Shown: piece after piece, positions 1-61,804 of the stretch | Layout: every line of letters begins with the position of its first letter | How positions within the stretch are numbered: the first letter of the stretch is position 1 | Origin: Actinomycetota bacterium | GTDB lineage: Bacteria > Actinomycetota > UBA4738 > HRBIN12 | Direction: 5' to 3' | Assembly: GCA_040004125.1 (NCBI GenBank) | Contig: JBDUBL010000004.1 | Location: forward strand, 1 to 61,804 | DNA: 61,804 nucleotides | Notes under the pieces: generated by a model | The model's input: only the letters and a program-made list of their open reading frames with translations | What the model was told of the DNA's origin: nothing | The model's database searches: none | Translations under genes and position numbers: made by a program

Positions 1-282
1 ACCTCGACCACCCGGTCGGCCAGCCCATGGTGCTCCAGCCGAAATCGGTTGGCGCCGAACGTGTTGGTCAACACGAGCCGGGCACCGGCGGCGACGAACG
101 CCGAGTGGATGGCCGCCACGCGCGCCGGCGCCCGTTCGTTGAGTGCCTCCATGCATGTGGCGACCGGCACCCCGGCATCGATCAGCGCGGTGCCCATACC
201 GCCGTCGGCCAGGACAGGGCCTTCGTCGAGGCGAACGCGAAGGGCCACGGCATCCATCAGCGTTACCAGTCTCCTTGCGCAG

Positions 283-690
283 CTACGTGGGCTCGATGCG
301 CACGGTGTGCGAGAGCTCGACGACGGATCGGATCGTCGCGGCGACCGCACAGTACTTCGCCTCGGCGAGCTGGACGGCACGATCGGCCTTGTTCCGGTCT
401 ACCGCCCCTCGTAGGACCCACTCGACGTGGATCGCACGGAACGTCCACGGCGGGTCCTCGTCTTGGGTGGATGTGACGATGGCCTCGAGCGCCCGCAAAC
501 CCTGACGCTGCTTGCGGAGGATCTCGACGACGTCGTAGGCCGTGCACGCGGCCAGCGACAACGGCAACAGATCCGAGGGTTTGGCGCCGGGACCCTCGAG
601 GTCTCCACCCACATGCACCGGCTCCCCGTACCCCGTGTCGCCGACGAACTGGATCCGCTCGCCCGTCCACCGCAGCCTGACCTCCCCCAT
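283..690 (-). CDS. OsmC/YhfA family protein
   Basis: 135 aa; P-x-D-L-L-x-x-S-L-A-A-C and KYCAV two-cysteine motifs of the OsmC family. Confidence 0.85.
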   Translation of the reverse strand: MGEVRLRWTGERIQFVGDTGYGEPVHVGGDLEGPGAKPSDLLPLSLAACTAYDVVEILRKQRQGLRALEAIVTSTQDEDPPWTFRAIHVEWVLRGAVDRNKADRAVQLAEAKYCAVAATIRSVVELSHTVRIEPT

Positions 691-815
691 CGGGCGCGGA
701 GTCTAACGCCCTAGGTCCGGAACCCGGCCGAAGGTCGGTAGCTCGGGGGACACGCCCCGGGTAGGCTGTGATCGTCCCGGTCGCACATGAGGCCGGAGCG
801 GGAGCGGGAGTGGGG

Positions 816-2027
816 ATGGACCAACGCAACGTTCGTGTCGTGGTCGGGCATGGGGACCCCGTCCGAGGCGGGGTCATGCGAACCGTGCTGGAAAGCGACG
901 GGTTCGACGTGATCGGGGAGGCCACGGCGACGGCCGATCTCGCTCGGCTGCTGTTGGCCGATCAACCCGACGTTGTCGTGCTCGACGACGCGATCGGGGT
1001 GACGGCCGTGCAGGTGGTCGGCGAGCTCGCCCCGCGCGCGAAGCTCGTGGTCGTCTGGCCGGCCGGCGTCGTCCCGATCGGCGGCGCCGCACGGGTCGAT
1101 CCGACCGAGGTCCTTACGGCGCTGTCCGCTACCGTCGGCCTTGCCGCCGGGATAGAGCTCTCGGCGCTCGGCGCGATCGAGCGGCCAGACTGGATCGACA
1201 AGGTCCGCAAGGATCCGACGACGCTGCGCGAGATGCTCGCCGCCCGCGGCGGCGTGCCGACCCGGCCAAGCGTCACCGAGCTCCAGCGGCGCGGGAAGCG
1301 ACTGCACCCGAGCACCGGCATGGGGAGGCGAAGCACCGCACGATCCACCGGCGCGGCACGGATCATGCCGGCGGCGATCCTGCCGATCGCGGCCTCGGAG
1401 GCTGCGGAAGCGACGACACCGGAGCAGGCCGGCGTCGAGGTCACCGACGGCGAGTTGGAGGCAGCACGGAATCGCCGCATCGGTATGATCGCCCTCGGCG
1501 GCGCTGCCGTCGCGGGAGCGCTGATGATCGCGCTGTCGTTCGGCAGCCATCGTTCCCCGACCCTGATCGCGGCCGAACCCTTCCTGCCACCGGTCGCAGG
1601 GGCGCTCTTCGTTCCGCCGGTTCCCGGTGACACGCCCGCACCTGCGAACGACGGTCCATCCGGTCCGAGCGGCGACGGTGCCCCACCGACCTCGACCGAC
1701 GGAGGCGGATCTGGCTCGACCGGCACGGTCACCACCTCCGGCAGCGGCACCACCTCGGGCACGGGCACCTCGCCCGGGCAGACCGCGCCCGGATCCGGCG
1801 GCGGCTCGACGGGTTCCGGGGCGGGCGGAACCGGCGGCGGCATCGGCACACCGGGGCCTTTGGCAACGAGCCCCGGCAACAGCGCCGCGCACAACCCACA
1901 CGGCGAGCCGCCCGGACAGGCACGGGCGACCGACCCTTCAACAGCCCCACACCCTGCACACGGCGAGCACCCCAGGCACCCCGAACACCCCACGCACCCG
2001 TCGCCCGTGCACACGCACAAGCGGTGA
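816..2027 (+). CDS. Membrane-anchored protein: atypical receiver (REC) domain, TM helix, Gly/Ser/Thr/Pro-rich tail with His-Pro repeats
   Basis: N-terminus VRVVVGHGD...GFDVIGEA...QPDVVVLDD is REC-like; hydrophobic [22 protein letters not shown]; start moved to ATG 816 after purine-rich GGGAGTGGGG. Confidence 0.6.
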   Translation: MDQRNVRVVVGHGDPVRGGVMRTVLESDGFDVIGEATATADLARLLLADQPDVVVLDDAIGVTAVQVVGELAPRAKLVVVWPAGVVPIGGAARVDPTEVLTALSATVGLAAGIELSALGAIERPDWIDKVRKDPTTLREMLAARGGVPTRPSVTELQRRGKRLHPSTGMGRRSTARSTGAARIMPAAILPIAASEAAEATTPEQAGVEVTDGELEAARNRRIGMIALGGAAVAGALMIALSFGSHRSPTLIAAEPFLPPVAGALFVPPVPGDTPAPANDGPSGPSGDGAPPTSTDGGGSGSTGTVTTSGSGTTSGTGTSPGQTAPGSGGGSTGSGAGGTGGGIGTPGPLATSPGNSAAHNPHGEPPGQARATDPSTAPHPAHGEHPRHPEHPTHPSPVHTHKR

Positions 2028-2055
2028 ACCCGACCCACCGGTAGCATCGTTTCCC

Positions 2056-2898
2056 ATGAATGCCTACGGCACCGTGCGACGGATCTACGTCCGCCCTCCC
2101 CATCCGCAGGCCTTCGCCGCATGGCAGGCCTATGGCTGGCACGCCGATCCCGACATCGATGCGACCGTCGCCGAGCACGCGGCACTCGTGGAGATCTTGC
2201 GCGCCCGTGCGGGCGATGTCGTGGTCGGGACGCAGCCCGTGCCGGGAGACCCCGACGCCGTGTACGCCTACGATCCGACGCTCGTGACCGACGCAGGCGT
2301 GATCCCGTTGCGTCCGGGCAAGGAAGGACGACGCGGCGAGCCCGCGATCGTGGCTGCGGAGCTCGGCGATGCCGGCTGCACGATCCTGCCCCCGCTCTCG
2401 GCCCCGGCCACCGCCGAAGGTGGCGATATGGTCTTCCTCGACGCGAGGACCCTGCTCGTGGGGCTCGGGTATCGCACGAACACCGAGGCCATCGAGCAGC
2501 TCCGCCCGAGGCTGGCGAACCAGGGTGTCGAAATCCTCACCTACGACCTTCCGCACCACCGCGGTCCGGGCGAATGCCTGCACCTGATGTCGTTCCTGTC
2601 GATGCTCGACGCGGACCTCGCGGTCGTCTACCTACCGATGATGCCCGTGCGCCTCGTGCAGGTGCTGGCGGCGCGCGGCATCGGGTTCGTCGAGGTTCCC
2701 GACGAGGAGTTCCCGACGATGGGGCCTAACGTCTTGGCTCTCGGGCCGCGACGCGTACTGGCGGTGCAAGGCAATCCCGTCACGCGCGAACGGATGGAAG
2801 CGGCCGGGGTCGACGTGACCACGTACGTGGGGGCGCACATCAGCCTCAACGGCGACGGTGGGCCGACCTGTCTCACACGTCCCCTCGAGCGTTCCTAG
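2056..2898 (+). CDS. Dimethylarginine dimethylaminohydrolase / amidinotransferase family protein
   Basis: YDP, EGGD, LHLMS and GGPTC motifs (Asp/His/Cys triad of penteins); ATG 2056 lies 8 nt after TAGCAT. Confidence 0.8.
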   Translation: MNAYGTVRRIYVRPPHPQAFAAWQAYGWHADPDIDATVAEHAALVEILRARAGDVVVGTQPVPGDPDAVYAYDPTLVTDAGVIPLRPGKEGRRGEPAIVAAELGDAGCTILPPLSAPATAEGGDMVFLDARTLLVGLGYRTNTEAIEQLRPRLANQGVEILTYDLPHHRGPGECLHLMSFLSMLDADLAVVYLPMMPVRLVQVLAARGIGFVEVPDEEFPTMGPNVLALGPRRVLAVQGNPVTRERMEAAGVDVTTYVGAHISLNGDGGPTCLTRPLERS

Positions 2899-2915
2899 CG
2901 GCGACACCTGAGGCG

Positions 2916-4019
2916 ATGACCGAGCGCACCGTCAACTTTTCCGCCGGCCCCGGCATCTTGCCACTCTCCGTGCTGCGCCAGGCACAGACAGACCTGATCT
3001 CGCTTCCCGGTGTCGGCGCCTCGGCGCTGGAGGTCTCGCATCGCGGCGCCTGGTTCACCGATGTGATCGCCGAGGCCGAAGCCAACCTGCGCGCGCTGCT
3101 CGCGATCCCGGCCACGCACCGAGTCCTGTTCACGCAGGGTGGGGCCACCATGCAGTTCACGATGGTCCCGATGAACCTGCTGCGCGCCACGGGGCGCCAC
3201 GCCGACTTCATCGTCACGGGATCCTGGGGCGCCAAGGCTTGGACCGAAGCCGCGAAGGAGGGCACGGCCCGGCTCGCCTGGACCGGCAAAGACGAGGGAT
3301 ACGTGCGCGCCCCCGAGACCGACGAGCTCCTGGCGTCGATCAACGCCAACCCCGCCTACGTCCACATCACGACGAACGAAACGATCCAAGGGGTCGAGTA
3401 CCCCGAGACGCCCATCGTGCCCGACGACGTCGCGCTCGTTGCCGACGGCTCGAGCGACTTCCTGTCGCGACCGATCGACGTCGGGGGCTACGCGGTGCTC
3501 TATGCAGGGGCGCAGAAGAACGCGGGGCCCGCCGGCGTCACGATCGTGATCGTGCGTGACGACGCGCTCGCACACGTCCCGGAGGGCCTGCCCGCGATGC
3601 TCGACTACCGGACCTACGCCGAGCACGGCTCGCTGTACAACACCCCGCCGGTGTTCTCGATCTACATCCTTCTGCTCGTGACGAGATGGCTCCGCGAGGA
3701 CATCGGTGGGCTCGAGGCGATGCACGAGCGCAATCGTGCGAAGGCGGCCCAGCTCTATGACGTGCTCGACGCCCTCCCCGCGTTCTACCGAGGCCATGCC
3801 GATCGCTCGTCGCGCTCGCTCATGAACGTCACGTTCCGCCTTCCGACCGTGGAGCTGGAACACGCGTTCATCGCCGAGGCCGCCGCCGCGGGCATGGTCG
3901 ACCTCGCGGGCCACCGCAGCGTCGGTGGCGTCCGCGCGTCGATCTACAACGCGATGCCGCTCGACGGCGTCGAACGCCTCGCCGCCTTCATGCGGGCATT
4001 CGCCGATGGCCGCAGCTAG
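2916..4019 (+). CDS. serC: Phosphoserine aminotransferase
   Basis: NFSAGP, SHR, NETIQGVE, GAQKNAGPAG, YNTPP, GHRSVGGVRASIYNA motifs. Confidence 0.93.
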   Translation: MTERTVNFSAGPGILPLSVLRQAQTDLISLPGVGASALEVSHRGAWFTDVIAEAEANLRALLAIPATHRVLFTQGGATMQFTMVPMNLLRATGRHADFIVTGSWGAKAWTEAAKEGTARLAWTGKDEGYVRAPETDELLASINANPAYVHITTNETIQGVEYPETPIVPDDVALVADGSSDFLSRPIDVGGYAVLYAGAQKNAGPAGVTIVIVRDDALAHVPEGLPAMLDYRTYAEHGSLYNTPPVFSIYILLLVTRWLREDIGGLEAMHERNRAKAAQLYDVLDALPAFYRGHADRSSRSLMNVTFRLPTVELEHAFIAEAAAAGMVDLAGHRSVGGVRASIYNAMPLDGVERLAAFMRAFADGRS

Positions 4020-4022
4020 GCA

Positions 4023-4906
4023 TCATGTGTCGGCCCCGGGCACGCCGTAGATCCCGGCCCATCCATTGCACGCGTACTTCCCGAACAAGAGGTCGCCTGC
4101 GTCCAGCGACATGGCGTTGTCGACATCCTGTCCCGTCGGGATCGAGGCAACCTTCGTCGCGCTCGCCGACAGGTCCGCGAGGGGTACCCGCCAGATCTTC
4201 ACGCCGATGCCGTGGTCTCATCGATCGCCGAGCCGTACTGCGGCTTGTTGTCGCTGGTCGAAGGTAGCTTCGCGACCCCCGGCGTATCGATGTTGTACAC
4301 GCGCACCGTGCACGTCTTCGAGCACACGGTCCACGTCGCGTAGTGCTCGCCGAGGAAGTCGCTAAGGAAGTATTGCCCGCTCTGCGACTGGATGCTCGCC
4401 ATCGTCGTCAGGGAGTTGTCGGACCGATCGAGCAGGTAGAGCTTCGCGTACCAGATGCCGTTGACTTTCTGCCACCGGAAGAACGACATGTACGCGGTGG
4501 AGATATGCGGGTCGAACTCCCAGGCACCGGTTTGCAAGGGTCGCGGGGTCGCCTGGCGCGTCATCGTGTCCAGGTTGAAGAACCGGATGTCCGAGTCGCC
4601 CGACGTGTATTCCTGATAAATGGCCGTGTTGGTGCCCGGGTCGAACCCACCTGTCCACCCCTTGGTCCCCGATGCGTTCATCTTCGTCGGTGTGCCGCCG
4701 GCGATCGGGCGCGCGAACACGTCCCAATGACGAGGGTGATCCTTGCTGTCGGCGGCGTAGAGCAGCCACGACGCGTTGCGATACGGCCCCGACTGACTCG
4801 CCGGGGGATCGAAGACTTTCACCGGGGTGATCGCGGCAAGCGCCGCCCAGGCCCCCGCCACGACGACGGTCAGCGCAAGCAGGATCGACAACCAACGACG
4901 CACCAT
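4023..4906 (-). pseudogene. Secreted TolB-like beta-repeat protein with C-terminal frameshift
   Basis: Signal peptide MVRRWLSILLALTVVVAGAWAALA; ORF stops at 4199, but a shifted frame from 4211 gives 62 protein-like codons (GIGVKIWRVPLADLS...GIYGVPGADT) ending at TGA 4023, 3 nt from the serC stop. Confidence 0.6.
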
Positions 4907-4963
4907 CAGAGCCTCCTCGTTGATGAGAGGAGCGTCCTCGCAGGTGATGCGCCAGGTCGCAAC

Positions 4964-6328
4964 TCAGGACGCGGCTCCGATCAGTTCGTCCGCCGCCCGG
5001 CCGAACACCTCGGTGTGCAGGTCGACGTCGTCGGCCGAGGTCGCCGGCGACATCAGCGCCATGTTGTGAAACGGGGTCATCAGGATGCCCCGGTTCAGCA
5101 GATACAGGTGGATGAACGCGTCGAGCTCGTCGTCTTGTCCGGCAGCCGCCTCGCTGCCGTTTCGTGCGCGATCTGCTCGGAACAGGTACTCGACGCGGCA
5201 CCCCAACCGCACGACGTGCCACGGCAGCCCGCGTGACTCGACCACCCCCCGGACGCCGTCCTCGAATCGCTCGCCGAGTACGATCATCCGCTCGAAGGCT
5301 TCATCGGTCATGACCTCGCCCAGCGTCGCGCGCATCGCCGCCAGCGACAGCGCGTTCCCGGCAAGCGTGCCGCCGACACCGCCCACATCGGCGTTCTTCC
5401 AATCGGTCTGGGCATACACACGGTCGCTCAACGCTTGGCTCATCCCGTAGGCGGCGCTCGGGATCCCGGCACCGAGGGTCTTGCCGATCGTGACGATGTC
5501 GGGCTGCAGGCCCCAGGCCCTCGTGCAGCCGCCCGGCCCCGCGCTGATCGTGTGCGTCTCGTCGATCAACAGGAGCGTGCCGTAGGTCGTGCACAGCGCG
5601 CGGACCGCTTCGTGATAGCCGGGTTCGGGCATGACGATGCCGATGTTCGTGAGCGCTGGCTCGAACATGCAGACCGCGACGTCTCCGATCGCGAGCGCGC
5701 GCTCGAGCCCGTCAAGGTCGTTGATCTCCACGACCCGCGTCGTCGCGGCAAGAGGCACCGGCATACCGACGTTCCCCTCCCGAGCCACAACCTCGCCCTG
5801 TGCATCCAGCGTGGCGAACGACTCGTCGACCGACCCGTGGTAACACCAGTTGTGCACCACCACCTTCGTCCGCCCGGTCACCTGGCGTGCCCACCGGATC
5901 GCGAACCGGTTCGCGTCGGTCGCCGTGAGCGTGAAGTTCCAGTACGGAAGTCCGAAGCGGCGAGCCATCTCGCGGCCGACCCACGCGGCGTCCTCGGTCG
6001 GCAGCATGAGCGTGATGCCCTTGGCGGATCGTTCGGCGATCGCATCGACGCTGACCTTCGGGGCGTGGCCGGCCATGCCGCCCGTGTCGCCCAGACAGAA
6101 GTCGACGAAGGCGTTGCCGTCGACATCGACGAAGCCGGCCCCCTCGGCTCGATCGACGAACACCGGGTAGTCCCCCGGCCAACGCGTCATCCAGTTCATC
6201 GGCACACCGAACAGAAGGGACTCCTTCGCATCTTCGGCGAGCTGCCCTGAGCGCGAGTGACGCTCGCGAAACGTCGCCCGTTCCCGTGCCATCAAGTCCT
6301 GAAGTCGCGTGCGATCGACGCCGGTCAT
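4964..6328 (-). CDS. Class III PLP aminotransferase (GSA-aminomutase-like family)
   Basis: DVDGNAFVDFCLGD, IDETHT, IGKTLGAG (PLP Lys), GGTLAGN; start MTGVDRT at 6328. Confidence 0.85.
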   Translation of the reverse strand: MTGVDRTRLQDLMARERATFRERHSRSGQLAEDAKESLLFGVPMNWMTRWPGDYPVFVDRAEGAGFVDVDGNAFVDFCLGDTGGMAGHAPKVSVDAIAERSAKGITLMLPTEDAAWVGREMARRFGLPYWNFTLTATDANRFAIRWARQVTGRTKVVVHNWCYHGSVDESFATLDAQGEVVAREGNVGMPVPLAATTRVVEINDLDGLERALAIGDVAVCMFEPALTNIGIVMPEPGYHEAVRALCTTYGTLLLIDETHTISAGPGGCTRAWGLQPDIVTIGKTLGAGIPSAAYGMSQALSDRVYAQTDWKNADVGGVGGTLAGNALSLAAMRATLGEVMTDEAFERMIVLGERFEDGVRGVVESRGLPWHVVRLGCRVEYLFRADRARNGSEAAAGQDDELDAFIHLYLLNRGILMTPFHNMALMSPATSADDVDLHTEVFGRAADELIGAAS

Positions 6329-6464
6329 GATGCCATCCCCTTCCTGTGCGTTGGAGGAGTTTACGCGGTTGCCTGCTCCCGCCCGTCGCGACATAGGATG
6401 CTCTTATTCCCTGCGCGAAGGCCCGTAGGTCAACCCCGTGGGAGCCACGCCGATAGTGCTAGAG

Positions 6465-6983
6465 ATGCGCCGATCCACCATCGTTGGGGTTCGTTGGGCG
6501 GTCACGCTTGCCGTGACCGTGGCTCTGGGCGCCTGTGGTCATGGTCCGACGATCTCCTCGGGCACCGATCCGATCCCGGCCGCATCCAGCGTCGTCTCGA
6601 CCCCCCCGCCGATGCCGGGGGGACGCAGCTGCATCAACCCGTCGCCGCTACGCCCCATGGCGCACGGCCTCGAGGTCCAGGGCGCGATGCGGGGCGGCGG
6701 CGTCTTCTCCGCGTTGTTCTCCGGCGTCGATACCCTCACCGCAGGCACGCCGATCACGACGTACTGGCGCATCGGTGGAGCCCGAGCCTTGCAGATCGTG
6801 CTCGTCGGACCCGCCGACCGGATCGTTCGCGTCAGCGGCGTGCGGCCGGGTGTGGCGCCGTTCACGTGGGACCGGCCGGGCGAACCCTGGCAGAGCGAAC
6901 TCACCTTCCCCCAGCCGGGGTGTTGGCGGGTCTACGTCGCGCGCGGCAGCGCCGACGGGGAGCTGTGGGTGCGCGTCGGTTGA
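6465..6983 (+). CDS. Putative lipoprotein (DUF4871-like C-terminus)
   Basis: Signal peptide with lipobox ALGAC; C-terminal W-x-S-x-L-T-F-P-x-P-G-C-W-R motif. Confidence 0.55.
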   Translation: MRRSTIVGVRWAVTLAVTVALGACGHGPTISSGTDPIPAASSVVSTPPPMPGGRSCINPSPLRPMAHGLEVQGAMRGGGVFSALFSGVDTLTAGTPITTYWRIGGARALQIVLVGPADRIVRVSGVRPGVAPFTWDRPGEPWQSELTFPQPGCWRVYVARGSADGELWVRVG

Positions 6984-6990
6984 CTCGGTG

Positions 6991-8304
6991 TTACCGCAAC
7001 CCGAGCGGCGTGCCCGTGTCCGCGGAGGGCAGCACGACGATCGCCGTTCGGGTGGCCCGCTCACCGGTGCTCGGGGACGGGCGATTCACGAGGCAACCGC
7101 CCACCGACGGACTCGACTGGCAATAGCCGGGGTCCTTCTTCTTCACCCACATCGTGGTCGAGCCACCGCCGTCGAGGTTCAGCGCCATCCAGGCTCCGGC
7201 ACGGAGATGTTCGTTCGCGAGGAACGGCAGCCGGACACCCTTCGACCAGTTCGTCAGCGTTTGACGCCCATCGACGGTGATGAGGTACATCCGGCACGTG
7301 GTCCCCTTGTCGGTGTCCGAACAGCCCTTGTTGATGCCGATCGAGGTCCGCGGGTTGTTGTTCAGGATGTAGTTCGAACCGGTCGTGTAGTCCGGAGCCA
7401 CGTTCTTGCCGCGGTCGACCAGCAACTGCGAGCCGCCCATGACGTCGGTGATGCCGGGCCAGCCGACGAACGTCCAGGAGAGCTTCACGGTGTTGCCGGC
7501 GGACAGCGCACCCACCGGGTTGGGGACCGACGAGACGAACTTCGACACAACGACCACGGCCCCGGCGGTCGACCCAACGGTCATCGGCGTGCGTGGGCAC
7601 GGCTCCGGTTGCGCCTCGACCGTGTATCGCCGGACGAGCGAAGTGCGGTTCTTGCCGTTCCAACCGATGGCATGGCTCGGCACCAGGCGTGCCGCGCAAT
7701 AGCGCGGGTCGATGCTCTTGGGCGCGGTCTTGCCGGGCGGCTTGGTCACGGACCCGCCGCGCGATGTGTAGGCCGCGATGGTCTTGGCGGTCGGCGCGTG
7801 CGCGTTCCACTGCTGGATGTTGAACAACGCGCCCGAAGCGCCGACCGCGTGGATCCGCAGCGTCGGATGCCCGATGTAGGCCCGCGTGCCATCGCTCGCC
7901 CACGCGGCCGCCATACCGTCGGACTGTCCGGTCGACCACAACTCACCGTCGATCATCAGGGTGTGCACGGGCTGGCCTTGGCCGGTGCCGAAGTCTCCGT
8001 TGACGCCGGCGATGGCCCCCGCATTGGCTGACATCGTGCTCGTCAATCCCCACATGGGGTACTGCTGGGTCGCCGGAGCGATGTCCGGGACGGCTTTACC
8101 CTGCCGCACGACGAGGATCCGCTCCTCCTCGGGACCCGTAGAGATACGCACGGTCTTCATATCGACGTTCGGGGTAAGCGCGTGGTTGGAGGTCGAGCGC
8201 GTCGAAGCAAGCACGGGGGCAGTGAGTCCGGCGGCCAGCACGAGGCAGCCCAGCAAGGCCGTAGCACCTCTGCGCCGCAGCGCTTGCCGAAGAGTGAACC
8301 GCAT
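6991..8304 (-). CDS. Secreted phosphodiester glycosidase (NAGPA/DUF2233) family protein
   Basis: Signal peptide; VNGDF, NPRTSIG, VDGRQ, NLDGGGST motifs. Confidence 0.85.
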   Translation of the reverse strand: MRFTLRQALRRRGATALLGCLVLAAGLTAPVLASTRSTSNHALTPNVDMKTVRISTGPEEERILVVRQGKAVPDIAPATQQYPMWGLTSTMSANAGAIAGVNGDFGTGQGQPVHTLMIDGELWSTGQSDGMAAAWASDGTRAYIGHPTLRIHAVGASGALFNIQQWNAHAPTAKTIAAYTSRGGSVTKPPGKTAPKSIDPRYCAARLVPSHAIGWNGKNRTSLVRRYTVEAQPEPCPRTPMTVGSTAGAVVVVSKFVSSVPNPVGALSAGNTVKLSWTFVGWPGITDVMGGSQLLVDRGKNVAPDYTTGSNYILNNNPRTSIGINKGCSDTDKGTTCRMYLITVDGRQTLTNWSKGVRLPFLANEHLRAGAWMALNLDGGGSTTMWVKKKDPGYCQSSPSVGGCLVNRPSPSTGERATRTAIVVLPSADTGTPLGLR

Positions 8305-8350
8305 CGAACCCCCCTGAACGTCGTTCAGCCATATACGAGCACGTAGGGTC

Positions 8351-8437
8351 GCAGGGTAGCGAAAAAGTACTAGTTCGTGAAGTCCCCGAGGTGCGCAACG
8401 AGACTTTCGGCCTAGGCGCGGCCGTCGGCTACCCTGC
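8351..8437. promoter_or_regulatory. Divergent promoter pair with identical GCTACCCTGC (-10 TACCCT) boxes
   Basis: gcagggtagc 8351-8360 is the exact reverse complement of gctaccctgc 8428-8437; TACCCT 8430-8435 lies 7 nt before dacB ATG 8443. Confidence 0.5.
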
Positions 8438-8442
8438 TGCTG

Positions 8443-9672
8443 ATGCGAGAGGAGGGCCCGGTAAGGTGGCCCACCATGAAGGTGCGACGCATCGCGGCGC
8501 TGACGTCGATCATGACGTTCCTACTGGTCAGCGGTGCTATCCGCCCCGGGGAGGCCACCCCGCGATGGGCGGGGCACCTGGACGCGATCGCATCGGGGCA
8601 CCCGATGTCGGTGATGGTCGGCAGCGACGGCGACGTCTGGTATCGCCACCATGCGCGCGCACGAAAAGCGCCTGCGTCCAACGAAAAGCTCCTGCTGTCC
8701 ATGGCCTTGTTCGACCATCTCGGCACCTCGCACACGTTCCGGCTGCGAGCGATGTCGCTCGGGGTGGACCCGCCCGGCACGGTCGCGGGCGATCTGTATC
8801 TCCGCGGACAGGGCGATCCCGAGGTCGGCGAGACGCAGATCACCCGGCTCGCCCGTCAGATCTGGAAGGCGGGCGTGCGCCGGATCGACGGTCGCGTGAT
8901 CGGCGTCACCGGCCCGTTCCACCGCGATTGGTTCGCGCCGGGGTGGAAGGACTACTTCCCCGCCGACTACATCGCGCTGCCGACAGCGCTCACCTTCCGC
9001 GGGAACGTGAGCCCGACCGGCGTGCACATCGAGGACCCCGAACGGCGGGCCGCCGCATTCTTGACCAGCGAGCTGCGCGCACGCGGGGTGCATGTGGGGG
9101 CCAGGCCCGCGGGCGGCCATGCCGTCGCCGGACTCACCGATATCGCGACCCGCACATCGCAACCCCTGCGCACGCTGGTTCGGCACATGGATCGGCGCTC
9201 GCTCAACTTCTCCGCGGAGGTGCTCGGGAAAGCGCTCGCCGTCGCCGGCGGCGCGCCGGGCACCATCGCGAACGCGGCCGCGGCGATCTGCGGCTTCGAG
9301 ATGACACACGGCGTCAGCGGTACCTGTCACGACGCGTCCGGCTTGTCGTATACGAACCGGCAGACGGTAGCGGGGATGGTGCGCCTCCTGTGGATGGCCG
9401 ACGCCCAACCCTGGGCCGGCACGCTGCGCATGTCGCTTCCCGACGGTGGTCAAGGCACCCTGAAGGGGCGGCTCGCAGGCGTGCGCGTCCGAGCAAAGAC
9501 GGGCACGCTGGACCACGTGTCCGCCCTCACCGGGTGGGTATGGGGCGAGGCAGCCGGGACGTGGATCGAGTTCTCGCTGCTGACAAGTGGCATGGACGAA
9601 TCCAAGGCGAAGACGCTCGAGGACAAGATCGTCCAGGCGCTCGCGGCCAGCGCGAGCGACCCGACGCCCTAG
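8443..9672 (+). CDS. dacB: D-alanyl-D-alanine carboxypeptidase/endopeptidase (peptidase S13)
   Basis: PASNEK (SxxK), SLN (SxN), DASGLS, AKTGT (KTG) penicillin-binding motifs. Confidence 0.88.
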
Positions 9673-10184
9673 AGGTCGGTGGCATACCGCACGATCGGAC
9701 GGCTCGGGCCGCCGAACGAATACTCCGCCGTCGTCCCGTCGCTCGACCATCCGGCCGCCTCGTAGAACCGACGCGCCCGGGCCCCATCCCGGAGCACCCA
9801 GAGCATCGCTCGGTCGTAGCCGAGCGACCGCAGCCGCGCCACCGCCTCACCGAAGAGCGAGCGCCCGATCCCGAGACCAGCCACTTCCTCCAGGAGATAC
9901 AGCGTCCGCACCTCGCCGGTGTTCGGCTCCCCATCGACGTCGCGCGACAGACCCACGCCGGCGAACCCGACGACACGACCGTCCTGCACGGCGACCAGCA
10001 GGGCGGCGCGATCCTCGGTCTCGTCAAACCACTCGAGCCACATCTGTTCGCGACCTTCGACCGAGAAGCTGTCGATCACATCCTCGGCAAGGATGCCCGC
10101 GTAGGCCCAACGCCAGGACGCAACGTGCACCGCCGCGATTGCGCCGGCGTCTGCCGCCGCCGCGTCGCGGATCCACACCGGCAC
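9669..10184 (-). CDS. GNAT family N-acetyltransferase
   Basis: [24 protein letters not shown] acetyl-CoA motif, [10 protein letters not shown]; GTG 10184 follows GGAGGA. Confidence 0.85.
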
Positions 10185-10186
10185 GA

Positions 10187-11776
10187 CTAATCCTCCACGC
10201 GCTCCCGCGGGTGCAGGAGCCCATACGTGTACCCGTCGACGAGCGCCTCCCACGATGCCTCGATGATGTTCTCGCTCACACCGACGGTGGTCCACTCGTG
10301 CTCGCCGTTGGACAGATCGATCAACACGCGCACGATCGCGCCGGTGCCAACGCTGTGATCGAGCACCCGGACGCGGAAGTCCTCGAGCTCCATGTCGTCC
10401 AGCTGCGGGTAGTCGTTCGTCAGCGCCTTGCGCAACGCGTTGTCCAGGGCGCCGACGGGCCCCTTGCCCTCGGCGCTCTCGATGTGCCGCGTGCCGGCGG
10501 TCACGACCTTCACGGTCGCCTCGGCGAGCGGCTCGTCACCGGTGCGCTCCTCGACATGGACCCGGTAGCTCTCGATCTCGAAAAAGGCCTGCAGCCAGCC
10601 GTCTGCTCGGCGCAACAACAGCTCGAGCGACGCTTCGGCGATATCGAAGGTGTACCCAGCCGCCTCACGTTGCTTGAGCTGCTCGACGGCGACCGGGATC
10701 GCGGCGTCGCCGAGGGCGAGGTCAAACTCCTCGGCCTTCATACGGATCGACGCGCCGCCGCTGTAGTCGGATGCGACGACGCCGCGACGATTGCCGACGG
10801 CGTCGGGCGAGACGTGCTCATAGGCCCGGGAAACGCGGGCCACCCCACTCGTGTGCAGACCGGCCTTGTGCGTGAACGCGTAGCGCCCCGCATAGGGCTG
10901 CCGCGCCTCGGGCGAGAGGTTGGCGATCTCGGCGACGTAGTGCGCGAGCTCGGTCAGATGCTGCACGGACCCTGCCGGGAGCGCGTCGGTCACGCCCATC
11001 TTCAACACGAGGTCGGCGACGATCGGCACGATGTCGGCGTTGCCAGTGCGCTCCCCGTAGCCGTTCACGGTGCCCTGCACCTGCAGTACGCCGGCGTCAA
11101 CGGCCACCAGGGAGTTCGCGACGCCACACCCAGCATCGTTGTGCACATGGATGCCGAGCGGCACCGAGGCCTGGTCGGCAACGGCGCCGACGACCGCCGC
11201 GATCTCGAACGGGAGCATCCCGCCGTTCGTGTCGCACAGGACAAGCCGCTCGGCGCCGGCCTCCTCCGCGGCCGCCAGCACCTGCATCGAGAACGCCGGG
11301 TCACTGCGATAGCCATCGAAGAAGTGCTCGGCATCGAAGAACACACGACGACCCTGTGCTCGCAGGAACGCCACGGAGTCGCGCACCATCGCCACGCCCT
11401 CGGGCAGATCGGCGCGCAACGCCTCGGTCACGTGCAGGTCCCACGCCTTGCCCACGAGGCACACGACCTCGGTCCCGGCGTCGAGCAGGTCACGGAGCGC
11501 CTGCGCATCCTCGGCGCGCTCGCCGACGCGACGCGTCATGCCGAATGCGGTCAGCTGCGCATGCTGCAGCGTTTCCTTCGTGGCGAGCTGGAAGAATTCA
11601 GTGTCGCGCGGGTTCGCGCCGGGCCAGCCACCCTCGATATAGGGGAAGCCGACCTGATCGAGCTTATGCAGGATACGCAGGCGATCTTCCACCGTGTAGG
11701 ACAGGTCCGCCTGCTGCGCGCCGTCGCGCAAGGTGGTGTCGTACAGCTCGACCCGTACGCCGGGCTCGGCGCTCAT
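10187..11776 (-). CDS. cimA: Citramalate synthase
   Basis: [35 protein letters not shown], LeuA-type regulatory C-terminus; ATGA overlap with leuB. Confidence 0.88.
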
Positions 11777-12831
11777 CCGCCCGCGCCCGCTACGACGAGG
11801 TCGCCGACCCCGGCGGTCGTGTGTCCCATCTCCCCGGCCGCCATGCCCTTCATCTGCGCGGTCGCCGCGCGGATGCCCCGGTCGATCCTGGTCGCCGCGT
11901 CGTGCTCTCCGAGTTGGCGGAGCAGCATCTCCATCGCGCCGATCGCCGCCAGCGGGTTGATCGTGCCCTTGCCCGTCTCGCTGGGCGCCGTCCCGCCGAT
12001 CGGCTCGAACATCGACACCCCGTCGGGGTTGATGTTGCCGCCGGCGGCGATGCCCATGCCGCCTTGGATCATCGCCCCGAGGTCGGTGATGATGTCGCCG
12101 AACATGTTGTCGGTCACGATGACGTCGAAACGCCCGGGCGAGTCCAAGAAGTAGATACACGCCGCGTCGACATGCACGTAATCGGTCTCGACGCCCGGGA
12201 ACGCGGTGGCGAGCTCATCGACGACCCGTTGGTAGAGGTCGCCCGCGAAGGTGAGCACGTTGGCCTTGTGCACCAACGTAACCTTCCCGCGCCGCACCGG
12301 CGAGGCCGCGAGTTCGAACGCGTACCGGACGATCCGCTCCACGCCGTGGCGCGTGTTGATCGACTCCTGCACGGCGACTTCGTGGGGCGTCCCTTTCCGA
12401 TGGAAGCCCCCAGCGCCGCCGTAGAGGCCTTCGGAGTTCTCACGCACGACCACGAAGTTCACGTCGTCTTCCGTGTGGCTCGGCACGAGGGTAGTCACGC
12501 CCGGGTAGCGGACCACCGGCCGCAGGTTCACCCATTGGTCGAGCTGGAACCGGATCTTCAACAGGAGCTCCCGCTCGAGGATGCCGGGCTTGACCCGCGG
12601 ATCGCCGACCGCGCCCAGGAACACCGCATCCATCTGGGCGATCCGCGCGAGCTCGTCATCGGGCAGCACGTCGCCGGTGCGCAGGTACCGCTCCGCGCCG
12701 AGGTCGAAATCCACGAGGGTGGCGTCGAAGCCGTCGCGGACGGCCTCGAGCACCTTGAGGCCCTCGGCGACCACCTCCGGTCCGGTGCCGTCGCCCCGGA
12801 TCACGCCGATCGTGTGGTTCCGCTCGGTCAC
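11773..12831 (-). CDS. leuB: 3-isopropylmalate dehydrogenase (actinobacterial type)
   Basis: [43 protein letters not shown]. Confidence 0.9.
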
Positions 12832-14420
12832 GGCGTGACCTCGTTCGTCTGGGCGACATCTTTGGCCTGGACCTGGAGGGCGCGGTTCACCGCGGCGAGG
12901 TAGGCGCGTGCGCTTGCCTCAACGACGTCGGTGGCAACCCCGCGCCCCGTGACGCGGCGCCCGTCGATATCCAGCTGCACCACCACGTCACCGAGCGCAT
13001 CGGTGCCTTCGGTCACCCCGGACACATGGAAGCTCGCGAGTCGACCCTCGACCTCGGCGGCACGAGCGATGGCGCCCATCGCCGCGTCGATCAAGCCGTC
13101 ACCGGTCGCGGATTCCTCGATCACCTCCTCCCCCCTGCGCAGCCGGACCGTGGCCCGCGGTTGCAGGTGCGTGCCACCGCCCATCTGCAGCGACTCCAGG
13201 ACCAGGAGGTCCTCGTCACCCGCGCCAAGCTCTTCGGCGACGATCGCGGACAGATCCTGATCCGTCAGCTGGACCTTGCGGTCGGCCAGATCTTTGAACC
13301 GCGTGAACGCGCGGTTGAGAGCCGCGTCGTCCAGCGCGATGCCGAGTTTGTCGAGCGCGTCGACGAAGGCATGGCGGCCGCTGTGCTTGCCGAGCACGAG
13401 CTGGTTGCCTTCGAGCCCGATCTCGACGGGGTCCATGATCTCGTAGGTTTCGCGGTTGGCAAGCACGCCGTGCTGGTGGATCCCGCTCTCATGTGCGAAC
13501 GCGCTCGTGCCCACGACGGCCTTGTTTCGCTGCACGCTGTAGCCGGTGGTCATCGCGACCAGCCTCGACGTGCGCGTGATCTCCTTGATGGTGAGGCCGT
13601 GCTGCACACCCAGGTGGGCGCGACGGGTTCGGACGATCATCGCGATCTCTTCGAGCGAGCAATTGCCCGCCCGCTCGCCGATCCCGTTGACCGCCACCTC
13701 GACCTGGCGGGCGCCGTTCTCGATGCCCGCGAGCGCGTTGGCCACGGCTAACCCCAAGTCGTTGTGGCAATGCGTCGAGATCACCACGTCGTCGGGCAGC
13801 TCCTGGCGCACGATCCGGATCAGCTCGCCGAACTCCGTCGGGGTCGCATAGCCCACCGTGTCGGGCACGTTGATCGTCGTGGCGCCGCAGCGAACCGCCA
13901 GCCGGTAGCACTCGATCAGGAACGCAAGCTCGGTGCGCGTAGCGTCCTGCGCGCTGAACTCGACGTCTTCGGTGTAGCCCTTCGCCAGGGTCACGTTGTC
14001 CTGGATCGCATCCAGAACCTGCTGGTGGCTCATCTTCAGCATCGACTCGCGTTGCACGTCACTCGTCGAGATGAACGTGTGGATCCGCCAGCGCTCGGCG
14101 CCCTTCAGGGCCTCCGCGGCACGCTCGATGTCACCGGTCGCGGTGCGAGCGAGCGCGGCGATCACCGGTCCGCGCACCGAGTCGGCGATCTCGCGAACGG
14201 CCTCGAACTCGCCGTGCCCCGAGATCGGGAACCCCGCCTCCAGGATGTCAACGTTGAGGCGCGCGAGCTGTTCGGCGATCTCGACTTTCTCGGAGCGAGT
14301 CAGCGCGATGCCGGGAGCCTGTTCCCCGTCACGCAGGGTCGTGTCGAAGATCCGTACGACGTCGTGCTGGGCTCCCACTTCGCTGCTTGAGCCCGGTACC
14401 TCAGGGTCTGCGGTGGTCAT
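12828..14420 (-). CDS. leuA: 2-isopropylmalate synthase
   Basis: FDTTLRDGEQAPG, HCHNDLG, NGIGERAGN, HESGIHQHG, LGKHSGR; start overlaps ilvC stop (TGATG). Confidence 0.93.
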   Translation of the reverse strand: MTTADPEVPGSSSEVGAQHDVVRIFDTTLRDGEQAPGIALTRSEKVEIAEQLARLNVDILEAGFPISGHGEFEAVREIADSVRGPVIAALARTATGDIERAAEALKGAERWRIHTFISTSDVQRESMLKMSHQQVLDAIQDNVTLAKGYTEDVEFSAQDATRTELAFLIECYRLAVRCGATTINVPDTVGYATPTEFGELIRIVRQELPDDVVISTHCHNDLGLAVANALAGIENGARQVEVAVNGIGERAGNCSLEEIAMIVRTRRAHLGVQHGLTIKEITRTSRLVAMTTGYSVQRNKAVVGTSAFAHESGIHQHGVLANRETYEIMDPVEIGLEGNQLVLGKHSGRHAFVDALDKLGIALDDAALNRAFTRFKDLADRKVQLTDQDLSAIVAEELGAGDEDLLVLESLQMGGGTHLQPRATVRLRRGEEVIEESATGDGLIDAAMGAIARAAEVEGRLASFHVSGVTEGTDALGDVVVQLDIDGRRVTGRGVATDVVEASARAYLAAVNRALQVQAKDVAQTNEVTP

Positions 14421-15430
14421 CAGCTCGGCACTTTCTCCTCGGATTCCAGCCAGGGCATCATCTGGCGCAGCTGGCGTCCCACCTGCTCGAGCTGGGACGT
14501 CTGCGCCTGCTGGCGAAGTCGAAGGAACTCCGGGAACCCCGCGTCGGCCTCGGCGATCCACCGCTTCGCGAAGGTGCCGTCCTGGATCTCGGCGAGCACC
14601 TGTCGCATCTGTCCGCGCGCATGCTCATCGACCACGCGGGGACCGCTCTGATAGTCGCCCCACTCGGCGGTGTCGGAGACCGAGTAGCGCATCCACGACA
14701 GACCGCCCTCATAGATCAGGTCGATGATCAGCTTGAGCTCGTGCAGACACTCGAAGTAGGCGATCTCGGGTTGATAGCCCGCCTCGACCAGCGTCTCGAA
14801 CCCGTTGCGGATCAACTCCGAGATGCCGCCGCAGAGCACGGTTTGCTCGCCGAACAGGTCCGTCTCTGTCTCTTCCTGGAACGTGGTCTCGATGATACCG
14901 GCGCGGGCGCAGCCGATGCCGTTGCCGTAGGCGAGCGCGCGCTCCCGGGCCGTGCCCGTGGCGTCTTGCTGCACGGCGACCAGCCCCGGCGTGCCGATGC
15001 CCTGTTCATAGGTGCGGCGCACGAGATGCCCGGGGCCTTTGGGGGCGATCATCGTCACGTCCACCCCTGCGGGAGGCATCACCGTGCCGAAATGCACGGA
15101 GAACCCGTGGGCGAACATCAACATGTCACCATCCTTGAGGTTCGGCGCGATGTCCTCGGCGTAGACCTTCCCGTGTGAGGTGTCCGGCAGCAGGCACATG
15201 ATCACATCGGCCTCGGCGACCGCGTGGGCGGTGTCGAGCACACGCAGGCCCGCCTCCTGGGCTTTGGCGCGACTCGACGATCCCGGGCGCAGCCCGACCC
15301 GCACGTCATGGCCGCTGTCCTGCAGGTTCTGGGCGTGGGCGTGCCCCTGTGAGCCGAAGCCCAACACGGCGATCTTCTGATCGCGCAGGACCCCAGTGTC
15401 GGCGTCCTTCTCGTAGTAGATCGTGGCCAT
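14420..15430 (-). CDS. ilvC: Ketol-acid reductoisomerase
   Basis: [40 protein letters not shown]. Confidence 0.95.
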
Positions 15431-15467
15431 CTCCGCAGTTCCTTCCTCGGGGTCGGGTGGTGGTGTC

Positions 15468-15992
15468 TCAGGCGTGCGCGACCTTGAGCGAACGTTCCTT
15501 GATGCCACGGTCGCCGCGCCCGAGCGCGATACGCCCCGTCCGTGACAACTCGACGATGCCGAAGTCTCGCAGGAGCGACAAAAGGGCCTCAAGCTTCTCG
15601 GACTTGCCCGCGGCCTCGAGCGTCAGCGTCGACTGGGTGACGTCGACGACGTTCACGCGGAACACGTCGGCGATCTCCATGATCCGGGCACGATTGTCGC
15701 CCTCGGAGCGGACCTTCACGAGCATCAGTTCGCGTTCGACCGCGGAGCCCTGGTCGTGCTCGAGGATCTTGATCACGTTGATCAGCTTGTTCAACTGCTT
15801 CGTCACCTGCTCCAGCGGTTTGTCCTCGACGTCGACCACGATGGTCATGCGCGAGACACCCGGCATCTCGGTGGCGCCGACGGCGAGCGAGTCGATGTTG
15901 AACCCGCGCGCGGCGAACAGCCCGGCGATGCGGGTAAGCACGCCAGGCCGGTCCTCGACGAGCACGGAGATGGTGTGCAGGAAGTTCGTCAT
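15468..15992 (-). CDS. ilvN: Acetolactate synthase small (regulatory) subunit
   Basis: [37 protein letters not shown] domain; ELSRTG. Confidence 0.93.
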
Positions 15993-17731
15993 ACGATCGG
16001 TGCCTCCCCCGGAACCTCGTGCGGCGCAAATTCCGGCCCCAGGATGATGTCGTCGTTCGAGGCGCCCGCGGGCACCATCGGGAAGACACCCTCGCGGGGA
16101 TCCGTCCGGAAATCGATCACCACGCTGCGGTCTTCCACTGCGTAGGCCTTCTCGATCGCGGCGTCGACCTCCTCGGGAGCGTCCACGCGCAGACCGACGG
16201 CCCCGTAGGCTTCGGCCAACTTCACGTAGTCGGGCACGTCGGGGTTCAGGTAGACGCCCGAGTAGCGCTCCTCGAAGAAGAGCTCCTGCCACTGCCGCAC
16301 CATGCCCAGATACCCGTTGTTCAAGATCGCCGTGATGAAGGGGATCTTCTCGGTGTTGCTCGTCGCAAGCTCTTGCGCGGTCATCTGGAAGCAGCCGTCA
16401 CCGTCGATCGCGACCACCCGCTTGTCCGGCTGGCCGACCTTGGCACCCATCGCCGCCGGCACCGCGAAACCCATCGTGCCGAGCCCACCGGAATTGATCC
16501 AGTGGCGCGGGCGCTCGAACCGCCAGTACTGGGCGGCATACATCTGATGTTGGCCGACGCCCGCGACCAGGATCGTGTCGTCGTCGGCGAAGGCGCGCAG
16601 GCGCTCCACACAGTATTGCGGCTTGATGCGGTCGGAGTCCTGGCCGTAGCGCAGCGGGTACGCGGACTGCCATTCGGCGAGCTGTCCGAGCCAGGCGGAG
16701 CGATCCGGGAGGCCCGTACTCTCCTGACGCGCGGCCAACTCGGTCGCGAGCTTGCCGATCACGTCCTTGCAGTCACCCACGATCGGCACGTCGACGAACC
16801 GGTTCTTGCCGATCTCGGCGGGATCGACGTCGACATGCACGATCTTCGCGTGGGGCGCGAACCCGGCGAGCTTGCCGGTGACACGGTCGTCGAACCTCGA
16901 ACCAAGGGCCACCAGCAGGTCTGCACGCTGCATCGCGGTGACGGCCGTGTAGTTCCCGTGCATACCGGGCATACCCAGACACAGTTCGTGGGAATCGGGG
17001 AAGGCTCCGCGGGCCATCAGCGTCGTCACGACCGGGAGCCGGCCGGTCGTGGCGAGCTGCATCAGCTCTTGCGACGCGTTGGCCTTGATGACGCCGCCGC
17101 CCACGTACAGGACCGGGCGTTCCGCAGCCAGGATCAGCTTCACGGCCTCGGTGACCTGGCGGTTGTTGCCCTTGGTGGTTGGCTTGTAGCCGGGAAGGTT
17201 GATCTTCTCGGGCCAGACGTAGGTGGTCTCGGCGTTCAACACGTCCTTCGGCAGGTCGACGAGCACCGGGCCGGGCCGGCCGGTGCTCGCGATGTGGAAT
17301 GCCTCACGGATCGTCTCGACGATGTCGGCGGGATCCTTCACGAGGAAGTTGTGCTTCGTGATCGGCATGGTGATGCCGGTGATGTCGGCTTCCTGGAATG
17401 CGTCGTTGCCCACCACCGGGGTCGGCACCTGACCGGTGATCGCGACGATCGGCACCGAGTCCATCTTCGCGTCGGCCAAAGGGGTGACGAGGTTCGTCGC
17501 GCCCGGCCCGCTCGTGGCCATACAAACGCCGACCTTTCCGGTCGCCCAGGCGTAGCCCTCCGCCGCGTGCCCGGCGCCCTGTTCGTGGCGGCACAGCACG
17601 TGACGGATCGGCGAGCGATCGACCAGCGGGTCATAGATCGGCATGCTGGCGCCGCCCGGGATCCCGAAGATGACTTCCACGCCCTCTTGTTCGAGGGCCT
17701 TCAGTACCGCGTCGGCACCTTTGACCTTCAT
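15989..17731 (-). CDS. ilvB: Acetolactate synthase large subunit
   Basis: [42 protein letters not shown] ThDP motif, GMVRQWQ. Confidence 0.95.
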
Positions 17732-18045
17732 CCCGCGATCACCTCGCGATGCTCCACGGGACCGGTCTCGACCCGCCGCACCTGCGCCTGCAACCGATGG
17801 GCCAGATTGCGGCAGGCCCGCTCGAACTCCCACGGGGTCCAATCCCGCCGGCGCATCTGAAGCACGTCGGACATCTGCTCCTCGCCCACGTCGAATCCGC
17901 CGCCGAGGTAGACCACCTCGGAAGACAGGTAGCGATCCACCGTCGCACGGGTGCTGTTGTCGATCGCGTCGACGCTGACCTGACCGGGTCCTTCCCACAA
18001 GACGCTGGCCACAACGGTCCCGTCTCGCTCGAACTCGTAGCGCAT
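17728..18045 (-). CDS. Hypothetical 105-aa protein, first gene of the ilv-leu operon
   Basis: GAGAGGAG RBS before ATG 18045; high-GC codon usage; ATGA overlap with the ilvB start. Confidence 0.75.
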
Positions 18046-18073
18046 CGGCGGTCTCCTCTCTGTCTGGGGATAC

Positions 18074-18099
18074 AAAAAGCCCCCCGCTGGGCGGAGGGC
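18074..18099 (-). terminator. Intrinsic terminator of the ilv attenuator
   Basis: GCCCUCCGC-CCA-GCGGGGGGC 9-bp stem (one G-U pair) followed by UUUUU, upstream of the operon RBS. Confidence 0.85.
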
Positions 18100-18140
18100 A
18101 TCTGGCGCGGGGGTCTTCGGGCCCGTGGGGCCCCCCGCGC

Positions 18141-18191
18141 CTAGGCGATAAGTACGAGGACGCTGCGTCGGTACACAACTTGCTTGCTCAT
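18141..18191 (-). CDS. ilvL: ilv operon leader peptide [16 protein letters not shown]
   Basis: 16 codons with a Val-Leu-Val-Leu-Ile run (GTC CTC GTA CTT ATC) just before the stop, followed by GC-rich hairpins and the terminator. Confidence 0.85.
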
Positions 18192-18200
18192 GATCACAAC

Positions 18201-18229
18201 AGTGTGCGGGCCTATCGGCTGGGTGTCAA
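18201..18229 (-). promoter_or_regulatory. Housekeeping sigma promoter of the ilv leader
   Basis: TTGACA-N17-CACACT, 9 nt before the leader ATG. Confidence 0.8.
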
Positions 18230-18368
18230 CTTCAGGCCTTGTACCACAGAGGCTCCTCTGCCTCACGCGCCGCCCCGAGGATTCCCGGTGCATGCCCGTC
18301 GGCAGAGATTCCGGTCAAGGTATAGCGTCGCGCGAAGAGGGGTCCGAAGGCCCGGAGGAGGGAACGCC

Positions 18369-18830
18369 ATGAAGAAGCCGCTGTTCATCGGGGCGATGGC
18401 GCTGGTGGTGGTCGGGACCGCGCTCACGATCTCGTTCGCGGGGTCGCGGGCGGTCACGCAGCCAACCACGCTGCGCGTCATCGAGCACGCGATCACCGAC
18501 AAGGTGATCGACACAGGGAAGGCCGGTGACACGTCCGGTGACCTGCTCACGTTCAACAACCCGATCTTCGACGCGACCAACAGCCACAAGGTCGGGCACG
18601 ATCAGGGCGACTGCATCCGGATCTCACCCAAGCAGGGAACCTGGGAGTGCCGTTGGCTGACCTTCATCGCCGGCCGAGGCGCGATCATGGTCGAAGGCGC
18701 GTTCTTCGATGGCCGGGACAACACGCTGGCGATCACCGGCGGAACGATGGACTTTCGCAACGCCCGCGGCTCCATGAAGCTCGTGGCCCGCAAGGGTGGC
18801 TACAACTTCGTCTTCATGCTTCTGCCGTAG
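18369..18830 (+). CDS. Secreted allene oxide cyclase barrel / dirigent-like protein
   Basis: Signal peptide MKKPLFIG...; GDLLTFNNPIFD, G-x-C-I-R, AITGGTMDFRNARG; GGAGGAGG RBS. Confidence 0.7.
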   Translation: MKKPLFIGAMALVVVGTALTISFAGSRAVTQPTTLRVIEHAITDKVIDTGKAGDTSGDLLTFNNPIFDATNSHKVGHDQGDCIRISPKQGTWECRWLTFIAGRGAIMVEGAFFDGRDNTLAITGGTMDFRNARGSMKLVARKGGYNFVFMLLP

Positions 18831-18854
18831 CGGGATCGGATCGAATGCGCCGAG

Positions 18855-18882
18855 GAAGGGGCGGCCGCACGGCCGCCCCTTC
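18855..18882 (+). terminator. Hairpin terminator after the dirigent-like gene
   Basis: GAAGGGGCGGCC-GCAC-GGCCGCCCCTTC perfect 12-bp stem. Confidence 0.7.
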
Positions 18883-18897
18883 GGCATACTGACCGCC

Positions 18898-19716
18898 ATG
18901 CTCGACCAGCGATTGGACGCCGACGGGATGGTCTGTCACGTGTTGATCGACGGTGGCCGCGCGGTCTCGCCGCGGTTCGTCTTCCGCGGCTACGACGACG
19001 ACGTGCACGGCCCGTACGTCCGGCCGCACCTCGACGCCGAGGGCAAGCTGTACGGGCGGTTCGCGGCGCTGTTGATCGAGGCGCCCGACGGACTGATCCT
19101 GGTCGACGCCGGGCTGGGCGGCTTCGGCGGCGACCTCGACACCGGACACCTGCACGAGGAACTGGATGCGCTCGGCGTGCGCCCATGGGACGTTCGGGTG
19201 GTGGTGATCACCCATGGACACGCCGACCACGTCGGCGGTCTGGTCGGGCCCCGAAGGGAACCGACGTTCCCCGACGCGCGCCACGTGATCCACCGTCGCG
19301 AGGCCGACTTCTGGGCCTCCGACGCCGCGGCGTCGTTGCCCGACGACGCGGGGGAGCCGGCGTTGCTCGCCCTGCACGCCCTGTTGGAAGCGGACCTGCT
19401 CGACGTGATCGCCGAGGACGTGGACGTGGTCGATCGGGTGCGCGCGATCGAGGCGCCCGGCCACACGCCCGGACATCTCGCGGTCGTGATCGGCGATACC
19501 CTGCTGTGGGCCGGCGACGCCATCGTCTCTCCCCTGAACGCCTCGCATCCCGAGTGGGTGAGTGCCGCGGACATGGATGGCTCGGTGAACGAGGAAACCC
19601 GGCGGGCGCTGCTTGCCCGAGCTGCAGACCAGAAGCTCACACTCGCGGGTTCCCATCTGCCGATCACCGGCACGATCGCGCGTCACGGCAACGGGTTCGC
19701 GATCATCGAGGACTGA
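18898..19716 (+). CDS. MBL-fold metallo-hydrolase (lactonase / methyl-parathion hydrolase-like)
   Basis: THGHADH, GHTPGH, AGD and GSHL motifs; ATG 7 nt after CATACT. Confidence 0.85.
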   Translation: MLDQRLDADGMVCHVLIDGGRAVSPRFVFRGYDDDVHGPYVRPHLDAEGKLYGRFAALLIEAPDGLILVDAGLGGFGGDLDTGHLHEELDALGVRPWDVRVVVITHGHADHVGGLVGPRREPTFPDARHVIHRREADFWASDAAASLPDDAGEPALLALHALLEADLLDVIAEDVDVVDRVRAIEAPGHTPGHLAVVIGDTLLWAGDAIVSPLNASHPEWVSAADMDGSVNEETRRALLARAADQKLTLAGSHLPITGTIARHGNGFAIIED

Positions 19717-19752
19717 GGCCATCGGCCCCCGTCGAGTAGGATCGGCGAGACG

Positions 19753-21288
19753 ATGTCGTCAAGACTCCCGACGGCGCTCGAGTCACCACTCGTCGTCGCA
19801 TCCAATCGTGGTCCCGTCTCCTTCCAGCGCAATGACGAAGGGGAACTCGTCGGCGAGCGCGGGTCCGGCGGACTCGTCACGGCCCTCGCCGGGGTTCTGT
19901 TCGAATCCGACGCCACATGGCTCGCAGCGGCGATGACCGACGGCGATCTGGAGGTCGCCGCGTCGGGGCGTCCGATCGAGGTCGACCCCGCCGGCCGTGC
20001 GGCGTTCGTCGATATTCCGCCGGAGCGCTACAACGGCTACTACAACGGGGTGTCCAACCGTGTGCTCTGGCAATTGCACCACTACCTATTCGACCTGTCG
20101 TACCTGCCGACGTGGGATGCCGAATCCCGACAGATCTGGGACGACTATCGTGAGGTCAACCGAATCTTCGCCGAAGCGCTCGACCAGCATCAAGACGGGC
20201 CTCCCGTCTACCTCGTGCAGGACTACCAGTTGTCGATGGTGCCGCGGTTCCTGCGCGAACTGCGCCCCGACGCGCGCATCGCACACTTCACGCACACCCC
20301 GTTCGCCGCCCCCGCATACATGCGGGTGCTGCCGGGACCGTTCCGGGAGGATCTGCTCAGGGGCATGCTCGGCGCCGACGTTCTGGGCTTCCAGGCAGAG
20401 CAGTGGGCAGAGAACTTCCTGTTGAGTGCCCGCGACTCGCTGCCCGACGTGCACGTCGACGTGCGGCGACGTCGCGTCAAGGTGGGCAACCGCACCGTGT
20501 TGGTTCGCACGTATCCCGTGTCGCTGGATCCCGGCCCCCTTCGCGCGACGGCCCGCGGCGCCGAGGTCAAGACGATCCGGCGGGAGATCGCCGCGTGGCG
20601 GGAGGATTCCAAACTCCTGTTGCGCGTGGATCGGCTGGAGTTGTCCAAGAACGTGCTGCGCGGGTTCCAGGCGTATGAATCGTTCCTGCACGATCGACCG
20701 GATTGGCATGGTCGGGTGCGCTTCCTGGCGCTTCTGCCCCGGTCCCGGTCGGAGATTCCCGAGTACCAGCTCTATGCCGAACGGTGTCGCGAGGCTGTCG
20801 ACATGATCAACGCGAAGTTCGGTGGCGCCGGCTGGCAACCGGTCGAGATGCGCACCGAGGAGAACTACGCGCAGGCGGTCGCGGCCTACGGGCTGTACGA
20901 CGCGTTGCTGGTGAACCCCATCTTCGACGGCATGAATCTGGTGGCGATGGAAGGGCCGCTCGTGAACAAGCGGCACGGAGCGCTCGTCCTGTCACGCAAC
21001 GCGGGTGCGTTCGCACGCCTCGGGAGACACGCGATCGCGGTGAATCCATTCGATGTGGCGGAAACCGCGGGCGCGATCGCCGACGCGCTCGAGATGCCCG
21101 AAGCTGAACGGGTCCGTCGTGCCCGCGGCCTCACGCGCGCGGTGCTGACCCGCAACCCGGTGCGGTGGCTCACCGCACAGCTGCGCGATCTCGACGTGGT
21201 GGCGGGGATGTCCGACGTATCACAGGGTTCGCAGGACCTCGAGGAGTCCGGGTGGGCCTTCGACGAGGAGGTCGGCGGCGAGCCGTAG
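19753..21288 (+). CDS. otsA: Trehalose-6-phosphate synthase (GT20)
   Basis: ASNRGP, GSGGLV, QDYQL, HFTHTPF, RVDRLELSKN, FDGMNLVAMEG. Confidence 0.88.
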   Translation: MSSRLPTALESPLVVASNRGPVSFQRNDEGELVGERGSGGLVTALAGVLFESDATWLAAAMTDGDLEVAASGRPIEVDPAGRAAFVDIPPERYNGYYNGVSNRVLWQLHHYLFDLSYLPTWDAESRQIWDDYREVNRIFAEALDQHQDGPPVYLVQDYQLSMVPRFLRELRPDARIAHFTHTPFAAPAYMRVLPGPFREDLLRGMLGADVLGFQAEQWAENFLLSARDSLPDVHVDVRRRRVKVGNRTVLVRTYPVSLDPGPLRATARGAEVKTIRREIAAWREDSKLLLRVDRLELSKNVLRGFQAYESFLHDRPDWHGRVRFLALLPRSRSEIPEYQLYAERCREAVDMINAKFGGAGWQPVEMRTEENYAQAVAAYGLYDALLVNPIFDGMNLVAMEGPLVNKRHGALVLSRNAGAFARLGRHAIAVNPFDVAETAGAIADALEMPEAERVRRARGLTRAVLTRNPVRWLTAQLRDLDVVAGMSDVSQGSQDLEESGWAFDEEVGGEP

Positions 21289-21930
21289 CTCATCGGGCGT
21301 CCCCGCGCCGAGGACCGCGATCCGGCAGGTGGGCCCGTTCAGCGCGTCGAGTGCCGCATACGCCTCGCGATCCTCCAGGTCGTCGCCCGCGTACACGGCC
21401 CCCGCAGGATCCATCCGCACCATGATCTGGCGCACAACACCACCCTTGCGCGCGCCCGGGGGCGCGAGCTCGATCACTCGCTTCCCCTCGAACACCGTCA
21501 AGCCGTGCCGAGCGGCCAGAACCGCAACGGGCCCCCGCAACCTGGCCGCCGTCGCGTCGGGATCGGGGGCGCCGCGTACGTGCACCGACAGACTCACCCC
21601 TTTGTCCTCGACCCGGGCTCCTTCCTCGCCCGCGACCAAGGTCTGGATGTCCGCCGTGATCACCGGGTCGAGCGCCGGCGCACCCTCCAGGCCATACAGG
21701 CCGATCACCTCCACCTTGGATACCTCCAGGACGTCGCGGATGAACGCCTCTGGTCGGCCGCTGATGATCGCCACCAGACCGGCGCGCTCGGCAAGATCGG
21801 CCAGCACCTCCACGACGCCGGGCGACGGGCGGGCATCTTCCGGCTCGGGAACGATCGGCGCGAGCGTGCCGTCGAAGTCCAGCAGGATCGCGACTCGGGA
21901 GAGCATCGACCGCACGGCGTCCAGACTCAC
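21220..21930 (-). CDS. otsB: Trehalose-6-phosphate phosphatase (HAD)
   Basis: LDFDGTL, ISGRP, EGKRVIEL, AGDDLED. Confidence 0.88.
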   Translation of the reverse strand: MSLDAVRSMLSRVAILLDFDGTLAPIVPEPEDARPSPGVVEVLADLAERAGLVAIISGRPEAFIRDVLEVSKVEVIGLYGLEGAPALDPVITADIQTLVAGEEGARVEDKGVSLSVHVRGAPDPDATAARLRGPVAVLAARHGLTVFEGKRVIELAPPGARKGGVVRQIMVRMDPAGAVYAGDDLEDREAYAALDALNGPTCRIAVLGAGTPDELRLAADLLVEGPPGLLEVLRTL

Positions 21931-23771
21931 CGCGATCCCCCACCGGGCACGGCCCGCCCACGTAGGGCCTGACCCAAACGCCCGGGACGGCGACGACGCT
22001 CGGCCGGCCCGACCTCCAGGCGCGACAGGTTCCGTGCCGTGCCGATCAGCGACACGTGCGAGAAGGCCTGCGGGAAGTTGCCGACCAGACGCCCCCGGGC
22101 CGTGTCGTACTCCTCGGACAGCAACCCGCAGTCGGTACGCACGCTCAGCACGCGTTCGAACAACTCGCGCGCCTCGGCATCACGACCCTGCAGCGCCAGG
22201 CAGTCGGCGAGCCAGCAGGTGCAGGGGATGAACGCGCCCTCGCCGCCCGGCAGCCCGTCCGCGTGTGTGTCGGTGTCGTAGCGGCGCACGAACCCGTCAC
22301 TCATCAGCCGGCGCTGGATCGCATCGATCGTTCCGGCGACCCGCTCATCGGTCACCGGCAGGAACCCGACCAGGGGCATCATGAGCACGGCCGCGTCGAG
22401 CGAAGCCGATCCATACGACTGCGTGAACGCACCGAGGTCGGCATCGAACCCTTCGCTGCAGATCTCCGCATGGATCTCCTCGCGCAGCGCTCGCCAACGG
22501 TCGATGGGGCCGTCGAACCCGAACAGCTCCACGTCGCGGATCGCACGATCCACCCCTACCCAGGCCATGACCTTCGAATGCACGAACTGCTGCCGGCCGC
22601 CGCGAACCTCCCAGATGCCCTCGTCGGGCTCGCGCCAGGCGGACTCCAACACGTCCATGATCCGCAGCTCCATGTCCCACGCGGCGGCTTCGTGCGGCAA
22701 TCCTTCCCGCGAGGCCTGGTGCAGCAGATCCAAGACCTCGCCATAGACGTCCAGCTGGAACTGTCGGGAAGCGTCGTTGCCGACGCGCACAGGGAGCGAT
22801 CCCGCATAACCCGGAAGCCAGTCGAGATCGAGCTCCGGGACACGACGCTCTCCCGAGATGCCGTACATGATCCGCAGATCGCGCGGGTCCCCGGCCACCG
22901 CTCGAAGCAGCCACTCGCGCCAAGCCTCGGCCTCGTCGTCGTATCCGGCCATCAGCAGGCTGTAGAGCGTGAACGTGGCATCGCGCAACCAGCAGAACCG
23001 GTAGTCCCAGTTTCGCGACCCGCCGATGTCCTCGGGCAGCGACGTGGTCGGCGCAGCGACGATGCCCCCGGTCGGTCGATAGGTGAGGGCCTTCAGCGTG
23101 ATGAGCGATCGCATGACCGCATCGCGCCACTCTCCGTGGTACTCGCACCGCGCGGCCCACTCGGTCCAGAATCGCACGGTACTCCGTAACGCGGCCACCG
23201 GGTCGATCGCGGGCGGTGCGGGCTCATGTGAGCCGTGCCACGTCAAGACAAAGGTCACCCGTTCCCCGGCGCGGACCACAAACTCCGACGTGACCGAACC
23301 GGTGGTGACGTCGATCGGTGCGTCGGTTCGCAGATCGACCGCGTCGGGACCGGCGACCGCCGTTACCAGACGGCGCCCCGGGCGGAGCCACGGAACGGCG
23401 AGCCCGTAGTCGAAACGCAGGTTGAGGTCGCTGCGCATCCGGACGGAGCCCCGCACACCCTCCACCACCCGCACGACGCGCGCTTGCGCTCGGCGGGGAG
23501 TCATGAAGTCGGTCACCCGCACGGCGGCCCCGTCGACGTCGTGCTCCGAGTCCAAGACCAGGGTGTCCGGTCGGTACCGTCGCCGGGTCTTGAAGCGCTC
23601 GGTCGGCGACAGAAGCCACCGTCCGTGCGACTCGTCACCGAGCAGCGCCGCGAAGCACGCACCCGAGTCGAAACGCGGAAGGCACAGCCAATCGATCGAT
23701 CCGCCCCGGCCGACCAACGCGGCCGTGTGGGTATCGCCGATCATCGCGTACTCCTCGAGCGGCAAGGTCAT
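21927..23771 (-). CDS. Glycoside hydrolase family 15 (trehalase/glucoamylase-like)
   Basis: IDWLCLPRFDS, AAPTTSLPE, WDYRFCWLRD, GIWE, LLSEE, GNFPQAFSH. Confidence 0.9.
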   Translation of the reverse strand: MTLPLEEYAMIGDTHTAALVGRGGSIDWLCLPRFDSGACFAALLGDESHGRWLLSPTERFKTRRRYRPDTLVLDSEHDVDGAAVRVTDFMTPRRAQARVVRVVEGVRGSVRMRSDLNLRFDYGLAVPWLRPGRRLVTAVAGPDAVDLRTDAPIDVTTGSVTSEFVVRAGERVTFVLTWHGSHEPAPPAIDPVAALRSTVRFWTEWAARCEYHGEWRDAVMRSLITLKALTYRPTGGIVAAPTTSLPEDIGGSRNWDYRFCWLRDATFTLYSLLMAGYDDEAEAWREWLLRAVAGDPRDLRIMYGISGERRVPELDLDWLPGYAGSLPVRVGNDASRQFQLDVYGEVLDLLHQASREGLPHEAAAWDMELRIMDVLESAWREPDEGIWEVRGGRQQFVHSKVMAWVGVDRAIRDVELFGFDGPIDRWRALREEIHAEICSEGFDADLGAFTQSYGSASLDAAVLMMPLVGFLPVTDERVAGTIDAIQRRLMSDGFVRRYDTDTHADGLPGGEGAFIPCTCWLADCLALQGRDAEARELFERVLSVRTDCGLLSEEYDTARGRLVGNFPQAFSHVSLIGTARNLSRLEVGPAERRRRPGRLGQALRGRAVPGGGSR

Positions 23772-23780
23772 CGCTGGAGG

Positions 23781-25451
23781 CTACCCCTCGCGCGGCCGCT
23801 CGGCCGTGTGCGTTCGCCGACGTTCGGCCGAGATCTCGTGCGCGGCCTTGGCAGCCTGCGGCAATCCCGTGACGGTCGCAAGGAACTCTTCCTGGTCCAG
23901 GGCCCAGACGGCTCCGTCGACGGTCGCGCGCACGGTCGCCGTGCGCGGCACGTCGTGCAACAGCGCGATCTCGCCGAAATAGCCGCCTGCCGCAGCGCCG
24001 TCGATGCGGGTGCCGTCACGCACGATGTCGAAGGCGCCCTGATCCACGATGTAGAACCGGTCGCCCACGTCGCCCTGACGGATCACCTCGGTCCCGGCGG
24101 GCGTCGCGATCAGGTCGAGCTGGCGCCCGATCCGCTCGAGGTCGACGCGCGGCAACGCCGCGAACATCGGGATGCCGCTGAGCAGCTCGAGCTGGCGCAC
24201 CGGCACGACGGCCGCCGCGTCGATCCGGCGGAGACCCGCGAACGAGACGAGGCCCGCGGCCAGCATCGTGCAGCCGAGCACGGCGAACGAGACGGGCAAT
24301 CCGAGCCGCGCCTCCAACACGGGCGCGAGCGCAGCCCCGGCGGCATAGGCGAGCAGCCACAACGCCTCGACCGCGCCGAACACCCGCGTCAGGAGGTCGT
24401 CGCTGGTCGTGCGTTGCAACAGTGTGCGCGCGAGCACGTCTAGCAGGGTGATGGATGCCCCGTAGGCGATCGCGGCCACCACGACGATGGCGGTGGTCGT
24501 GGCCAGGCCGAACAGCACGCCGCCGATCGCGTACAACGCGGCCGCCGCGAGGATCCCGCCGGCCAGCCGGCGGCGGGTCGCAAACGCGACGGAGACGCCC
24601 GCGCCCACGAACAGCCCCACACTCTGGATCGTGCTGAGGAACCCGACCCCCGAGTCGCCCAGCCCGAGCCGGTCGATCGCCAGTGGCACCAACAACACGC
24701 CGATCGCCCCGGTCGCGATCGCGAGCGCGCCGGCGATCAGGACCAGGATCCGTGTTCCACGGGTGGTGGCGATGCGCCGGATCCCATCGACCGCGTCGAC
24801 CGCCAGCGTCCACGCGCGGAACGCCCCAAGATCTGCCCGCTCGAGCGGCGCATGGATCCCGAGCGTTAGCACGAAAGCGAGCCCGAGCGAAACCGCGGCC
24901 ACCGCGACGATCGCGCCGGCGCCGATCGTGGCCAGGACCGCGGCGGTCAACCCGCCGATCGCGTAGCCGATGCCCTCGGTCAGGGCGGACACAGAGTTCG
25001 ACGCGGCGACCTCTTCGGGCGAGTGCGCCAGGGACGGCAACAAGGCGTGGTGGTTCGGTCGGCCGGCGGTGTAGGGGACGCAGGCGACCATCGCCAGGAG
25101 GTAGACCATCGCCGGCGGGACCCCGGCCCCCAGCGAGGCCGCCAGGACGCCGGTGGTCGCCGCCTGGGTGAGATATCCCCACCGCACGACGCGTTCGCGC
25201 GGGAAACGATCCCCGAGCCCGGCCGCGATCGGCGCCAGCAACCCCGCCGGCACCAGGCACAGGATCGAGACGAAGCCCACGGCCCGCGTGCCGCCCTGGT
25301 TGAAGGCATAAACGAGGATCGCCACCCACATCGCAGGCTCGGCGACGTTGAACAGCAGGAAAGCCAGCTGCATCCGTCGGATCGACCGGTTGCGGAAAAC
25401 CCCGCGGACCGCCCGCACGGGCGGGCCGAGATGCGAGAGCAAGCGATTCAT
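23781..25451 (-). CDS. MFS transporter fused to a C-terminal cyclic-nucleotide-binding domain
   Basis: About 12 hydrophobic segments with GDRFPRERV motif; C-terminal VIRQGDVGDRFYIV...YFGEIALLHDVPRTATV. Confidence 0.88.
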   Translation of the reverse strand: MNRLLSHLGPPVRAVRGVFRNRSIRRMQLAFLLFNVAEPAMWVAILVYAFNQGGTRAVGFVSILCLVPAGLLAPIAAGLGDRFPRERVVRWGYLTQAATTGVLAASLGAGVPPAMVYLLAMVACVPYTAGRPNHHALLPSLAHSPEEVAASNSVSALTEGIGYAIGGLTAAVLATIGAGAIVAVAAVSLGLAFVLTLGIHAPLERADLGAFRAWTLAVDAVDGIRRIATTRGTRILVLIAGALAIATGAIGVLLVPLAIDRLGLGDSGVGFLSTIQSVGLFVGAGVSVAFATRRRLAGGILAAAALYAIGGVLFGLATTTAIVVVAAIAYGASITLLDVLARTLLQRTTSDDLLTRVFGAVEALWLLAYAAGAALAPVLEARLGLPVSFAVLGCTMLAAGLVSFAGLRRIDAAAVVPVRQLELLSGIPMFAALPRVDLERIGRQLDLIATPAGTEVIRQGDVGDRFYIVDQGAFDIVRDGTRIDGAAAGGYFGEIALLHDVPRTATVRATVDGAVWALDQEEFLATVTGLPQAAKAAHEISAERRRTHTAERPREG

Positions 25452-25473
25452 GTCTCGCGAACGCTACGCGACC

Positions 25474-26328
25474 CTAGCCACGGCCGCGCGGCTTGCGGAA
25501 CGACCAGATGGACGCGAAGGGCAGGTCGAGCACGGCTCCCATCGGGTCGAGCCAGTCATCGGTGGCACCGAAATCCTTCAGGAGCGCACGGTCGACCGGC
25601 ACATCGAGGCACCGCTCGATGCGAAGACCCGCATCGATCGCAGCGTCCACATACGCACTCTGCCAATGAACCGCGTTTCGCGAGACGGCTCGCGAACCGT
25701 CGGCCCGGCGGAAGAACGCATGGCCGCCCGTCGCCGCGGCCATCGGGTGGATATCCGAGGTCACGATGACACCACCAGGGGCGAGCGCCCGCGCGAACTC
25801 GGCGAGTGCGGGCCGCAGATCGGGAACGTGCGTCAGCGCGAGACCACACGTCAAGACGTCGATCGAGCCATCGCGCAACGGCAAGCGGGTGAGCTCCGCT
25901 TGCGCGAGGTGCGCATCGAGCTCGTTGTGGGCAGCTCGAGCCAGCATCGCCTCCGATCGGTCGAAGGCGTACGTGTGATGGCCGAGCCCGGCGAGCATCG
26001 CGGCAAGTCGCCCGGTGCCGGTCGCGACGTCCGCCGCGATCCCGGGCGAGCACGCCGACAAGACATCGAGCATCGCCCGCTGTTCCGAGATGATCAGCGG
26101 GTTCGGCTCGTCGTAGGTCTCCGCCCAGTCACGATACGCGGCGTCGACATCGAGCACGTCGTACCGCCGCTGTTCGAACGTTTCGGGTTCGCCTTCGTTG
26201 TCGAGTAGGCGCCGGATCGCTTCCATCCGCGCCTCGGCTGCGTCCGGCGGCTCGAACGGCCACCCGCGAAGGAGAGCAAGGCCGTGCAGTCCGATGTACC
26301 AGCGTCGCAGCTGTGCCTCCAGCGCCAT
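25474..26328 (-). CDS. Class I SAM-dependent methyltransferase
   Basis: ADVATGTGR motif I; LPLRDGSIDVL; ALAPGG. Confidence 0.85.
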   Translation of the reverse strand: MALEAQLRRWYIGLHGLALLRGWPFEPPDAAEARMEAIRRLLDNEGEPETFEQRRYDVLDVDAAYRDWAETYDEPNPLIISEQRAMLDVLSACSPGIAADVATGTGRLAAMLAGLGHHTYAFDRSEAMLARAAHNELDAHLAQAELTRLPLRDGSIDVLTCGLALTHVPDLRPALAEFARALAPGGVIVTSDIHPMAAATGGHAFFRRADGSRAVSRNAVHWQSAYVDAAIDAGLRIERCLDVPVDRALLKDFGATDDWLDPMGAVLDLPFASIWSFRKPRGRG

Positions 26329-26337
26329 GCAGCGACG

Positions 26338-27597
26338 CTAATGCGGAGCCCGCGAGCTGTCGAGCACGGCAAGGAACGCATCCAGGTCGGGCTCGACATG
26401 GTAGGTAGGCTCGACGTAACCCTCGAGCGCCTCGATCGTCTTGTACCCGTTGCCGGTGACGTAGGCGACCGTCTCTTCGTCGGGCTTGATGATTCCCTGG
26501 TCGCACATGCGCTTGAGGTTGGCGATCGTCACGCCGCCGGCGGTCTCGGTGAACACGCCCTCGGTCTCGGCAAGCAACGACATGCCTTCGCGGATCTCTT
26601 GTTCGGTGCACCATTCGATGTGGCCGCCGGTCTCGCGCGCTACCTGCATCGCGAACATGCCGTCGGCGGGAGAGCCGATCGCGAGCGAACGCGCGATCGT
26701 ATTGGGCTTCATCGGCGTCACCGTCTCGTCGCCGTTCTGAAAGGCCTGCGCGACCGGGCGGCAGCCTTCCGGCTGGGCGCCGGAGACACGATAGGGCTTG
26801 CCCTCGACCGCGTTGATCGCCGTCAGCTCCTGGAACGCTCGATGCACCTTGGTCAGCAGGGCGCCCGACGCGATCGGCACCACCACATGGTCGGGTAGGC
26901 GCCAGCCGAGCTGCTCCGCGGTCTCGAAACCGAGTGACTTCGAGCCCTCCGCGTAGAACGGACGCATGTTCACGTTGACGAACGCCCATGGCAGCGCCTC
27001 GGCGACCTCGGAGCACAGCCGGTTCACGGCGTCGTAGTTCCCTTTCACGGTGACGACCTTGGCGCCGTAGACCTCGGTCGCCAGGATCTTGGCGCGCTCG
27101 AGATCGTCGGGCACGAACACGTAGCACGGCATGCCCGCCTTCGCGGCGTGCGCCGCGGTGGCGTTGGCGAGGTTGCCCGTCGAGGCGCAGCTGATCGCCT
27201 CGAAGCCGAACGCGCGTGCCATCGTGATCGCGACGGTCACGACGCGATCCTTGAACGAGTTGGACGGGTTCACCGAGTCGTCCTTGATCCAGAGGCGCTC
27301 GAGTCCGAGCCGCGCGGCGAGGTTGTCTGCGCGGCGCAGCGGTGTGAAGCCGGCCCCGAGGTCGACGCGTTCGAGGTCCGGACCTCCCGGCAAGAGCGGC
27401 TGGTAGCGCCACATCGACGCCGGTCCGGCCTCCACCTGCGTGCGGAAGTCGGCGCCGTCGATCGCCGCAAGGTCATAGGACGGCTCGAGCGGACCGAAAC
27501 ACTCCTCGCAGATCGCACGCGGCTCGACCGGATACCGCGCATGACAGATCCGGCATTCCAGCGCCGCGGGGTTCACGACATTTGCCGGCGTCACCAT
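26338..27597 (-). CDS. thrC: Threonine synthase
   Basis: N-terminal C-x2-C...C-x2-C; NPSNSFKDR (PLP Lys); CASTGNLA; ETAGG; overlaps ilvD stop. Confidence 0.9.
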
Positions 27598-29270
27598 GTC
27601 GTCGCCCCCGTGTCGGCGGACCCAACCGTGCGCGCGTACTTCGCCAGCGCCCCTTGGGTGTACTTCGGCGCGGGCTCGGTCCATGACGCGCGGCGATGAT
27701 CCAGCTCGGCGTCGGGGACCAGGACCTCGAGCGTGCGGCCATCGGTGTCGATCCGGATGCGGTCGCCATCCGCCACCAGCGCGATCGGTCCGCCGACGAA
27801 CGCCTCCGGCGCGATGTGGCCGACGCTGATGCCCTTGGTGGCGCCGCTGAACCGACCGTCGGTGATCAAGGCGACGTCCTTGCCGAGCCCAGCGCCGGCC
27901 ACCGCTGCGGTGACCGCCAACATCTCGGGCATGCCGGGTGAACCCTTCGGACCCTCGTACCGGATCACGACGACGTCGCCCGCCGTGATGGTGCCATCCG
28001 TGAGGGCGTCGAAGGTTTCTTTCTCGGAGTCGAAGACGCGCGCGGTCCCTTCGAACACGGTCCCCTCCATGCCCGCGGCCTTGATGACGGCGCCGTTCGG
28101 CGCGAGGTTGCCGCGCAGGATCGCGATGCCACCCCACGGGTGGATCGGATCGGTCGCCGTATGGACCACGGTGCCGTCGGGCTCGGCGGGCGGCGCATCG
28201 GCCAGGTTCTCGGCATGGGTGCGCCCGGTGATCGTCATCGCGTCGCCGTGCAGCAGGCCCAGGTCGAGCAGCTCCTTTAAGACGACGGGCACCCCACCGA
28301 CGCGGTCGAGATCGCCCATCACGAACCGCCCCGCGGGACGCACGTCCACGAGGTGCGGCGTCCGTCGAGACACGCGATCGAAATCGTCCAGCGTCAGCTC
28401 GACATGCGCCTCGCGAGCGATCGCCAACAGGTGCAAGACCGCGTTCGTCGAGCCCGCGATTGCCATGACGACGGTGATCGCGTTCTCGAAGGCTTCCTTC
28501 GTCAGGATCTGGCGCGGACGCAGGTCCATCTCCAGGACCTTCGTGACGGCGATGCCGCTCTCACGCGCCGCAACCTCCCGCCGGTAGTCGACCGCGGGCG
28601 GGCTGGCCGAGCCCGGCAGCGACATGCCGAGCGCCTCGCCGACGCAGGCCATCGTGTTGGCCGTATACATGCCCGCACAGGAACCGGTCGTCGGACAGGC
28701 CGCGCGCTCGAGGCCGAGCAGGTCTTCGTCACTGACCGTGCCCTTCGCATGACCTCCGACCGCCTCGAAGACGTCCTGGATCGTGACGTCCTTCCCCTTG
28801 TACGTGCCGGCCAGGATCGTGCCCCCGTACAGGTAGACCGATGGCAGGTCCATCCGCGCCATGGCCATCAGCATGCCCGGCTCGGACTTGTCGCAGCCCG
28901 CGATGCCGACCAGTGCGTCCAGGCGCTCCGCGTGCATCACCAGTTCCACGGAGTCGGCGATCAGGTCCCGGCTCATCAACGAGGCCTTCATGCCCTCGTG
29001 ACCCATCGCGATGCCGTCGGACACCGCGATCGTCGTGAACTCGATCGGGACCGCGTCGCCTTGGCGGACGCCTTCCTTGGCCAGCGCCGCCAGCTTGTCC
29101 AGGTGGTAGTTGCACGGAGTGACTTCGTTCCAGCTCGAGGCAACCGCCACCTGCGGCTTGCCGAAGTCCTCCTCGGAGAAACCGACCGCGCGCAGGTAGG
29201 CACGCGCCGGCGCACGCTGGGGGCCGTCGGTGACTTCCCAGCTGCGGGGACGGTTCGGCTGACCTGCCAT
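27591..29270 (-). CDS. ilvD: Dihydroxy-acid dehydratase
   Basis: [48 protein letters not shown]. Confidence 0.95.
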
Positions 29271-29351
29271 GCGGATCGGACCTCCAGGGGCGGAGTGGAA
29301 GCCCTCACGGTAGCAACCGGGGCGAACCGACGACTCGGTAGGATGCCCGCC

Positions 29352-29495
29352 GTGGAGGCGATCGGTGGCCTGGAGGCGATCGTGGTCGACAGCGTCGATC
29401 CGGAGGCGCCTCTCTCAATCGACCTCGCGCCGGTCGAGGGTGTTCCGATGGTCGAAGGCAACGAGTCCTGCGTCGTGCGACACGAAGATGGGTAG
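29352..29495 (+). pseudogene. Internally deleted VOC/glyoxalase gene remnant (47 aa)
   Basis: Retains a VOC-like N-terminus ([10 protein letters not shown]) and C-terminus (EGNESCVV, cf. DPEGNEFCVV) but almost no middle; GTG 7 nt after TAGGAT. Confidence 0.55.
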
Positions 29496-30915
29496 GGACG
29501 TACCGCCGGACCTCGGCCGCAGCTGGTGGCTCCGCGAGGCGCTCGCGCACCAGGAGTTCGCCGGACCCGACGCACCGCCGCTGGCCGCAGACATCGCTGC
29601 CGACGTTGTGATCCTCGGGGGCGGCTATACCGGGATGTGGACCGCGTGGTTCCTCACCGAGCGCGATCCGAGCCTCGGCATCGTGCTGCTCGAACAGGAC
29701 ATCTGCGGCGGTGGGCCGAGTGGGCGCAACGGCGGATTCTGCGAGGGCTGGTGGGGACACATCGTCGACGTGATCGACACCTACGGTGAAGCCGACGCAC
29801 TCGAGCTGCTAATGCACGCCGGTCGCGCCCCTTCGGAGATCGGTGCCTGGTGCGAGGCCAACGGCGTCGACGCGTGGTTCCGGATGGGGGGCGACCTCGC
29901 CGTGGCGACGTCGCCGGATCACGCCGGCGGCTGGCAACGCGTGCTCGAGGCCGCCGCCCGGCTGGGGGTCGCCGACGAGTACCGGACGTTGAGCGCCGAG
30001 GAGGTGCGCGCACGGGTTCGATCGCCGGTCTTTCACGATGGAATGCTGATGCTCGATGCCGCCAATCTTCAGCCGGCGCGACTCGCTCGCGGGCTGCGCA
30101 ACGCGCTGCTCGCGCGCGGTGTCCGCATCTACGAGGGCACCGCCGTGACGCGGTTCGGGTTCGGCGCGCCGGTCGTCGCGGAGACACCGGCGGGCTCGGT
30201 CCGCGCCACCGACGCGGTGATCGGACTGGGCGCGTGGGCCACGTGGTGGCGGGCGTTCAAACCGCGCCTCACGGTCCGAGGTTCCTACATGGTGGTCACC
30301 GAGGCGATCCCGGACCGACTCGAGGCGATCGGATGGACCGGCGGCGAGAACGTGCGCGATCTGCGCTCCTCGGTCCATTACCTGCGGACGACCGACGACG
30401 GGCGGATCGCCATGGGGCTCGGCGGACTGCAGCCCAACCTGGCGCGGCACATCGATCCGCGCTACGCCTACGATGCGGGATCCGTGCAGCGCGTCGCCCA
30501 GGATCTGTTCCGCATGTTCCCCGAGCTCGACGGCACGCGGATCGACGGTGGCTGGGGCGGCCCGATCAACGTCAGCGGGTTCGCCATGCCGTTCTTCGGC
30601 ACGCTGGAGCCGGGCAACGTGCACTACGGTCTTGGCTACACCGGCAACGGGGTCGGGCCCTCGCACCTCGGCGGCAAGATCTGCGCATCGCTCGCGTTGC
30701 ACGCCGACGACGGCTTCGCTCGGCTACCGGTTGTGACGCATGAGCCCAAGCGGTTCCCGTCGGAGCCGCTCCGATCCCCCGGCATGTACATGGTCAACGC
30801 CGCGATCCGGCGCAAGGACGATCGCGAGACCGATGGCCGGAGGCCCGACGTGATGACGCGAGCCGTCGCGACACTTCCCCGTAGACTCGGCTTCCGTCTT
30901 GGCCCCCGACCGTGA
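29488..30915 (+). CDS. FAD-dependent oxidoreductase, DAO/PuuB-OrdL family (paralog 1)
   Basis: GGGYTG, GPSGRNGGF, QPARLARGL, WGGPI, GYTGNGVGP. Confidence 0.88.
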   Translation: MGRDVPPDLGRSWWLREALAHQEFAGPDAPPLAADIAADVVILGGGYTGMWTAWFLTERDPSLGIVLLEQDICGGGPSGRNGGFCEGWWGHIVDVIDTYGEADALELLMHAGRAPSEIGAWCEANGVDAWFRMGGDLAVATSPDHAGGWQRVLEAAARLGVADEYRTLSAEEVRARVRSPVFHDGMLMLDAANLQPARLARGLRNALLARGVRIYEGTAVTRFGFGAPVVAETPAGSVRATDAVIGLGAWATWWRAFKPRLTVRGSYMVVTEAIPDRLEAIGWTGGENVRDLRSSVHYLRTTDDGRIAMGLGGLQPNLARHIDPRYAYDAGSVQRVAQDLFRMFPELDGTRIDGGWGGPINVSGFAMPFFGTLEPGNVHYGLGYTGNGVGPSHLGGKICASLALHADDGFARLPVVTHEPKRFPSEPLRSPGMYMVNAAIRRKDDRETDGRRPDVMTRAVATLPRRLGFRLGPRP

Positions 30916-30925
30916 GCTGACAGCG

Positions 30926-32347
30926 ATGAGCACGATGCAGATCCCACCCGATCTCGGCCGCAGCTGGTGGCTGCGGGAAGCGCTCGCCCTGCCGGAGTTC
31001 GCGGGCGATCCGTGCCCACCGTTGTCGGGTGACACAAGCGCGGACGTCGTCATACTCGGAGGTGGCTACACCGGCATGTGGACGGCGTGGTTCATCAAGC
31101 AGCTCGATCATGGCGCCGATGTGGTGCTCCTAGAACAAGACATCTGCGGCGGTGGGCCCAGTGGGCGCAACGGCGGGTTCGTCAACTCGTTCTGGGGCGA
31201 CCTCACCGAGCTCTGCGCGCGTTTCGGCGACGAGGCCGCGCTGCGGCTCTGCCGGGCCGGGGAGGACAGCGTGCAGGCGATCGCCGAGTTCTGCCGGCAC
31301 CAGGACGTCGAGGCTTGGTTCCGGGCCGACGGCGACCTCGGCGTCGCGTCGAGCACCGCGCAGATCGGCGAGTGGGCCGATGCCGTCATCACCGCAGACC
31401 GGCTCGGGCTGGATCACCTGCAGGTGCTCACCCCCGATGAGGTGCACGCGCGGGTGGATTCCCCGGTCCTGCACGGCGGTATCGCCTCAAGGTACGGCGC
31501 CACCCTGCACCCGGCGCGACTGGCGCGGGGGCTGCGCAACGCACTTCTCCAGTCGGGCGTGCGGATCTACGAGCAGACCCCGGTCACCCGTTTCGGCGCC
31601 GGGGACCCGGTGATCGCGCAGACGCCCGCGGGCGATGTGAAGGCCGGCGCGGGGGTGCTGGCACTCAACGCCTGGGCCCAGCATTGGAAGCGCTTCAAGC
31701 GAGCGATCACCGTCCGCGGCTCCTACATAGTGATGACCGCTCCCGCACCCGATCTGTTGCGCGACATCGGGTGGAACGACGGGACCGGGCTGTGGGACTA
31801 TCGCGCGGCGCTCCACTACGTGCGCACGACCCCCGACGGGCGGATCGCCTTCGGGATCGGCGGCATGCAGCCCGACCTGGCACGCCACATCGACCCGCGC
31901 TTCGCCTATGACGAGGAGTCGATCCGCGTGGCGATCGAGGACCTGCACAGGATGTTCCCGACCTTCGCGGGCGTGCCGATCGACGCCGCGTGGGGCGGGC
32001 CGATCGACGTGAGCGGCGACCACCTGCCGTTCTTCGGGTCCCTAGAACAGGGCAGCGTGCACTACGGCCTCGGGTACACGGGCAACGGGGTCGGCCCGGC
32101 GCACCTCGGCGGACGGATCCTCGCCCACCGGGCGCTGTCGAAATACGACGATGTCCTGGCGCTGCCGATCGTCGACACGGACCCACGCCGCTTCCCACCC
32201 GAACCCCTTCGTTCGATCGGTGTCGCCGTAGCGAACCGCGCGATCCACCATCGCGACGAGTCCTTGGACGAGGAGCGTGCGCCGAACCCGTTCGTCGACT
32301 TCGTGGCGAAGCTTCCCCGGCGCCTCGGCTACAGCCTCGGCCCCTGA
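30926..32347 (+). CDS. FAD-dependent oxidoreductase, DAO/PuuB-OrdL family (paralog 2)
   Basis: Same motif set; HPARLARGL, WGGPID, GYTGNGVGP. Confidence 0.88.
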   Translation: MSTMQIPPDLGRSWWLREALALPEFAGDPCPPLSGDTSADVVILGGGYTGMWTAWFIKQLDHGADVVLLEQDICGGGPSGRNGGFVNSFWGDLTELCARFGDEAALRLCRAGEDSVQAIAEFCRHQDVEAWFRADGDLGVASSTAQIGEWADAVITADRLGLDHLQVLTPDEVHARVDSPVLHGGIASRYGATLHPARLARGLRNALLQSGVRIYEQTPVTRFGAGDPVIAQTPAGDVKAGAGVLALNAWAQHWKRFKRAITVRGSYIVMTAPAPDLLRDIGWNDGTGLWDYRAALHYVRTTPDGRIAFGIGGMQPDLARHIDPRFAYDEESIRVAIEDLHRMFPTFAGVPIDAAWGGPIDVSGDHLPFFGSLEQGSVHYGLGYTGNGVGPAHLGGRILAHRALSKYDDVLALPIVDTDPRRFPPEPLRSIGVAVANRAIHHRDESLDEERAPNPFVDFVAKLPRRLGYSLGP

Positions 32348-32349
32348 CG

Positions 32350-33777
32350 ATGACCCTCCTGCCGCGCCAGGCGAACGTCTCCTGGTGGATGGAAGAGGCC
32401 CTCGCCGACCCCGCGTTCGATACGTTGCCCTGCCCCCCGTTGGCCGGCGCGACGCATGCCGACGTCGTCGTGCTGGGCGGTGGCTACACCGGCATGTGGA
32501 CCGCTTGGTTCCTGAAGGAGCGTGACCCGTCGTGCGACGTGGTGCTGCTGGAGGCCGACGAGCGCTGCGGCGCAGGGCCGTCGGGGCGCAACGGCGGGTT
32601 CTGTTCCGGCCTCTGGGATGACCTCGGGACGCTCGTGACGTTCTTCGGTGACGCCGATGCCCTGCGGGTCGCCTTGGCCGCGCAGCGAAGCGTCGAGGAG
32701 ATCGAGAGGTGGCTCGAGGCCCATGCGGTCGACGCGTGGTTCTCGCGCGCCGGGCACCTGACTGTCGCTACCTCTGCCGCGCAGGTCGGTGCGTGGGCGT
32801 CGCTAGTTACGGAGGCGGAGCGTCTCGACGTCGCGGATGGGCGGTTCGTGGTCTTGGATGCGGCGGCGGTGCGCGCTCGTTGCGATTCCCCGGTATTCCG
32901 ATCCGGCCTGCTGCAGCCCCACGGCGCGATCCTGCAGCCGGCACGGCTCGCGCTCGGTCTGCGACACGAACTCCTCGGCCGGGGTGTCCGGATCTTCGAG
33001 TCCAGCCCGGTCGCGCGTTTCGCCGAGGGACCGCCGGTCACCGTCGTGACACGCGGCGGCGCCGTCGTCACGGCCGAACGAGGCGTCATCGGTCTCGGCG
33101 CCTGGGCGGCATCGCTGTCCGCGTTCCGGCGAGCGATCGTGCCGCGTGGCACCTACATCGTCGTGACCGAGCCCGCGCCCGAACGGCTGACGGAGATCGG
33201 GTGGACCGGTGGCGAGGGGCTGGCCGACTGGCGGACGGCGCTGCACTACCTGCGCGCGACGCCCGACGGACGGATCGCGTTCGGCGCCGCGTCGGCCGCC
33301 GCCGGGCTCGGGGTTGGACTCGGCTCGCGTCTTCGCTACGACGAGGGATCAATAGTCAAGTTAGTTGACGATTTCTACCACTTCTTCCCGTCGTGGAGCG
33401 GCGTCGGCATCGAGGCCGCCTGGGGCGGGCCGATGGACGTCACCGGCCGGCACCTCCCCTCGTTCGGCACCCTGCCCGCCGGCACCATTCACTACGGCCT
33501 TGGCTACACCGGCGGCGGCGTCGGCCCGTGCCACCTCGGCGGCAAGATCCTGTCGGCGCTCGCGCTGGGCATCGCCGATGCGAACACGGCGTTGCCTCTG
33601 GTGGATGTTGCGATGCTTCGGTTCCCGCGGGAGCCTTTGCGGTCGATCGGCGCCGCGCTCACCCAGCACGCCATCGTGCGCAAGGACGAATACGAAGACC
33701 GCGGCGTGCGCGTGGACCCGCTGACCTCGTTCGTCGCGAAGATGCCACGGCGGATGGGCTACGAGCTCGGTCCTTGA
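32350..33777 (+). CDS. FAD-dependent oxidoreductase, DAO/PuuB-OrdL family (paralog 3)
   Basis: Same motif set; QPARLALGL, WGGPMD, GYTGGGVGP. Confidence 0.88.
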   Translation: MTLLPRQANVSWWMEEALADPAFDTLPCPPLAGATHADVVVLGGGYTGMWTAWFLKERDPSCDVVLLEADERCGAGPSGRNGGFCSGLWDDLGTLVTFFGDADALRVALAAQRSVEEIERWLEAHAVDAWFSRAGHLTVATSAAQVGAWASLVTEAERLDVADGRFVVLDAAAVRARCDSPVFRSGLLQPHGAILQPARLALGLRHELLGRGVRIFESSPVARFAEGPPVTVVTRGGAVVTAERGVIGLGAWAASLSAFRRAIVPRGTYIVVTEPAPERLTEIGWTGGEGLADWRTALHYLRATPDGRIAFGAASAAAGLGVGLGSRLRYDEGSIVKLVDDFYHFFPSWSGVGIEAAWGGPMDVTGRHLPSFGTLPAGTIHYGLGYTGGGVGPCHLGGKILSALALGIADANTALPLVDVAMLRFPREPLRSIGAALTQHAIVRKDEYEDRGVRVDPLTSFVAKMPRRMGYELGP

Positions 33778-33803
33778 GCCGCCCGGACCGATACCCTTGG
33801 TGC

Positions 33804-35357
33804 ATGCGCACCCGCTTCCCTGCGATCGTGCTCGGCCTCACGCTGCTCGTGGGCTCGCTCACGACGACGCTCGCCGCCTCGGTCGCCACCGCGCCCATCG
33901 CCAGCGGAAGCTCCTGGTCGGTCACGGGCATCGACGTATCGAAATGGCAGGGCACGATCGACTGGAACGCCGTGCGCGCCAGCGGCGTCGACTTCGCGAT
34001 CATCAAGGCGACCGAGAGTCAGGGCCTGATCGATCCGCAGTTCGCCACGAACGCGGCCAACGCGGCCGCCGCCAACATGCCGATCGGCATGTACCACGTG
34101 GCGTCCCCGAGCGCCTCGACTGACGACGCGCGGGCCGAGGCCGACCACTTCCTGCAGGTGGCCCGGCCGGATGCAGGCAACGTGATCCCGGCGCTCGACA
34201 TCGAGATCAACCGCGTGCCCGATTGGATGACACCGGCACAACTCCAGGACTGGTCGCGCGCCTGGCTGCTCCGCGTGACGAACAAGCTGGGCGTTCGCCC
34301 CATGGTGTACGGCAGCGTCTACATGTTCGAGACATTGCTCGCCAACACGACCTGGTTCGCGGATCATGGCTACGTGTTGTGGCTCGCGCGCTGGGGCCCA
34401 CTGCCTTCCCCTCTGCCGGCCAACGACTGGCAAGGGCAGGGCTGGACCTTCTGGCAGTGGTCGAGCACGGGAAGCGTCGCCGGCATCAACACCGACGTCG
34501 ACCGGGATCGATTCGCCGGCACCGACCTCGTGACGACGACGATCGCGAGCCTGACCGCCCAGCCGGGCGTCGGCGGCTCGATCGCCGATGCGTCCGGGCG
34601 CGTGTCCTGTGCCGCATCGACCACCTGTACGGAGCTGTTCAGCCCGACCGACCCGGTCGACCTGACCGCGACACCGGACCCCGGGTATGCGTTCGTCTCG
34701 TGGGGTGGAGCCTGCAGCGGCTCGGTGCCGATGTGCTCGCTGACGGCACGGGGTAACAGGACCGTCACGGCGACGTTCAGCTACCGGCTGCGGGTCCACG
34801 TCGAGGGCACCGGCCAGGGCACCGTGACCTCGACGCCGCCCGGGATCTCGTGTCCCGGCACGTGCTCCGCCACGTTCGCACCCGGCGCCACCGTCGCGCT
34901 GTCGGCCTCGCCCGATCCGTGGTCGGGGCTCGTGTGGTCCGATGACTGCACCGGCACCGACCCGAACGACTGCAGCGTGACGATGGACCAGCCGCGTATC
35001 GTCACCGCGACGTTGGATGACCTCGGCCCCGCCACCGCCACGATCAAGACCCCGGGCGCGCGCAACGGACTGGTCCGCGTTCGGTTCGACGAATCCGTCC
35101 ACCATGTGAACGGGGACAACATCGTGCTGCGTCTGCAGGGCGGCAGGAAACTCGACGCACGACTCACCTGTTTCGCCGCGAACGGGATACGCACATCATG
35201 CGGCACGGGTGCGGTTCGGACCGCCGAGCTACGGCCGAACGCCCTGCTGAAACCGGGCCGCCACTACGTCGCGATCGTCGACCCCGCGGGTGCCGGCCCG
35301 ATCCGGGACCGGGTCGGCAATGCCACGCCGCAGGTGCGCGGCACGTTCACCATCTAG
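33804..35357 (+). CDS. Secreted GH25 lysozyme with InlB-B-like repeats and Ig-like C-terminus
   Basis: Signal peptide; GIDVSKWQG, KATE, LDIE (DxE), WQWSS, DVDRD; two LTATPDPGYAFVSWGGACSG-type repeats. Confidence 0.85.
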   Translation: MRTRFPAIVLGLTLLVGSLTTTLAASVATAPIASGSSWSVTGIDVSKWQGTIDWNAVRASGVDFAIIKATESQGLIDPQFATNAANAAAANMPIGMYHVASPSASTDDARAEADHFLQVARPDAGNVIPALDIEINRVPDWMTPAQLQDWSRAWLLRVTNKLGVRPMVYGSVYMFETLLANTTWFADHGYVLWLARWGPLPSPLPANDWQGQGWTFWQWSSTGSVAGINTDVDRDRFAGTDLVTTTIASLTAQPGVGGSIADASGRVSCAASTTCTELFSPTDPVDLTATPDPGYAFVSWGGACSGSVPMCSLTARGNRTVTATFSYRLRVHVEGTGQGTVTSTPPGISCPGTCSATFAPGATVALSASPDPWSGLVWSDDCTGTDPNDCSVTMDQPRIVTATLDDLGPATATIKTPGARNGLVRVRFDESVHHVNGDNIVLRLQGGRKLDARLTCFAANGIRTSCGTGAVRTAELRPNALLKPGRHYVAIVDPAGAGPIRDRVGNATPQVRGTFTI

Positions 35358-36087
35358 GGTCCGTCGCCGAGGGCATCGAGGCGACCAGCCACAACCGGTC
35401 CGCGCCCGGAACGAACGGCTCGAGTTCGTCGTCGAGCGCCTGGAACGACGCAAAGCCGACTCCCGCAAGCAGATCGGTGAGCTCGTGCACCGAGTACAGC
35501 CGAACGTGCGTGGTGCGGACGACACGCTCCTCCCCGCGGGTGAACGTCCAGGTGGTCTCGATCCGCCGGCTGTCGGCATCGTAGACGCGCGACTCGTGAG
35601 CCCCGACCCCGCCGACCTCCCACTCAGCGGTGGACTCGAATCCGGCAAGCACGCTGTCGGCGACGATCGTATCGAGGAGGTATCGCCCGCCGGGAGCGAG
35701 CGCCTCGGCGACCGAACGCGCCTGCGCAGCGTTCCCCTCGTCGTCGAAGTACCCGAACGAGCCCCAGAGACAGATCGCCGCATCGAACGAGCCGGCGCGA
35801 ACGACACCCGTTCGCATGTCGGCACCGATCACGGGCAACCCTGCCCCGCGCGCGACGTCCAGGAAGGCGGTCGTCGCGTCGATACCGACGACCTCGAACC
35901 CCCGATCGGCCAGGCGCGCGGCGATCCGTCCCGTGCCACACGGCACGTCGAGCACGCGGATCCCGTCGGAGAGCGCGAGCGCTCGTTCGACGTTCGCCGC
36001 GACGGCTTCCCCATCGTCGGCCTCTTCCCAGGCGAGCTGGATCGACTGCCACGCCGGCGTTTCGAACATCTCCCGCCACCACTCCAC
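35347..36087 (-). CDS. Class I SAM-dependent methyltransferase
   Basis: VLDVPCGTGR, VGIDAT, FDAAICLWGSFGYF. Confidence 0.85.
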   Translation of the reverse strand: MEWWREMFETPAWQSIQLAWEEADDGEAVAANVERALALSDGIRVLDVPCGTGRIAARLADRGFEVVGIDATTAFLDVARGAGLPVIGADMRTGVVRAGSFDAAICLWGSFGYFDDEGNAAQARSVAEALAPGGRYLLDTIVADSVLAGFESTAEWEVGGVGAHESRVYDADSRRIETTWTFTRGEERVVRTTHVRLYSVHELTDLLAGVGFASFQALDDELEPFVPGADRLWLVASMPSATDPRW

Positions 36088-36096
36088 CCCGAGACC

Positions 36097-36963
36097 CTAG
36101 CCGAGCGCGATCAGGACGACGCCCGCGAACGCGGTCATCACACCGGCCACCTGCGGCCGTGACATCCGCTCGTGCAGGAACCCGCGGGCCAGCAGCACGG
36201 TCGAGACCGGGTAGAGCGATCCGACGACCGACACGAGCGCGAGCATGCCGGTCTGAGCCGCCAGCGCGAACGTGATGTTGGCGAGGTTGTCGAATCCCCC
36301 GACCACGAGCAGGGTCGCCGTCTCCTTCCCCGTCGGCGCGCGCTCGTGGGCGCGCCGCGCGATCGCGACGATCACGAACAACGGCACCGACACGACACGG
36401 ATCATGAACGCCGCCCACGGTGCGCTCCCCTGCCCGGCGGCACCAAGGAACGTCACCAGCAAGCCGACGAACACCACGGCAACGAGTGCGTAAGCGAGCC
36501 CGGGCCCGATGCGCCGCCGCGACGGCGGTTCGGGATGCCCCTCGATGTCGGTCGGGTCCGACTCGCGGGCGGCCAGCACGATGCCGCCGATCGCGCAGGC
36601 CATGCCGACGAACTGCCAGGGCGTGGGGCGGTCGCCTTGCGCGAACCCGACGAGGACCGGAACCATGACGGACAAGGACACCGTCGGCGCCACGATGCTC
36701 ATCGGGCCGATCGCCAGTCCCTGGTAGAGCGCCGCGAGGCCGATCGTCCCGGACAGGCCGCCGAGCGCGCCCAAGACGAGGTACCGCATCTCAGGCGCGG
36801 GCTGGCCGAGCGCCAGGATCAGCGCTCCCGTCACGACGAGACCCGCTCCTTGCGCGATCGCCATCACGAGCGCGACGCCGAGGCGCCTGGTGAGCAGCCC
36901 GCCGAGGAAGTCCCCCGTTCCCCAGCTCAGACCGGAGAACAGGGCGAGCGCGAGGGCACCCAT
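36097..36963 (-). CDS. EamA/DMT family transporter
   Basis: WGTGDFLGG, GPMSIVAP, SLYPVSTVLLA, LHERMS; about 10 TM segments. Confidence 0.88.
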   Translation of the reverse strand: MGALALALFSGLSWGTGDFLGGLLTRRLGVALVMAIAQGAGLVVTGALILALGQPAPEMRYLVLGALGGLSGTIGLAALYQGLAIGPMSIVAPTVSLSVMVPVLVGFAQGDRPTPWQFVGMACAIGGIVLAARESDPTDIEGHPEPPSRRRIGPGLAYALVAVVFVGLLVTFLGAAGQGSAPWAAFMIRVVSVPLFVIVAIARRAHERAPTGKETATLLVVGGFDNLANITFALAAQTGMLALVSVVGSLYPVSTVLLARGFLHERMSRPQVAGVMTAFAGVVLIALG

Positions 36964-36966
36964 GTC

Positions 36967-38169
36967 TCAGACGACGCGCACGCCGTCCTTCCAGACCTGC
37001 GCGATCCGCTCCTTGATCGTGTCGAAGGCGAACGGATCGCCATCGACCACGACGACATCGGCGATCTTGCCCGGCTCGAGCGTTCCGAGCCGATCCTCCC
37101 AGCCCATCAGCTCGGCGGCGGAGCGCGTGGACGCATGCAAAGCCTGCTGGGGCGTGAACCCGTTGTTGGCCATATGGGCGAGCTCGTTGAGGTTCCAGCC
37201 GTGCGGCATCACCGCGGCGTCGGTCCCCATCGCGACCTTCACGCCGGCCTCGGCCGCCAGCAGCATCGCGTCGAACTCGGGTCGCCCAAGGCCCTTGAAC
37301 TTCTCGCGGATCTCCGGCGCGAGCTTTTCGTCGTTGGCGAGCTCCTCCGTCGTGTCGCCGGCGGTCAGGGTGGGCACCAGCCAGGTGCCGCGCTCCACCA
37401 TCAACTCGGCACATTCCTGGTCCAGGTATGTGCCGTGCTCGATCGAGCGGACGCCCGCGCGCACCGCGCGCTTAATGCCTTCAGGCCCGTGTGCGTGGGA
37501 CATCACCCAGCGATCGAGGTCCGCGGCCGTGCGGACGATCATGTCGAGCTCGTCCTGGGCGAAATGCGGATGCATCGGGTCATCGGCCGGCGAGAAGAAC
37601 CCGCCGGAAGACGCGATCTTGATCACGTCGGCGCCGGCACGGATCACCTCGCGCACCTTGCGCCGCACACCGTCGATGCCATCGCAGACACCCTCGGGGA
37701 AGCCGGGATACGGCAGCCAGCCGGCGGAGATCCCACCGCTGGGCAACACCTCGTCGTTGTGGCCCGCGGTCTGGCTGAGCATCGTGACGGCCACCTGCAT
37801 CCGCGGCCCGACCAGGAGCCCGTCGCGGACCGCCTGGCGCAACCCGGCGTCGGCGCCGCCCGCGTCACGCACCGATGTGATGCCGAGCTTGATCGTCGTC
37901 AGCAAGTTGGTGGGCGTCTGATAGAAGCCGTAGGAGAACGGGCGATGCTGGATCGTGAGCTCGTCGTCTTCGTAGGTGCCGGTCAGATGCACGTGTGTGT
38001 CGAACAATCCGGGGAGCAGCGCCTTGCCGGCGCAGTCGATTCCCTCGTCGCCGTCGAGCCCGGGCGCAACCTCGACGATCTTTCCGTCCTCGATGGCCAC
38101 ATCGGCGTCGGCCAGTGGTGCCATCGTGCCGTCGAAGACCTTGCCGCCATGGAACACCGTACGACCCAC
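36967..38169 (-). CDS. Metal-dependent amidohydrolase (Xaa-Pro dipeptidase-like)
   Basis: PGLFDTHVH, KIASSGG, HAHG, IEHG, MGTDA; GTG after GGGAGG. Confidence 0.85.
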   Translation of the reverse strand: MGRTVFHGGKVFDGTMAPLADADVAIEDGKIVEVAPGLDGDEGIDCAGKALLPGLFDTHVHLTGTYEDDELTIQHRPFSYGFYQTPTNLLTTIKLGITSVRDAGGADAGLRQAVRDGLLVGPRMQVAVTMLSQTAGHNDEVLPSGGISAGWLPYPGFPEGVCDGIDGVRRKVREVIRAGADVIKIASSGGFFSPADDPMHPHFAQDELDMIVRTAADLDRWVMSHAHGPEGIKRAVRAGVRSIEHGTYLDQECAELMVERGTWLVPTLTAGDTTEELANDEKLAPEIREKFKGLGRPEFDAMLLAAEAGVKVAMGTDAAVMPHGWNLNELAHMANNGFTPQQALHASTRSAAELMGWEDRLGTLEPGKIADVVVVDGDPFAFDTIKERIAQVWKDGVRVV

Positions 38170-38203
38170 GCTGCCTCCCTCGTTGATCCGCTGGGCGCGA
38201 ACC

Positions 38204-38710
38204 CTACAGCCGCCCGAGCGCGTCCACCAGCACGTCTGCGAACACGTCGGGGCGGGACAGGAACGGCGAATGCGACCCGGGAAGTTCGAAGACCGGCGCA
38301 CCGAGCAGGCGTTCCCGCGCCGCCCATGTCGCCGTCTCCCGATCGCAGTCGTGATAGAAGGCCGCGATCGCGTCGTCGGGATCCGGGAGCCAGATCCGAT
38401 CCCGCTCCTCGATGGCGAGCCGGTCGAACGCGCCGGGCGCCTCCATCGGGGGCCCGTCGTCGTCGCGTTCGCCTTTCCGCGGCGGGATGACGCCGCAGAC
38501 GAAGATCAGGCCCGCAACCGGCCGTTCCGCCGCCATCCGCACCGCGGTGTGGGCGCCCAGCGAGTGAGCGACGAACCACAAGATCGTCGCCGGCCGACCC
38601 CAGGGCGGCCCACCCAACCTCGGCGCGCGAAGTTCGCCGATGGATCGGGGCGAGCAGGTCCCAACACCAAGGACCGTGACACGCACCCGAGATCAAGCGA
38701 ATGTCGCCAT
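38204..38710 (-). pseudogene. Degraded alpha/beta hydrolase
   Basis: GGAGGAG RBS, then MATFA / LISGACHGPWCW / VAHSLG / GSHSPF pieces split over three frames; the catalytic-Asp segment appears absent. Confidence 0.75.
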
Positions 38711-38789
38711 ACTCCTCCTGGTGCGCTCACGGACGCGTCGCGTTGGTGTCTAGACTCCGCCACGACCCTACCCCGGAGAGGAGCCGGAC

Positions 38790-39968
38790 GTGGACCTGCG
38801 ACTGACGCCCGAAGACGCCGGGTTACAGGTGAAGGCACGCCGTTTCGCCGACGAGGTGCTGCAACCCCTCGAACTCGAGTGCGAAGAACACGACGGTCTG
38901 ACACCGGCCAGCGCCGCCGCTGCGAAGCAGGCCGTTTTGGAATGGGAGTTCCACGCGATCAACCACGCCGAGGCCGACGGCGGTCGGGGGCTGGACACGT
39001 TCCAGGTGATGCTGGTCGAGGAGCAATGGGGTCGCGTGACCGGCGCGCTCTGGGACGTCCCGTGGCGTCCGGCGATCTCGCTGGCCGCCGGCACCGAGGC
39101 GCAGAAGGACCGATTCCTGCGACCCGCGTGCGCCGGCGAGCGGCGCGACGCCTACGCGATCACCGAGGCAGGCGCCGGCTCGGACGTCACGATGGTCGCG
39201 ACAACCGCGAGACGCGACGGGGCCGACTGGGTCCTGCGCGGAGAGAAATGGCACGTGACCAGCGGCGACGTGGCCGACTTCTTCCTCCTGCACGCGCATG
39301 TGGATGGTGATCCGAACAAGGCGTCGATCTTCCTCGTCGACAAGGACACGCTGGGCGTGCGCCTCGTGCGCACCCCGGCGTACACCCACACGTTCGTGTT
39401 CGAGCACCCGATCTTCGCCTTCGACGACGTGCGGGTCGGCGACGATCGACTGCTCGGCGAGGTCGGTCAGGGTTTCGATCTCACGAAGGATTGGTTCGTC
39501 GAGGAGCGGCTGATGATCGGTGCCCGCACGGTTGGCGCGTCGCAGCGGTGTCTGGACGAGGCCCTCGCGTTCGCGACACAGCGGCGCCAGTTCGGCCATC
39601 CGATCGTCGAGTTCCAGGCGATCGAGTTCATGCTGGCCGACATGGCGGTCGAGATCATGGCGGCCAAATCGATGCTGTACCGCGTCTGCTGGGAAGCCGC
39701 CCGCGGCGGGATCGACCGCAAGCAGGTGCACGCGGAGGCCGGCGCCGTGAAGCTGTTCTGCAGCGAGACCGCCGGGCGCGTCGCCGATCGTGCGGTGCAG
39801 ATCTTTGGCGGCCGCGGTTACATGCGGGAGTTCGCGGTCGAGCGCATGTGGCGCGAAGTGCGCGTCGATCGTCTCTGGGAGGGCACCTCGGAGATCCAGC
39901 GCCTCGTGATCGGCAACGAGCTACGCAAGCGTGGTCCCGGCGCCTACGCGGGCTGGCCGACCGCCTGA
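38790..39968 (+). CDS. Acyl-CoA dehydrogenase
   Basis: AYAITEAGAGSD, GEKWHVT, RRQFGHPI, QIFGGRGY, WEGTSEIQR. Confidence 0.92.
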   Translation: MDLRLTPEDAGLQVKARRFADEVLQPLELECEEHDGLTPASAAAAKQAVLEWEFHAINHAEADGGRGLDTFQVMLVEEQWGRVTGALWDVPWRPAISLAAGTEAQKDRFLRPACAGERRDAYAITEAGAGSDVTMVATTARRDGADWVLRGEKWHVTSGDVADFFLLHAHVDGDPNKASIFLVDKDTLGVRLVRTPAYTHTFVFEHPIFAFDDVRVGDDRLLGEVGQGFDLTKDWFVEERLMIGARTVGASQRCLDEALAFATQRRQFGHPIVEFQAIEFMLADMAVEIMAAKSMLYRVCWEAARGGIDRKQVHAEAGAVKLFCSETAGRVADRAVQIFGGRGYMREFAVERMWREVRVDRLWEGTSEIQRLVIGNELRKRGPGAYAGWPTA

Positions 39969-39969
39969 G

Positions 39970-40335
39970 CTAGCGCACCGGGTTCGGCACGTAGCGCTCC
40001 ACCAGATGCAGCGCATTCAAGATGGGGTAGGACAGGGCGACGATGCCGAGCAGGATCGACGCGACCGTCGAGCCGCTGCCCCGGCCACCGAGGCCGCCGG
40101 CGATACCCATCACGAGCGCGATCGCGCCGAAGACGACCGCAAGCGTGCTGAGTTGATCGGCCATCGGGCCACCGTTGGCGATCTGCACCGAGTACGAGCC
40201 GAGGATCGAGGCGTCCGGGTTGAACTGGTAGATCCACAGGATCACCGAGAACGCCGCGCCGATCGCACCGACCAGCGTGCCGACGGTGCCCATCGGGTTG
40301 CTCGTCTTGCCGCTGCTGCCGAACAAACCTGCCAT
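39970..40335 (-). CDS. Small hypothetical membrane protein (3 TM)
   Basis: Three hydrophobic segments, high-GC codon usage. Confidence 0.6.
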   Translation of the reverse strand: MAGLFGSSGKTSNPMGTVGTLVGAIGAAFSVILWIYQFNPDASILGSYSVQIANGGPMADQLSTLAVVFGAIALVMGIAGGLGGRGSGSTVASILLGIVALSYPILNALHLVERYVPNPVR

Positions 40336-40384
40336 AGGCCCTGATGATGACGACCCGTGCGGCGGACGGCAAGCAGGCGAAAGC

Positions 40385-41299
40385 CTATGCCCGAAGCGCG
40401 TATGCCACGGCGGCGATATCGGCCGGGGCGGTGCCACAGCATCCCCCGATCAACCGAGCGCCCCCGGAACGAAGGGTTCGGGCGAGGGGCCCGAAGCCCT
40501 CGGGCACCACGTCGCCCGTCCATGCCCTGGCCACGGGGTCCCACGTCGCGCCCCGATTCGGGTAGGCAACGAGTGGCTTTGCCGTGACTGCGGCCGCGCG
40601 CCTAAGCAGCCCGACCACGGCCGCCGGCGGGGTGCAGTTGACACCGATCGCGACGACCTGCGGGCTGCCCGACACCACGTCGACCGCTTCCTCGATCGAC
40701 GTGCCGTCGTGCAGATGCCCCTCGTCCCGACACGAGAAGCTCACCCACGCCGGCATATCGCCGATCGTGGCGAGCACCTCGACGAGCGCCTCGGTCTCCA
40801 CGATCGAGGGGATCGTCTCGATCGCGAGCAGGTCGGGACCGGCCGACGCCAGCGCCTCTACCCGTGGCAGGTGAAACGTCCGCAGCGCATCGCCTGCACT
40901 CGACGGCGGGCCGAGGCCGTAGTCGCCCGTGTACTCGGCGCCGTTCGCGAGGATCGCGCCGTACGGTCCGACCGACGCCGCGACACGGACGTCGCGGTCG
41001 CCGGTCGCCTCACGGGCGAGCTCGACGCTGCGTCGAAGCAACGAAGTGGCCGCGGGTCTGTCGAGCCCGCGCGCGGCGAGGCCCTCGAAACTGGCCTGGT
41101 AGGAGGCGCCGATCACCACATCAGCGCCCGCCTCGATATAGGCGCGGTGTACCTCGACGATCAGCGCCGGATCGTCCAGGAGTACGCGCGCGGACCACAG
41201 CGCGTCCCGCAGGTCGGCACCACGGCGCTCGAGTTCCGTCGCGAGCCCGCCGTCCAGGACGACGGAGCCCGGGTACGCGGCGAACGGATCATCGATCAC
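40385..41299 (-). CDS. mmuM: Homocysteine S-methyltransferase
   Basis: LDGGLATELE, ASVGPYGA, ETIP, GVNC and IGGCCGT zinc ligands. Confidence 0.9.
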   Translation of the reverse strand: MIDDPFAAYPGSVVLDGGLATELERRGADLRDALWSARVLLDDPALIVEVHRAYIEAGADVVIGASYQASFEGLAARGLDRPAATSLLRRSVELAREATGDRDVRVAASVGPYGAILANGAEYTGDYGLGPPSSAGDALRTFHLPRVEALASAGPDLLAIETIPSIVETEALVEVLATIGDMPAWVSFSCRDEGHLHDGTSIEEAVDVVSGSPQVVAIGVNCTPPAAVVGLLRRAAAVTAKPLVAYPNRGATWDPVARAWTGDVVPEGFGPLARTLRSGGARLIGGCCGTAPADIAAVAYALRA

Positions 41300-41326
41300 G
41301 CTGGCAGCGTACCCGGGCCTTGTGGA

Positions 41327-41972
41327 TCAGCCGACGTGCAGGTGATATGTCGCGTCGAACGCGCCGTTGGCACCGCCGGCGAACGAGACCGCGGCGTACA
41401 GCTCGTGATCGCCGGGCCGCAGCGGGTGCAGGATCGTGAACTCACCGACGATCGCGGTACGGACCGACCCCACCGGATACCCGATGATCGCGTTGAAGAA
41501 GCTGCCGTCCTCGGCGTTGACGTCAAACGCACCCGTGACGGTCATGGTTCGTCCGAGCGGGCGTCCGTCGAACGTCAAGATGTCGGACCCCGGGTCGGGG
41601 GCGAACGCGGCGATCGCCGCCGCTTCGAGCTCCGCGTCAGTCGGCCCGTCGATCCCGATCGTTGTAAAGAAGCCGGCGTGCGTGAGCACGCGTGCCGACC
41701 GGCACGGCGCAATCGAACTCGAGGCCGACGTCGATCGGCGCCGCGATGAAGAAGACGCCCCCAACCACGTCGCCGCAGTCGCCGTCGGTAAGCGAGGCGA
41801 TCAGCGGGTTCGATCCGCCGCCGAACGCCCATTGGGACCACGCCTTCGCCCAGTCGACGTGCGATTGCTCGAAGGCGCGCGAACGCGCCGGCATCGGCGT
41901 CCCAGCATGCGCGGCCGGCGCCGCGATCAGCAGCATCGCCCCCGCAGCGATACACAGGATGGTTCGTCTCAG
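41327..41972 (-). pseudogene. Secreted hypothetical protein with frameshift at about 41690
   Basis: Signal-like LRRTILCIAAGAMLLIAAPAAHAG (CTG at the expected start), continuing to CAVPVGT; the next frame resumes VLTHAGFF...YHLHVG*. Confidence 0.6.
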
Positions 41973-42040
41973 AGAGGCCCCTTCGCCCAGACCTCCAGAC
42001 GTCGTTGCTCGCGAAGGCTATGCCCTGGCTGCTTCCGAAG

Positions 42041-44155
42041 TCAACCGCGAGGTTCGACGAGGGCGTCGACCGCAACGCACTCGAGGGGCGTGACGATCAC
42101 CGGGTTCACGTCGAGGGCCACAAGAAGATCGCCGAGGTCGTCCGCCAGCACAGACAGGCGCGAGACCGCTCGCGCGAGACCGCCCACGTCGGCGGGAGGC
42201 GCACCGCGCACGCCGGCGAGGATCGAGCTCATCGCAAGGCCGTCGATCAGCCGACGGGCCGCATCCTCGCCGATCGGTGCCAGCGCCAGGCGACGATCGC
42301 GCAGGACCTCGACGAGCACGCCGCCCGCGGCAACCAGCACCAGGGGGCCGAACGTCGGATCGACGATCACGCCAAGCGCGATCTCGACTCCTTCCGGCAC
42401 CATCGCCGCGACGGAAACCTCGGGGCCGAGACGACCGGCCACGTCGGCGTAGGCGTCCCGGACCGCGGCGCCGTTCGACAACCTGACGCGCACGCCGCCG
42501 ACGTCGGACTTGTGGGTGATGCCGGGCGTGGCCGTCTTGAGCACCACCGGGTACCCGACCGCCTCTGCGGCCGCGAACACCGCCTCGATCGTCGTGGCCG
42601 ATCGAGCCGCCACGACGGGCACGCCGTAATCGGCAAGGAGCGCAAGCCCGTCCAGCTCGGACAAGACCTCACCGGTCGCGAGACGCTCCCGCCATCGCGC
42701 ACGAACCGCTTCGTCCACCCGCGCGAGGGACGGGGCATTGGGACGGGTGCGCCATGTGGCGTCCGCCAACAGATGCGCCAGGGCGCGAAGCCCGGTGTCC
42801 GTCCCCTCGAGCACGGGGATACCCCGGTCACGCAGCATGCGCGCCTCATCCTGTGACACGGCGCTCGCCAGGTTCGACAACACGCAGAACGGCTTGTCGG
42901 TGCCCTCGAAGCTGTCGATCGCGATCTGGAGGTATCCCTCGTTGTACGGCTCGCCCTGGTGGGTCATGTCGATGCAGAAGACGCTGGCGCTGACCTCGGC
43001 GTCGTCCGCGAATGCCGCGAATGCCTCGAGGAAGATCGCGTCCCCGTCGATCCCCGTGCCCCACGCGTCGAGGGGGTTTTCGGCATCCATGCCGGGGTCG
43101 AGCACGCCTTGGATCCGCGCGATCGTGGCATGGCCGATCTTCGCGAACGGCACGTCGAGATCGGCAGCCAGGTCGACCACCATCGCGCGTTCGCCACCGC
43201 TGTCGTGGACGCTCGCGATCCCGCTTCCGCCGCGGGCACGGCGTGGCGAGGAGAACAGCTCCATCGTGTCGGCCATCTCATCGAGCGTGCGCACCTCGTG
43301 CACGCCGTAGGCGTCGAACAGCGCCTCGTACGCCCCGTGCTCCCCCGCGAGCGCGCCCGAGTGCGCGGTGACCATCGCACGCGAGCCCTCGGTACGCCCG
43401 ACCTTCATCGCCAAGACGGCCACCCCGCGCTCGGTCGCGCGCGCGAGCTGCGCCCGGAACCGCTCCGGGTCGCGCACGGTCTCGAGGAGCAGCGCCACCA
43501 CCCGGGTGCTCTCGAGTCCCAGCGCGTATTCCAGGTAATCGGCATGCGTGGTCACGACCTCCTGGCCGCTGGAGACCAGCAGGTTGAAACCGATCCCCCG
43601 GTCGGAAAAGGCGATCGCCGAGAACGCCGACCCGCTGTGCGACAGGAACGTCACCGGACCGTGGCGCAGGTGCTCCGGCGTGAGGAAGCCCGTCGCCCGA
43701 ACACGGGATTCCTGGTTCATGAAACCCATGCCGTTTCCGCCGCACAGCGCCATGTCGTTCGCCACGGCGATCGCGCACAGCCGTTCACGCAGACTCGGTC
43801 CGTCGGCCGGCTCCTCATACAACGACGAGAACGTGACCGCGCTACCGGCGCCGGCCGCAGCCGCATCGGTCAGCGCCTGCTCGACCCGCGCGTTGGCCAC
43901 GCCGAGGATCGCGAGGTCGACGGGCTCGGGGACATCGAGGATCGAGGGGTAACAGCGAAGACCGGCGACCTGATCGTAGCCCGGGTTCACTGGGTAGATC
44001 GTGCCGTCGAACCCCCCACGTCGGAGCTCGGCCAACATGGACTCGCCGAGCGACCCCGGCTTGATCGAGGCGCCGACGACGGCGATCGAACGCGCCTCCA
44101 ACATGCGCTGGATCGGCGTACGGCGGTCGCCGGTGTGCGAGGGCTCCTGTGCCAC
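42041..44155 (-). CDS. Acetate-CoA ligase (ADP-forming) family acyl-CoA synthetase
   Basis: IAVVGAS, YPVNP, SHSGS, KVGRTEG, HSGALAG, NPLD, HKSDVGGV, ALDVNP. Confidence 0.88.
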   Translation of the reverse strand: MAQEPSHTGDRRTPIQRMLEARSIAVVGASIKPGSLGESMLAELRRGGFDGTIYPVNPGYDQVAGLRCYPSILDVPEPVDLAILGVANARVEQALTDAAAAGAGSAVTFSSLYEEPADGPSLRERLCAIAVANDMALCGGNGMGFMNQESRVRATGFLTPEHLRHGPVTFLSHSGSAFSAIAFSDRGIGFNLLVSSGQEVVTTHADYLEYALGLESTRVVALLLETVRDPERFRAQLARATERGVAVLAMKVGRTEGSRAMVTAHSGALAGEHGAYEALFDAYGVHEVRTLDEMADTMELFSSPRRARGGSGIASVHDSGGERAMVVDLAADLDVPFAKIGHATIARIQGVLDPGMDAENPLDAWGTGIDGDAIFLEAFAAFADDAEVSASVFCIDMTHQGEPYNEGYLQIAIDSFEGTDKPFCVLSNLASAVSQDEARMLRDRGIPVLEGTDTGLRALAHLLADATWRTRPNAPSLARVDEAVRARWRERLATGEVLSELDGLALLADYGVPVVAARSATTIEAVFAAAEAVGYPVVLKTATPGITHKSDVGGVRVRLSNGAAVRDAYADVAGRLGPEVSVAAMVPEGVEIALGVIVDPTFGPLVLVAAGGVLVEVLRDRRLALAPIGEDAARRLIDGLAMSSILAGVRGAPPADVGGLARAVSRLSVLADDLGDLLVALDVNPVIVTPLECVAVDALVEPRG

Positions 44156-44158
44156 GCG

Positions 44159-45778
44159 CTACTTCTTCCCCAGCGCCTTGTCCTTCTTGGCCATGCGGAA
44201 GGCCTGCCAGCCGGGGATGCCGTTCACGCCGCCGCCGGCATGCGTCGCGCACGACCCGTGGTACAGGCCGCGCAACGGCGTTCGGTAATCCGCGTAGCCC
44301 GGCGCCGGGCGCATGTGAAAGAGCTGATCGACCGACAGCTCCCCGTGAAAGATGTTCCCGCCGATCAGGCCGAGGTCCTGTTCCATGTCGTAGGGCCCGA
44401 TCACCTGATAGTCGATGATCGAGTCGCGGAAGTTCGGCGCGAGCTCGTTGTAGCCGTCGAAGATCCGCTGTGCGTAGGCGTCGAGCTCGTCGCGGTGCGG
44501 CTCGGTGTTCCAGTCGTCGGGCACCCACTGCGTGAACATCGAGAACACGTGCGTGCCCTCGGGCGCGAGCTTCTTGTCCAACGTCGTCGGGATCGTGCCG
44601 TCGACGAACGGGGCGGTCGCGGCCCTGCGCTCCATGTGGGCGTCCTGGAAGGCACGTTCCGCGTACTCCGGGCTGAGACACAGCTCGACCGACCCGGTGT
44701 GGTGGGGCTGCTGGTCGGATCCCGGCATCGATGTGAAGTTCGGCAGCTCGCTGATCGCGACGTTTACCTTGACGACGCCGCTGCGGGTCTTCCACCGTTC
44801 GATATCCCACACGAAGTCGGCGGGCAGCTCGTACCGATCGATCAGATCGAGAAACGCGATTTTCGGATGGATCGTCGTGACGACGACCGGCGCGCGGAGT
44901 TCGCTCCCGTCTTCGAGCACGACCCCGACCGCGCGGCCGCCGCGCACCAGGATCTTCTGCACGCGGGCGTTGGTCCGGACCTCGCAGCCGAAGGCCTCCG
45001 CGGCCTTGCGGATCGAGTCCGACACCGCGCCCATCCCGCCCTGCTGGAAGCCCCAGGAGCCGAGGTGCCCGTCGCCGACGTCGCCGATCGAGTGGTGCAG
45101 CATCACGTAGGCCGTGCCGGGTTCGTCCGGACCTGCCCAGGTGCCGATCACACCGTTGACCGTGAGCATCGCCTTGATCGCGTCGGACTCGAACCAGTCG
45201 TTCAGCAGGTCGCTCACCGACATCGTGAACAGTCGCGTCACGTCGCCCACACCGCGCTCGCCCAGCTTGCGCATCTTCCATGCGGACTGCAGCGTCGCCA
45301 ATAGATCGCCCGGCTTCATCGAGCCGACACGAGGCGGGACCTGCAGCAGCAGCGGACCGAGCACGTCGGAGACGCCCTTGAGCCACTCCTCCCATTTCGG
45401 CAGGGTGTCGGCGTCCCTCTTCGAGAACTGGGCGATCGAGTCGTAGGACTTCTGGTGATCGTCGGCGTACACCGTGATCGCGCGCCCGTCGGGGAAGGCC
45501 TGGAAGTACGGGCCGAACGGCGTGACGTCGTAGCCGAACTGCTTGAGCTTGAGGTCCTTGATGATCGTCGGCGGCATCAACGACATCACGTAGGAATAGG
45601 TCGTGACGTTGATGTCGGGGTGGTCGGCGAACGGGGCGCTCGTGTCGGCCGCGCCGCCGGTCTTGTGGCGGCCCTCCAGCACGACGGTGCGCGCCCCCTC
45701 GCGGGCGAAGTAGGCGCCACTGGTGAGGCCGTTGTGGCCGCCGCCGATGATGATCGCGTCGTAGACGTTCGAAGCCAT
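44159..45778 (-). CDS. Phytoene-dehydrogenase-like (COG1233, PYROXD2-like) FAD oxidoreductase
   Basis: YDAIIIGGGHNGL, YSYVMSL, GGMGAVS, GGNIFHGELSVDQLFHMRP, GGGVNG. Confidence 0.85.
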   Translation of the reverse strand: MASNVYDAIIIGGGHNGLTSGAYFAREGARTVVLEGRHKTGGAADTSAPFADHPDINVTTYSYVMSLMPPTIIKDLKLKQFGYDVTPFGPYFQAFPDGRAITVYADDHQKSYDSIAQFSKRDADTLPKWEEWLKGVSDVLGPLLLQVPPRVGSMKPGDLLATLQSAWKMRKLGERGVGDVTRLFTMSVSDLLNDWFESDAIKAMLTVNGVIGTWAGPDEPGTAYVMLHHSIGDVGDGHLGSWGFQQGGMGAVSDSIRKAAEAFGCEVRTNARVQKILVRGGRAVGVVLEDGSELRAPVVVTTIHPKIAFLDLIDRYELPADFVWDIERWKTRSGVVKVNVAISELPNFTSMPGSDQQPHHTGSVELCLSPEYAERAFQDAHMERRAATAPFVDGTIPTTLDKKLAPEGTHVFSMFTQWVPDDWNTEPHRDELDAYAQRIFDGYNELAPNFRDSIIDYQVIGPYDMEQDLGLIGGNIFHGELSVDQLFHMRPAPGYADYRTPLRGLYHGSCATHAGGGVNGIPGWQAFRMAKKDKALGKK

Positions 45779-45825
45779 GGCGCTGGATCCTTCCCCTGAG
45801 TTGAGGCCCGTATCATGGACCCTGA

Positions 45826-45913
45826 CTGAACGACCAGTCAACTCACCCTCGGTGCCTACTCAGGGGTTGACGCCGCAGGTCAAACGGGTACAGTGCGTTG
45901 AACGGTGGGTCAA
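45826..45913. promoter_or_regulatory. Divergent promoter with two TGAACG-N4-GTCAA operator boxes
   Basis: CTGAACGACCAGTCAA 45826-45841 and TTGAACGGTGGGTCAA 45898-45913; TetR promoter TTGACG 45867 - N16 - TACAGT 45889. Confidence 0.6.
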
Positions 45914-45961
45914 TCCTGCCGTGGGAGCATCGTCCGGTTTGCCCCCTATTCAGGAGTGCGG

Positions 45962-46576
45962 ATGAGCACGAAGACCCGTCAGAAGCCCCAGCGCGACCGC
46001 CACCAGGAGATCTTGGAGGCGGCATCGCGAGTGATCACCGACCGCGGCCTGGCCGAAACGCGGATCCAGGACATCGCGGAAGTGTGCGGCGTGTCGCCGG
46101 GTCTGATCCTCTACTACTTCGAGTCCAAGGACCGGCTGCTCGCCGAGGCCTTGACCTACGCGAACGACCAGTTCTACCTGCGGACGGCGCGCGAGCTGCG
46201 GAAGATGCCGTCGGCGAAGGATCGCCTGGCACGCGTGATCGAGCTCTCGGTGCCCGGGCTGCTGCCCGAGTACGACCTACTCGACGAGTGGGCGCTGTGG
46301 CTCGAGATCTGGGTGCGCGCATTGCGCGACCCGGACATGGCTAAGGAGCGCGAGATGCTCGACCGTCGCTGGGTGCAATCGATCGCCGAGGTGATCCGTT
46401 ACGGGCGCCAGACGAGCGAGTTCCCGGCCGATGGCACCGACGCCGACGATCTAGCGATGCAATTCGGCGCGATGATGGACGGGCTCGCGATCCAGGTCAT
46501 GCTGAACGATACCGTCATGACCCCCAAGCGGATGTTCGACATCTGTACCGACGTGGCCACTCGACTGATCGGGTGA
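45962..46576 (+). CDS. TetR/AcrR family regulator (BetI-like C-terminus)
   Basis: ILEAASRVI...IQDIAEVCGVSPGLILYYFESKDRLL HTH; LWLEIW, MDGLAIQ. Confidence 0.9.
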   Translation: MSTKTRQKPQRDRHQEILEAASRVITDRGLAETRIQDIAEVCGVSPGLILYYFESKDRLLAEALTYANDQFYLRTARELRKMPSAKDRLARVIELSVPGLLPEYDLLDEWALWLEIWVRALRDPDMAKEREMLDRRWVQSIAEVIRYGRQTSEFPADGTDADDLAMQFGAMMDGLAIQVMLNDTVMTPKRMFDICTDVATRLIG

Positions 46577-46586
46577 GGGCGGCCGG

Positions 46587-47159
46587 CTACCGGCGCACGA
46601 GAACGTGCAGGATCGTGAGCGACAGGCTCGTCGCCAGCTCCACGAGCCGCTCATCGGCAACGCCGCCGAGCACCGATGTCATCTCGTCGACGACGAGACC
46701 GGCGTTGCGGTATTGCGTGAGTGCGCGCGCGGCCGTCTCCCCACTGGTGATCATGTCGTCGACGACGTGCACCACGCTGCCTGGTTCGAGCCGTTCGCCT
46801 ATCAACGCCTCGCCGTCGGGCGTCGCGTTGTCGCCGTAGCTGACGAGATGCCCCTTGGGCTCATCGCGCACATACACCGCGGGCAACCCGAGGGTCCACG
46901 CGAGCGCGGTCGCCAGCGGCATCGAGCCGACGTCCGCGGAACCGATCGCCTCCGTGATCGACGGCACGGTCCCGGCCATCGCCCTGATCACGACGCGGAA
47001 GTCCGCCGGGTGCCCGTACAGTCGCTTCACGTTGACCGAGCCGGTGGCCGGAGCGCCGGCGAGGCCGGGGACCTCGCTCGCCGTCCAGTAGCGGCGCAAC
47101 AAGGTGTCGATGTCGGTGCGGCCGTGCATCTGGATCACGGACTCGACCACGTCGCTCAT
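46587..47159 (-). CDS. Type I phosphoribosyltransferase, divergent orotate-PRTase-like
   Basis: VRDEPKGH loop and VHVVDDMITSGET PRPP-binding motif. Confidence 0.75.
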   Translation of the reverse strand: MSDVVESVIQMHGRTDIDTLLRRYWTASEVPGLAGAPATGSVNVKRLYGHPADFRVVIRAMAGTVPSITEAIGSADVGSMPLATALAWTLGLPAVYVRDEPKGHLVSYGDNATPDGEALIGERLEPGSVVHVVDDMITSGETAARALTQYRNAGLVVDEMTSVLGGVADERLVELATSLSLTILHVLVRR

Positions 47160-47236
47160 CCCGCGGCCAAGCCCGGCTCGACATCGTCATAGTCCGGTCG
47201 TTTTCGCACATGACCATGTTCCCAGGTCGGGGTCAC
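47156..47236 (-). other. 26-aa mini-ORF or gene remnant coupled at both ends
   Basis: GTG 47236 overlaps the GcvT-family stop (GTGA); TGA 47156 overlaps the PRTase ATG (ATGA). Confidence 0.4.
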
Positions 47237-49731
47237 ACGCGCCACGTGCGAGGCTCGTCGCGGAGCCGGGAGCCGGTCGGGTCGTAGAAGGGCTCGCGAC
47301 TGAGCTTTGCGCGCACCTTCGTGCCGCGGACCTCGACCGACACGGGCAGATCGGAGGCCAAGTCGCCGTGCACCCACGCGAGCCCGACCGCCGCGCCGAG
47401 ATGGTGGCCGTAGCCACCGCTCGTGACGTAACCGATCCGTTCCTTGCCGATCACGACAGGCTCGCCGTCCCACAGCATTGCCGCCGGGTCATCGAGCTTC
47501 ACGCTGACGAGCTCGCGCTCCCTCATCGCGCCCTGCAGCTCGACCAGTGCCGCCTTGCCGACGAAGTCCTCCTTGCCGAGGCGAACCGCGAACCCGAGTC
47601 CGACCGCATAGGGATCGTCGAGTACGCCGATGTCGTGTCCCCACGAACGGAAGCCTCGCTCCAAACGCAAGCCGTCGAACGCGAACGCGCCGGCATGTCG
47701 CAGGCCGTGCCCCAAGCCGGCCGCAACGACCTTGTCATACACGTCGGCGGCGAACTCGGTCGCCACGAGGAGTTCCCACCCGAGCTCGCCGGTGAACGAG
47801 ACACGCATGGCGATCGCCTTCGCCCAGCCGAGGTCGATCTCGCGGCAGGACAGGAAGGGAAACGCCTCGTTCGATAGATCCTGGTCGGTCAGCTCTGCGA
47901 GCAGCGCGCGGCTGCTCGGCCCGGCTAGATGCAGCGTCGCGTAGCCGCCGGTCACGTCCGTGACGGTGGCACCGGGCGGCAGTCCGTTGCGCAGCAGCAT
48001 CTGGGTCCGCCGTTGGTACAGCGTTGGGGCGAGCACGAGGAACCGATCCTCGCCGAGACGCGTCACCGTGGGATCCATCTCGATGCCGCCCCGATCGTTG
48101 CACACCAACGTGTAGACCACGCGCCCGATCGCGACGTCGATGTTGGACGTGCACATGCGCTGGAGCCCGGCGAGCGCTTCGGGCCCCTGCACGATGAACT
48201 TCGCGTAGGAGGAGAGGTCATACAGCGCGACGCCTGCACGCGTGGCCCGCATCTCCTCGCCGACCGGCGCGAACCACGACGGGCGATCGAAGTCGTAGAC
48301 CCACGGCGGCTCGCTACGGGTGCCGGGCTCGAACCACGCGGCGCGATCCCAGCCGGCGGCTTCACCGACGGCTGCTCCGGCCGCCCGAAGCTGCGGCAGC
48401 AGCGGCGAGCGGCGCACCCCCCGCCCCTCGTCGGGCTGGAGCGCCGGCCAGTGCATCGCGTAGAGTCGCCCGAGCGTTTCCCGGGTCTTGTCGTGCAGCC
48501 AGGCGCGGTTGTTCGCCCAACCGCCCATCCGGGCGATGTCGACCTCGGTCAGGTCCATCGTCGGGTGGCCCTCAACGATCCATTCCGCCAGGGCCTTGCC
48601 CACACCGGGGCCGTAGATGATGCCCTGAGAGTTCAGCCCGGCCGCCACGAACAGGTTCTTCACCTCTGGGAACTCGCCGATGTGGAAGTTCGCGTCGGGC
48701 GTGAAGCTCTCGGGCGCGCGCAGGTAGTGACGGAACCCGATGTCGCGCAGCACGGGCAGGCGCTCGCGCGCGGCCGACAGCACGGGCGCGAAGTGGTCCC
48801 AGTCCTCACCGAACTCCGCGAATCCGTCGATGGGAACGTCGGCCGGAGGTTTCGGCTTGCCCTTCGGCTCGAACGCGCCGAGCACCAGCGACCCGCCATG
48901 GTGCCGCACATAGAAGGAGCCGTCGAGGTCACGCAGGATCGGGAACCGCTCCTGGGCCCCCGCGGCCGGCTCCGTCATGACCCACACATGCTCGGCCGGG
49001 TAGAGCGCGACCGAGGTGCCGGCGAGCCTGGCCAGTTCGGAGGTCCACAGCCCCGCGGCCAGGACGACGGTGTCCGCCTCGATCGTGCCCTTGTCGGTCT
49101 CGACGCCGGTCACCGTGCCGCCCGCGTCTTTCCGGAACCCCGTCACCGTCACACCGAACGCGAACACGGCGCCCCGGTCGTGCGCTCCTTTGGCCAGCGC
49201 CAGCGTCGCGTCACCGGGGTTGACGGTCGCGTCGGTCGGCACGACGACCGCCCCCACGAGATCGTCCACCGTCGCGATCGGCCACCAGTCCGTGACCTGC
49301 GCCGGCTCCAGGACGCGGGCCTCCACGCCGAATTCGCGATGCATGTCGGCGCTGGCGAGCAACTCCTGCATGCGCCCCGGCGTGCGCGCGACAGTCAGCG
49401 ACCCCACGCGACGGAACCCGGTCTCGACGCCGGTCTCGGCCGGCAGCGACGCATAGAGGGAGGCATTGATGCGCGAGAGCTCGGTCAGTGCATGCGTCCC
49501 GCGGACTTGCGAGACGAGCCCGGCCGCGTGCCACGTCGTGCCGCCGGTCAGGCGCGTGCGTTCCACCACGAGCACGTCGGTGACGCCGAGCTTCGTGAGG
49601 TGATACGCGATCGAGGACCCGATGATCCCACCGCCGACGACCACGACGTGGGCGCGCGCGGGTGGCTCCGAGATCGGCTCCAGGATCGAGGAGTCGAGGT
49701 CGCGATTGGCCAGTCGCTCCGGGATCGTCAC
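47233..49731 (-). CDS. GcvT-family dimethylglycine/sarcosine dehydrogenase-like flavoprotein
   Basis: VVGGGIIG, GGTTWHAAGL (flavinylation His), APESFTPD, THF-binding and GcvT C-terminal domains; GTGA overlap with the arginase gene. Confidence 0.9.
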   Translation of the reverse strand: MTIPERLANRDLDSSILEPISEPPARAHVVVVGGGIIGSSIAYHLTKLGVTDVLVVERTRLTGGTTWHAAGLVSQVRGTHALTELSRINASLYASLPAETGVETGFRRVGSLTVARTPGRMQELLASADMHREFGVEARVLEPAQVTDWWPIATVDDLVGAVVVPTDATVNPGDATLALAKGAHDRGAVFAFGVTVTGFRKDAGGTVTGVETDKGTIEADTVVLAAGLWTSELARLAGTSVALYPAEHVWVMTEPAAGAQERFPILRDLDGSFYVRHHGGSLVLGAFEPKGKPKPPADVPIDGFAEFGEDWDHFAPVLSAARERLPVLRDIGFRHYLRAPESFTPDANFHIGEFPEVKNLFVAAGLNSQGIIYGPGVGKALAEWIVEGHPTMDLTEVDIARMGGWANNRAWLHDKTRETLGRLYAMHWPALQPDEGRGVRRSPLLPQLRAAGAAVGEAAGWDRAAWFEPGTRSEPPWVYDFDRPSWFAPVGEEMRATRAGVALYDLSSYAKFIVQGPEALAGLQRMCTSNIDVAIGRVVYTLVCNDRGGIEMDPTVTRLGEDRFLVLAPTLYQRRTQMLLRNGLPPGATVTDVTGGYATLHLAGPSSRALLAELTDQDLSNEAFPFLSCREIDLGWAKAIAMRVSFTGELGWELLVATEFAADVYDKVVAAGLGHGLRHAGAFAFDGLRLERGFRSWGHDIGVLDDPYAVGLGFAVRLGKEDFVGKAALVELQGAMRERELVSVKLDDPAAMLWDGEPVVIGKERIGYVTSGGYGHHLGAAVGLAWVHGDLASDLPVSVEVRGTKVRAKLSREPFYDPTGSRLRDEPRTWRV

Positions 49732-50621
49732 GGCAGCGCTCCCGCGTCGCCGATCGCGGTCCGGAGCACATCGGCGAGCGCCCGGCCGCATGCGCCGTCC
49801 GGGTCCTTGTCCGGGTTGTAGCAGCCGACGGAGAAGCCGACGAGCGCCGGCGCTCGAAGCAGGGGCGTGAGCAGATCGGTCAACTGGGTCAGATCGAGCC
49901 CGTTGGGATCGAGGTAGTCGGTGGCCGGAAACACCAGCTCGTCGAGAACGTCGACGTCGAGATGCACCCAGAGTCGGTCGGGATCCTGGCCGACACGGTC
50001 GGCAACCTGTTGACCGATCACGGCGGCGCCGTCGCGACGAACCTGGTCCGCATCGACGAACGTGAGTCCGGGGATCTCGTCGGGATGCGGGTGTCCGTGC
50101 GTGAGCGCCTCGTCGAGGTCGCGGGGCCCGAGCAGCGTCACGTCTTCGGGCCGCGACACTTCGCCGGCAGCATCGACCCACGTCGCGGGACCCCTCCCCA
50201 GGATCACCGAGATCGGCATGTCGGCCGCCTCGCCCGTCGGTGACGTCTCACCGTCGTACAGGTCGAGATGTCCGTCGAGGTACGCCAACCCGACCCGGCC
50301 GAAGGTGCGCTGGGCCCCGGCGAGTGCGCCGGGTAACAAGGCGCAGCAGCCACCCACGACGAACACCACAGCGCCTTGGGAGGTGAGGTCGGCAACGACG
50401 TCGGCCACCCGCCGGGTCGTATCCAGCACATCGTCGATGGCGATCACCCCCGATGCCGGATCACGGACGTCTCCGCGGATCCGCGCGTCGATGTCACCGC
50501 CGTCGGTTCGCCAGGGATCGTCCGCACGCGTGAAGGCGCGGAATGCCTGGGGCGCGTGCTCCGTGCCACCCGAGCGCCCGACCGAATCGATCGGGACGCC
50601 GAGCAGCGTGAACGTCGTCAT
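49728..50621 (-). CDS. Arginase/ureohydrolase family protein (atypical site)
   Basis: DGHLD and HLDVDVLD metal motifs; GGCC where GGDH is expected. Confidence 0.8.
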   Translation of the reverse strand: MTTFTLLGVPIDSVGRSGGTEHAPQAFRAFTRADDPWRTDGGDIDARIRGDVRDPASGVIAIDDVLDTTRRVADVVADLTSQGAVVFVVGGCCALLPGALAGAQRTFGRVGLAYLDGHLDLYDGETSPTGEAADMPISVILGRGPATWVDAAGEVSRPEDVTLLGPRDLDEALTHGHPHPDEIPGLTFVDADQVRRDGAAVIGQQVADRVGQDPDRLWVHLDVDVLDELVFPATDYLDPNGLDLTQLTDLLTPLLRAPALVGFSVGCYNPDKDPDGACGRALADVLRTAIGDAGALP

Positions 50622-50653
50622 GGCGCGCAAGGATAGGGCATCAGCCCGCGCGA

Positions 50654-51802
50654 CTACCCGAGGAGCGCGCGGCCCATCTGCTTGCGGTACCGCTCGTTGA
50701 AGTCGTACAGGAACCGGTCCTGGCGCGGATAGACACCGGTGGTGAACGCGCGCGACCCGACGCCCGTCTGCGCGCGCTGACAGATCTCCCAATCCTGCTT
50801 GGAGATCATGTCCCACAGCTCCACGACCGGTTCCGGCTTGAACAGCGCCGGGTCTGAGATCGTCTCGGGTCGGAACAGGTACTCGGACACGACGGTCGTG
50901 TGCCCCGGCCCGTTCGGGTAACCGATGTAGTACATGACGCAGTCCGGGTGGAGATTCAACAGTAGGTTCGGGAACTGGTAGGCCCCGAAATACATCGAGT
51001 AGTCCTCGGGCTGGAGGTCGGGGAACTTCGGCAGCTCGGACTCGCCGCTGATCGTGAAGCTGGTGGCGCCGTCCTTCATCCAGTTGCCGTCGTCGCGCGT
51101 TTCCTCGTCCCAGACCTCGCCGAAGCGAAAGAGCGGCACCACCTGCACCAGTTCGGGGTGCACCTGCGGACAGTGCAGACACTCGTTGTAGTTCTCCACA
51201 ACGATCTTCCAGTTCGCGGCGACCTCATAGACGATCCGCACGCCGACGCGGAGCTCGTCGAGCTTGAACCGGTCGAACATCGTCACGCTCTCCGCGCCCC
51301 CGTTGAGGAACTCCATGAACGAGCTCGGCTCGCTCGCCAGGCTCGCAAAGATGAAGCCGCCGTAGGTCTCGACCGCGAACCCGTGCAGCGGGTAATCGCC
51401 CCGGTCGAACAGCTCGCCTTCCTTCACGTTCGGCGAACCGATCAGCCGGCCGTTGAGGTCGTAGGCCCACGCGTGATAGGGGCACACGAACGCCTTCCGC
51501 ACGTTGCCCGCGGCCGGCTCGTCATCGAGGAACTTCGTGCCGCGATGCCTGCACACGTTGTAGAAGCCGTGCAGCTCTCCGTGGTCGTTGCGCACGAGGA
51601 AGACCGACTCCCCGGCAAGGTCCCGCACGATGTAGTCGCCGGGGTTGGGCAACTCCTCGGTGCGCCCGAGGCAGACCCAGTCGCCCCACCAGACTTTCTC
51701 GCGCTCCTCGTCGTAGATCGACGGCTCGGTGTAGTCGGCGCCCGTCAGGGTCGGGCGGGGCTTCCACTCGGTTTCGTCGTAGCGGATGGGTTGGGTCTGC
51801 AT
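50654..51802 (-). CDS. Rieske non-heme iron oxygenase alpha subunit (GbcA/Stc2/choline monooxygenase-like)
   Basis: CRHRG...CPYHAW Rieske ligands; NWKIVVENYNECLHCPQVHP; QDWEIC; GAGGAG RBS. Confidence 0.9.
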   Translation of the reverse strand: MQTQPIRYDETEWKPRPTLTGADYTEPSIYDEEREKVWWGDWVCLGRTEELPNPGDYIVRDLAGESVFLVRNDHGELHGFYNVCRHRGTKFLDDEPAAGNVRKAFVCPYHAWAYDLNGRLIGSPNVKEGELFDRGDYPLHGFAVETYGGFIFASLASEPSSFMEFLNGGAESVTMFDRFKLDELRVGVRIVYEVAANWKIVVENYNECLHCPQVHPELVQVVPLFRFGEVWDEETRDDGNWMKDGATSFTISGESELPKFPDLQPEDYSMYFGAYQFPNLLLNLHPDCVMYYIGYPNGPGHTTVVSEYLFRPETISDPALFKPEPVVELWDMISKQDWEICQRAQTGVGSRAFTTGVYPRQDRFLYDFNERYRKQMGRALLG

Positions 51803-51880
51803 CGTCGGCTCCTCGTCGGTCTCAGCCCAGGATAAGCGGTCGATCGCCACCTCCGGTAGACGGCCGATACGATATCCCGC

Positions 51881-52645
51881 ATGCTCGAGGTCGCCGGATT
51901 CAACATCACGCCGGTGAAGTCCACGGCGTTGCAGCGGCCCGATGTGCTGGACCTCCGTCGGGAAGGAGCCGTGGGTGACCGGCGGTTCCTGTTCATGCGA
52001 GACGATGGTTCACGCCTGTCCGGCATCTCCAAAGCATCCTTGATGCCGATCCAGGCGACCTACGACGCGGTGGGGGAACGCCTGACGCTGAGCTTCGCCG
52101 ACGGCGGGAGGGCGCAAGGCGATGCGCGGCCGACCGGTCCGGCCAAGACCGTCGCGCTCTATGACCGGACGATCTCGGTGCATGCGGTCGACGAGGGGCT
52201 GACGCGAGCGGTCCGCGCGCAGATCGGAGACGACACCGTCACGCTGGCTCGCGCCGACGAGCCGGATTCCGCGGGGGGCATCCATCGCGCCTCGATCCTG
52301 TCGCGCGCATCGATCCGGGACGTTGGACGACGCACCGGCGACGAGGCCCTCGATCCACGGCGGTTCCGGATGCTGATCGAGGTGGAGGGATGCCACCCGT
52401 TTGAGGAGGACACGTGGGAGGGCAAGCGTGTGCGCTTCGGCGATGCCGTCCTGCGGATCGGCGACCGGATGCCCCGCTGCGTCATGACCACCCTGGACCC
52501 CGACACCGGGGTGCAGAACGCGAGGGTCTTGGACGCGCTCGCGCAGCACCGAAAGACGGGCGAGAAGCTGTACCTCGGCATGTACGCGGAGGTCGAGCGG
52601 CCCGGCCTGATCCGGCGTGGCGACCCGGTGGCGGTGCTTGCCTAG
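51881..52645 (+). CDS. MOSC domain (mARC/YcbX-like) molybdoprotein
   Basis: TPVKS, GDRRF, DPRRFR, RCVMTT; ATG 7 nt after TACGAT. Confidence 0.85.
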   Translation: MLEVAGFNITPVKSTALQRPDVLDLRREGAVGDRRFLFMRDDGSRLSGISKASLMPIQATYDAVGERLTLSFADGGRAQGDARPTGPAKTVALYDRTISVHAVDEGLTRAVRAQIGDDTVTLARADEPDSAGGIHRASILSRASIRDVGRRTGDEALDPRRFRMLIEVEGCHPFEEDTWEGKRVRFGDAVLRIGDRMPRCVMTTLDPDTGVQNARVLDALAQHRKTGEKLYLGMYAEVERPGLIRRGDPVAVLA

Positions 52646-53067
52646 CCGGTCGTGAACGCGCGGAGCTCGGCGGCGTGCTCCTCGTAGTGTTCGAAGGTCT
52701 CGCCGGTGAACTCCTCGACCGCCGCATCGGTGAGCGTCGGCAAGGCTCGAAGCCCGGTACGCGCGCGCTCCCGGTTGTGCTCGGACCGCACGATGATCTC
52801 GTCCCAACTCATGCCGCGGCCATCTTCGATCACCTTGTCGTTGACGTCGTCCCAGTCCTGGTCTTCGAGCGTCTCACCGCGTGCGATCCGCTCGAGGGCG
52901 TCGCCCACGTAGCCCGCCCAGTAGCCGCAGTGCCAGACGAGATCCTGCGTCGACCAACCGGGGACGACCCCTTCCCGGTCACGCTGATCGTCGGGCACCG
53001 CCGCGAACGCATCCACGAACGCCAGCCACGCCTGATCCTCTCGCTGCAACAGTTCCTCGGTGTTCAT
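52642..53067 (-). CDS. DinB / maleylpyruvate-isomerase-like four-helix bundle protein
   Basis: GWSTQDLVWHC and EHYEEH motifs; GAGGGGG RBS. Confidence 0.75.
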   Translation of the reverse strand: MNTEELLQREDQAWLAFVDAFAAVPDDQRDREGVVPGWSTQDLVWHCGYWAGYVGDALERIARGETLEDQDWDDVNDKVIEDGRGMSWDEIIVRSEHNRERARTGLRALPTLTDAAVEEFTGETFEHYEEHAAELRAFTTG

Positions 53068-53246
53068 CGTGCCCCCTCGATCCCGGAGCCTCGACGATAC
53101 CTGCCTCGACGCGGGGCGGGATCGGGGCGTCAGATGACGCCGATCCTGGTCACTGCGCTCGCGATCGTGGTTCAGGAGTCGGCGCGACTGCCGTTCATCC
53201 AGCGCCTCAGTCGCCACCGCGCAGCCGCAGATCCGAGCAACGAGTC

Positions 53247-54587
53247 CTAGTCCGCGATCGCGCCGATGCAGTCCTCGAAAGCCTCCAGCGTGCGGTCGAC
53301 GTCCTCGTCGGTGTGTTGCGCGGACATCGAGAACTCCTCGAACCAGGCCGAGCCCATCGGGATCACGCCGCGGTTCAGCATGCCGAACCAGTAGTCGTCC
53401 CAGCGCGCCGTGTCGTTCTTGCACGCCTCGCGGAAGGTGTTCGGCTGCTCGTCGAGTCCGAAGAACAACCCACCAAGCGTGTTCACTTGCGTGACGTGCG
53501 CGGTGACACCCTTGTCCTTGAACACCTCGCGCATCCCGTCGGCGAGCCGCGTCGTGAGCCGCGTCATCTCCTTGTAGGTGTCGTCGGTCATCACCTTTGT
53601 CAGACACGCGAGCCCCGCGGCCATCGCCAGAGGGTTCGCGTTGTACGTGCCGAAGTGGACCATCGACCCGAGCGGCGTGACGTGTTCCATCAGCTCGCGA
53701 CGCCCGCCGAACGCGCCGACCGGCACGCCGCCACCGATCGCCTTTGCCAGCGTGACGAGGTCGCCCTTGACTCCCCAGTACTCGGTCGCCCCGCCCGGAG
53801 CGATCCGGCAGCCGAGCTTGACCTCGTCCATGATCAGCACCGAGCCCTTGGCGGTGCACAGCGCACGCACCGCCTCGAGGTAGCCGGGCAACGGTGGGAT
53901 CACACCGCCGTTGGTCATCGCCGGTTCGATGATCACCCCGGCGACATCGCCGTCGTGCTCGTCGAAGGCGCGCTGCATCATGTCGATGTCGTTGAACGAC
54001 ACCACCGTCGTGTACTCCGTCGAGGCGGGCAGCAGCCCGGCCGAATCGGCGGTGGCGTTCGGGTGGGTGTCGGGGCCGGCCGCATCGGCCGGGGCGCCGC
54101 CGATCGAGACCAAGAGGTGGTCGGTCCCCCCGTGATACTGGCCCTCGATCTTCACGATCGTCTTGCGCCCGGTCGCGGCGCGCGCCAGCCGGATCGCGGT
54201 CTGGGTCGCCTCCACGCCCGACTGCGTGAAGCGGATCATGTCGATCGAGCCCGGGTAGCGACGGATCACTTCTTCGGCCAGCATGGCGGCGAGCTCGGTC
54301 GGCATGCCGTAGAGCGTGCCGTGCGCGGCCTGCTTCTGGATCGCCTCGACGATGATCGGGTTCGCGTGTCCGGCGACCATCGCCGCGTAGCACAGCGAGT
54401 AGTCGATGTACTCGTTGCCGTCGAGGTCCCAGACGCGCGAACCCTTCGAGTCGCCCACGTACAACGGGTAGGGCGGCTTGAACTGGATCGCGCTGCCGAC
54501 GCCACCGGGGATCACCTTGGCGGCCCGCTCCCAGGCGACCTTCCCCTTCGGGGTCCTGCGCTCGTACTCCGCAACGCCGTCGGTCAT
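53247..54587 (-). CDS. Class III PLP aminotransferase, HemL-like paralog
   Basis: WDLDGNEYIDY, FTQSGVEA, MDEVK, LAKAIGGGVPVGAFGG, GTYNANPL. Confidence 0.85.
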   Translation of the reverse strand: MTDGVAEYERRTPKGKVAWERAAKVIPGGVGSAIQFKPPYPLYVGDSKGSRVWDLDGNEYIDYSLCYAAMVAGHANPIIVEAIQKQAAHGTLYGMPTELAAMLAEEVIRRYPGSIDMIRFTQSGVEATQTAIRLARAATGRKTIVKIEGQYHGGTDHLLVSIGGAPADAAGPDTHPNATADSAGLLPASTEYTTVVSFNDIDMMQRAFDEHDGDVAGVIIEPAMTNGGVIPPLPGYLEAVRALCTAKGSVLIMDEVKLGCRIAPGGATEYWGVKGDLVTLAKAIGGGVPVGAFGGRRELMEHVTPLGSMVHFGTYNANPLAMAAGLACLTKVMTDDTYKEMTRLTTRLADGMREVFKDKGVTAHVTQVNTLGGLFFGLDEQPNTFREACKNDTARWDDYWFGMLNRGVIPMGSAWFEEFSMSAQHTDEDVDRTLEAFEDCIGAIAD

Positions 54588-54641
54588 GGTCGCTTCCCTC
54601 CGTCGGGTGGTGGAGGCGTTCCGGGGCCTCCGGATCTGCCG

Positions 54642-54694
54642 AGTCTAGGTGTCGTTTCTCACTGGGAACAAGCAGCTCTCGTATCGTGAGAACC
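54642..54694 (-). promoter_or_regulatory. Promoter with TCTCAC/GTGAGA operator array (copy B)
   Basis: GGTTCTCACGATACGAGAGCTGC-TTGTTC-N18-TAGACT; gapless 32/53 match to 59565-59617. Confidence 0.75.
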
Positions 54695-54696
54695 GT

Positions 54697-55872
54697 TCAC
54701 CAGCGCACCGAGAGCGTCGCAGGGCCTCGATACTCCCAGCCGCGAAACACCGGTGCGTGGTCGGGGTCGAGACGCAACCGCGGGAAACGCTCGAGCAGCA
54801 GCGACAGGCCGGTCCGCATCTGTATCCGAGCGAGTTGATGGCCCACGCAAAAATGCGGCCCGAACCCGAACGCGGCGTTCGCGTGCTTCGGTCGTTCGAT
54901 GTCGAAGACGTCGGCGGCGTCGCCCCACACGGTCTCGTCGCGATTCGCCGACGGGATCATCAACCCGACGCCTTCACCAGGCGGGATCGTTATGCCCGCA
55001 ACGGTCGCCTCGCGACCCGCGACCCGCCCCTGCGTCCCGATCGGCGAGACCCAGCGCAAGCCCTCGTCGACCGCCCGGCGGACCAGCGTCTGTGGGTCCG
55101 CCCGCACGGCCGCGAGCTGGTCGGGATGCTCGAGCAAGCCGACAACCGTCGAGCCAAGCCCGTGCGCCGGCTCCTGCAAGCCGCCGATCAACGCCACCTT
55201 GAGCGTCGGGAGGAAGCCGCGCATTCGCGTATCGAGGTCGCCGTCCTCTGCATGCAGCATCTCGGAGAGCATCGAGTCGTCGGGCTCCGCGAGCAGCCGC
55301 GCCAGACGCGGGCGGAGCACCGCGTCGACCTCGGCGGCCGTCGCGTCCGCGATGGATTGTTTCTCGGGATCGTTCTCGTAGTTCGACGTACCTCCCGCGA
55401 TATCGTGGAACCACCTGCGCAGCGTCGGTGCGTCGAGATGCTCGGGCAGGCCGATCACGCGGGCGAGCGACAGCACGGCCAGCGGTTCGCAATACGCGTC
55501 CATCAGATCGGCCGTGCCCTCGGCGGCAAGTCCGTCCAGCAGCTCGGTCGCGATGGCGGCGACGACATCGGGCGCCGTCTGCTCGATCCGGCGTGGGCGG
55601 AGCGTGCGTTCCATCGGCTCGCGCCAGTGTTCCTGTTCGTTGCCGTCGACCGTGAGCACGGTCGCGCCGCCGCAGGTGCGGTCTAGCGGCGAGCCAGCGA
55701 ACCCCGCTGGGAAACGCGCCGGATCCTCGGCCGCCTCGACCAGATCCTGCCACCGGGTGACGAACCAGAGGCCGACCGAAGGGACCCACGCGATGGGCGC
55801 CTCGCGCCGAAGACGTGCATAGACGGGGTAGGGGTCGCGCTCGAGCTCTTCGACGGTCACGCTCTCGGTCAC
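54697..55872 (-). CDS. Cytochrome P450, GcoA/CYP255-like
   Basis: EGLRW (ExxR), FGFGPHFCVG heme Cys, I-helix GGLQEPAH, N-terminal VTVEELERDPY, C-terminal RGWEYRGP. Confidence 0.9.
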   Translation of the reverse strand: MTESVTVEELERDPYPVYARLRREAPIAWVPSVGLWFVTRWQDLVEAAEDPARFPAGFAGSPLDRTCGGATVLTVDGNEQEHWREPMERTLRPRRIEQTAPDVVAAIATELLDGLAAEGTADLMDAYCEPLAVLSLARVIGLPEHLDAPTLRRWFHDIAGGTSNYENDPEKQSIADATAAEVDAVLRPRLARLLAEPDDSMLSEMLHAEDGDLDTRMRGFLPTLKVALIGGLQEPAHGLGSTVVGLLEHPDQLAAVRADPQTLVRRAVDEGLRWVSPIGTQGRVAGREATVAGITIPPGEGVGLMIPSANRDETVWGDAADVFDIERPKHANAAFGFGPHFCVGHQLARIQMRTGLSLLLERFPRLRLDPDHAPVFRGWEYRGPATLSVRW

Positions 55873-58184
55873 GCCGATGCGCGACTCCCACGGGCGACGG
55901 CGTCGAGCACGCGTTCCGGTGTGATCGGAAGGGTCGTGGGTCGCGCGCCGACCGCATCGGCGATCGCCGCCGGGATCACCGCGATCGGCGGCCCGATCGG
56001 CGGCTCGCCGATCCCGCGGGCGCCGAACGGTCCGAGGCCCTCCCCCGACTCCAGGATCACGGTCTCGATGTCGGGCACGTCGGTCGCCGTGGGGATCATG
56101 TACTGGAACAACCCCGGCGTGAGGTTCACCCCCTCCTGCACGACGACGTCCTCCAGCAGCGCCTGCCCGAGACCCTGGACGACGGCGCCCGAGATCTGAC
56201 CCTCGACGCTCATCGGGTTGATCGCCCGCCCGACGTCGTGGGCCGCGATGTAGCGGAGGATCCGGACCTCGCCGGTATCCAGATCGACCTCCACATCGGC
56301 GAGGTGCGTGCCAAACGTGAAGTCCGGGAAGATGCGGTCGCCGTCGAGGTCGCGCGTAACCTCGGTTCCCTTGGGACCGAAGAAGGTGCCGAGTGCTTCG
56401 ATCGGCACGTTGCGGCGGCGGCAGGCCTGCAGCGCCGTGAGCAGCGGGGTCGCACCGTCGGGCCCGACGATCTCGCTCGGTTCGATGCGCAGCGAGTCGA
56501 TCGGCTGGCCGGTGTCGGCCGCCACGGCGCCGAGCACCTGGTCGCGCAACAGCACGGCGGCCTCGTACGTCGCGTTGCCCGACATCAGCAGCTGGCGTGT
56601 CGCGGTGGTGGTGCCCGCCAGCGGCGTCAACGCGGAGTCGCCGAAGTGCACGCTGATCCGGTCCATGTCGACGGCGAGGATCTCGCTCGCGATCTGCCCC
56701 AGCGACGAGGCCTGTCCTCCGCCGATGTCGGGCACGCCGCAGCGCACCGTCAACGACCCGTCCATCTCAAAGCCGATCCAGGCCGCCGAGCTGTCGTTCA
56801 GCCAGACGAGCCTCCCGTAGGACTGCATGTTCGAGGCGATTGCACGACCGACCGCTTTGCGGGGGCCACTGGGGACTGGTTTGTCGCCGGCGCGCTCCCG
56901 CACGGCGTCGATCGTCTGGGCGAGTTGCACCTCGGTGATGATCTCCTGGCCGACCGGCAGACGGTCGCCACGCGCCAGGGCGTTGCGCTTGCGGATCTCG
57001 CCGGGGTCGATCCCGAGCCTGCGCGACACCTCGTCGATCTGCGACTCGTAGCCCAGCACCATCTGCATCCCGCCGAAGCCGCGGAACGCCGAGGTTGGCG
57101 GGTTGTTCGTGTAGGCGGTCTTGGCGCGGATCCGCACGTTGGGCACGCGGTAGGGGCCGCACGCGTGCACGGTCGAGTACAGCAGCACCAACGCGGAAAG
57201 GTAGGCATAGGCGCCGGCGTCGGACACGATCTCGATGTCGTGTGCGAGCAGCGTCCCCTCGGCGTCGGCGGCGGTGCGATAGCGCATCACGTTGCGGTGG
57301 CGCTTGGCGCGGGCCAGGAGCGACTCGTTGCGGGTCCACAGCATCCGCACGGGCTTCCGGGTGCGGTGCACGGCGATCGCCAGATACGGCTCGACCGTCA
57401 TGTCCTCTTTGCCGCCGAAGCCGCCGCCCACATAGGGCGCGATCACCCGTACCTTGGCATCGGGCACACCCAGGATCTTCGCGACGTCGCGGTAATGCTC
57501 GACCACCTGGGTGGCCACCCGCAGGTTCAACACGCCGTCGTCGTCGAGCCACCCGACGCCGGCCTCGGGCTCGAGGTAGGCGTGATCGACGAACTGCGTG
57601 CGATAGGTCTCCTCGACGACCACGGCGGCGCCGGCGAACGCCTCGTCGACGTCGCCGCGGTCGATGTGCCACTCAGCCAGCAGGTTGCCGCCCTCGTGCA
57701 CCGACGGTGCGTCATCGGCGAGCGCAGCCTCAGGATCGCTCACGACCGGCATGTCTTCGTACTCGACCTCAACCAGCTCGCAGGCGATCGCGAGCGCGTC
57801 CTCGGTCTCGGCGATCACCAGCGCGATCGGCTCGCCATGGAACCGCACCCGGTCGGTGGCGAGCACCTGCATGCTCGCCTGCAACGCGCCGACTGCGATC
57901 GTCTGGCCGGGCACGTCGACGCGGATCTCGTTGTTCGGCACGTCCTCGCCGAGCAGCACGGAGATCACCCCTGGGACCGCGACCGCCGCGGTGACGTCGC
58001 GCCGGGTCAGCCGGGCGCTCGGCACCTGGGAGCGAACGAGCCGCGCGTGCAACATGCCCGCGAACGCCAGATCGCCGGCGTAGCGCGTCGTGCCGGCGAT
58101 CTTCTCGGCCTGATCGTGGCGCGCGAGCGGCTGGTGGACGACCCGAAGCTCTTCGATCTTGGAGGTGTGGATCTCACCGGTCAT
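55869..58184 (-). CDS. Xanthine dehydrogenase family molybdopterin-binding subunit
   Basis: GGGFGGK, AFRGFG, GQISG, GIGEPP; ATGA overlaps at both ends. Confidence 0.92.
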   Translation of the reverse strand: MTGEIHTSKIEELRVVHQPLARHDQAEKIAGTTRYAGDLAFAGMLHARLVRSQVPSARLTRRDVTAAVAVPGVISVLLGEDVPNNEIRVDVPGQTIAVGALQASMQVLATDRVRFHGEPIALVIAETEDALAIACELVEVEYEDMPVVSDPEAALADDAPSVHEGGNLLAEWHIDRGDVDEAFAGAAVVVEETYRTQFVDHAYLEPEAGVGWLDDDGVLNLRVATQVVEHYRDVAKILGVPDAKVRVIAPYVGGGFGGKEDMTVEPYLAIAVHRTRKPVRMLWTRNESLLARAKRHRNVMRYRTAADAEGTLLAHDIEIVSDAGAYAYLSALVLLYSTVHACGPYRVPNVRIRAKTAYTNNPPTSAFRGFGGMQMVLGYESQIDEVSRRLGIDPGEIRKRNALARGDRLPVGQEIITEVQLAQTIDAVRERAGDKPVPSGPRKAVGRAIASNMQSYGRLVWLNDSSAAWIGFEMDGSLTVRCGVPDIGGGQASSLGQIASEILAVDMDRISVHFGDSALTPLAGTTTATRQLLMSGNATYEAAVLLRDQVLGAVAADTGQPIDSLRIEPSEIVGPDGATPLLTALQACRRRNVPIEALGTFFGPKGTEVTRDLDGDRIFPDFTFGTHLADVEVDLDTGEVRILRYIAAHDVGRAINPMSVEGQISGAVVQGLGQALLEDVVVQEGVNLTPGLFQYMIPTATDVPDIETVILESGEGLGPFGARGIGEPPIGPPIAVIPAAIADAVGARPTTLPITPERVLDAVARGSRASA

Positions 58185-58669
58185 CGCGCGATCCCCTGCG
58201 CCTGCGCGTCTTCGATCGCATCCACGATGTCCGTGTATCCGGTGCAGCGGCACAGATTGCCGTGCAGTTGCTCTCGGATGTCGGCGCGGGACAGCGGCTC
58301 GGTCGCGTCGCGCAGCATCGCGTGCGCGCAGAGCAACATGCCGGGGGTGCAGAAGCCGCACTGTGCGGCGTGATGCTCGTGGAAGCGACGTTGCAGCGGG
58401 CCGAGGGAGCCGTCGGGCTCGCAGAGCCCGGCGGCGGTCGTGATCGCGGCGCCGTCGACCTGGGCCGCGAGCACGATACAGGCGCTCGCGGGCTCGCCGT
58501 CGACCAGAACCGTGCAGGCGCCGCAGACACCTTCGCCGCAGCCGTACTTCGGGTCGGTGACGTCGGCGAGATCGCGCAGCCAGCGCAGCAAGGACACGTG
58601 CCCGCCGGTCGTGCGGGTCGTGGGGGCACCGTTCACGGTGAGCGTGACCGTCACGTCGGTAGCGGTCAT
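58181..58669 (-). CDS. Xanthine dehydrogenase family 2Fe-2S subunit (CoxS-like)
   Basis: GCGEGVCGAC, QCGFCTPG, LCRCTG. Confidence 0.92.
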   Translation of the reverse strand: MTATDVTVTLTVNGAPTTRTTGGHVSLLRWLRDLADVTDPKYGCGEGVCGACTVLVDGEPASACIVLAAQVDGAAITTAAGLCEPDGSLGPLQRRFHEHHAAQCGFCTPGMLLCAHAMLRDATEPLSRADIREQLHGNLCRCTGYTDIVDAIEDAQAQGIAR

Positions 58670-59526
58670 GCGGCGACCCCGCGTGTGACGGCGTCGGTCA
58701 GCGCCCGCACTGCGAGCACCCGGGCGAGGTGCCGACGGTGCTCGGCGGTCGCGCTCACATCCGAAACCGGATCGATGCCCTCGATCGGCCCGATCCGATC
58801 CGCCAGCGTCGTCGCGTCGGCTCCCTCCACCGCGATCTCCACGGCGCCCAGCCGCTTCGGGCGTTCGGCGACGCCGGCGAGACCGAGCCGCGACTCGACG
58901 ACGCGCCCGTCTGCGACGCGGACCAGCGCGGCCGCCGCGCAGAGCGCGAAGTCGCCCCGGCGCCGCGAGACCTCGGCGAATCCCCAGCCCCACCCCGGGC
59001 CGAGCACCGGCACCTGCACCCGTTCGAGCAGCTCATTTTCGGCCAGCGACGTCGTGAAGTAGCTCTCGTGGAAATCGGTCGCCGCGACGGTTCGTGTCGT
59101 GGTGCCGTCGGTCAGGTCGTAGGTTGCGCCGGCGACGACCATCGCAAGCGGCAGCTCGGCCGCCGGATCCGAATGCGCCAACGAACCGCCCAGGGTCCCG
59201 CGCACACGGATCCGCGACGAGCCGACCCATCGAGCGGCCGCGGCCACCAGTGGCTGGCCGGCCGCGACGATCGGGTCGCGCTCGAGCTCGGCGTGCGTCC
59301 TCAACGCGCCGATCGAAAGGTATCCGTCGCGCTGCGCGATCTCGCTCGCCCCAGCGATATGCGTGACGTCGATCAGCGCCTCGAGGTCCAGCACGCCCAG
59401 GTTCATCATCGGCAGGAGGCTCTGCCCGCCGGCGAGGACCTTGGCGCTGCCGGCACCCTGGCGCAGCATCGCGGCCGCGTCGCCGAACGACGCGGCTCTC
59501 TCGTATCGGAACGGCTTCACGAACAC
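58666..59526 (-). CDS. Xanthine dehydrogenase family FAD subunit (CoxM-like)
   Basis: LAGGQSL, IRVRGTLGGSLAHSDPAAELP, RRRGDFA. Confidence 0.92.
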   Translation of the reverse strand: MFVKPFRYERAASFGDAAAMLRQGAGSAKVLAGGQSLLPMMNLGVLDLEALIDVTHIAGASEIAQRDGYLSIGALRTHAELERDPIVAAGQPLVAAAARWVGSSRIRVRGTLGGSLAHSDPAAELPLAMVVAGATYDLTDGTTTRTVAATDFHESYFTTSLAENELLERVQVPVLGPGWGWGFAEVSRRRGDFALCAAAALVRVADGRVVESRLGLAGVAERPKRLGAVEIAVEGADATTLADRIGPIEGIDPVSDVSATAEHRRHLARVLAVRALTDAVTRGVAA

Positions 59527-59564
59527 GCTCGTCCCCCATGTTCCTCGGCCGGCCGCGCGAGCGG

Positions 59565-59617
59565 ATGATAGAGATGCTTTCTCACCAGGCTCAACCGCAT
59601 CTCACGACGTGAGAAGC
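59565..59617 (-). promoter_or_regulatory. Promoter with TCTCAC/GTGAGA operator array (copy A)
   Basis: GCTTCTCACGTCGTGAGATGCGG-TTGAGC-N18-TATCAT; perfect TCTCAC-GTC-GTGAGA palindrome. Confidence 0.75.
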
Positions 59618-59620
59618 GGT

Positions 59621-60727
59621 CTACACGGCGAGTGGAGTCGCCTGCATACCGGTCGCGGCCGCGACGCCTTCGTTCGTGAGGGCGCCGTCCCACGTGTTCA
59701 CGCCCAGCGCCAGCGCCGGGTCCTCGTGCACGGCCTGCTGGATGCCGGCGCCCGCGATCGCCAACACATACGGCAGCGTCACGTTCGTCAGCGCGTACGT
59801 CGAGGTGCGCGGCACCGCGCCGGGCATGTTGCCGACGCAGTAGTGCACGACGCCATCCACCACATAAACCGGATCCGCGTGTGTTGTGACGTGCGACGTC
59901 TCGAAGCAGCCGCCCTGGTCGATCGAGATGTCGACGAGCACCGCGCCGGGCTGCATCGCACGCACCTGTTCGGCGCTGACGAGGTGCGGAGCTTTCGCGC
60001 CGGGCACCAGCACCGCGCCAACCACCAGATCGGCACGCAGCACCAGGTCCTCGATCGCCAACCGAGACGACATGACGGTCTGGATCCGCCCGCGCCAGAT
60101 CCGGTCGATCTCGCGCAAACGGTCGACGTTCTTATCCACGACGACCACCTCGGCCTGCATCCCCGCCGCGATCTCGGCGGCGTTCCAGCCCGCCATGCCA
60201 CCGCCGAGGACAACCACCGTCGCGGGTGCCACGCCACTGGCACCGCCCATCAGCACGCCTCGGCCGCCTTGCGGTCGCTCCAGGTATTTGGCGCCTTCCT
60301 GCGGAGCCATCCGGCCCGCGATCTCCGACATCGGCGCGAGCAGCGGGAGTCTGCCGTCGGGCAGCTGCACCGTCTCGTAGGCCACGGCGCGCACGCGACG
60401 CTCCGTGAGGAACCGCGTCAACCGTTCGTCGGCGGCCAGGTGCAGATAGGTGAACAGCACGTGGTCGGAGCGGAACCGCTCGTACTCCTCGGGCTGCGGT
60501 TCCTTGACCTTCACGATCAGATCAGCCGCCGCGAACACCGCATCGGCGTCGGCCCCGATCGATGCGCCGGCGGTCACGTAGCGATCGTCGGGTATCGCCG
60601 AGCCGAGGCCGGCGCCGGCCTGCACGATGACCGCGTGCCCAGCGTGCGTCAGTTCGCGAACGCCTTCGGGGGTGGCCGCCACCCGGTACTCGTGGTTCTT
60701 CACCTCGGTCGGGATCCCGATCCGCAT
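59621..60727 (-). CDS. ald: Alanine dehydrogenase
   Basis: IGIPTEVKNHEYRV, KVKEP, LFTYLHLA, PMSEIAGR, GAVLVPGA, DQGGCFETS, NMPGAVP. Confidence 0.95.
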   Translation of the reverse strand: MRIGIPTEVKNHEYRVAATPEGVRELTHAGHAVIVQAGAGLGSAIPDDRYVTAGASIGADADAVFAAADLIVKVKEPQPEEYERFRSDHVLFTYLHLAADERLTRFLTERRVRAVAYETVQLPDGRLPLLAPMSEIAGRMAPQEGAKYLERPQGGRGVLMGGASGVAPATVVVLGGGMAGWNAAEIAAGMQAEVVVVDKNVDRLREIDRIWRGRIQTVMSSRLAIEDLVLRADLVVGAVLVPGAKAPHLVSAEQVRAMQPGAVLVDISIDQGGCFETSHVTTHADPVYVVDGVVHYCVGNMPGAVPRTSTYALTNVTLPYVLAIAGAGIQQAVHEDPALALGVNTWDGALTNEGVAAATGMQATPLAV

Positions 60728-60730
60728 CGG

Positions 60731-61804
60731 CTACCTCATCTCGTCGAGCGCGGCCCCGAGGCCGGCGGCCAGTTCGTCCACCTCGTCGTCGGTCAACGTC
60801 AACGGCGGCGAGATCTGGATCGCGCCGGTCGCCAGCGTGCGCGTCATGATGCCGTTGGCGCGGCACGCCGGCACGACCCTGCCGACCAGACCTGCGTCGG
60901 CGGCGAGCCGCTCGGGGTCGAGTTGCACCGCCGCCAGCACCCCCGTGCCTGCGCGAACCTCGCTGACCAGGTCGTGATCGGCGAGGGGGCGAAGCCCCTC
61001 GGCGAGGTGCGCCTCCAGCTCGACGGCGCGAGCGAGGATGTCGTCGTTCACCATGATGTCGAGGTTCGCAAGCGCCGCCGCGGCGACCGCGGCGTGCCCC
61101 GAGTACGTGTAGCCGTGGCGGAACATGCCCGCTCCTTCGGCGAAGAACGGCCGCCACACGCTCGGAGCCACGAGCACGGCGCCCAGCGGCAGGTACCCGC
61201 TCGTGATGCCCTTGGCGCAGGTGACGAGGTCGGGATCGAGGTCCCACCGGGTGCTCGCGAACCAGTCGCCGGTCCGCCCGAACCCAGTGATCACCTCGTC
61301 GGCCACGAACAGCACGCCGGTCTCGCGACACACCGCGCGCGCCTGTTCCAGATAACCGGGCGGTGGGGCGTAGACCCCGCCTGCACCGATCACCGGCTCA
61401 CAGAAGAACGCCGCGACGCGCTCGGCGCCCAGTCGCTCGATCGTCGCACGCAACGCGTCTGCGTCGTCCCAGGGCACCTCCTCGACGTCGGGCAGCAGCT
61501 GCCCGTAGCCGACGGCGTTCGGGGCGATGCCGGCCAGGGACGTGCCGGCGATATGCATGCCGTGGTAGGCGCGCTCGCGACGCAGCAAGACCGTCCGATC
61601 CGGCTGACCGACGAGGTCCCAGTAGCGGCGCACCATCTTGGTCGCGGTGTCGATCGAGTCGGACCCACCGCTGGTCAGGAATACCTTCGCGTCGGCCATC
61701 GGCGCGATCCCGGCGACCCGGTCGGCCAGTGCCGACACCGCCGGGTTGGTCAGATCCTGGAAGGTGGAATACGACTCCAGCGCGCGCATCTGGTCGGCGA
61801 CCGC
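60731..61804 (-). CDS. Class III (omega-amino acid/polyamine-type) aminotransferase, 5' end beyond the window
   Basis: SGGSDSID, AYHG, EPVIGAGG, DEVITGFGRTG, AKGITSGY, HGYTYSGH; frame stays open to the window edge. Confidence 0.9.
   Translation of the reverse strand, partial: AVADQMRALESYSTFQDLTNPAVSALADRVAGIAPMADAKVFLTSGGSDSIDTATKMVRRYWDLVGQPDRTVLLRRERAYHGMHIAGTSLAGIAPNAVGYGQLLPDVEEVPWDDADALRATIERLGAERVAAFFCEPVIGAGGVYAPPPGYLEQARAVCRETGVLFVADEVITGFGRTGDWFASTRWDLDPDLVTCAKGITSGYLPLGAVLVAPSVWRPFFAEGAGMFRHGYTYSGHAAVAAAALANLDIMVNDDILARAVELEAHLAEGLRPLADHDLVSEVRAGTGVLAAVQLDPERLAADAGLVGRVVPACRANGIMTRTLATGAIQISPPLTLTDDEVDELAAGLGAALDEMR

Follow-up and report, generated by a model that had tools for sequence, protein, structure and literature searches.

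The 25-kb region at the end of this contig carries several separately regulated gene modules for methylated amines, none of which is a described pathway and which do not make up a single fixed pathway. We regard the region as probably, though by no means certainly, a lineage-specific catabolic island of at least four modules, each inherited and regulated on its own and each directed at aminated or N-methylated small molecules. The initial annotation had proposed one undescribed catabolic system, while leaving room for more than one pathway. The single system is not upheld, because the modules are split in relatives, a Cox-P450-transaminase module occurs without the Rieske and arginase-fold genes, and there are at least two regulons; several pathways is the better reading.

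Locus and gene content

The window, which is the whole stretch of DNA analysed, is the entire contig C64 (61,804 bases) of a 2.14-Mb MAG with a completeness of 80%. The host is an uncultured actinobacterium from soil and belongs to the Thermoleophilia/Solirubrobacterales group. The contig end at position 61804 truncates the gene cluster within the second transaminase gene (AT2), and a search of the assembly for the continuation did not find it. Genes were called by third-position GC, and the proteins were scanned against Pfam and NCBIfam (Table 1). The 36-62 kb region contains at least eight transcription units and at least two separate regulons.

Table 1. Genes and putative regulatory sites of the 36-62 kb region
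Feature	Position	Strand	Basis or remark
EamA-family transporter	36097..36963	-	PF00892
Amidohydrolase, Xaa-Pro-dipeptidase-like	36967..38169	-	PF01979
Short alpha/beta-hydrolase fragment	38204..38686	-	partial PF12697
Acyl-CoA dehydrogenase (ACAD)	38790..39968	+	PF00441, PF02770, PF02771
155-aa ORF	39970..40437	-	conserved at a few related loci; shares a cluster with ORFs of 5 other loci
MmuM homocysteine S-methyltransferase	40385..41299	-	NF007020 equivalog, 355.6 (cut-off 215)
145-aa ORF	41327..41764	-	no family match
Fused ADP-forming (NDP-forming) acyl-CoA synthetase (ACS)	42041..44155	-	PF13380, PF13607, PF13549
COG1233/CrtI-like FAD oxidoreductase, 539 aa	44159..45778	-	weak PF01266, PF01593, PF13450
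Two exact TGAACG-N4-GTCAA sites	45827-45841 and 45899-45913 (span 45827..45913)		cover both divergent promoters
BetI-type TetR regulator	45905..46576	+	PF00440, PF13977
190-aa protein, weak type-I phosphoribosyltransferase (PRT) signature	46587..47159	-	pyrE domain model, 39.7 bits, below cut-off
DAO-FAO_M-GCV_T-GCV_T_C flavoprotein (DAO-GcvT; dimethylglycine/sarcosine-dehydrogenase family)	47233..49731	-	Pfam
Atypical arginase-fold protein (ARG)	49728..50621	-	PF00491, 104 bits
Rieske oxygenase alpha subunit (quaternary-amine/N-demethylase group)	50654..51802	-	PF00355, PF00848
MOSC-domain protein	51881..52645	+	PF03473, PF03476; divergent from Rieske gene
DinB_2/mycothiol-dependent maleylpyruvate-isomerase-like small protein	52642..53133 (start approximate)	-	PF12867
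AT_HemL, HemL/GSA-aminomutase-like class-III aminotransferase	53247..54587	-	PF00202
Second palindrome copy TCTCGT-ATC-GTGAGA	54677..54691		2 mismatches; precedes AT_HemL gene
CYP255-type P450 (SyoA/GcoA-like)	54697..55872	-	full-length alignments to SyoA, GcoA
CoxL-like molybdopterin subunit	55869..58184	-	PF02738, PF20256, PF01315
CoxS-like 2x[2Fe-2S] subunit	58181..58669	-	PF01799, Fer2
CoxM-like FAD subunit, molybdenum hydroxylase	58666..59526	-	PF00941, PF03450
Perfect palindrome TCTCAC-GAC-GTGAGA	59600..59614		exact match; just upstream of promoter-like site (59594-59565) preceding coxM
Alanine dehydrogenase (Ald)	59621..60727	-	PF01262, PF05222; 3 nt downstream of AT2
AT2 class-III omega-transaminase, 5' end lost at contig end	60731..61804	-	PF00202

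Domain searches recovered each enzyme class that had been listed for the region: the Rieske protein, P450, GcvT flavoprotein and COG1233/CrtI-like FAD protein, for which PYROXD2-like is a putative label; CoxM/S/L; the amidohydrolase and arginase-family protein; two class-III transaminases with Ald; the ADP-forming acyl-CoA synthetase and acyl-CoA dehydrogenase; MmuM; and EamA. The two molybdenum enzymes are the CoxM/S/L-type hydroxylase and the MOSC protein. The failure to match a named pathway was likewise borne out. Except for MmuM, no protein of the region lies above the NCBIfam equivalog cut-off of a characterised enzyme: the Rieske protein scores 186.7 against GbcA (cut-off 670; aligned over its N-terminal half only), TetR 86.8 against BetI (cut-off 201.3), and CoxL 509.6 against pucD, its top NCBIfam match (cut-off 783.65). 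Low scores were also obtained for COG1233 against CrtO (227.7, cut-off 1000), the acyl-CoA synthetase against 4-hydroxybutyrate-CoA ligase (full-length, 286 bits, cut-off 1300) and the amidohydrolase against NF051886 (290.9, cut-off 500). ACAD falls far below the cut-off of every equivalog, and the DinB_2 protein matches the TIGR03083 domain at 30 bits, below cut-off. AT_HemL clears the cut-off of subfamily NF000818 (438.7 vs 398) and stays below that of the hemL equivalog (429 vs 527.3).

A conserved core, probably for N-demethylation

Module A, consisting of the COG1233 flavoprotein, CoA ligase, TetR and DAO-GcvT, is the conserved core of the island. The COG1233 gene is the most conserved of the locus (84-97% identity across the genus); the acyl-CoA synthetase gene starts 3 nt past it, and the TetR gene is divergent from it. 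With at most one mismatch, TGAACG-N4-GTCAA recurs in the TetR/COG1233 intergenic region at 13 of 24 related loci, and has just 8 matches across the other ~430 kb. The nearest solved structures to the DAO-GcvT protein, whose gene is joined to that of ARG by a GTGA overlap, are rat DMGDH (433 bits), human DMGDH (424) and Arthrobacter DMGO (392); its orthologs lie no more than about 10 kb from those of COG1233 in 21 further same-genus genomes. The 190-aa PRT-like protein has no Pfam match, and its gene is confined to the closest genomes, with relatives having a nucleoside hydrolase and a PfkB kinase in that position.

Gene content, operon junctions, operators and module distribution are observed here; the chemistry and the substrates are inferred. 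The BetI-type TetR would bind the two TGAACG-N4-GTCAA sites, controlling the COG1233 flavoprotein and the CoA ligase. The module A flavoproteins would oxidise the C-N bonds of N-methyl or N-alkyl groups, with the one-carbon unit passed on to tetrahydrofolate by the GcvT domain; a carboxylate product would then become a CoA ester through the ligase and enter beta-oxidation-type steps (ACAD). Alternatively, the bond attacked by the COG1233 protein could be C-C instead of C-N, as with CrtI and RetSat. Overall, the N-methyl and amine theme of the initial annotation is coherent.

Similar associations are found outside the genus. COG1233 homologues with 39-40% identity adjoin GcvT in Rhizobiaceae plasmids, where a stand-alone GcvT gene follows them at four loci (Shinella, Rhizobium, Ensifer). 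Three of these loci have a Rieske alpha subunit, a class-III transaminase and a TetR gene nearby, two of the three with annotated ABC importer genes; the fourth has an ADP-forming CoA ligase, an enoyl-CoA hydratase and a 3-hydroxyacyl-CoA dehydrogenase in the COG1233-GcvT operon. Elsewhere in the same MAG, two COG1233 genes in tandem diverge from a stand-alone GcvT gene (C72), and a transaminase gene comes after a further COG1233 paralog (C83). The company of GcvT, Rieske, transaminase and TetR genes in the Rhizobiaceae suggests that the N-demethylation core is real and undescribed.

Modules B and C

Module B (Rieske and ARG) is accessory to module A. The Rieske gene starts with an ATG at 51802, served by a GAGGAG ribosome-binding site. 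Among solved structures its product is nearest to CntA, a carnitine monooxygenase (144 bits), and to Stc2, a stachydrine demethylase, and has the motif E-N-x-x-E-C-x-H-C-x-x-x-H-P in common with them. A CntA/Stc2-type monooxygenase, co-transcribed with the arginase-fold hydrolase, would remove the first methyl group from, or split, a quaternary or tertiary amine and would feed the DAO-GcvT enzyme. In alignment with Thermus arginase, however, ARG has GGCC in place of GGDHS (GGCC is found in 50 of 58 homologues), and the catalytic His of SGNxHGMP is replaced (PTGEAADMP), whereas the remaining four Asp/His ligands are retained. Because two canonical catalytic residues are missing, a hydrolase role is uncertain. 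The MOSC gene occurs in G036, G002, G027 and G017 but not in G024 or G014, and the DinB_2 gene is kept beside MOSC or Rieske in G014, G002, G027 and G017.

Module C would be a second regulon under a TCTCAC-N3-GTGAGA operator, comprising a pyruvate-dependent omega-transaminase with Ald, CoxMSL, the P450 and AT_HemL. Exact or one-mismatch copies of the palindrome are found at the equivalent coxM or AT_HemL promoters of G024, G036, G027 and G017, and none in 40-60 kb of five genomes without module C; both operator-like motif families originally reported are present and recur at equivalent promoters in relatives. The coxS start (taken from the translation) overlaps the coxM stop, and coxL is joined to coxS by an ATGA and to the P450 gene by a GTGA overlap. 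AT2 is nearest to solved putrescine/polyamine:pyruvate transaminases (250 bits), and its orthologs adjoin Ald in G024, G036, G014, G002 and G011, and CoxM in G038; for Ald we infer pyruvate/alanine recycling for a pyruvate-dependent transaminase. An aldehyde dehydrogenase gene is added to the module in relatives (G024, G027) and is missing in the window. Among solved structures, CoxL is nearest to 4-hydroxybenzoyl-CoA reductase, nicotinate dehydrogenase and 6-hydroxypseudooxynicotine dehydrogenase.

The solved structures nearest to the P450 are SyoA (8u09, 276 bits) and GcoA (237 bits); like SyoA, the P450 retains the I-helix Gln-Glu pair (GGLQEPAHG). SyoA uses the peroxide shunt only, and its QE pair is essential for activity (PMC11842817). 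No reductase gene lies near the P450 gene, and the genome has no FNR-type reductase (PF00175); because there is no reductase, the P450 would probably demethylate through the peroxide shunt. AT_HemL is found at 79-96% identity in all genomes carrying the P450.

Distribution of the modules in relatives

Full colinearity of the 25 kb is seen only in the closest genomes, G024 and G036, at about 92% protein identity. Only about half of the genomes have module B joined to module A: the Rieske gene adjoins DAO-GcvT in 10 further genomes and lies away from it in at least five unambiguous cases (G005, G006, G035, G027, G017), and in G001, G005 and G006 the Rieske ortholog stands by itself in a different setting. 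In the surroundings of 80 ARG homologues, good matches, with an identity of at least 40% and a query coverage of at least 60%, occur for TetR at 31 loci, COG1233 at 28, ACS at 26, Rieske at 24, DAO-GcvT at 19, and P450 and CoxL at only 3 each. The P450, CoxMSL, AT_HemL and AT2/Ald genes are kept together in G027, G017, G011 and G038; the module lacks Rieske and ARG in G027 and G017, and in G038, from another family, it occurs without modules A or B (no DAO-GcvT, no COG1233). MAG fragmentation makes some absence calls less certain. Independent scatter of the sub-clusters, which the initial annotation had named as speaking against its own proposal, is seen in part, for the Rieske gene, module C and the MmuM-EamA segment; a conserved core exists among relatives. 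The modules share one locus in several genus lineages (the window, G024, G036 and G021; partly G027, G017 and G011), and could therefore cooperate on related compounds. Neighbourhood conservation within one order may in part be inherited synteny and not functional coupling.

Alternative readings

Part of the locus can be recast as a lineage-specific version of the ordinary route from choline and glycine betaine to glycine, with the remaining genes as unrelated neighbours, a reading that we consider unlikely. The Rieske protein would stand in as a non-orthologous monooxygenase for glycine betaine, DAO-GcvT as the dimethylglycine or sarcosine dehydrogenase and TetR as a BetI analogue, while COG1233 would replace choline dehydrogenase, and the aldehyde dehydrogenase that relatives have upstream of the Rieske gene would be a betaine-aldehyde dehydrogenase. 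The top NCBIfam names (GbcA, BetI and soxA/GcvT-family models), DMGDH as the solved structure nearest to DAO-GcvT, and a PF04185 phosphoesterase (phospholipase C family) beside the locus in relatives fit this route, and since the canonical GbcA equivalog is found in 0 of 61 related genomes, an analogue would be needed. However, all scores are far under the equivalog cut-offs, no GbcB/CntB-type reductase is present, and neither the arginase-fold protein co-transcribed with Rieske and DAO-GcvT nor the tightly coupled CoA ligase and ACAD are explained. Paralogs are also numerous, with up to 8 for DAO-GcvT and 3-13 for COG1233 in these genomes, which makes many substrates possible.

It is less probable still, as the bolder reading of the initial annotation would have it, that all units from the transaminase to EamA act in sequence on one N-methylated, methoxylated, alkaloid-like N-heterocycle, through Mo-hydroxylation, O-demethylation, N-demethylation, ring or side-chain C-N hydrolysis, transamination and CoA-dependent degradation. 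A single stretch does hold all the units, most of them in one orientation, with colinearity in G024, G036 and G021; modules C and A are within 20 kb in six further genus genomes; CoxL resembles nicotinate and nicotine-pathway hydroxylases; and nicotine catabolism, too, includes a DAO-GcvT enzyme (MABO). Yet the modules come apart in relatives and are divided among distinct operators and transcription units, MmuM is an ordinary equivalog, the amidohydrolase-EamA part is limited to the closest genomes, and the aldehyde dehydrogenase is missing from the window. A scheme in which methylated purines or modified nucleosides are salvaged and degraded seems to us very improbable. Demethylases would strip methyl groups from N and O, the Mo enzyme, which is xanthine-dehydrogenase-like, would oxidise the base, MOSC would reduce N-hydroxylated bases and the PRT-like protein would salvage the base. 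The scheme draws on the xanthine dehydrogenase subunits among the top NCBIfam matches of CoxL, on the MOSC and PRT-like genes, and on the inosine-uridine nucleoside hydrolase and PfkB kinase between ARG and TetR in relatives, but these genes are variable and outside the conserved core. Moreover, the Rieske protein groups with quaternary-amine enzymes, no NdmA/B caffeine demethylase is named among its 29 PDB matches, and the transaminases, Ald and CoA ligase are left without a role.

Peripheral genes

Module D (MmuM, ACAD, amidohydrolase and EamA) is peripheral to the island of separate modules that we favour, and MmuM is of known function. The MmuM-to-EamA segment is restricted to the nearest relatives, with the amidohydrolase and EamA genes in G024 and G036 only. 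The alpha/beta-hydrolase fragment, which has no counterpart in any relative compared, is possibly a gene remnant. Neither small ORF matches a Pfam or NCBIfam family, and the 145-aa ORF has no homologue among the relatives. MmuM is near ARG at just 4 of the 80 loci, and ACAD genes of about 51% identity stand beside 24 of them.

Gene content and transcription units

The contig, C64, belongs to a 2.14-Mb MAG in 108 contigs that is 80% complete. The GC content of the window is 66-71%, and because high GC yields many false ORFs, genes were called by third-position GC, with the calls checked against Pfam and NCBIfam. Every enzyme class named for the region by the initial annotation was found in the window by these models, and start-codon inspection divides the genes into at least eight transcription units (see the table). 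Only MmuM exceeds an NCBIfam equivalog cut-off (355.6 vs 215). Cut-offs were missed for GbcA (NF058607; the Rieske protein scores 186.7 bits in a match limited to residues 34-238, against 670 over the full length), for the choline-responsive repressor BetI (TIGR03384; TetR, 86.8 bits vs 201.3), for pucD (509.6 vs 783.65) and for CrtO (COG1233 flavoprotein, 227.7 bits vs 1000).

Features of the locus in minus-strand order from position 61804 downwards, followed by features discussed in other contigs and genomes
Feature	Strand	Coordinates	Transcription unit
AT2 (class-III omega-transaminase)	-	cut at 61804	AT2-Ald; 3 nt between genes
Alanine dehydrogenase (Ald)	-		AT2-Ald
Palindrome TCTCAC-GAC-GTGAGA		59600-59614	
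CoxM (FAD)	-		CoxM-CoxS-CoxL-P450; stop/start codons overlap at every junction
CoxS (2x[2Fe-2S])	-		as CoxM
CoxL (MoCo)	-		as CoxM
P450	-		as CoxM
HemL-like transaminase (AT_HemL)	-		AT_HemL, DinB downstream
DinB-fold protein	-		as AT_HemL
MOSC	+		MOSC
Rieske alpha subunit	-		Rieske-ARG-DAO_GcvT; 32-nt gap, then GTGA overlap
ARG (atypical arginase-fold protein)	-	49728-50621	as Rieske
DAO-GcvT (DMGDH-like flavoprotein)	-	47233-49731	as Rieske
Weak PRT-like protein	-		may belong with Rieske
TetR	+		TetR
COG1233/CrtI-like flavoprotein	-	44159-45778	COG1233-ACS; 3 nt between genes
ADP-forming acyl-CoA synthetase (ACS)	-		COG1233-ACS
Unknown ORF (unk145)	-		unk145-MmuM-unk155
MmuM	-		as unk145
Second unknown ORF (unk155)	-		as unk145
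Acyl-CoA dehydrogenase (ACAD)	+		ACAD
Alpha/beta-hydrolase fragment	-	38204-38686	
Amidohydrolase	-		amidohydrolase-EamA
EamA	-		amidohydrolase-EamA
Three DAO-family FAD oxidase paralogs		29314-33777	
Region with ALDH, genome G024		L022 6830-8971	
Region with ALDH, genome G027		L121 6232-7728	
PotD/PotF-type protein, genome G038		L123 11115-12383	
Pyr_redox_2 reductase-like gene, genome G011		L125 15496-16647	
COG1233 pair and GcvT, same MAG		C72 15255-19778	
COG1233 paralog and transaminase, same MAG		C83 1014-3892	

The contig end cuts the locus inside AT2. In the related genome G024, the corresponding point is followed by a DUF6282 gene and then a divergent aldehyde dehydrogenase (ALDH), an IclR regulator, an SDR and an ABC permease; a continuation of this kind past 61804 (AT2 N-terminus, DUF6282, divergent ALDH, IclR) was not found in the assembly of the window's MAG. 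The alpha/beta-hydrolase fragment (160 aa), upstream of the amidohydrolase, is without counterpart in any relative and is probably a gene remnant. Just upstream of the locus lie three tandem DAO-family oxidase genes, colinear in G024, which may be part of the same amine-oxidation theme.

A mosaic of separately regulated and distributed modules

The region had been proposed to be a candidate undescribed catabolic system of about 25 kb for methylated amines or alkaloid-like compounds. Much of that proposal stands: the gene set corresponds to no described pathway, the amine/N-methyl theme is coherent, and there is a conserved core. What does not stand is the unity of the system, because the modules are separately regulated and separately distributed. 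The locus is a mosaic.

The distribution was established by comparing neighbourhoods over 40-60 kb of DNA around Rieske orthologs and by searching other markers over 61 related genomes; the MAGs that contain the related loci are of soil origin and carry the labels Actinomycetota, Thermoleophilia or Solirubrobacterales. Rieske orthologs (78-92% identity) are present in most of the 36 same-genus genomes, and the whole gene order is retained only in G024, G036 and also G021. Elsewhere the sub-clusters part company. Two genomes, G014 and G002, keep AT2-Ald-DinB-(MOSC)-Rieske-DAO_GcvT-ARG followed by TetR-COG1233-ACS, and are without both CoxMSL-P450-AT_HemL and the MmuM-to-EamA stretch. Conversely, G027 and G017 have the order Ald-CoxMSL-x-AT_HemL-P450-ALDH-DinB-MOSC-DAO_GcvT and then TetR, with Rieske and ARG absent. 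The Rieske gene is solitary among unrelated genes in G001, G005 and G006, where its neighbours (adenylate cyclases, a luciferase-like monooxygenase, an MFS transporter) are uninformative on function. It adjoins DAO_GcvT in 10 further genomes and is located elsewhere in at least five unambiguous cases, while orthologs of DAO_GcvT and COG1233 lie about 10 kb or less apart in 21 further genomes of the 61. P450 orthologs occur in only 11 of the 61.

A perfect palindrome, TCTCAC-GAC-GTGAGA, stands beside a promoter-like site before coxM, and a copy with two mismatches precedes AT_HemL. In G024, G036, G027 and G017, the corresponding promoters of coxM or AT_HemL have copies with at most one mismatch; none was found in 40-60 kb from five genomes without the CoxMSL-P450-AT_HemL module. 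A candidate for its regulator is the upstream IclR gene of G024. The divergent TetR and COG1233 promoters are instead overlaid by two exact TGAACG-N4-GTCAA sites, a sequence present with at most one mismatch in the TetR/COG1233 intergenic region of 13 of 24 related loci, against 8 matches in the other ~430 kb. Each operator family has its own promoters, and there are therefore at least two regulons.

The CoxMSL-P450-transaminase module

The three molybdenum hydroxylase subunits reach no substrate-specific NCBIfam equivalog, and the P450 encoded with them has full-length similarity to SyoA (276 bits) and GcoA (237 bits). It is a CYP255-like enzyme with SyoA as the nearest structure. In place of the acid-alcohol pair it keeps the I-helix Gln-Glu pair of the Amycolatopsis O-demethylase GcoA/GcoB and peroxygenase SyoA (GGLQEPAHG, vs GGLQEPGHQ in SyoA and GAMQEPGHG in GcoA), and the C-terminal motifs are also common to these proteins. 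Unlike GcoA and SyoA, the window's P450 is translationally coupled to a molybdenum hydroxylase, always has a HemL-like transaminase alongside, and is without a reductase partner: no three-domain reductase of the GcoB/AgcB/SyoB type was found in the window. SyoA demethylates through the peroxide shunt only, and requires the Gln-Glu pair (PMC11842817). Because the SyoA-type pair is kept, H2O2-driven catalysis by the window's P450 may explain the missing reductase. A SyoA-like P450 that has no reductase and is coupled to a molybdenum hydroxylase is a lead in its own right.

Although the MAG encodes Rieske oxygenases and P450s, no PF00175 match that would mark an FNR-type partner reductase (NAD_binding_1/FAD_binding_6/2Fe-2S) was found in its sequence, which at 80% completeness may miss such a gene. 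In G011, a Pyr_redox_2 reductase-like gene is divergent from AT_HemL. In G024 and G027, an ALDH gene separates the HemL-like transaminase or P450 from DinB; it is absent at the 53247/53250 junction of the window, so that a step may have been lost here or may be encoded elsewhere.

The nearest structures to AT2 are putrescine/polyamine:pyruvate transaminases. In G038, of another family, AT2-CoxMSL, AT_HemL, a PotD-type binding protein and P450 share a contig without DAO_GcvT and COG1233. The solute-binding gene, of PotD/PotF type, is directly downstream of the HemL-like transaminase, which hints at a polyamine-like substrate for the Cox-P450 module.

Comparison with betaine and alkaloid pathways

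Glycine-betaine-like, alkaloid-like and methyl-purine readings remain as rivals. The first draws on the Rieske and DAO-GcvT proteins. The Rieske protein has a 2Fe-2S domain and a catalytic domain with the motif E-x-x-x-E-C-x-H-C-x-x-x-H-P, aligned as ENYNECLHCPQVHP in the window, DNYMECYHCGPAHP in CntA and ENNRECYHCSSNHP in Stc2. Judged by this active-site motif, it belongs to the CntA/Stc2/GbcA group, but it is an ortholog of none of the three. CntAB and Stc2 are its nearest solved relatives, with E-N-x-x-E-C-x-H-C-x-x-x-H-P common to all; similarity to them amounts, however, to only 117-144 bits, and a CntB-type reductase is absent from the locus and from the 80%-complete genome. DAO-GcvT has all four Pfam domains (DAO, FAO_M, GCV_T and GCV_T_C) of the dimethylglycine/sarcosine dehydrogenase architecture and is nearest to DMGDH (full-length alignment, 433 bits). 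The single in-frame stops reported in many DAO-GcvT orthologs raised the question of recoding. Since each of the three stop codons is represented and the reported open frames have roughly the length of the matches, the alignments probably run through terminal stops, and recoding was set aside.

The combination resembles the GbcAB - DgcAB/DMGDH - Sox route with BetI (Pseudomonas and others), in which an N-demethylating Rieske oxygenase precedes a folate-linked flavoprotein demethylase and a BetI-type TetR is close by. In contrast to that route, the window has no component at equivalog level and no GbcB reductase, and it adds the arginase-fold protein, the COG1233 flavoprotein and the ADP-forming CoA ligase. 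GbcA matches over the cut-off occur in none of the 61 related genomes, and the TetR protein matches only the BetI-type C-terminal domain, PF13977. The alkaloid-like reading draws on likeness, at family level only, to nicotine catabolism on Paenarthrobacter nicotinovorans pAO1 (Ndh/Kdh Mo-hydroxylases, MABO, amine oxidase, SSADH): a CoxLMS-type hydroxylase, a DAO-GcvT demethylating flavoprotein, and amine and aldehyde steps are common to both, and the structures nearest to CoxL include nicotinate dehydrogenase and 6-hydroxypseudooxynicotine dehydrogenase as well as 4-hydroxybenzoyl-CoA reductase. The window differs in adding a P450, a Rieske protein and transaminases. The pAO1 hallmarks, 6-hydroxynicotine oxidases and 2,6-dihydroxypseudooxynicotine hydrolase, were not found, the hydrolase fragment being the window's sole alpha/beta hydrolase; the only PDB link to them is a 30-bit match of the COG1233 N-terminus to 6-hydroxynicotine oxidase. 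Literature on the Rieske, ureohydrolase and DMGDH combination, and on Rieske betaine demethylases in Actinobacteria, yielded nothing describing this locus.

A clade of arginase-fold proteins with a replaced metal-ligand residue

ARG shares the PF00491 fold and the DxHxD and DxD metal motifs with the arginase/agmatinase/guanidinobutyrase family, but not the full ureohydrolase set of six metal ligands (H, D, H, D, D, D) and catalytic His. The arginase GGDHS position reads GGCC, with Cys-Cys for Asp-His, so that the first His ligand becomes Cys; the catalytic His of SGNxHGMP is also replaced, and the other four metal ligands are kept. GGCC is present in 50 of 58 homologues. The replacements extend over a large clade, with at least 561 hits in the genome collection, whose metal site or chemistry may differ from those of known ureohydrolases. 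Such a clade, with Cys instead of a metal-binding His, offers a separate enzymological lead.

A scan of 185,579 species genomes gave at least 561 ARG relatives, and the best 80 loci sort into three contexts. About 30 have the order ALDH-Rieske-(DAO_GcvT)-ARG-(PfkB kinase, nucleoside hydrolase)-TetR-COG1233-ACS-(PF04185 phosphoesterase)-ACAD. The other two, one with SDRs, a metallo-beta-lactamase, an FGGY kinase and sulfatases, the other with an HD-domain protein, an MFS transporter, a family-5 binding protein, ADH and GST, are unrelated and gave no functional clue. Within 10 kb of ARG in these 80 loci, good matches (at least 40% identity over at least 60% of the query) were counted for TetR (31), COG1233 (28), ACS (26), Rieske (24), DAO_GcvT (19), P450 (3) and CoxL (3).

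Recurrent pairing of COG1233 flavoproteins with GcvT

The COG1233 protein shares a broad family annotation with mammalian PYROXD2 and bacterial 'phytoene dehydrogenase-like' proteins. Its similarity to the CrtI structure 4dgk is 52.6 bits, and no carotenoid genes lie near it. A large protein search matched only near-identical metagenome proteins with generic names, and the literature on PYROXD2 function and on COG1233 with aminomethyltransferase contained nothing describing this locus.

Homologues at 39-40% identity are carried by Rhizobiaceae plasmids. Three of the loci, those of Rhizobium sp. SL42, Shinella zoogloeoides and Ensifer adhaerens, combine a Rieske alpha subunit, a class-III transaminase and TetR with a divergent COG1233-COG1233-aminomethyltransferase (GcvT) set; an ABC importer is annotated at the first two loci, the Ensifer record carrying no annotation. 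This conserved locus appears to be uncharacterised so far. In Shinella sumterensis, an operon encodes enoyl-CoA hydratase, an ADP-forming CoA ligase (39% identical to the window's ACS), 3-hydroxyacyl-CoA dehydrogenase, COG1233 and GcvT. Within the window's own MAG, contig C72 has a tandem COG1233 pair divergent from a stand-alone GcvT, and C83 a COG1233 paralog followed by a class-III transaminase.

Nothing else points as strongly to a real, undescribed N-demethylation system as the recurrent pairing of COG1233 with folate-binding GcvT. In layout it resembles DMGDH, where DAO and GcvT are fused, and heterotetrameric sarcosine oxidase. It is possible, if rather doubtful, that COG1233 (PYROXD2-type) proteins supply the dehydrogenase component in a so far unrecognised class of dehydrogenases for N-methyl or N-alkyl amines, with GcvT as a partner either standing alone (Rhizobiaceae, C72) or fused to DAO (the window). 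Together with the ADP-forming CoA ligase, ACAD, Rieske protein and omega-transaminase, they would then make up a CoA-dependent pathway whose substrate is a methylated omega-amino acid or a polyamine-type compound, conserved from Actinomycetota to Alphaproteobacteria. The association of TetR, COG1233, CoA ligase and GcvT offers a bacterial handle on an orphan flavoprotein family said to include human PYROXD2.

Soil Thermoleophilia are abundant and uncultured, and the related genomes are unusually rich in N-demethylase paralogs. The MAG has six COG1233 genes (five paralogs of the window's) and at least four DAO-GcvT genes; its relatives have 3-13 COG1233 and up to 8 DAO-GcvT genes. These high numbers point to methylated amines as a major food source of soil Thermoleophilia.

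Among the Rhizobiaceae loci, a small ORF of ~82 aa follows GcvT in Rhizobium sp. SL42 (plasmid locus L130), Shinella zoogloeoides (p1, L132) and Ensifer adhaerens (L133), and the Shinella zoogloeoides locus has an NADH:flavin oxidoreductase beside it.

Follow-up and report, generated by a model that had tools for sequence, protein, structure and literature searches.

Rieske oxygenases of group V are marked by a bridging Glu and a Cys-X-X-Cys pair beside the iron (PMC7948474, PMC10952381). The group is divided according to CntA position 203, which is Tyr or Phe, making a cation-pi contact, in group Va and Asn in group Vb (PMC7948474). CntA, choline monooxygenase and OxyBAC belong to Va, and GbcA/BmoA and Stc2 to Vb. 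In operons of the latter, the oxygenase is followed by an N-methyl dehydrogenase.

Here we analyzed a stretch of 61,804 nucleotides, referred to as the window, in which a preliminary description had read a four-gene run as a methylated-amine oxidation operon. It had called the Rieske enzyme GbcA/Stc2-type and, from an arginase-like enzyme and a phosphoribosyltransferase (PRTase), had taken the substrate to be a methylated guanidino or heterocyclic amine and not plain glycine betaine. The reading as a methylated-amine oxidation operon is supported by the present analysis; the other points are considered below.

Organization of the operon

The run at 46587-51802 consists of four real genes on the minus strand, with the boundaries first proposed for it (Table 1). 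The genes are separated by 32 nt, a 4-nt overlap (GTGA, where the GTG start of the DMGDH-like gene overlaps the stop of the arginase-fold gene) and 73 nt. This spacing is operon-like, and the run is a real operon in an uncultured soil actinomycete. A scan from 45700 to 53300 gave no terminator-like site. The intergenic region shared with the divergent MOSC gene is the presumed promoter region of the operon, and it contains neither a sigma-70 consensus match nor a TetR-operator-like repeat. In relatives outside the source genus, synteny places an AsnC/Lrp regulator at the position of the MOSC gene.

Table 1. Coordinates of the operon and the neighboring features in the window
Feature	Coordinates	Strand	Basis
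Rieske oxygenase, 382 aa	50654..51802	-	Pfam Rieske + Ring_hydroxyl_A
Arginase-fold protein, Cys-substituted subfamily, 297 aa	49728..50621	-	PF00491, 104 bits
DMGDH/DMGO-family flavoprotein, fused folate-binding GcvT domains, 832 aa	47233..49731	-	DAO + FAO_M + GCV_T + GCV_T_C
OPRT-like type-I PRTase-fold protein, 190 aa, last operon gene	46587..47159	-	NCBIfam pyrE sub-cut-off, PDB 3qw4
Divergent intergenic region, Rieske/MOSC, 78 bp	51803..51880	.	Gene starts, sequence
MOSC-domain protein, 254 aa, divergent from operon	51881..52645	+	Pfam MOSC + MOSC_N
BetI-like TetR regulator	45905..46576	+	Pfam TetR_N + TetR_C_6; NCBIfam BetI 86.8 bits, sub-cut-off
PYROXD2/CrtO-like COG1233 flavoprotein	44159..45841	-	Profile matches, synteny
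ADP-forming acyl-CoA synthetase	42041..44155	-	Pfam ATP-grasp_5, Succ_CoA_lig, CoA_binding; NCBIfam; synteny

The BetI-like TetR gene is convergent with the end of the operon and divergent from a second operon, in which the ADP-forming acyl-CoA synthetase gene lies 3 nt downstream of the PYROXD2-like COG1233 gene. Exact copies of a TetR-operator-like 15-mer, TGAACG-N4-GTCAA, are confined to two positions, 45827 and 45899, and their total in the window is within chance. Since none is found upstream of the Rieske operon, there is no evidence for TetR control of the run.

Of all the neighbors, the PYROXD2-like gene, at a distance of 5 kb, is the best conserved, with identities of 82-96% in relatives, and genes of COG1233 also adjoin distant Rieske homologs at two other loci (L031 and L054). 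At a third (L069), the two share one reading frame of 1061 aa. For this apparent Rieske-COG1233 fusion, an exhaustive HMMER search of 1.84 billion representatives gave no second example among the best 150 matches; it probably reflects a lost stop codon or a one-off event, and we drew no evidence from it. A literature search for Rieske enzymes together with PYROXD2, or with a ureohydrolase and guanidino compounds, returned nothing relevant. We know of no reaction for the human PYROXD2 counterpart, and the present operon supplies further genomic context for flavoproteins of this type.

Rieske oxygenase and its electron supply

The nearest solved structure to the Rieske protein is CntA (PDB 6y8j, 144.6 bits), to which residues 22-298 align, reaching further into the catalytic domain than the alignment with Stc2. 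The cluster ligands C84/H86/C107/H110 conform to CxH...CxxH, and they are followed by the motif N204-Y205-N-E207-C208-L-H210-C211 and by H215. H210 and H215 align with the iron histidines of CntA, and D337, which aligns with the Asp of Stc2, is probably the third ligand of this 2-His-1-carboxylate site. E207, C208 and C211 correspond to E205, C206 and C209 of CntA, namely the bridging Glu and the Cys-X-X-Cys pair. Residue-by-residue alignment with CntA (N-Y203-M-E205-C206-Y-H-C) makes Y205 the equivalent of Y203, whereas Stc2, 4qup and 3n0q read N-N-R-E-C at the place of N-Y-N-E-C. The octet N-Y-N-E-C-L-H-C was invariant in all 25+ actinobacterial orthologs aligned. Judged by these residues, the protein is a group Va monooxygenase of the CntA/choline-monooxygenase-like type, of which the alpha subunit only is encoded.

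The label GbcA/Stc2-type does not hold for this enzyme, as Tyr occupies the position of the Stc2-type Asn and the score against the NCBIfam GbcA model is 186.6 bits (equivalog cut-off, 670 bits), covering model positions 33-229 of 420, that is, the N-terminal half only. The choice between Tyr and Asn at CntA position 203 thus offers a cheap sequence signature for correcting the label GbcA. The Va signature predicts the mode of substrate binding and not strictly the ensuing reaction.

In agreement with the preliminary description, domain search of the contig detected no Rieske reductase or ferredoxin: its sole Rieske domain is that of the oxygenase, and its sole Fer2 domain belongs to the small subunit of a molybdenum hydroxylase. 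The search for reductases, which that description had proposed, was extended to the whole 80%-complete genome, where no FNR-type NAD_binding_1 (PF00175) domain was found and where contig C69 encodes a pair of Rieske ferredoxin and ferredoxin reductase. Electrons would therefore be expected to come from this Rieske-type ferredoxin and FAD reductase, and not from a reductase of the GbcB/CntB type.

DMGDH-like flavoprotein and a separate glycine betaine cluster

The 832-aa flavoprotein aligns over the full length with rat DMGDH (PDB 4pab, 433 bits) and with DMGO of Arthrobacter globiformis (PDB 1pj5, 392 bits). It has the four-domain architecture of the DMGDH/DMGO/SARDH family, and also the motif GTTWH68AAG, which we take to be the covalent-FAD His motif of the DMGDH/DMGO family. 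The source genome encodes five DMGDH-like paralogs, one of which, on contig C32, scores 742 bits against 1pj5, compared with 392 for the operon protein. Judged by these scores, the C32 paralog and not the operon flavoprotein is the true dimethylglycine oxidase ortholog. It is clustered with an OpuAC-type (betaine-type) ABC transporter, a GMC oxidoreductase and SoxA/SoxG (sarcosine oxidase). With glycine betaine thus provided for by a separate cluster, the window operon represents a second route, showing that a single genome can combine the classical cluster for glycine betaine with a route that differs from it.

These results bear on the possibility that the operon is an ordinary route from glycine betaine through dimethylglycine to sarcosine, served by a GbcA-like enzyme and DMGDH, with two unrelated passenger genes. 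GbcA is indeed the top NCBIfam match of the Rieske protein, 'glycine betaine catabolism A' is the label of its relatives in some database sources, the domain architecture of the flavoprotein is that of DMGDH and a BetI-like TetR gene lies nearby. Nevertheless, the low and partial GbcA score, the Tyr where Vb has Asn, the location of the DMGO ortholog, betaine-type transporter and sarcosine oxidase on C32 and the lack of the operator-like repeat upstream of the operon make this explanation highly unlikely. The part of the earlier substrate proposal that set aside plain glycine betaine and DMG is thus probably correct.

Conservation of the gene grouping

Gene contexts in relatives were rebuilt from the loci by ORF calling and tblastn. 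Among the closest relatives, the Rieske ortholog is followed by a DMGDH-like and/or an arginase-like gene in 17 of the 22 informative loci, and the same linkage is present in 14 of the approximately 42 ortholog-bearing genomes obtained when the family was sampled evenly. The Rieske and DMGDH-like genes are adjacent or near each other in 10 family genomes, which represent several genera, and 11-12 of the closest loci show the same. The gene grouping is above chance, and part of the conservation may be synteny inherited within one family. The gene set as a whole is conserved only in part: the pair of Rieske and DMGDH-like genes recurs, the arginase-like gene does so less often, and the PRTase gene is found in none of the 60 family genomes.

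In about 25 of the 42 genomes, the Rieske ortholog has neither partner adjoining, which counts against a joint pathway and is compatible with a CntA-like lyase acting by itself. Such an enzyme would split a short-chain betaine (of the carnitine, gamma-butyrobetaine or beta-alanine betaine type) into trimethylamine and a semialdehyde, and its neighbors would be inherited synteny. CntA being the closest solved relative speaks for it, as does an aldehyde dehydrogenase encoded just upstream in most relatives, which is not BetB, as which it was also considered, but a CoA-acylating (methyl)malonate-semialdehyde dehydrogenase (TIGR01722, 704 bits). This gene, however, is cleanly missing from the source genome, which lacks 2.37 kb in comparison with L028, and in the relatives it follows an acyl-CoA dehydrogenase gene, as in valine catabolism. 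Moreover, the adjacency of Rieske and DMGDH-like genes recurs across several genera, and no Tdm (DUF1989) gene for trimethylamine utilization was found in the 80%-complete genome, which has only a weak FMO-like fragment at a contig end. We consider the lyase-only explanation possible but rather improbable.

Arginase-fold and PRTase-fold proteins

The AF2 model of the arginase-fold protein (pLDDT 93.5) superposes on PDB 2cev with a TM of 0.88, and a look-up in the ESM Atlas returned 'arginase family' and nothing further. Residues were compared using a family alignment, in which invariant columns were scored, and a profile alignment against two arginases (2eiv and 6dkt). Five of the six arginase metal ligands are retained, namely D116/H118/D120 and D222/D224. 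GGCC (90-93) stands in place of GGDH, so that His101 of the GGDHS motif is replaced, and A133 and C267 are found for His141 and for the guanidinium-binding Glu277 (ExNP/ExSP), respectively. GGCC is invariant, and His101, His141 and Glu277 are replaced, in all the aligned family members. Because of these replacements, activity as a ureohydrolase is doubtful, judging from the alignments; a canonical ureohydrolase paralog, with GGDH/DAHLD/EVSP kept, is encoded on contig C25 of the same genome. For the same reason, a large family of over 2,600 proteins, annotated as 'arginase family' but devoid of the arginase-making residues, is very likely mis-annotated. Outside the bacterial family of the source genome (f1), relatives of the protein were not linked to genes for Rieske or DMGDH enzymes and had no recurrent informative partner in 17 loci, the neighbors being peroxiredoxin (3), SDR (3), pirin, EamA, MiaB and RNase Y. 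The gene is translationally coupled in two gene orders, to the Rieske or to the DMGDH-like gene, which argues that it is more than a passenger.

The 190-aa PRTase-like protein has no Pfam match, PF00156 included. It scores 39.7 bits against NCBIfam pyrE (cut-off 106.8), matches the OPRT domain of PDB 3qw4 with an E value of 3.6e-8 and contains the loop VVHVVDDMITSGET at the place of the PRPP-binding loop, for which type I PRTases are expected to have an acidic pair and then T/S-G-x-T. Its relatives number 13 in 5.8 billion proteins, all from one narrow genus-level clade. The gene is directly 3' of the DMGDH-like ortholog in every metagenome locus that holds it with an upstream flank, and in relatives its slot is filled by a nucleoside hydrolase and a ribokinase. 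The PRTase gene is a rare, recent add-on to the operon.

If the four enzymes worked in series on a methylated amine of the guanidino or heterocyclic type, the Rieske and DMGDH-like enzymes would demethylate the substrate, the arginase-like enzyme would remove urea and the PRTase would ribosylate the released base. The tight coupling of the four genes, the two coupled positions of the arginase-fold gene, the fixed position of the PRTase gene, the five metal ligands and the nucleoside hydrolase and ribokinase of the relatives are all in line with such a route. Against it are the residues replaced throughout the arginase-fold family, the unrelated contexts of its relatives outside f1, the absence of the PRTase from all 60 family genomes, the quaternary-ammonium signature of the Rieske protein and the canonical ureohydrolase elsewhere in the genome, and we regard it as unlikely. 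The two accessory proteins do not indicate that the substrate is guanidino or heterocyclic in nature, and neither the arginase-like enzyme nor the PRTase can serve as the clue that the preliminary description had seen in it. As the Rieske protein is Va-type, the arginase residues are lost and the PRTase is restricted to a clade, that part of the substrate proposal is left without positive support.

Proposed pathway

Taken together, the sequence data make a charged methylated amine distinct from glycine betaine the most likely substrate of the operon. We favor, with moderate confidence, one co-transcribed catabolic operon with a core of Va Rieske oxygenase and DMGDH/DMGO flavoprotein that would act in the breakdown of an ammonium compound, either quaternary or poly-methylated. 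Tyr205 would hold the charged nitrogen of the substrate by cation-pi contact and the oxygenase would hydroxylate the carbon adjoining this nitrogen, as the family signature suggests. The outcome would most likely be cleavage of the C-N bond to an aldehyde and a tertiary amine, N-demethylation being less likely. The DMGDH-like enzyme, from its domain architecture, would then oxidize the leftover N-methyl groups and pass the one-carbon units to tetrahydrofolate. A point against this scheme is that release of trimethylamine would leave the DMGDH-like enzyme without an obvious substrate. The other two gene products, the arginase-fold protein with its Cys substitutions and the rarely found PRTase-fold protein, would be co-expressed, lineage-restricted accessories, and the adjacent PYROXD2-like/CoA-ligase operon, under the BetI-like TetR, is probably part of the same metabolic module.

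Two further readings have some chance, which we put as low: the pair of Va Rieske and DMGDH-like enzymes may constitute an undescribed route, and the GGCC arginase-fold family may be a new metal- or thiol-dependent hydrolase. In the former, C-N cleavage would first open a cyclic or mixed quaternary amine (e.g. of the proline-betaine type), and demethylation would follow on the N,N-dimethyl amino acid so formed. In the latter, the GGCC enzyme would act on an intermediate of such routes and not as a ureohydrolase.

Each genome of the soil actinomycetes in this uncultured family encodes more than one or two Rieske oxygenases of the CntA/GbcA type, and its DMGDH-like paralogs number up to seven, which makes methylated amines look like a main source of food for these bacteria.

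Comparison with known systems

CntA of Acinetobacter baumannii (PDB 6y8j) and the other Va enzymes, choline monooxygenase and OxyBAC, have the same Rieske ligands, Glu, Cys pair and Tyr as the present oxygenase, and CntA is of similar length (about 380 aa). The match to CntA is partial, however, and unlike CntA the present enzyme is paired with a DMGDH-like flavoprotein, with no CntB/GbcB-type reductase encoded nearby or found in its genome. GbcA/BmoA and Stc2 are of the same Rieske group V, with the same Glu and Cys pair and a similar operon logic, but the Vb enzymes have Asn at the position of the Tyr. Vb-type Rieske genes adjoin DMGDH-like genes in two proteobacterial loci (L045 and L048).

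DMGO (1pj5) and mammalian DMGDH (4pab) have an architecture of four domains identical to that of the operon flavoprotein and share its presumed covalent-FAD His motif, although the ortholog of DMGO is the C32 paralog. Arginase of Bacillus caldovelox (PDB 2cev) has the same fold as the arginase-fold protein, in which the metal motifs DxHxD and DxDxxD are kept, whereas the identity is about 24% and the GGCC, Ala and Cys substitutions set the latter apart. At L026, a Rieske homolog with 49% identity has COG1233 flavoproteins and a separate, unfused GcvT protein at its flanks; in the window, by contrast, the folate domain forms part of a fusion with a DAO-type flavoprotein and the PYROXD2-like gene belongs to a separate operon with the CoA ligase.

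Operon layout

All four genes of the preliminary description were confirmed on the minus strand, precisely at the positions first given, by GC3-guided ORF calling and domain scans (Table). The window has a G+C content of 66-71% and is contig C64 of a metagenome-assembled genome (2.14 Mb, 80% complete) from an uncultured actinomycete. The first two genes are 32 nt apart, the second and third overlap by 4 nt (GTGA), and 73 nt separate the last two; no terminator-like site was found across the operon region. A MOSC gene diverges from the operon, 78 bp off the Rieske start; this slot is occupied by an AsnC/Lrp gene in relatives, in contrast to MOSC in the window's genus. At the other end, a BetI-like TetR gene is convergent with the operon and divergent from a PYROXD2/CrtO-like (COG1233) flavoprotein and an ADP-forming CoA ligase. 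Exact copies of TGAACG-N4-GTCAA occur only at 45827-45841 and 45899-45913, in the TetR/PYROXD2-like intergenic region, and no copy with two or fewer mismatches was found upstream of the Rieske operon.

Compared with L028, the closest relative locus, the window lacks 2.37 kb at about 53107, between MOSC (52645) and an aminotransferase (53247). In L028 this segment carries a CoA-acylating methylmalonate-semialdehyde dehydrogenase gene, of which no remnant was detected in the window. In L028, the Rieske, arginase-fold, DMGDH-like, COG1233 and CoA ligase genes mostly appear as two to three tblastn pieces in different frames, a pattern that resembles frameshift errors in a long-read assembly more than pseudogenes.

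Genes of the operon and of the separate C32 locus of the same genome
Feature	Position	Strand	Basis
Rieske oxygenase	51802..50654	minus	ORF calling, domain scan
Arginase-family protein	50621..49728	minus	ORF calling, domain scan
DAO-FAO_M-GCV_T-GCV_T_C protein, 832 aa	49731..47233	minus	ORF calling, domain scan
PRTase-like protein, 190 aa	47159..46587	minus	ORF calling, domain scan
C32 locus (L139, L141; outside window): DMGO ortholog, surrounded by the genes listed below	G000 C32:1-19510		
C32: OpuAC-type binding protein, ABC permease, ATPase			
C32: GMC oxidoreductase			
C32: corrinoid protein, pterin-binding methyltransferase, RACo activase			
C32: MTHFR-like protein			
C32: SoxA, SoxG			

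Rieske oxygenase and its electron supply

Group V Rieske oxygenases act on quaternary ammonium substrates, and are divided into Va enzymes with Tyr or Phe at position 203 (CntA, choline monooxygenase, OxyBAC) and Vb enzymes with Asn (Stc2, GbcA/BmoA), demethylases that coordinate the substrate carboxylate at the iron (Quareshy et al., PMC7948474). Some group V enzymes are also marked by a Cys-X-X-Cys pair (PMC10952381). The enzyme had been described as GbcA/Stc2-type, an assignment that did not hold: GbcA is the top NCBIfam match, but it reaches 186.6 bits where the cut-off is 670 and covers the N-terminal half only, and among solved relatives CntA scores best (144.6 bits; stachydrine demethylase Stc2, 117 bits). 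By residue alignment, N204-Y205-N-E207-C208-L-H210-C211 corresponds to N-Y203-M-E205-C206-Y-H208-C209 of CntA; at this site, Stc2 and two structures related to it read N-N-R-E-C. NYNECLHC is present in the query and in every actinobacterial ortholog; proteobacterial Rieske genes adjoining DMGDH-like genes in two loci (L045, L048) are Vb (NNREC). Nine homologs of 600-630 aa (P0290, P0292, P0301, P0309, P0313, P0327, P0350, P0351 and P0377) carry an N-terminal extension of about 230 residues, the oxygenase part starting at about residue 230.

The genome search for reductases proposed earlier found no NAD_binding_1 (FNR-type) domain in the 80%-complete source genome. On contig C69, a 103-aa Rieske ferredoxin gene overlaps that of a 414-aa Pyr_redox_2/Reductase_C ferredoxin reductase, and the assembly contains no other reductase of this kind. 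Given both results, the simplest reading would be a three-component system in which this pair feeds the oxygenase.

A DMGDH-family paralog and a separate betaine locus

Rat DMGDH (433 bits) and Arthrobacter DMGO (392 bits) match the 832-aa flavoprotein over its whole length, and the protein contains the GTTWHAAG motif. The genome has five DMGDH-family paralogs of this type, and against DMGO (PDB 1pj5) the C32 paralog scores 742 bits versus 392 for the window protein. Judged from its gene content, C32 carries what appears to be the expected, canonical-looking choline/glycine betaine/dimethylglycine/sarcosine locus, the true glycine betaine cluster of this genome, and the window flavoprotein is a paralog. 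With a DMGO ortholog among betaine-type genes on C32, the window operon would therefore constitute a second route. With its corrinoid components, the locus hints at betaine demethylation that depends on cobalamin, in an actinomycete of aerobic type; the C32 stretch read contained no recognised MttB-family gene.

Contig C66 (2-2349, L081) encodes, at a contig end, another RACo-like activase; it has a Fer2 domain and adjoins a pterin-binding methyltransferase. Genomes of the source family, of ~3 Mb, contain up to seven DMGDH-like paralogs each, and many matches have one in-frame stop (TGA, TAG or TAA), probably where alignments run past gene ends.

Arginase-fold protein, PRTase and conservation

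The AF2 model of the arginase-fold protein (pLDDT 93.5) superposes on B. caldovelox arginase with a TM of 0.88 at 24% identity. In a profile alignment with solved arginases, Cys93 takes the position of His101, Ala133 that of His141 and Cys267 that of Glu277, with DxHxD and DxDxxD retained. Across 23 relatives that share 57-80% identity with the query, GGCC is invariant at the GGDH site. A canonical family member with GGDH/DAHLD/EVSP is found on C25 of the same genome; it scores 309 bits against PF00491, compared with 106 for the window protein, which is not a canonical ureohydrolase. Its family comprises 2,623 matches, mostly from Actinomycetota. Outside the source family, neighbours are unrelated, with no link to Rieske or DMGDH-like genes. 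Within it, the gene is coupled to the Rieske gene directly (DMGDH-like absent) or to the DMGDH-like gene, in one case (G387, L114) without a Rieske ortholog; this coupling argues for its co-expression with them.

The PRTase shows the PRPP loop and, in large part, the flexible-loop pattern of OPRT. Only 13 look-alikes were found among 5.8 billion proteins. In five metagenome loci and L028, it comes after the DMGDH-like ortholog (85-88% identical) in every case with sequence upstream, and ahead of the TetR gene in every case with sequence downstream. Other genera have a RihA-like nucleoside hydrolase and ribokinase in this slot, on the opposite strand. The PRTase is thus a rare and recent addition. 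The argument that both proteins add extra steps to the route fails, because the arginase-fold protein is missing arginase catalytic residues and the PRTase is lineage-specific.

Rieske orthologs at ≥67% identity were confined to uncultured Actinomycetota. In the 22 such loci with enough flank, an arginase-fold gene follows in 15 and a DMGDH-like gene in 11-12; five have neither, and are surrounded by signalling genes. Among 60 evenly drawn genomes of the family, about 42 have a Rieske ortholog, with a DMGDH-like ortholog near or adjoining it in 10, an arginase-fold gene in 7 and both in 3 (G074, G183, G412), these last three counts resting partly on G412, flagged unpublished. Conservation of the gene set is partial: the pairing of Rieske with DMGDH-like or arginase-fold genes recurs, but the PRTase was found in 0 of the 60 genomes. 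The steadiest neighbours are the TetR gene, the PYROXD2-like flavoprotein (82-96% identity) and the CoA ligase.

In distant bacteria, a COG1233 flavoprotein directly follows a Va-type Rieske gene in L031 and also follows a Rieske homolog in L054, whose type the motif scan did not give, and in L026 a free-standing GcvT protein follows the Rieske gene, between COG1233 genes. The L031 order, in a proteobacterial MAG (9947-15873), is Va Rieske, COG1233 amine-oxidase-like, DAO flavoprotein and BBE/FAD_binding_4 oxidase, with an MFS transporter upstream. In L069 (9551-12736), a Rieske oxygenase and a COG1233 (PYROXD2-like) flavoprotein share a single 1061-aa ORF, with a ~24-residue linker between them; it may reflect a lost stop codon, since no second fusion was found in the best 150 matches from 1.84 billion representatives. 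The source genome has five further PYROXD2/CrtO-like paralogs (C69, C25, C83, C72; 33-55% identical), that on C69 (4016-5605) ~4.4 kb from the ferredoxin/reductase pair.

Substrate and comparison with known enzymes

The earlier interpretation is partly supported. The Va signature and the DMGDH-family flavoprotein favour a methylated-amine route, and the exclusion of plain glycine betaine as substrate is probably correct, on grounds other than those first offered, namely the DMGO ortholog and betaine locus on C32. Going by the Va signature, with Tyr205 at the site of CntA Y203, a first oxidation at a chain or ring carbon beside the charged nitrogen seems more likely than GbcA-type methyl removal. 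Cyclic or mixed quaternary amines are candidate substrates that would fit a Va oxygenase acting before an N,N-dimethyl-amine dehydrogenase; the main alternative is short-chain betaines cleaved to trimethylamine. As to known systems, the enzyme is CntA-like and not GbcA/Stc2-like: it has the Tyr, Glu and Cys-X-X-Cys residues in common with CntA at aligned sites, whereas Vb enzymes have Asn in place of its Tyr205.

What the first reader, a model, noticed from the sequence alone, without database searches (positions are those of the whole stretch)
54642..59617. Two internal promoters share a gapless 53-bp architecture: signature of an unnamed regulon
The minus-strand regions upstream of the XDH-P450 operon (59565-59617) and of the HemL-like aminotransferase (54642-54694) align with no gaps at 32/53 nt: TTCTCACG-N4-GAGA-N5-TTG(-35)-N2-CC-N2-GTGAGAAA-N6-C-TAnnnT(-10). 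This is a TCTCAC-N3-GTGAGA palindrome just upstream of -35 plus a third GTGAGA half-site 20 bp (two helical turns) downstream, between -35 and -10. It differs from the TetR boxes at 45.8 kb, and I do not recognise it as a known motif. It implies a second regulator, not in this window, co-controlling the molybdoenzyme, P450 and aminotransferase.
Basis: partly seen in the sequence, partly recalled or inferred. Interest (0 to 1): 0.75.

Follow-up and report, generated by a model that had tools for sequence, protein, structure and literature searches.

The report
IclR-type operators on two internal promoters
The two look-alike stretches are real, conserved promoters, each sitting inside a 37-bp binding site of the kind used by IclR-family regulators; in related genomes such a regulator is encoded just past the end of this contig, so this is an ordinary local on/off switch for an amine-degrading gene cluster in an uncultured soil actinomycete.

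Summary
The two minus-strand stretches align without gaps at 32/53. TTCTCAC-N23-GTGAGAA occurs only at these two places in the 2.14-Mb assembly.

The architecture is conserved upstream of the orthologous coxM-like and HemL-like aminotransferase genes in 12 other genomes of the genus and in more distant MAGs. Forty-seven unique modules share one register: palindrome P1 (TTCTCRY-N3-RYGAGAA), N3, pseudo-palindrome P2, N8, then the -10 hexamer TAnnnT.

P1 and P2 centres are 20 bp apart. This is the published IclR-family group-1 motif (GKTYCRY-W3-4-RYGRAMC) in tandem, tetramer-type spacing.

In relatives, an IclR-family gene lies in a divergent operon a few kb upstream of the window's cluster, behind a module of the same design. 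It is present in 10 of 38 genus genomes, all of which carry the motif. In this assembly that region is an unassembled gap.

Verdict: an uncharacterised, autoregulated local IclR regulon (3-4 transcription units, amine or omega-amino-acid catabolism). Whether the regulator represses or activates, and where transcription starts, remain untested.

The parts
59565..59615 (-). Promoter-operator module A, upstream of the coxM-like gene. Layout: P1 TTCTCAC-gtc-GTGAGAT (59615-59599), linker gcg, P2 GTTGAGC-ctg-GTGAGAA (59595-59579), N8, -10 TATCAT (59570-59565). The -35 hexamer TTGAGC (59594-59589) lies inside the left half of P2.
   Evidence: TTGAGC-18-TATCAT, 9/12 match to consensus. Conserved in orthologous position in G030, G036, G024, G021, G019, G027, G011, G017 and G033.
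54642..54692 (-). Promoter-operator module B, upstream of the HemL-like class-III aminotransferase. Layout: P1 TTCTCAC-gat-ACGAGAG (54692-54676), linker ctg, P2 CTTGTTC-cca-GTGAGAA (54672-54656), N8, -10 TAGACT (54647-54642). The -35 hexamer TTGTTC is at 54671-54666.
   Evidence: Conserved in orthologous position in G036, G024, G021, G030, G031, G011, G013, G017, G027, G003 and G033.
60731..61804 (-). Omega-aminotransferase (class III), cut at its N-terminus by the contig end. It is the last visible gene of the upstream unit, which in relatives reads amidohydrolase-AT1-ald.
   Evidence: 74% identity to G019 AT1, residues 60-415.
59621..60727 (-). Alanine dehydrogenase. Its stop codon lies 5 nt upstream of P1 of module A.
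   Evidence: TIGR00518, 516 bits, above the 392 cutoff.
58666..59526 (-). coxM-like FAD subunit of the xanthine-dehydrogenase-family enzyme. First gene downstream of module A.
58181..58669 (-). coxS-like 2Fe-2S subunit. Its ATG overlaps the coxM stop codon.
   Evidence: The translation shows the CGxGxCGAC and CGFCTPG motifs.
55869..58184 (-). coxL-like molybdopterin subunit.
54697..55872 (-). Cytochrome P450, overlapping the coxL stop codon by 4 nt. Its stop codon lies 4 nt upstream of P1 of module B.
53247..54587 (-). HemL-like class-III aminotransferase. First gene downstream of module B.

Best explanation
Each stretch is a sigma-70-type promoter built into a 37-bp operator for an IclR-family regulator.

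**Operator layout.** The operator has two 17-bp units, each with 7-3-7 half-sites, joined by 3 bp. Their centres are 20 bp apart, so both lie on one face of the helix.
- P1 is a good palindrome, TTCTCRY-N3-RYGAGAA, centred near -49.
- P2 is centred near -29. Its right half is the conserved GYGAGAA. Its left half is occupied by the -35 hexamer.
- The -10 hexamer follows P2 after exactly 8 nt.

**Regulator.** In related genomes the regulator is a 280-295-aa IclR-family protein. It lies in a divergent operon (ALDH-IclR-SDR-binding protein-permeases) a few kb upstream of the window's cluster. A module of the same design sits in that divergent region, so the regulator controls itself. In this assembly that stretch falls in a gap beyond the contig end.

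**Inferred mechanism.** A tetramer (dimer of dimers) binds P1 tightly. It then places its second dimer over the -35 hexamer and the promoter spacer. This most likely blocks RNA polymerase until a pathway amine or aldehyde releases the regulator.

**Shown versus inferred.**
- Shown: the motif, its fixed register, its conservation, and its co-occurrence and adjacency with the IclR gene.
- Inferred: binding by that protein, tetramer stoichiometry, the sign of regulation, the effector, and the transcription start sites.
For: **Uniqueness and conservation**
- The exact core occurs only at A and B in the genome, with 0 expected by chance.
- A sequence profile of the module finds strong hits (E<1e-6) in 13 of 38 genomes of the genus. 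These are typically two per genome about 5 kb apart, at the orthologous coxM and aminotransferase promoters, plus a third class before a PotD-like ABC transporter.

**Fixed register**
- 47 unique modules share the register P1-N3-P2-N8-TAnnnT.
- TAnnnT sits at offset 45 from the P1 start in 50 of 230 oriented relaxed-P1 matches. Unrelated offsets have 2 or fewer; the other raised counts (offsets 24-25 and 44) are the P2-register and 1-nt-slip equivalents.

**Link to the IclR gene**
- The IclR gene is present in 10 of 38 genus genomes, and all 10 carry the motif.
- The three motif-positive genomes without it are 52-80% complete.
- None of the 25 motif-negative genomes has it.
- It is an IclR-family protein (NCBIfam and PDB hits).
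- The ALDH|amidohydrolase divergent region next to it carries ATTTCAC-N3-GTGAAAT or TTCTCAC-N3-GTGGAAA in the same register.
- Across 27 loci fetched through IclR orthologues, 26-100% identical, the palindrome occurs 31 times against 1 for the reversed control in 441 kb. It lies upstream of the IclR operon in most loci whose IclR is at least 63% identical.
- In loci that lack the ALDH gene, the operator sits directly in front of the IclR gene.

**Fit to the family**
- PMC8222616 gives the IclR group-1 consensus GKTYCRY-W3-4-RYGRAMC.
- 94 orthologous groups have tandem sites 18-22 nt apart, attributed to tetramers. Extra direct half-sites are reported for PcaU, PobR and HmgR. The family typically autoregulates and controls adjacent operons.

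**Other candidates**
- The second IclR paralogue nearby has no such motif at its own promoter.
Against: - The IclR orthologue is not found in this genome's assembly. The best tblastn hit is 36% identical, so for this organism the regulator is inferred from relatives and an assembly gap.
- Co-occurrence is partly trivial, because the regulator is part of the same conserved gene cluster.
- There is no binding, transcription-start or expression evidence.
- The P1 palindrome alone is weakly specific genome-wide: about 2.3 hits per IclR-positive genome, 1.0 per IclR-negative genome, and 0.45 for the control.
- P1 deviates from the published consensus. Position 3 is C rather than T in most sites, and the spacer is not A/T-rich.
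- The invariant register across four paralogous promoter classes is more typical of activators than of simple repressors.
- The autoregulatory module lacks a good -35 hexamer.
Confidence: 0.8

Rival explanations
1. Same operator and same IclR regulator, but it acts as an activator or dual regulator, as PcaR, PcaU and PobR do. Bound at -49 and -29, it would recruit or remodel RNA polymerase when the effector is present, rather than simply blocking it.
For: - The register is invariant relative to the -10 hexamer in all four promoter classes and 47 modules.
- The autoregulatory module replaces the -35 hexamer with a regulator half-site.
- The family includes activators and dual regulators (PMC8222616).
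Against: - Promoters A and C have fair -35 and -10 hexamers of their own. A scores 9/12.
- P2 overlaps the -35 hexamer and the spacer, which is a blocking position.
- Read towards the amidohydrolase gene, the operator lies downstream of a plausible -10 hexamer (my reading of the sequence).
Confidence: 0.25
2. The boxes are bound by a different transcription factor: the second IclR paralogue on contig C42, the BetI-like TetR, or a regulator encoded elsewhere.
For: - The cluster IclR orthologue is missing from this assembly.
- Co-occurrence cannot separate genes of one conserved cluster.
Against: - The other IclR has no such motif at its own promoter.
- The motif follows the cluster IclR into loci with rearranged gene order and sits directly before it when the ALDH gene is absent.
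- The motif type and spacing are those of the IclR family.
Confidence: 0.07
3. The inverted repeats form an RNA or DNA hairpin in read-through transcripts, acting as a processing site, stabiliser or attenuator rather than a protein site.
For: TTCTCAC and GTGAGAA are complementary, and the sites lie in intergenic gaps of a co-directional gene array.
Against: - The variable half-site positions 6 and 7 show no compensatory change: 20/47 Watson-Crick pairs against permuted means of 22.6 and 24.4.
- Conserved -35 and -10 hexamers sit inside and behind the element at fixed spacing.
- There is no Rfam hit.
- The same element occurs in a divergent promoter region.
Confidence: 0.03
4. The resemblance is only shared ancestry, or chance similarity, between two promoters, with no regulator involved.
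For: 32/53 is barely above the genome-wide tail of gapless scores.
Against: - The boxes, and not the sequence between them, are conserved across genomes whose cluster IclR proteins are only 63-77% identical to the reference.
- The boxes recur at unrelated promoters.
Confidence: 0.02

Closest known systems
IclR-family group-1 operators, WTT-11-AAW / GTT-11-AAC subgroups, in tandem arrangement (Suvorova & Gelfand 2021, PMC8222616)
   Same: - 7-3-7 palindrome with the core YCRY-N3-RYGR.
- The autoregulatory site ATTTCAC-CCA-GTGAAAT fits WTTYCRY-(3-nt spacer)-RYGRAAW at every half-site position.
- The variant GTTCCGC-TGG-ATGAAAC fits GKTYCRY-(3-nt spacer)-RYGRAMC at every half-site position.
- Two sites 20 bp centre to centre.
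- The regulator gene is adjacent and appears to control itself and 2-4 neighbouring units.
   Different: - Most sites here have C at half-site position 3 (TTCTCRY).
- The spacers are G/C-rich rather than A/T-rich.
- P2 is a hybrid in which one half-site is the -35 hexamer.
- A string search of that paper's supplementary tables returned only other regulator groups with related motifs, and none with this regulator's HTH sequence.
PcaU / PobR (Acinetobacter) and HmgR three-repeat operators
   Same: A palindrome plus an additional direct-repeat half-site that belongs to the binding site, as cited in PMC8222616.
   Different: - Their half-site consensus is different (GTTCGA- or GTCCGA-type).
- The regulator here scores 145 bits on TIGR02431 against a cutoff of 285, so it is not a member of that subfamily.
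- The pathway is amine catabolism, not aromatic catabolism.
NdgR/LtbR and a Mycobacterium/Rhodococcus IclR group with TCTCA-type sites
   Same: - Actinobacterial IclR regulators.
- Sites such as aaATctCACtataTGagATta and tTTCTCAcATTcTGgGAAG.
- Often in tandem 21 nt apart (supplement of PMC8222616).
   Different: - The DNA-binding helices are different.
- The target genes are different (amino-acid biosynthesis and others).
- Orthology was not tested, but the HTH sequences printed in the supplement differ clearly from this regulator.
TtgV and IclR tetramer-operator complexes
   Same: A dimer-of-dimers covering about 40 bp that overlaps promoter elements. This is a family property as summarised in PMC8222616. 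TtgV is a weak PDB hit (2xrn).
   Different: Only a distant sequence relationship.

Membership tests
IclR-family operator (group 1) | Palindrome of two 7-nt half-sites with a 3-4-nt spacer matching GKTYCRY-W3-4-RYGRAMC | tested here: met
   P1 is TTCTCRY-N3-RYGAGAA in 47 modules. The core YCRY/RYGR is invariant or nearly so. Deviations are C at position 3 and a spacer that is not A/T-rich. The variants ATTTCAC-CCA-GTGAAAT and GTTCCGC-TGG-ATGAAAC fit the half-site consensus fully. The consensus is taken from PMC8222616.
IclR-family operator (group 1) | Tandem sites with centres 18-22 nt apart (tetramer binding) | tested here: met
   P1 and P2 centres are exactly 20 bp apart in all 47 modules.
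IclR-family operator (group 1) | An IclR-family regulator gene adjacent to the sites, with a site at its own promoter | tested here: inconclusive
   Met in relatives. In the window's own genome the region is not assembled and no orthologue is found.
IclR-family operator (group 1) | Direct, sequence-specific binding by the regulator | not testable with these tools
   Needs a gel-shift, footprinting or ChIP experiment.
IclR protein family (the candidate regulator in relatives) | N-terminal winged HTH plus C-terminal IclR effector domain, about 250-290 aa | tested here: met
   Full-length matches to IclR-family NCBIfam models (BhcR, PcaR/PcaU/PobR, IclR, KdgR, AllR) and to IclR-family PDB chains such as 3r4k, 1mkm and 2o99.
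Named IclR regulators (BhcR, PcaR/PcaU/PobR, IclR, KdgR, AllR) | Score above the curated equivalog or subfamily cutoff | tested here: not met
   Scores against cutoffs: 171/350, 145/285, 127/380, 112/275 and 98/406 bits.
Sigma-70-type promoter | -35 and -10 hexamers separated by 16-18 bp | tested here: met
   Module A: TTGAGC-18-TATCAT, 9/12. Module B: TTGTTC-18-TAGACT, below the scan threshold, but both hexamers are conserved in orthologues.
Sigma-70-type promoter | A transcription start about 6-8 nt downstream of the -10 hexamer | not testable with these tools

The most novel reading that the evidence does not exclude
The module may not be a simple repressor site. It could be a rigid promoter-operator cassette in which one half-site of the second palindrome doubles as the -35 hexamer. 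The register to the -10 hexamer is invariant across four unrelated promoter classes and 47 instances. That would fit an IclR tetramer acting as a -35-embedded switch, repressing without ligand and helping RNA polymerase with it. Alternatively, the cassette may spread within the cluster by duplication.
Probability: 0.2. Interest if true: 0.5.

Novelty: new member of a known kind. Interest (0 to 1): 0.33.

Why it matters
It assigns a regulator, an operator and 3-4 transcription units to a conserved but uncharacterised gene cluster. The cluster comprises an amidohydrolase, an omega-aminotransferase, alanine dehydrogenase, an XDH-family enzyme, a P450, a HemL-like aminotransferase, aldehyde dehydrogenases and a PotD-like transporter. 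It is found in an uncultured soil actinomycete lineage.

This delimits which genes work together. It also offers a ready-made sensor-promoter pair for finding the inducing amine. It does not reveal a new regulatory principle.

Tried and rejected
- **Rfam scan of 44000-61804:** no RNA family.
- **RNA/DNA hairpin reading:** rejected because the variable stem positions do not covary and promoter hexamers lie inside the element.
- **P1-only pattern as a genome-wide discriminator:** too weak. IclR-negative genomes have about 1 hit each against 0.45 for the control. Regulon membership must rest on the full module.
- **Extra palindrome hits in the own genome** (C35:283, C96:364 and others): these lie inside paralogous coding sequence or lack the -35, site-3 and -10 elements. 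The 31/53 match on C107 is chance.
- **Second IclR paralogue on C42 as the regulator:** no such motif at its own promoter.
- **Search for the IclR orthologue in the own genome:** absent. The whole divergent operon and the amidohydrolase gene are missing between the ends of contigs C42 and C64.
- **Conserved hairpin in the leader of promoter B as a riboregulator:** the fold is not better than shuffles (z = -0.68).
- **Literature search for the box strings together with IclR:** nothing relevant.
Full report
**1. The observation**

Read on the minus strand, 59617-59565 and 54694-54642 align without gaps at 32 of 53 positions. The matches fall in blocks:
- TTCTCAC
- N3
- (G/A)(T/C)GAGA
- N5
- TTGnnC
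- N3
- GTGAGAA
- N8
- TAnnnT

The exact core TTCTCAC-N23-GTGAGAA occurs twice in the window and in none of 100 shuffles. It occurs nowhere else in the 2.14-Mb, 108-contig assembly, of which the window is the whole contig C64.

The overall 32/53 is the best gapless match to site A in the genome. It is only just above the tail, where 31 occurs once and 30 three times. The case for significance therefore rests on the block structure and on conservation.

A consensus scan calls TTGAGC-18-TATCAT at 59594-59565 a promoter-like site with 9/12 matches. Site B (TTGTTC-18-TAGACT) falls below that scan's threshold.

**2. Gene context**

All genes run on the minus strand:

| Order | Gene | Coordinates |
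|---|---|---|
| 1 | Omega-aminotransferase, cut by the contig end | 60731-61804 |
| 2 | Alanine dehydrogenase | 59621-60727 |
| - | Module A | 59565-59615 |
| 3 | coxM-like | 58666-59526 |
| 4 | coxS-like | 58181-58669 |
| 5 | coxL-like | 55869-58184 |
| 6 | P450 | 54697-55872 |
| - | Module B | 54642-54692 |
| 7 | HemL-like aminotransferase | 53247-54587 |

Each module starts 4-5 nt after the stop codon of the preceding gene. No Rfam family matches the region.

**3. Conservation**

The exact core recurs in three other genomes of the genus and in none of 24 genomes from other families of the order. The reversed-pattern control gave 0.

A sequence-only profile of the 64-nt module gives strong hits (E<1e-6) in 13 of 38 genus genomes. 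There are usually two per genome about 5 kb apart, at the orthologous coxM and aminotransferase promoters. A third class lies between a PotD-like ABC transporter operon and a divergent P450-Rieske gene.

Across these sites the boxes are kept while the sequence between them drifts:
- Half-sites vary only as TTCTC(A/G)(C/T) and (A/G)(C/T)GAGA(A).
- The -35 hexamer stays TTGnnC.
- The -10 hexamer stays TAtCaT or TAGACT.

**4. A four-half-site operator in a fixed register**

Relaxing P1 and collecting all instances gives 47 unique modules. They come from the own genome, the genus relatives and 16 more distant loci. All share one register:
- P1 (7-3-7)
- 3 bp
- P2 (7-3-7)
- 8 bp
- TAnnnT

TAnnnT lies at offset 45 from the start of P1 in 50 of 230 oriented P1 matches. 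Unrelated offsets show 2 or fewer. The only other raised counts are 13 and 4 at offsets 25 and 24, where P2 itself was matched as P1, and 7 at offset 44, a 1-nt slip.

In the autoregulatory module of relatives, the left half of P2 is a good half-site (RTYTCGG or CTCTCGA) and the right half is weaker.

P1 and P2 centres are 20 bp apart. Assuming a start 7 nt after the -10 hexamer, P1 is centred near -49 and P2 near -29. This positioning is an inference.

**5. Not a hairpin**

The two variable positions of the half-site do not covary between the arms. Watson-Crick pairs number 20/47 at each, against permuted means of 22.6 and 24.4. Promoter hexamers sit inside the element, and the same element occurs in a divergent promoter region. 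The pattern is that of a protein site.

**6. The regulator**

In relatives with long contigs, the cluster continues upstream of the window's end. The co-directional unit is amidohydrolase-aminotransferase-ald. Divergent from it lies ALDH, then a 280-295-aa protein, SDR, a binding protein and permeases.

That protein is IclR-family. It gives full-length hits to the BhcR, PcaR/PcaU/PobR, IclR, KdgR and AllR models, all below their curated cutoffs. It also matches IclR-family PDB chains.

Evidence linking it to the motif:
- It is found in 10 of 38 genus genomes, and all 10 are motif-positive.
- The three motif-positive genomes without it are 52-80% complete.
- None of the 25 motif-negative genomes has it.
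- The divergent region next to it carries ATTTCAC-CCA-GTGAAAT or TTCTCAC-CAG-GTGGAAA in the same module register.
- Fetching loci through an alignment of the regulator gave 27 loci, mostly uncultured Actinomycetes MAGs.
- In those loci the palindrome occurs 31 times against 1 for the reversed control in 441 kb. It lies upstream of the IclR operon in most loci whose IclR is at least 63% identical.
- Where the ALDH gene is absent, the operator sits directly before the IclR gene. Further modules precede coxM and the second aminotransferase even where gene order differs.
- A second IclR paralogue about 13 kb away, present on contig C42 of the own genome, has no such motif at its promoter.

**7. 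The own genome**

No orthologue of the regulator is present. The best tblastn hit is 36% identical.

Contig C42 carries the genes that in relatives lie just beyond the divergent operon. C64 ends inside the upstream aminotransferase. Everything between them is missing: permeases, binding protein, SDR, IclR, ALDH and amidohydrolase.

This reads as an assembly gap of roughly 8 kb. The regulator's presence in this organism is therefore an inference.

**8. Comparison with what is known**

Suvorova & Gelfand (PMC8222616) report the following for the IclR family:
- A group-1 consensus GKTYCRY-W3-4-RYGRAMC, with subgroups WTT-11-AAW and GTT-11-AAC.
- Tandem sites 18-22 nt centre to centre in 94 orthologous groups, attributed to tetramers binding one face of the DNA.
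- Additional direct half-sites for PcaU, PobR and HmgR.
- Regulators that usually control themselves and one or two adjacent operons, acting as repressors, activators or both.

Their supplement lists other actinobacterial IclR groups with TCTCA-type sites in 21-nt tandems. The string search returned none with this regulator's DNA-binding sequence.

The motif type and architecture are therefore known. This regulator and its regulon are not described in what I could search.

**9. Function of the regulon**

| Component | Evidence |
|---|---|
| Omega-aminotransferase next to alanine dehydrogenase | Family-level hits below curated cutoffs for the aminotransferase; TIGR00518 at 516 bits against a 392 cutoff for ald |
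| CoA-acylating methylmalonate-semialdehyde dehydrogenase, downstream in relatives | 696 bits against a 448 cutoff |
| Betaine/aminobutyraldehyde-type aldehyde dehydrogenases | |
| PotD-like transporter | |

Together these point to catabolism of an amine or omega-amino acid. The substrate and the effector are unknown.

**10. Mechanism and its uncertainty**

The most likely reading is repression. P2 covers the -35 hexamer and the spacer. Promoters A and C have fair hexamers of their own. Read towards the amidohydrolase gene, the operator lies downstream of a plausible -10 hexamer.

Against this, the register is invariant in four promoter classes, and the autoregulatory module lacks a good -35 hexamer. 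Both would suit an activator or dual regulator of the PcaR type. I put repression at about 60-65% given the IclR reading.

**11. Verdict**

It is wrong only in taking the motif for an unknown kind.

This is a new member of a known kind, and of modest interest.

Noticed in passing
window 54596-54631 (-): The leader of promoter B carries GGAGGC-N8-GCCTCC, followed 10 nt later by the Shine-Dalgarno GGAGGG. The CCUCC arm could pair with either GGAGG. The element is kept in several relatives (G036, G024, G021, G011, G017, G031) and absent in others. The fold is not better than shuffles (z = -0.68).
   Followed up: partly
L041/L010 (G024:C6, about 233.7 kb), L009, L007 and most of L057-L077, just downstream of the autoregulatory operator: A conserved inverted repeat GCGGATGC-TACCAT-CCGC contains two face-to-face -10-like hexamers: TACCAT on one strand and TAGCAT on the other. 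This suggests overlapping divergent promoters for the IclR operon and the amidohydrolase operon, or possibly a second protein site.
   Followed up: partly
genome contigs C42 (8461 bp) and C64 (the window): Both contigs end on either side of the region that in relatives holds the ALDH-IclR-SDR-binding protein-permease operon and the amidohydrolase gene. About 8 kb of the cluster, including the regulator, is unassembled in this MAG.
   Followed up: partly
L009 4359-4395, L010 4585-4621 (G036, G024; also G021): A small glyoxalase/VOC-like gene is inserted between ald and coxM. P1 of module A then lies inside its 3' coding end and reads GTTCCGC-TGG-ATGAAAC. This departs from TTCTCAC, but its half-sites fit the family-wide IclR consensus GKTYCRY/RYGRAMC exactly.
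   Followed up: partly
L008 7169-10111 (G036:C33); also G024:C5 about 39.7 kb and G030:C48 about 4.3 kb: A third promoter class with the same module lies between a PotD-like ABC transporter operon and a divergent P450 fused to a Rieske-type domain. No copy was found in the window's own assembly.
   Followed up: partly
window 55869-55872, 58181-58184, 58666-58669: coxM, coxS, coxL and the P450 are joined by 4-nt start/stop overlaps (ATGA/GTGA type), so the XDH-family trimer and the P450 are probably translationally coupled. No reductase or ferredoxin gene for the P450 is visible in this unit.
   Followed up: no
genome contig C107, about 110-125 nt from one end (minus strand): TCGAACATATGTTCGA is a perfect actinobacterial LexA-type SOS box (TCGAAC-N4-GTTCGA; consensus recalled from memory). 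It turned up while checking a chance 31/53 match.
   Followed up: no

What the first reader, a model, noticed from the sequence alone, without database searches (positions are those of the whole stretch)
54697..59526. GcoA/CYP255-like P450 translationally coupled to a xanthine-dehydrogenase-family trimer, with no reductase
From memory the P450 shares GcoA hallmarks (QEP in place of the acid-alcohol pair, YCEP, GWxxRGP); GcoA is an aryl O-demethylase that normally has a GcoB reductase beside it. Here it is instead the fourth gene of a coxM-S-L-like operon, all joined by ATGA overlaps. Inference: either the Mo enzyme oxidises the aldehyde or heterocycle made by the P450, or its FAD/2Fe-2S chain supplies the P450's electrons, which would be an undescribed redox partnership.
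Basis: partly seen in the sequence, partly recalled or inferred. Interest (0 to 1): 0.7.

Follow-up and report, generated by a model that had tools for sequence, protein, structure and literature searches.

The report
Accessory P450 in molybdenum-hydroxylase amine operon
A GcoA-like cytochrome P450 really is the last, overlapping gene of a three-subunit molybdenum hydroxylase operon in an uncultured soil actinobacterium, but it looks like an optional add-on to a conserved amine/N-heterocycle breakdown cluster, and its electrons most likely come from a Rieske ferredoxin and reductase encoded elsewhere, not from the molybdenum enzyme.

Summary
On the minus strand, XdhM (58666-59526), XdhS (58181-58669), XdhL (55869-58184) and a 391-aa P450 (54697-55872) overlap by 4 nt each: ATGA, ATGA, then GTGA rather than ATGA.

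The P450 has the GcoA/SyoA hallmarks (GGLQEP, YCEP, GWEYRGP). It is only 41% identical to SyoA and 38% to GcoA, and its pocket is polar and acidic, not GcoA's Phe triad.

In 19 soil Actinomycetota MAGs, orthologues at 61% identity or more form one clade, next to XdhMSL wherever the flanks were readable (18 of 19). Gene order varies, and two well-assembled relatives keep the whole module (DUF6282, omega-aminotransferase, AlaDH, XdhMSL, GSA-like aminotransferase, aldehyde dehydrogenase) with no P450. So the trimer does not exist to serve the P450.

In the sister clades the P450 directly abuts a small Rieske-type ferredoxin (22/22 loci of one clade). This genome carries a Rieske-ferredoxin/reductase pair on another contig. 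CYP255 enzymes can also run on H2O2.

Best reading: metabolic coupling within one orphan amine or N-heterocycle pathway, with a separate redox partner. A Mo-trimer-to-P450 electron route is not excluded but is unlikely (about 8%).

The parts
58666..59526 (-). XdhM/CoxM-like FAD-binding medium subunit (286 aa, GTG start)
   Evidence: PF00941 at 8e-43 plus PF03450. AGGQSL and TLGG motifs are present. The stop overlaps the XdhS start as ATGA.
58181..58669 (-). XdhS small subunit with two [2Fe-2S] clusters (162 aa)
   Evidence: PF01799 plus PF00111. Both Cys motifs are present: C44-x4-C-x2-C...C64 and C104-x2-C...C140-x-C142. It overlaps XdhL as ATGA.
55869..58184 (-). XdhL molybdopterin-binding catalytic subunit (771 aa)
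   Evidence: PF01315, PF02738 and PF20256. GGGFGGKE at 253, FRGFG at 367, and GIGEP at 724 (the catalytic Glu) are present, and there is no CODH loop. Best solved relatives are 4-HBCR alpha, nicotinate dehydrogenase, Kdh and quinoline oxidoreductase (Qor).
54697..55872 (-). CYP255-like cytochrome P450 (391 aa, GTG start overlapping the XdhL stop as GTGA)
   Evidence: PF00067. SyoA scores 6e-81 at 41% identity. The Q233-E234 I-helix pair and Cys342 are present.
59527..59620 (-). Promoter/operator region upstream of XdhM, with the inverted repeat TTCTCAC...GTGAGAA
   Evidence: Gapless similarity to the region upstream of AT_down.
54588..54696 (-). Intergenic region between the P450 and AT_down, carrying the same TTCTCAC...GTGAGAA architecture
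   Evidence: This implies a second, co-regulated transcription unit.
53247..54587 (-). AT_down: glutamate-1-semialdehyde-aminomutase-like class III aminotransferase (446 aa)
   Evidence: PF00202 and NF000818 at 438 bits. PDB GSA aminomutases score 1e-94. It is linked to XdhMSL in every orthologous locus.
59621..60727 (-). Alanine dehydrogenase (368 aa)
   Evidence: TIGR00518 scores 516 bits, above its cut-off. It lies directly upstream of XdhM in the closer relatives (8 of the 18 orthologous loci, and G019/G033); the more divergent loci lack it there.
60731..61804 (-). AT_up: omega (amine:pyruvate-type) class III aminotransferase, with its 5' end cut by the contig end
   Evidence: PF00202 and the PRK07480/AptA-like models. 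In relatives it is preceded by a DUF6282 hydrolase.
52642..53067 (-). Small DinB/MDMPI_N-like protein (141 aa)
   Evidence: PF11716 and PF12867.
51881..52645 (+). MOSC-domain protein (254 aa)
   Evidence: PF03473 plus PF03476. It recurs in related loci.
50654..51850 (-). GbcA-like Rieske oxygenase alpha subunit (398 aa), which also lacks its own reductase in the window
   Evidence: PF00355 plus PF00848, and NF058607 at 187 bits, below its cut-off.

Best explanation
The four genes are one transcription unit inside a conserved, uncharacterised catabolic module of uncultured soil Actinomycetota. The core of that module is a DUF6282 hydrolase, an omega-aminotransferase, alanine dehydrogenase, XdhMSL, a GSA-like aminotransferase and an aldehyde dehydrogenase, often with a PotD-like ABC importer. 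It most likely degrades an amine or N-heterocycle.

Proposed core pathway (inferred):
1. A primary amine is transaminated to an aldehyde or cyclic imine. Alanine dehydrogenase recycles the pyruvate.
2. The Mo hydroxylase oxidises the carbon next to nitrogen, or the aldehyde.
3. The hydrolase opens the resulting amide or lactam.
4. The second aminotransferase and the aldehyde dehydrogenase finish the route.

The P450 is an accessory front-end enzyme that some lineages added. By alpha-hydroxylation next to N or O (dealkylation, or ring C-N oxidation), it would convert a related polar, cationic substrate into an intermediate the core module can use. In the window's subclade it was placed directly behind XdhL, so the two are made together.

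Its electrons most likely come from the genome's stand-alone Rieske-type ferredoxin plus ferredoxin reductase pair (contig C69, 10013-11541, minus strand), not from the Mo enzyme.

What is shown: the gene anatomy, the synteny, the phylogeny, the P450-less modules, the Rieske-ferredoxin pairing in relatives, and the presence of the pair in this genome.
What is inferred: the substrate class, the order of reactions, and the redox partner.
For: Anatomy and catalytic integrity
- The anatomy and domains are confirmed.
- XdhL keeps all catalytic motifs and is the best-conserved gene of the unit, at 93-95% identity against 82-84% for the P450. It is therefore a working hydroxylase.

Synteny and phylogeny
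- P450 orthologues at 61% identity or more occur in 19 MAGs and form one clade (100/98). They lie near XdhMSL and AT_down in 18 of 19 loci. The exception is L058, which shows no Xdh in 10 kb upstream and has only about 0.6 kb of downstream flank.
- Relatives at 53% identity or less never have an Xdh orthologue beside them; L061 carries only a distant Xdh paralogue (XdhL 30%, XdhS 44%) about 9 kb away.
- Gene order differs between subclades: MSL-P450-AT; MSL-(ABC, aldehyde dehydrogenase or a second P450)-AT-P450; or divergent.
- G019 and G033, each assembled in 8 contigs, have AT_up-AlaDH-XdhMSL-AT_down-Aldedh, also preceded by DUF6282, and no CYP255-like P450 anywhere in the genome.
- DUF6282 precedes the module (directly before AT_up or, in L047, before XdhM) in 13 loci.
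- The roughly 50%-identical Mesorhizobium and Pelagibacterium P450s sit beside an aldehyde dehydrogenase, a class III aminotransferase and a transporter. This again points to an amine-to-aldehyde-to-acid logic.

Pocket
- It is polar and acidic (C67, T162, Thr and Gln at the GcoA A295/T296 positions, E380, Y381), unlike GcoA's Phe triad.

Redox partner
- A Rieske ferredoxin abuts the P450 in 22 of 22 sister-clade loci, with the ferredoxin upstream. It lies directly downstream in L061, L076, L112, L059 and L060.
- A Rieske-ferredoxin/reductase pair is present in this genome and in G024, G021, G036, G017 and G038.
- There is a published precedent: the Streptomyces P450 DoxA is served by a Rieske-type ferredoxin (PMC12979805).

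Regulation
- A shared operator-like repeat lies upstream of XdhM and AT_down.
Against: - No member of this P450 clade, this Mo enzyme clade or DUF6282 has been characterised, so the substrate and the order of reactions are guesses.
- The Rieske ferredoxin and reductase on C69 sit among housekeeping genes. They may primarily serve the genome's Rieske oxygenases, and nothing shows that they reduce this P450.
- The subclades that are most tightly integrated with XdhMSL (types A and B) are the ones that lack a P450-adjacent ferredoxin. That pattern is also what a switch of electron source would look like.
- G027, a type B genome that is 88% complete, showed no ferredoxin-reductase hit.
- The MAG is only 80% complete.
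Confidence: 0.58

Rival explanations
1. The P450 works as a native peroxygenase. It uses H2O2 through the peroxide shunt and needs no reductase. The H2O2 could come from the FAD site of the Mo flavoprotein acting as an oxidase, or from the FAD amine oxidases encoded upstream in the window.
For: - The closest solved relative, SyoA, is more active with H2O2 than with its adjacent reductase. The I-helix Gln-Glu pair is essential for this activity in both SyoA and GcoA (PMC11842817).
- The window P450 keeps GGLQEPAH. Q233 and E234 are invariant across the clade.
- No GcoB/PDR-type reductase was found in 6 of the 8 P450-bearing genomes examined.
Against: - GcoA and AgcA carry the same QE pair yet work physiologically with reductases.
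- Most relatives keep a ferredoxin gene fused start-to-stop to the P450. That would be pointless for an obligate peroxygenase.
- Whether bacterial CoxM-type FAD subunits react usefully with O2 is not known for this enzyme.
Confidence: 0.15
2. The XdhMSL trimer is the P450's redox partner. Electrons taken from the Mo-site substrate, or from NADH at the FAD, pass through the two [2Fe-2S] clusters and FAD to the heme. This would be a closed redox loop and a new P450 class.
For: - The genes are translationally coupled in a monophyletic subclade of 7 MAGs.
- Every P450 orthologue at 61% identity or more with readable flanks (18 of 19 loci) lies in an Xdh cluster.
- Types A and B have lost the P450-adjacent Rieske ferredoxin that type C and the outgroups keep.
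- There is no GcoB-type reductase in the genome.
Against: - The module works without the P450 in G019 and G033.
- The gene order is not conserved, and in type C the P450 is on the opposite strand with its own ferredoxin.
- XdhL is fully catalytic and evolves more slowly than the P450.
- From established structures of this family, the Fe-S clusters of XDH enzymes are buried, and the only exit is the FAD.
- No precedent was found in the literature searched.
- A Rieske-ferredoxin/reductase pair is available in all four type A genomes checked.
Confidence: 0.08
3. The unit degrades methoxylated aromatic amines of the vanillylamine or methoxytyramine type. The omega-aminotransferase with AlaDH makes the aromatic aldehyde, the Mo enzyme acts as an aromatic aldehyde oxidase, and the P450 performs GcoA-like aryl O-demethylation.
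For: - All characterised CYP255 members are aryl O-demethylases.
- An amine:pyruvate aminotransferase with AlaDH followed by an aldehyde-oxidising enzyme matches this order of reactions.
- IclR-type regulators sit beside the Mesorhizobium relatives.
Against: - GcoA's aryl-binding Phe triad is replaced by C/T/Y, and the pocket gains Thr, Gln and Glu.
- No ring-cleavage or catechol pathway genes lie in the cluster.
- A PotD-like importer, a GSA-like aminotransferase and the DUF6282 hydrolase do not fit this route.
Confidence: 0.12

Closest known systems
CYP255 aryl O-demethylases: GcoA (Amycolatopsis sp., PDB 5ncb), AgcA, and SyoA (A. thermoflava, PDB 8u09)
   Same: - Best sequence matches among solved structures (6e-81 to 4e-69, full length).
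- The I-helix Gln-Glu-Pro replaces the acid-alcohol pair.
- It shares the YCEP and GWxxRGP motifs and has the normal heme loop.
   Different: - Only 38-41% identical.
- Sits in a separate clade from the characterised enzymes.
- Lacks their 7-residue F/G insertion.
- The pocket residues F75/F169/A295/T296/G394/F395 are C/T/T/Q/E/Y here.
- No adjacent GcoB/AgcB/SyoB-type reductase, and none in the genome.
- Embedded in amine-catabolic genes rather than aromatic ones.
Three-subunit XDH-family Mo hydroxylases for N-heterocycles: nicotinate dehydrogenase (3hrd), ketone dehydrogenase Kdh (7dqx), quinoline 2-oxidoreductase (1t3q) and PucCDE/XdhABC. 4-hydroxybenzoyl-CoA reductase (1rm6) is the top solved hit.
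   Same: - Same L/S/M architecture, cofactor motifs and catalytic Glu.
- Same operon logic: a hydroxylase followed by an amidohydrolase-type ring opener, as in nicotinate and purine pathways.
   Different: - Every NCBIfam equivalog scores far below its cut-off. The best is pucD at 510 bits against 784.
- XdhM is 286 aa against about 320 aa for the 4-HBCR beta model, and matches that model only weakly (71 bits against a 405-bit cut-off), so it is probably not a 4-HBCR-type reductase; the 4-HBCR [4Fe-4S] insertion itself was not examined.
- Partnered with two aminotransferases, AlaDH, DUF6282 and sometimes a P450.
Class I P450 systems served by a Rieske-type ferredoxin (DoxA with SpFdx4 and SpFdR3 in Streptomyces peucetius, PMC12979805)
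   Same: - An actinobacterial P450 is reduced by a Cys2His2 [2Fe-2S] ferredoxin and a separate reductase encoded away from the P450.
- The relatives of the window P450 carry such a ferredoxin gene next to the P450.
   Different: - In the window itself the ferredoxin is not adjacent. It lies on contig C69, and its use by this P450 is only inferred.
- DoxA belongs to an unrelated P450 family.
P450-initiated secondary-amine catabolism in mycobacteria (CYP151 PipA/MorA for pyrrolidine, piperidine and morpholine). This comparison is from my own knowledge, not from a tool.
   Same: The proposed logic matches: P450 alpha-hydroxylation next to N gives an amino-aldehyde or cyclic imine, which is then oxidised and transaminated.
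   Different: - A different P450 family.
- Those operons carry their own ferredoxin and reductase.
- They use NAD-dependent aldehyde dehydrogenases, not a Mo hydroxylase.

Membership tests
CYP255 (GcoA/AgcA/SyoA) | More than 40% amino-acid identity to a named family member (the P450 nomenclature rule) | tested here: inconclusive
   41.0% to SyoA, 38.2% to 9ia1 and 38.1% to a GcoA variant by BLASTP. This sits on the boundary.
CYP255 (GcoA/AgcA/SyoA) | I-helix amide-acid pair (Gln-Glu) in place of the acid-alcohol pair | tested here: met
   GGLQEPAH at 230-237. Q233 and E234 are invariant in alignment A1. The role of the pair is described in PMC11842817.
CYP255 (GcoA/AgcA/SyoA) | Hydrophobic aryl-binding pocket (GcoA Phe75/Phe169/Phe395) | tested here: not met
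   The aligned residues are C67, T162 and Y381. In addition G394 becomes E380, and A295/T296 become T/Q.
CYP255 (GcoA/AgcA/SyoA) | Adjacent multidomain NADH reductase (GcoB/AgcB three-domain type, or SyoB PDR-type) | tested here: not met
   None is present in the operon or its flanks. PF00175 gives no hit in G000 or in 5 of 7 related P450-bearing genomes.
CYP255 (GcoA/AgcA/SyoA) | Groups with characterised members in a phylogeny | tested here: not met
   SyoA, 9ia1 and GcoA form their own 100/100 clade, separated by long branches from the 19-member Xdh-associated clade.
XDH/aldehyde-oxidase family Mo hydroxylase, heterotrimeric L-S-M type | L subunit with a/b hammerhead plus two MoCo-binding domains and the catalytic Glu | tested here: met
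   PF01315, PF02738 and PF20256. GGGFGGKE, FRGFG and GIGEP are present.
XDH/aldehyde-oxidase family Mo hydroxylase, heterotrimeric L-S-M type | S subunit with two [2Fe-2S] clusters, and M subunit with FAD_binding_5 plus the CO_deh_flav_C domain | tested here: met
Aerobic CO dehydrogenase (CoxLMS sensu stricto) | Active-site loop AYxCSFR, and a score above the CODH model cut-offs | tested here: not met
   The loop is absent. TIGR02416 scores 226 bits against 991, and NF040766 scores 301 against 950.
Class I P450 system with a Rieske-type ferredoxin | A Cys2His2 [2Fe-2S] ferredoxin gene adjacent to the P450, plus a glutathione-reductase-type ferredoxin reductase | tested here: inconclusive
   The ferredoxin is adjacent in 22 of 22 sister-clade loci and in 5 further loci. 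In the window's genome the pair lies on another contig (C69). Electron transfer itself cannot be tested here.
P450 reduced directly by a Mo-flavoprotein (hypothetical new class) | Physical interaction and electron transfer from XdhMSL to the heme | not testable with these tools
   Only monomer structure prediction was available. The genomic evidence argues against an obligate partnership.

The most novel reading that the evidence does not exclude
In the subclades that lost the P450-adjacent Rieske ferredoxin and moved the P450 into the XdhMSL operon, the Mo flavoprotein drives the P450. This could be direct, through FAD or [2Fe-2S] to the heme, or indirect, through H2O2 made at its FAD and used by the Gln-Glu peroxygenase machinery. 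Oxidation of one pathway intermediate would then pay for oxygenation of another without NAD(P)H. That would be a closed redox loop and a new kind of P450 system.
Probability: 0.1. Interest if true: 0.85.

Novelty: new member of a known kind. Interest (0 to 1): 0.4.

Why it matters
The cluster is an uncharacterised catabolic module shared by many uncultured soil Actinomycetota, which are common in Danish and other soil metagenomes. It combines a Mo hydroxylase, an unknown DUF6282 hydrolase and two aminotransferases, so it probably encodes an undescribed route for an abundant soil amine or N-heterocycle.

The P450 belongs to a large, untouched sister radiation of the biotechnologically important CYP255 O-demethylases. 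This radiation has a polar, acidic pocket and usually a dedicated Rieske-type ferredoxin. That broadens what CYP255-like enzymes may do, for example N-dealkylation or amine oxidation, and adds examples of a rarely reported P450 redox-partner type.

For the specific claim of a Mo-enzyme-to-P450 redox partnership, the result is mainly a caution. Translational coupling here reflects shared pathway membership in one subclade, not an obligate partnership.

Tried and rejected
1. GcoB-type partner elsewhere in the genome. A PF00175 scan of G000 and seven relatives found none in 6 of 8 genomes, so this was rejected.
2. Dedicated small 3Fe-4S or 4Fe-4S P450 ferredoxin. A motif scan of all ORFs of the MAG found only a housekeeping 7Fe FdxA-like protein on C11 and respiratory-type proteins.
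3. The P450-less modules in G033, G003 and L054 as cases of recent P450 decay. tblastn found no P450 remnant in the gaps.
4. The Mo enzyme as a simple substitute for the NAD-dependent aldehyde dehydrogenase seen beside the Mesorhizobium P450s. This was rejected because the core module carries both.
5. A CO-dehydrogenase identity for the 'coxMSL-like' trimer. Rejected.
6. Literature searches for a P450 paired with an XDH-family enzyme, and for 6G71 and CYP1232, gave nothing useful.
7. The large protein-database searches (search for homologous proteins, the search of protein representatives) and structure prediction were not run. Synteny across GTDB representatives already answered the question, and no multimer prediction is offered.

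Full report
**1. Observation**

The window is contig C64 of a 2.14-Mb MAG that is 80% complete and about 69% G+C. It comes from soil.

On the minus strand lie four genes:
- XdhM, 58666-59526
- XdhS, 58181-58669
- XdhL, 55869-58184
- a P450, 54697-55872

The junctions are ATGA, ATGA and GTGA.

Pfam and NCBIfam give the full XDH-family set of domains:
- FAD_binding_5 plus CO_deh_flav_C
- Fer2 plus Fer2_2
- Ald_Xan_dh_C plus MoCoBD_1 and MoCoBD_2

XdhL carries GGGFGGKE, FRGFG and the catalytic Glu in GIGEP. It lacks the CODH loop. Its best solved relatives are 4-hydroxybenzoyl-CoA reductase, nicotinate dehydrogenase, Kdh, aldehyde oxidoreductase, XDH and quinoline oxidoreductase, at about 1e-94 to 1e-71. 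No NCBIfam equivalog reaches its cut-off.

The same operon occurs in six other MAGs. A contig from an independent soil metagenome crosses the XdhL/P450 junction.

**2. The P450**

The best solved matches are SyoA (8u09), 9ia1 and GcoA. The gap to all other P450s is large. The recalled hallmarks are real: GGLQEP, YCEP and GWEYRGP.

However, the assignment to GcoA's function does not hold up:
- Identity is 41.0% to SyoA, 38.2% to 9ia1 and 38.1% to GcoA.
- The characterised enzymes form a separate clade.
- The residues that surround GcoA's aryl substrate, Phe75, Phe169 and Phe395 (PMC6021390), are Cys, Thr and Tyr here.
- A295 and T296 are Thr and Gln, and G394 is a Glu that is invariant in the whole radiation.

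The pocket is therefore polar and acidic. This argues against guaiacol-type substrates and for a polar, probably protonated-amine substrate. That last step is an inference.

**3. Is the pairing conserved?**

I scanned 60 relatives and the GTDB representative genomes. P450 orthologues at 61% identity or more occur in 19 soil Actinomycetota MAGs and form one clade with 100/98 support. XdhMSL and the GSA-like aminotransferase AT_down lie beside them in 18 of the 19 loci. The exception is L058, which shows no Xdh in 10 kb upstream and has only about 0.6 kb of downstream flank.

Three gene arrangements exist:
- **Type A:** XdhMSL-P450-AT_down. This is the window's type, a nested subclade of 7 with 100/97 support.
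- **Type B:** XdhMSL, then a variable insert (ABC transporter, aldehyde dehydrogenase, or a second P450 on the other strand), then AT_down, then the P450.
- **Type C:** the P450 lies divergent from the operon.

Relatives at 53% identity or less (Mesorhizobium, Pelagibacterium, Chloroflexota, Acidimicrobiia, Thermoleophilia) have no orthologous Xdh beside them; L061 carries only a distant Xdh paralogue about 9 kb away.

The converse test is informative. XdhL orthologues at 79-95% identity also occur in G019 and G033, each assembled in 8 contigs. There the operon reads AT_up-AlaDH-XdhMSL-AT_down-Aldedh (also preceded by DUF6282), with no CYP255-like P450 anywhere in the genome and no remnant in the gaps.

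A DUF6282 hydrolase precedes the module (AT_up or, in L047, XdhM) in 13 loci. The window's contig simply ends inside AT_up.

The core module is therefore DUF6282, omega-aminotransferase, AlaDH, XdhMSL, GSA-like aminotransferase and aldehyde dehydrogenase, with a PotD-like ABC importer in some loci. The P450 is an accessory gene placed at variable positions.

**4. Where do the P450's electrons come from?**

No GcoB/PDR-type reductase exists in this MAG, nor in 5 of 7 other P450-bearing relatives.

Clustering the neighbours of all 80 related loci showed a protein of about 100 aa immediately upstream of the P450 in 22 of 22 loci of the Acidimicrobiia/Chloroflexota sister clade. The gap to the first aligned P450 codon is 6-27 nt. 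This protein is the only neighbour conserved there. It is a Rieske-type [2Fe-2S] ferredoxin (PF00355).

The same kind of gene lies directly downstream of the P450 in several other loci:
- Thermoleophilia (L061, L076)
- a Trueperaceae MAG (L112)
- the type C members of the Xdh-associated clade (L059, L060)

One type B locus (L055) has a Rieske ferredoxin plus ferredoxin reductase 3 kb downstream.

The window's genome has such a pair on contig C69. The reductase is at 10013-11230 and the ferredoxin at 11233-11541, both on the minus strand. They are 60-63% and 61% identical to the L055 pair. The pair is conserved in G024, G021, G036, G017 and G038.

A Rieske-type ferredoxin has recently been shown to serve the actinobacterial P450 DoxA (PMC12979805).

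Separately, SyoA works better with H2O2 than with its own reductase. The Gln-Glu pair, which is conserved here, is required for that activity (PMC11842817).

So there are two ordinary explanations for 'no reductase beside it'.

**5. Mechanism proposed**

I favour metabolic coupling (confidence about 0.58). The module degrades an imported amine or N-heterocycle in these steps:
1. Transamination, with pyruvate recycled by AlaDH.
2. Mo-dependent hydroxylation of the carbon next to N, or of the aldehyde or cyclic imine.
3. Hydrolytic opening by DUF6282.
4. A second transamination.
5. Aldehyde oxidation.

The P450 would extend the substrate range by alpha-hydroxylation or dealkylation of a related compound. 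In type A genomes it is co-translated with XdhL.

A shared inverted repeat, TTCTCAC...GTGAGAA, lies upstream of XdhM and AT_down. This suggests a single regulator.

One attractive but untested specific version involves cyclic or N-alkylated amines, with three steps:
- The P450 converts cyclic or N-alkylated amines into the cyclic imine or amino-aldehyde.
- The Mo enzyme oxidises that product to a lactam or acid.
- DUF6282 then opens the lactam.

**6. The redox-partnership idea**

It is not excluded. Types A and B lack the adjacent ferredoxin that type C and the outgroups keep, and I could not run a multimer prediction or any assay.

Several points weigh against it:
- The module is autonomous without the P450.
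- The gene order is variable.
- XdhL is fully catalytic and slow-evolving.
- A Rieske-ferredoxin/reductase pair is available in every type A genome examined.
- There is no known precedent.

I give it about 8% as direct transfer, and about 10% if H2O2-mediated driving by the flavoprotein is included.

**7. Novelty and score**

These are new members of known kinds: an orphan clade of XDH-family hydroxylases and an orphan CYP255-like P450 clade, in a conserved but uncharacterised soil actinobacterial cluster.

I confirmed its conservation here but treat that note only as a lead.

Interest is moderate at 0.4. The headline claim is probably wrong, but the module, the polar-pocket CYP255-like radiation and its Rieske-ferredoxin pairing are worth experimental follow-up.

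Noticed in passing
L063, L070, L071, L073, L078-L082, L084, L090-L092, L095, L096, L099, L108, L113, L116, L117, L119, L121 (just upstream of the P450 at about 10001 in most loci): A two-gene unit made of a Rieske-type [2Fe-2S] ferredoxin (about 100 aa) followed by a CYP255-like P450. It is conserved in 22 of 22 loci across Acidimicrobiia, Chloroflexota and Acidobacteriota, with otherwise variable neighbours. This appears to be a largely undescribed P450/ferredoxin pairing.
   Followed up: partly
window 59527-59620 and 54588-54696: Both intergenic regions share the layout TTCTCACG - about 10 nt - TTG... - GTGAGAAA - a -10-like box. The outer heptamers are reverse complements of each other, so this is a likely common operator for the XdhMSL-P450 unit and AT_down.
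   Followed up: partly
G000 contig C18, 5193-7771 (minus strand) and its flanks: The only other P450 of the MAG (28% identical) lies next to a glutamine-synthetase-like gene, a PLP decarboxylase, a LigB-type extradiol dioxygenase, an aldehyde dehydrogenase and a MarR regulator. This resembles gamma-glutamyl-primed amine catabolic clusters.
   Followed up: no
L057 / L029 (G011:C3, 611345-614705): In this relative XdhL is split into three frames and the P450 match stops at residue 307. This is either decay of the module or long-read indel errors in the MAG.
   Followed up: no
L123 (G033:C1, 112251-114557): The XdhL orthologue of the P450-less genome G033 carries one in-frame TGA. A 1.3-kb stretch between XdhL and AT_down has no recognisable ORF.
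   Followed up: partly
L048, L051, L053 (between XdhL and AT_down, opposite strand): Some type B loci carry a second P450 that is 35-37% identical, inserted antiparallel between XdhL and AT_down. Four loci of the same subclade (L048, L051-L053) also carry an inosine-uridine nucleoside hydrolase downstream.
   Followed up: no
window 50654-51850 and G000 contig C69, 10013-11541: The GbcA-like Rieske oxygenase in the window has no reductase or ferredoxin of its own. The stand-alone Rieske-ferredoxin/reductase pair on C69, next to serA and the gatCAB genes, may be a shared electron hub for several oxygenases in this small genome.
   Followed up: partly
L062-L120 (Mesorhizobium loci): About 35 Mesorhizobium genomes carry a conserved cluster made of an IclR regulator, an amino-acid permease, a CYP255-like P450 (about 52% identical), an aldehyde dehydrogenase and class III aminotransferases. 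It has no adjacent redox partner and its function is unknown.
   Followed up: partly
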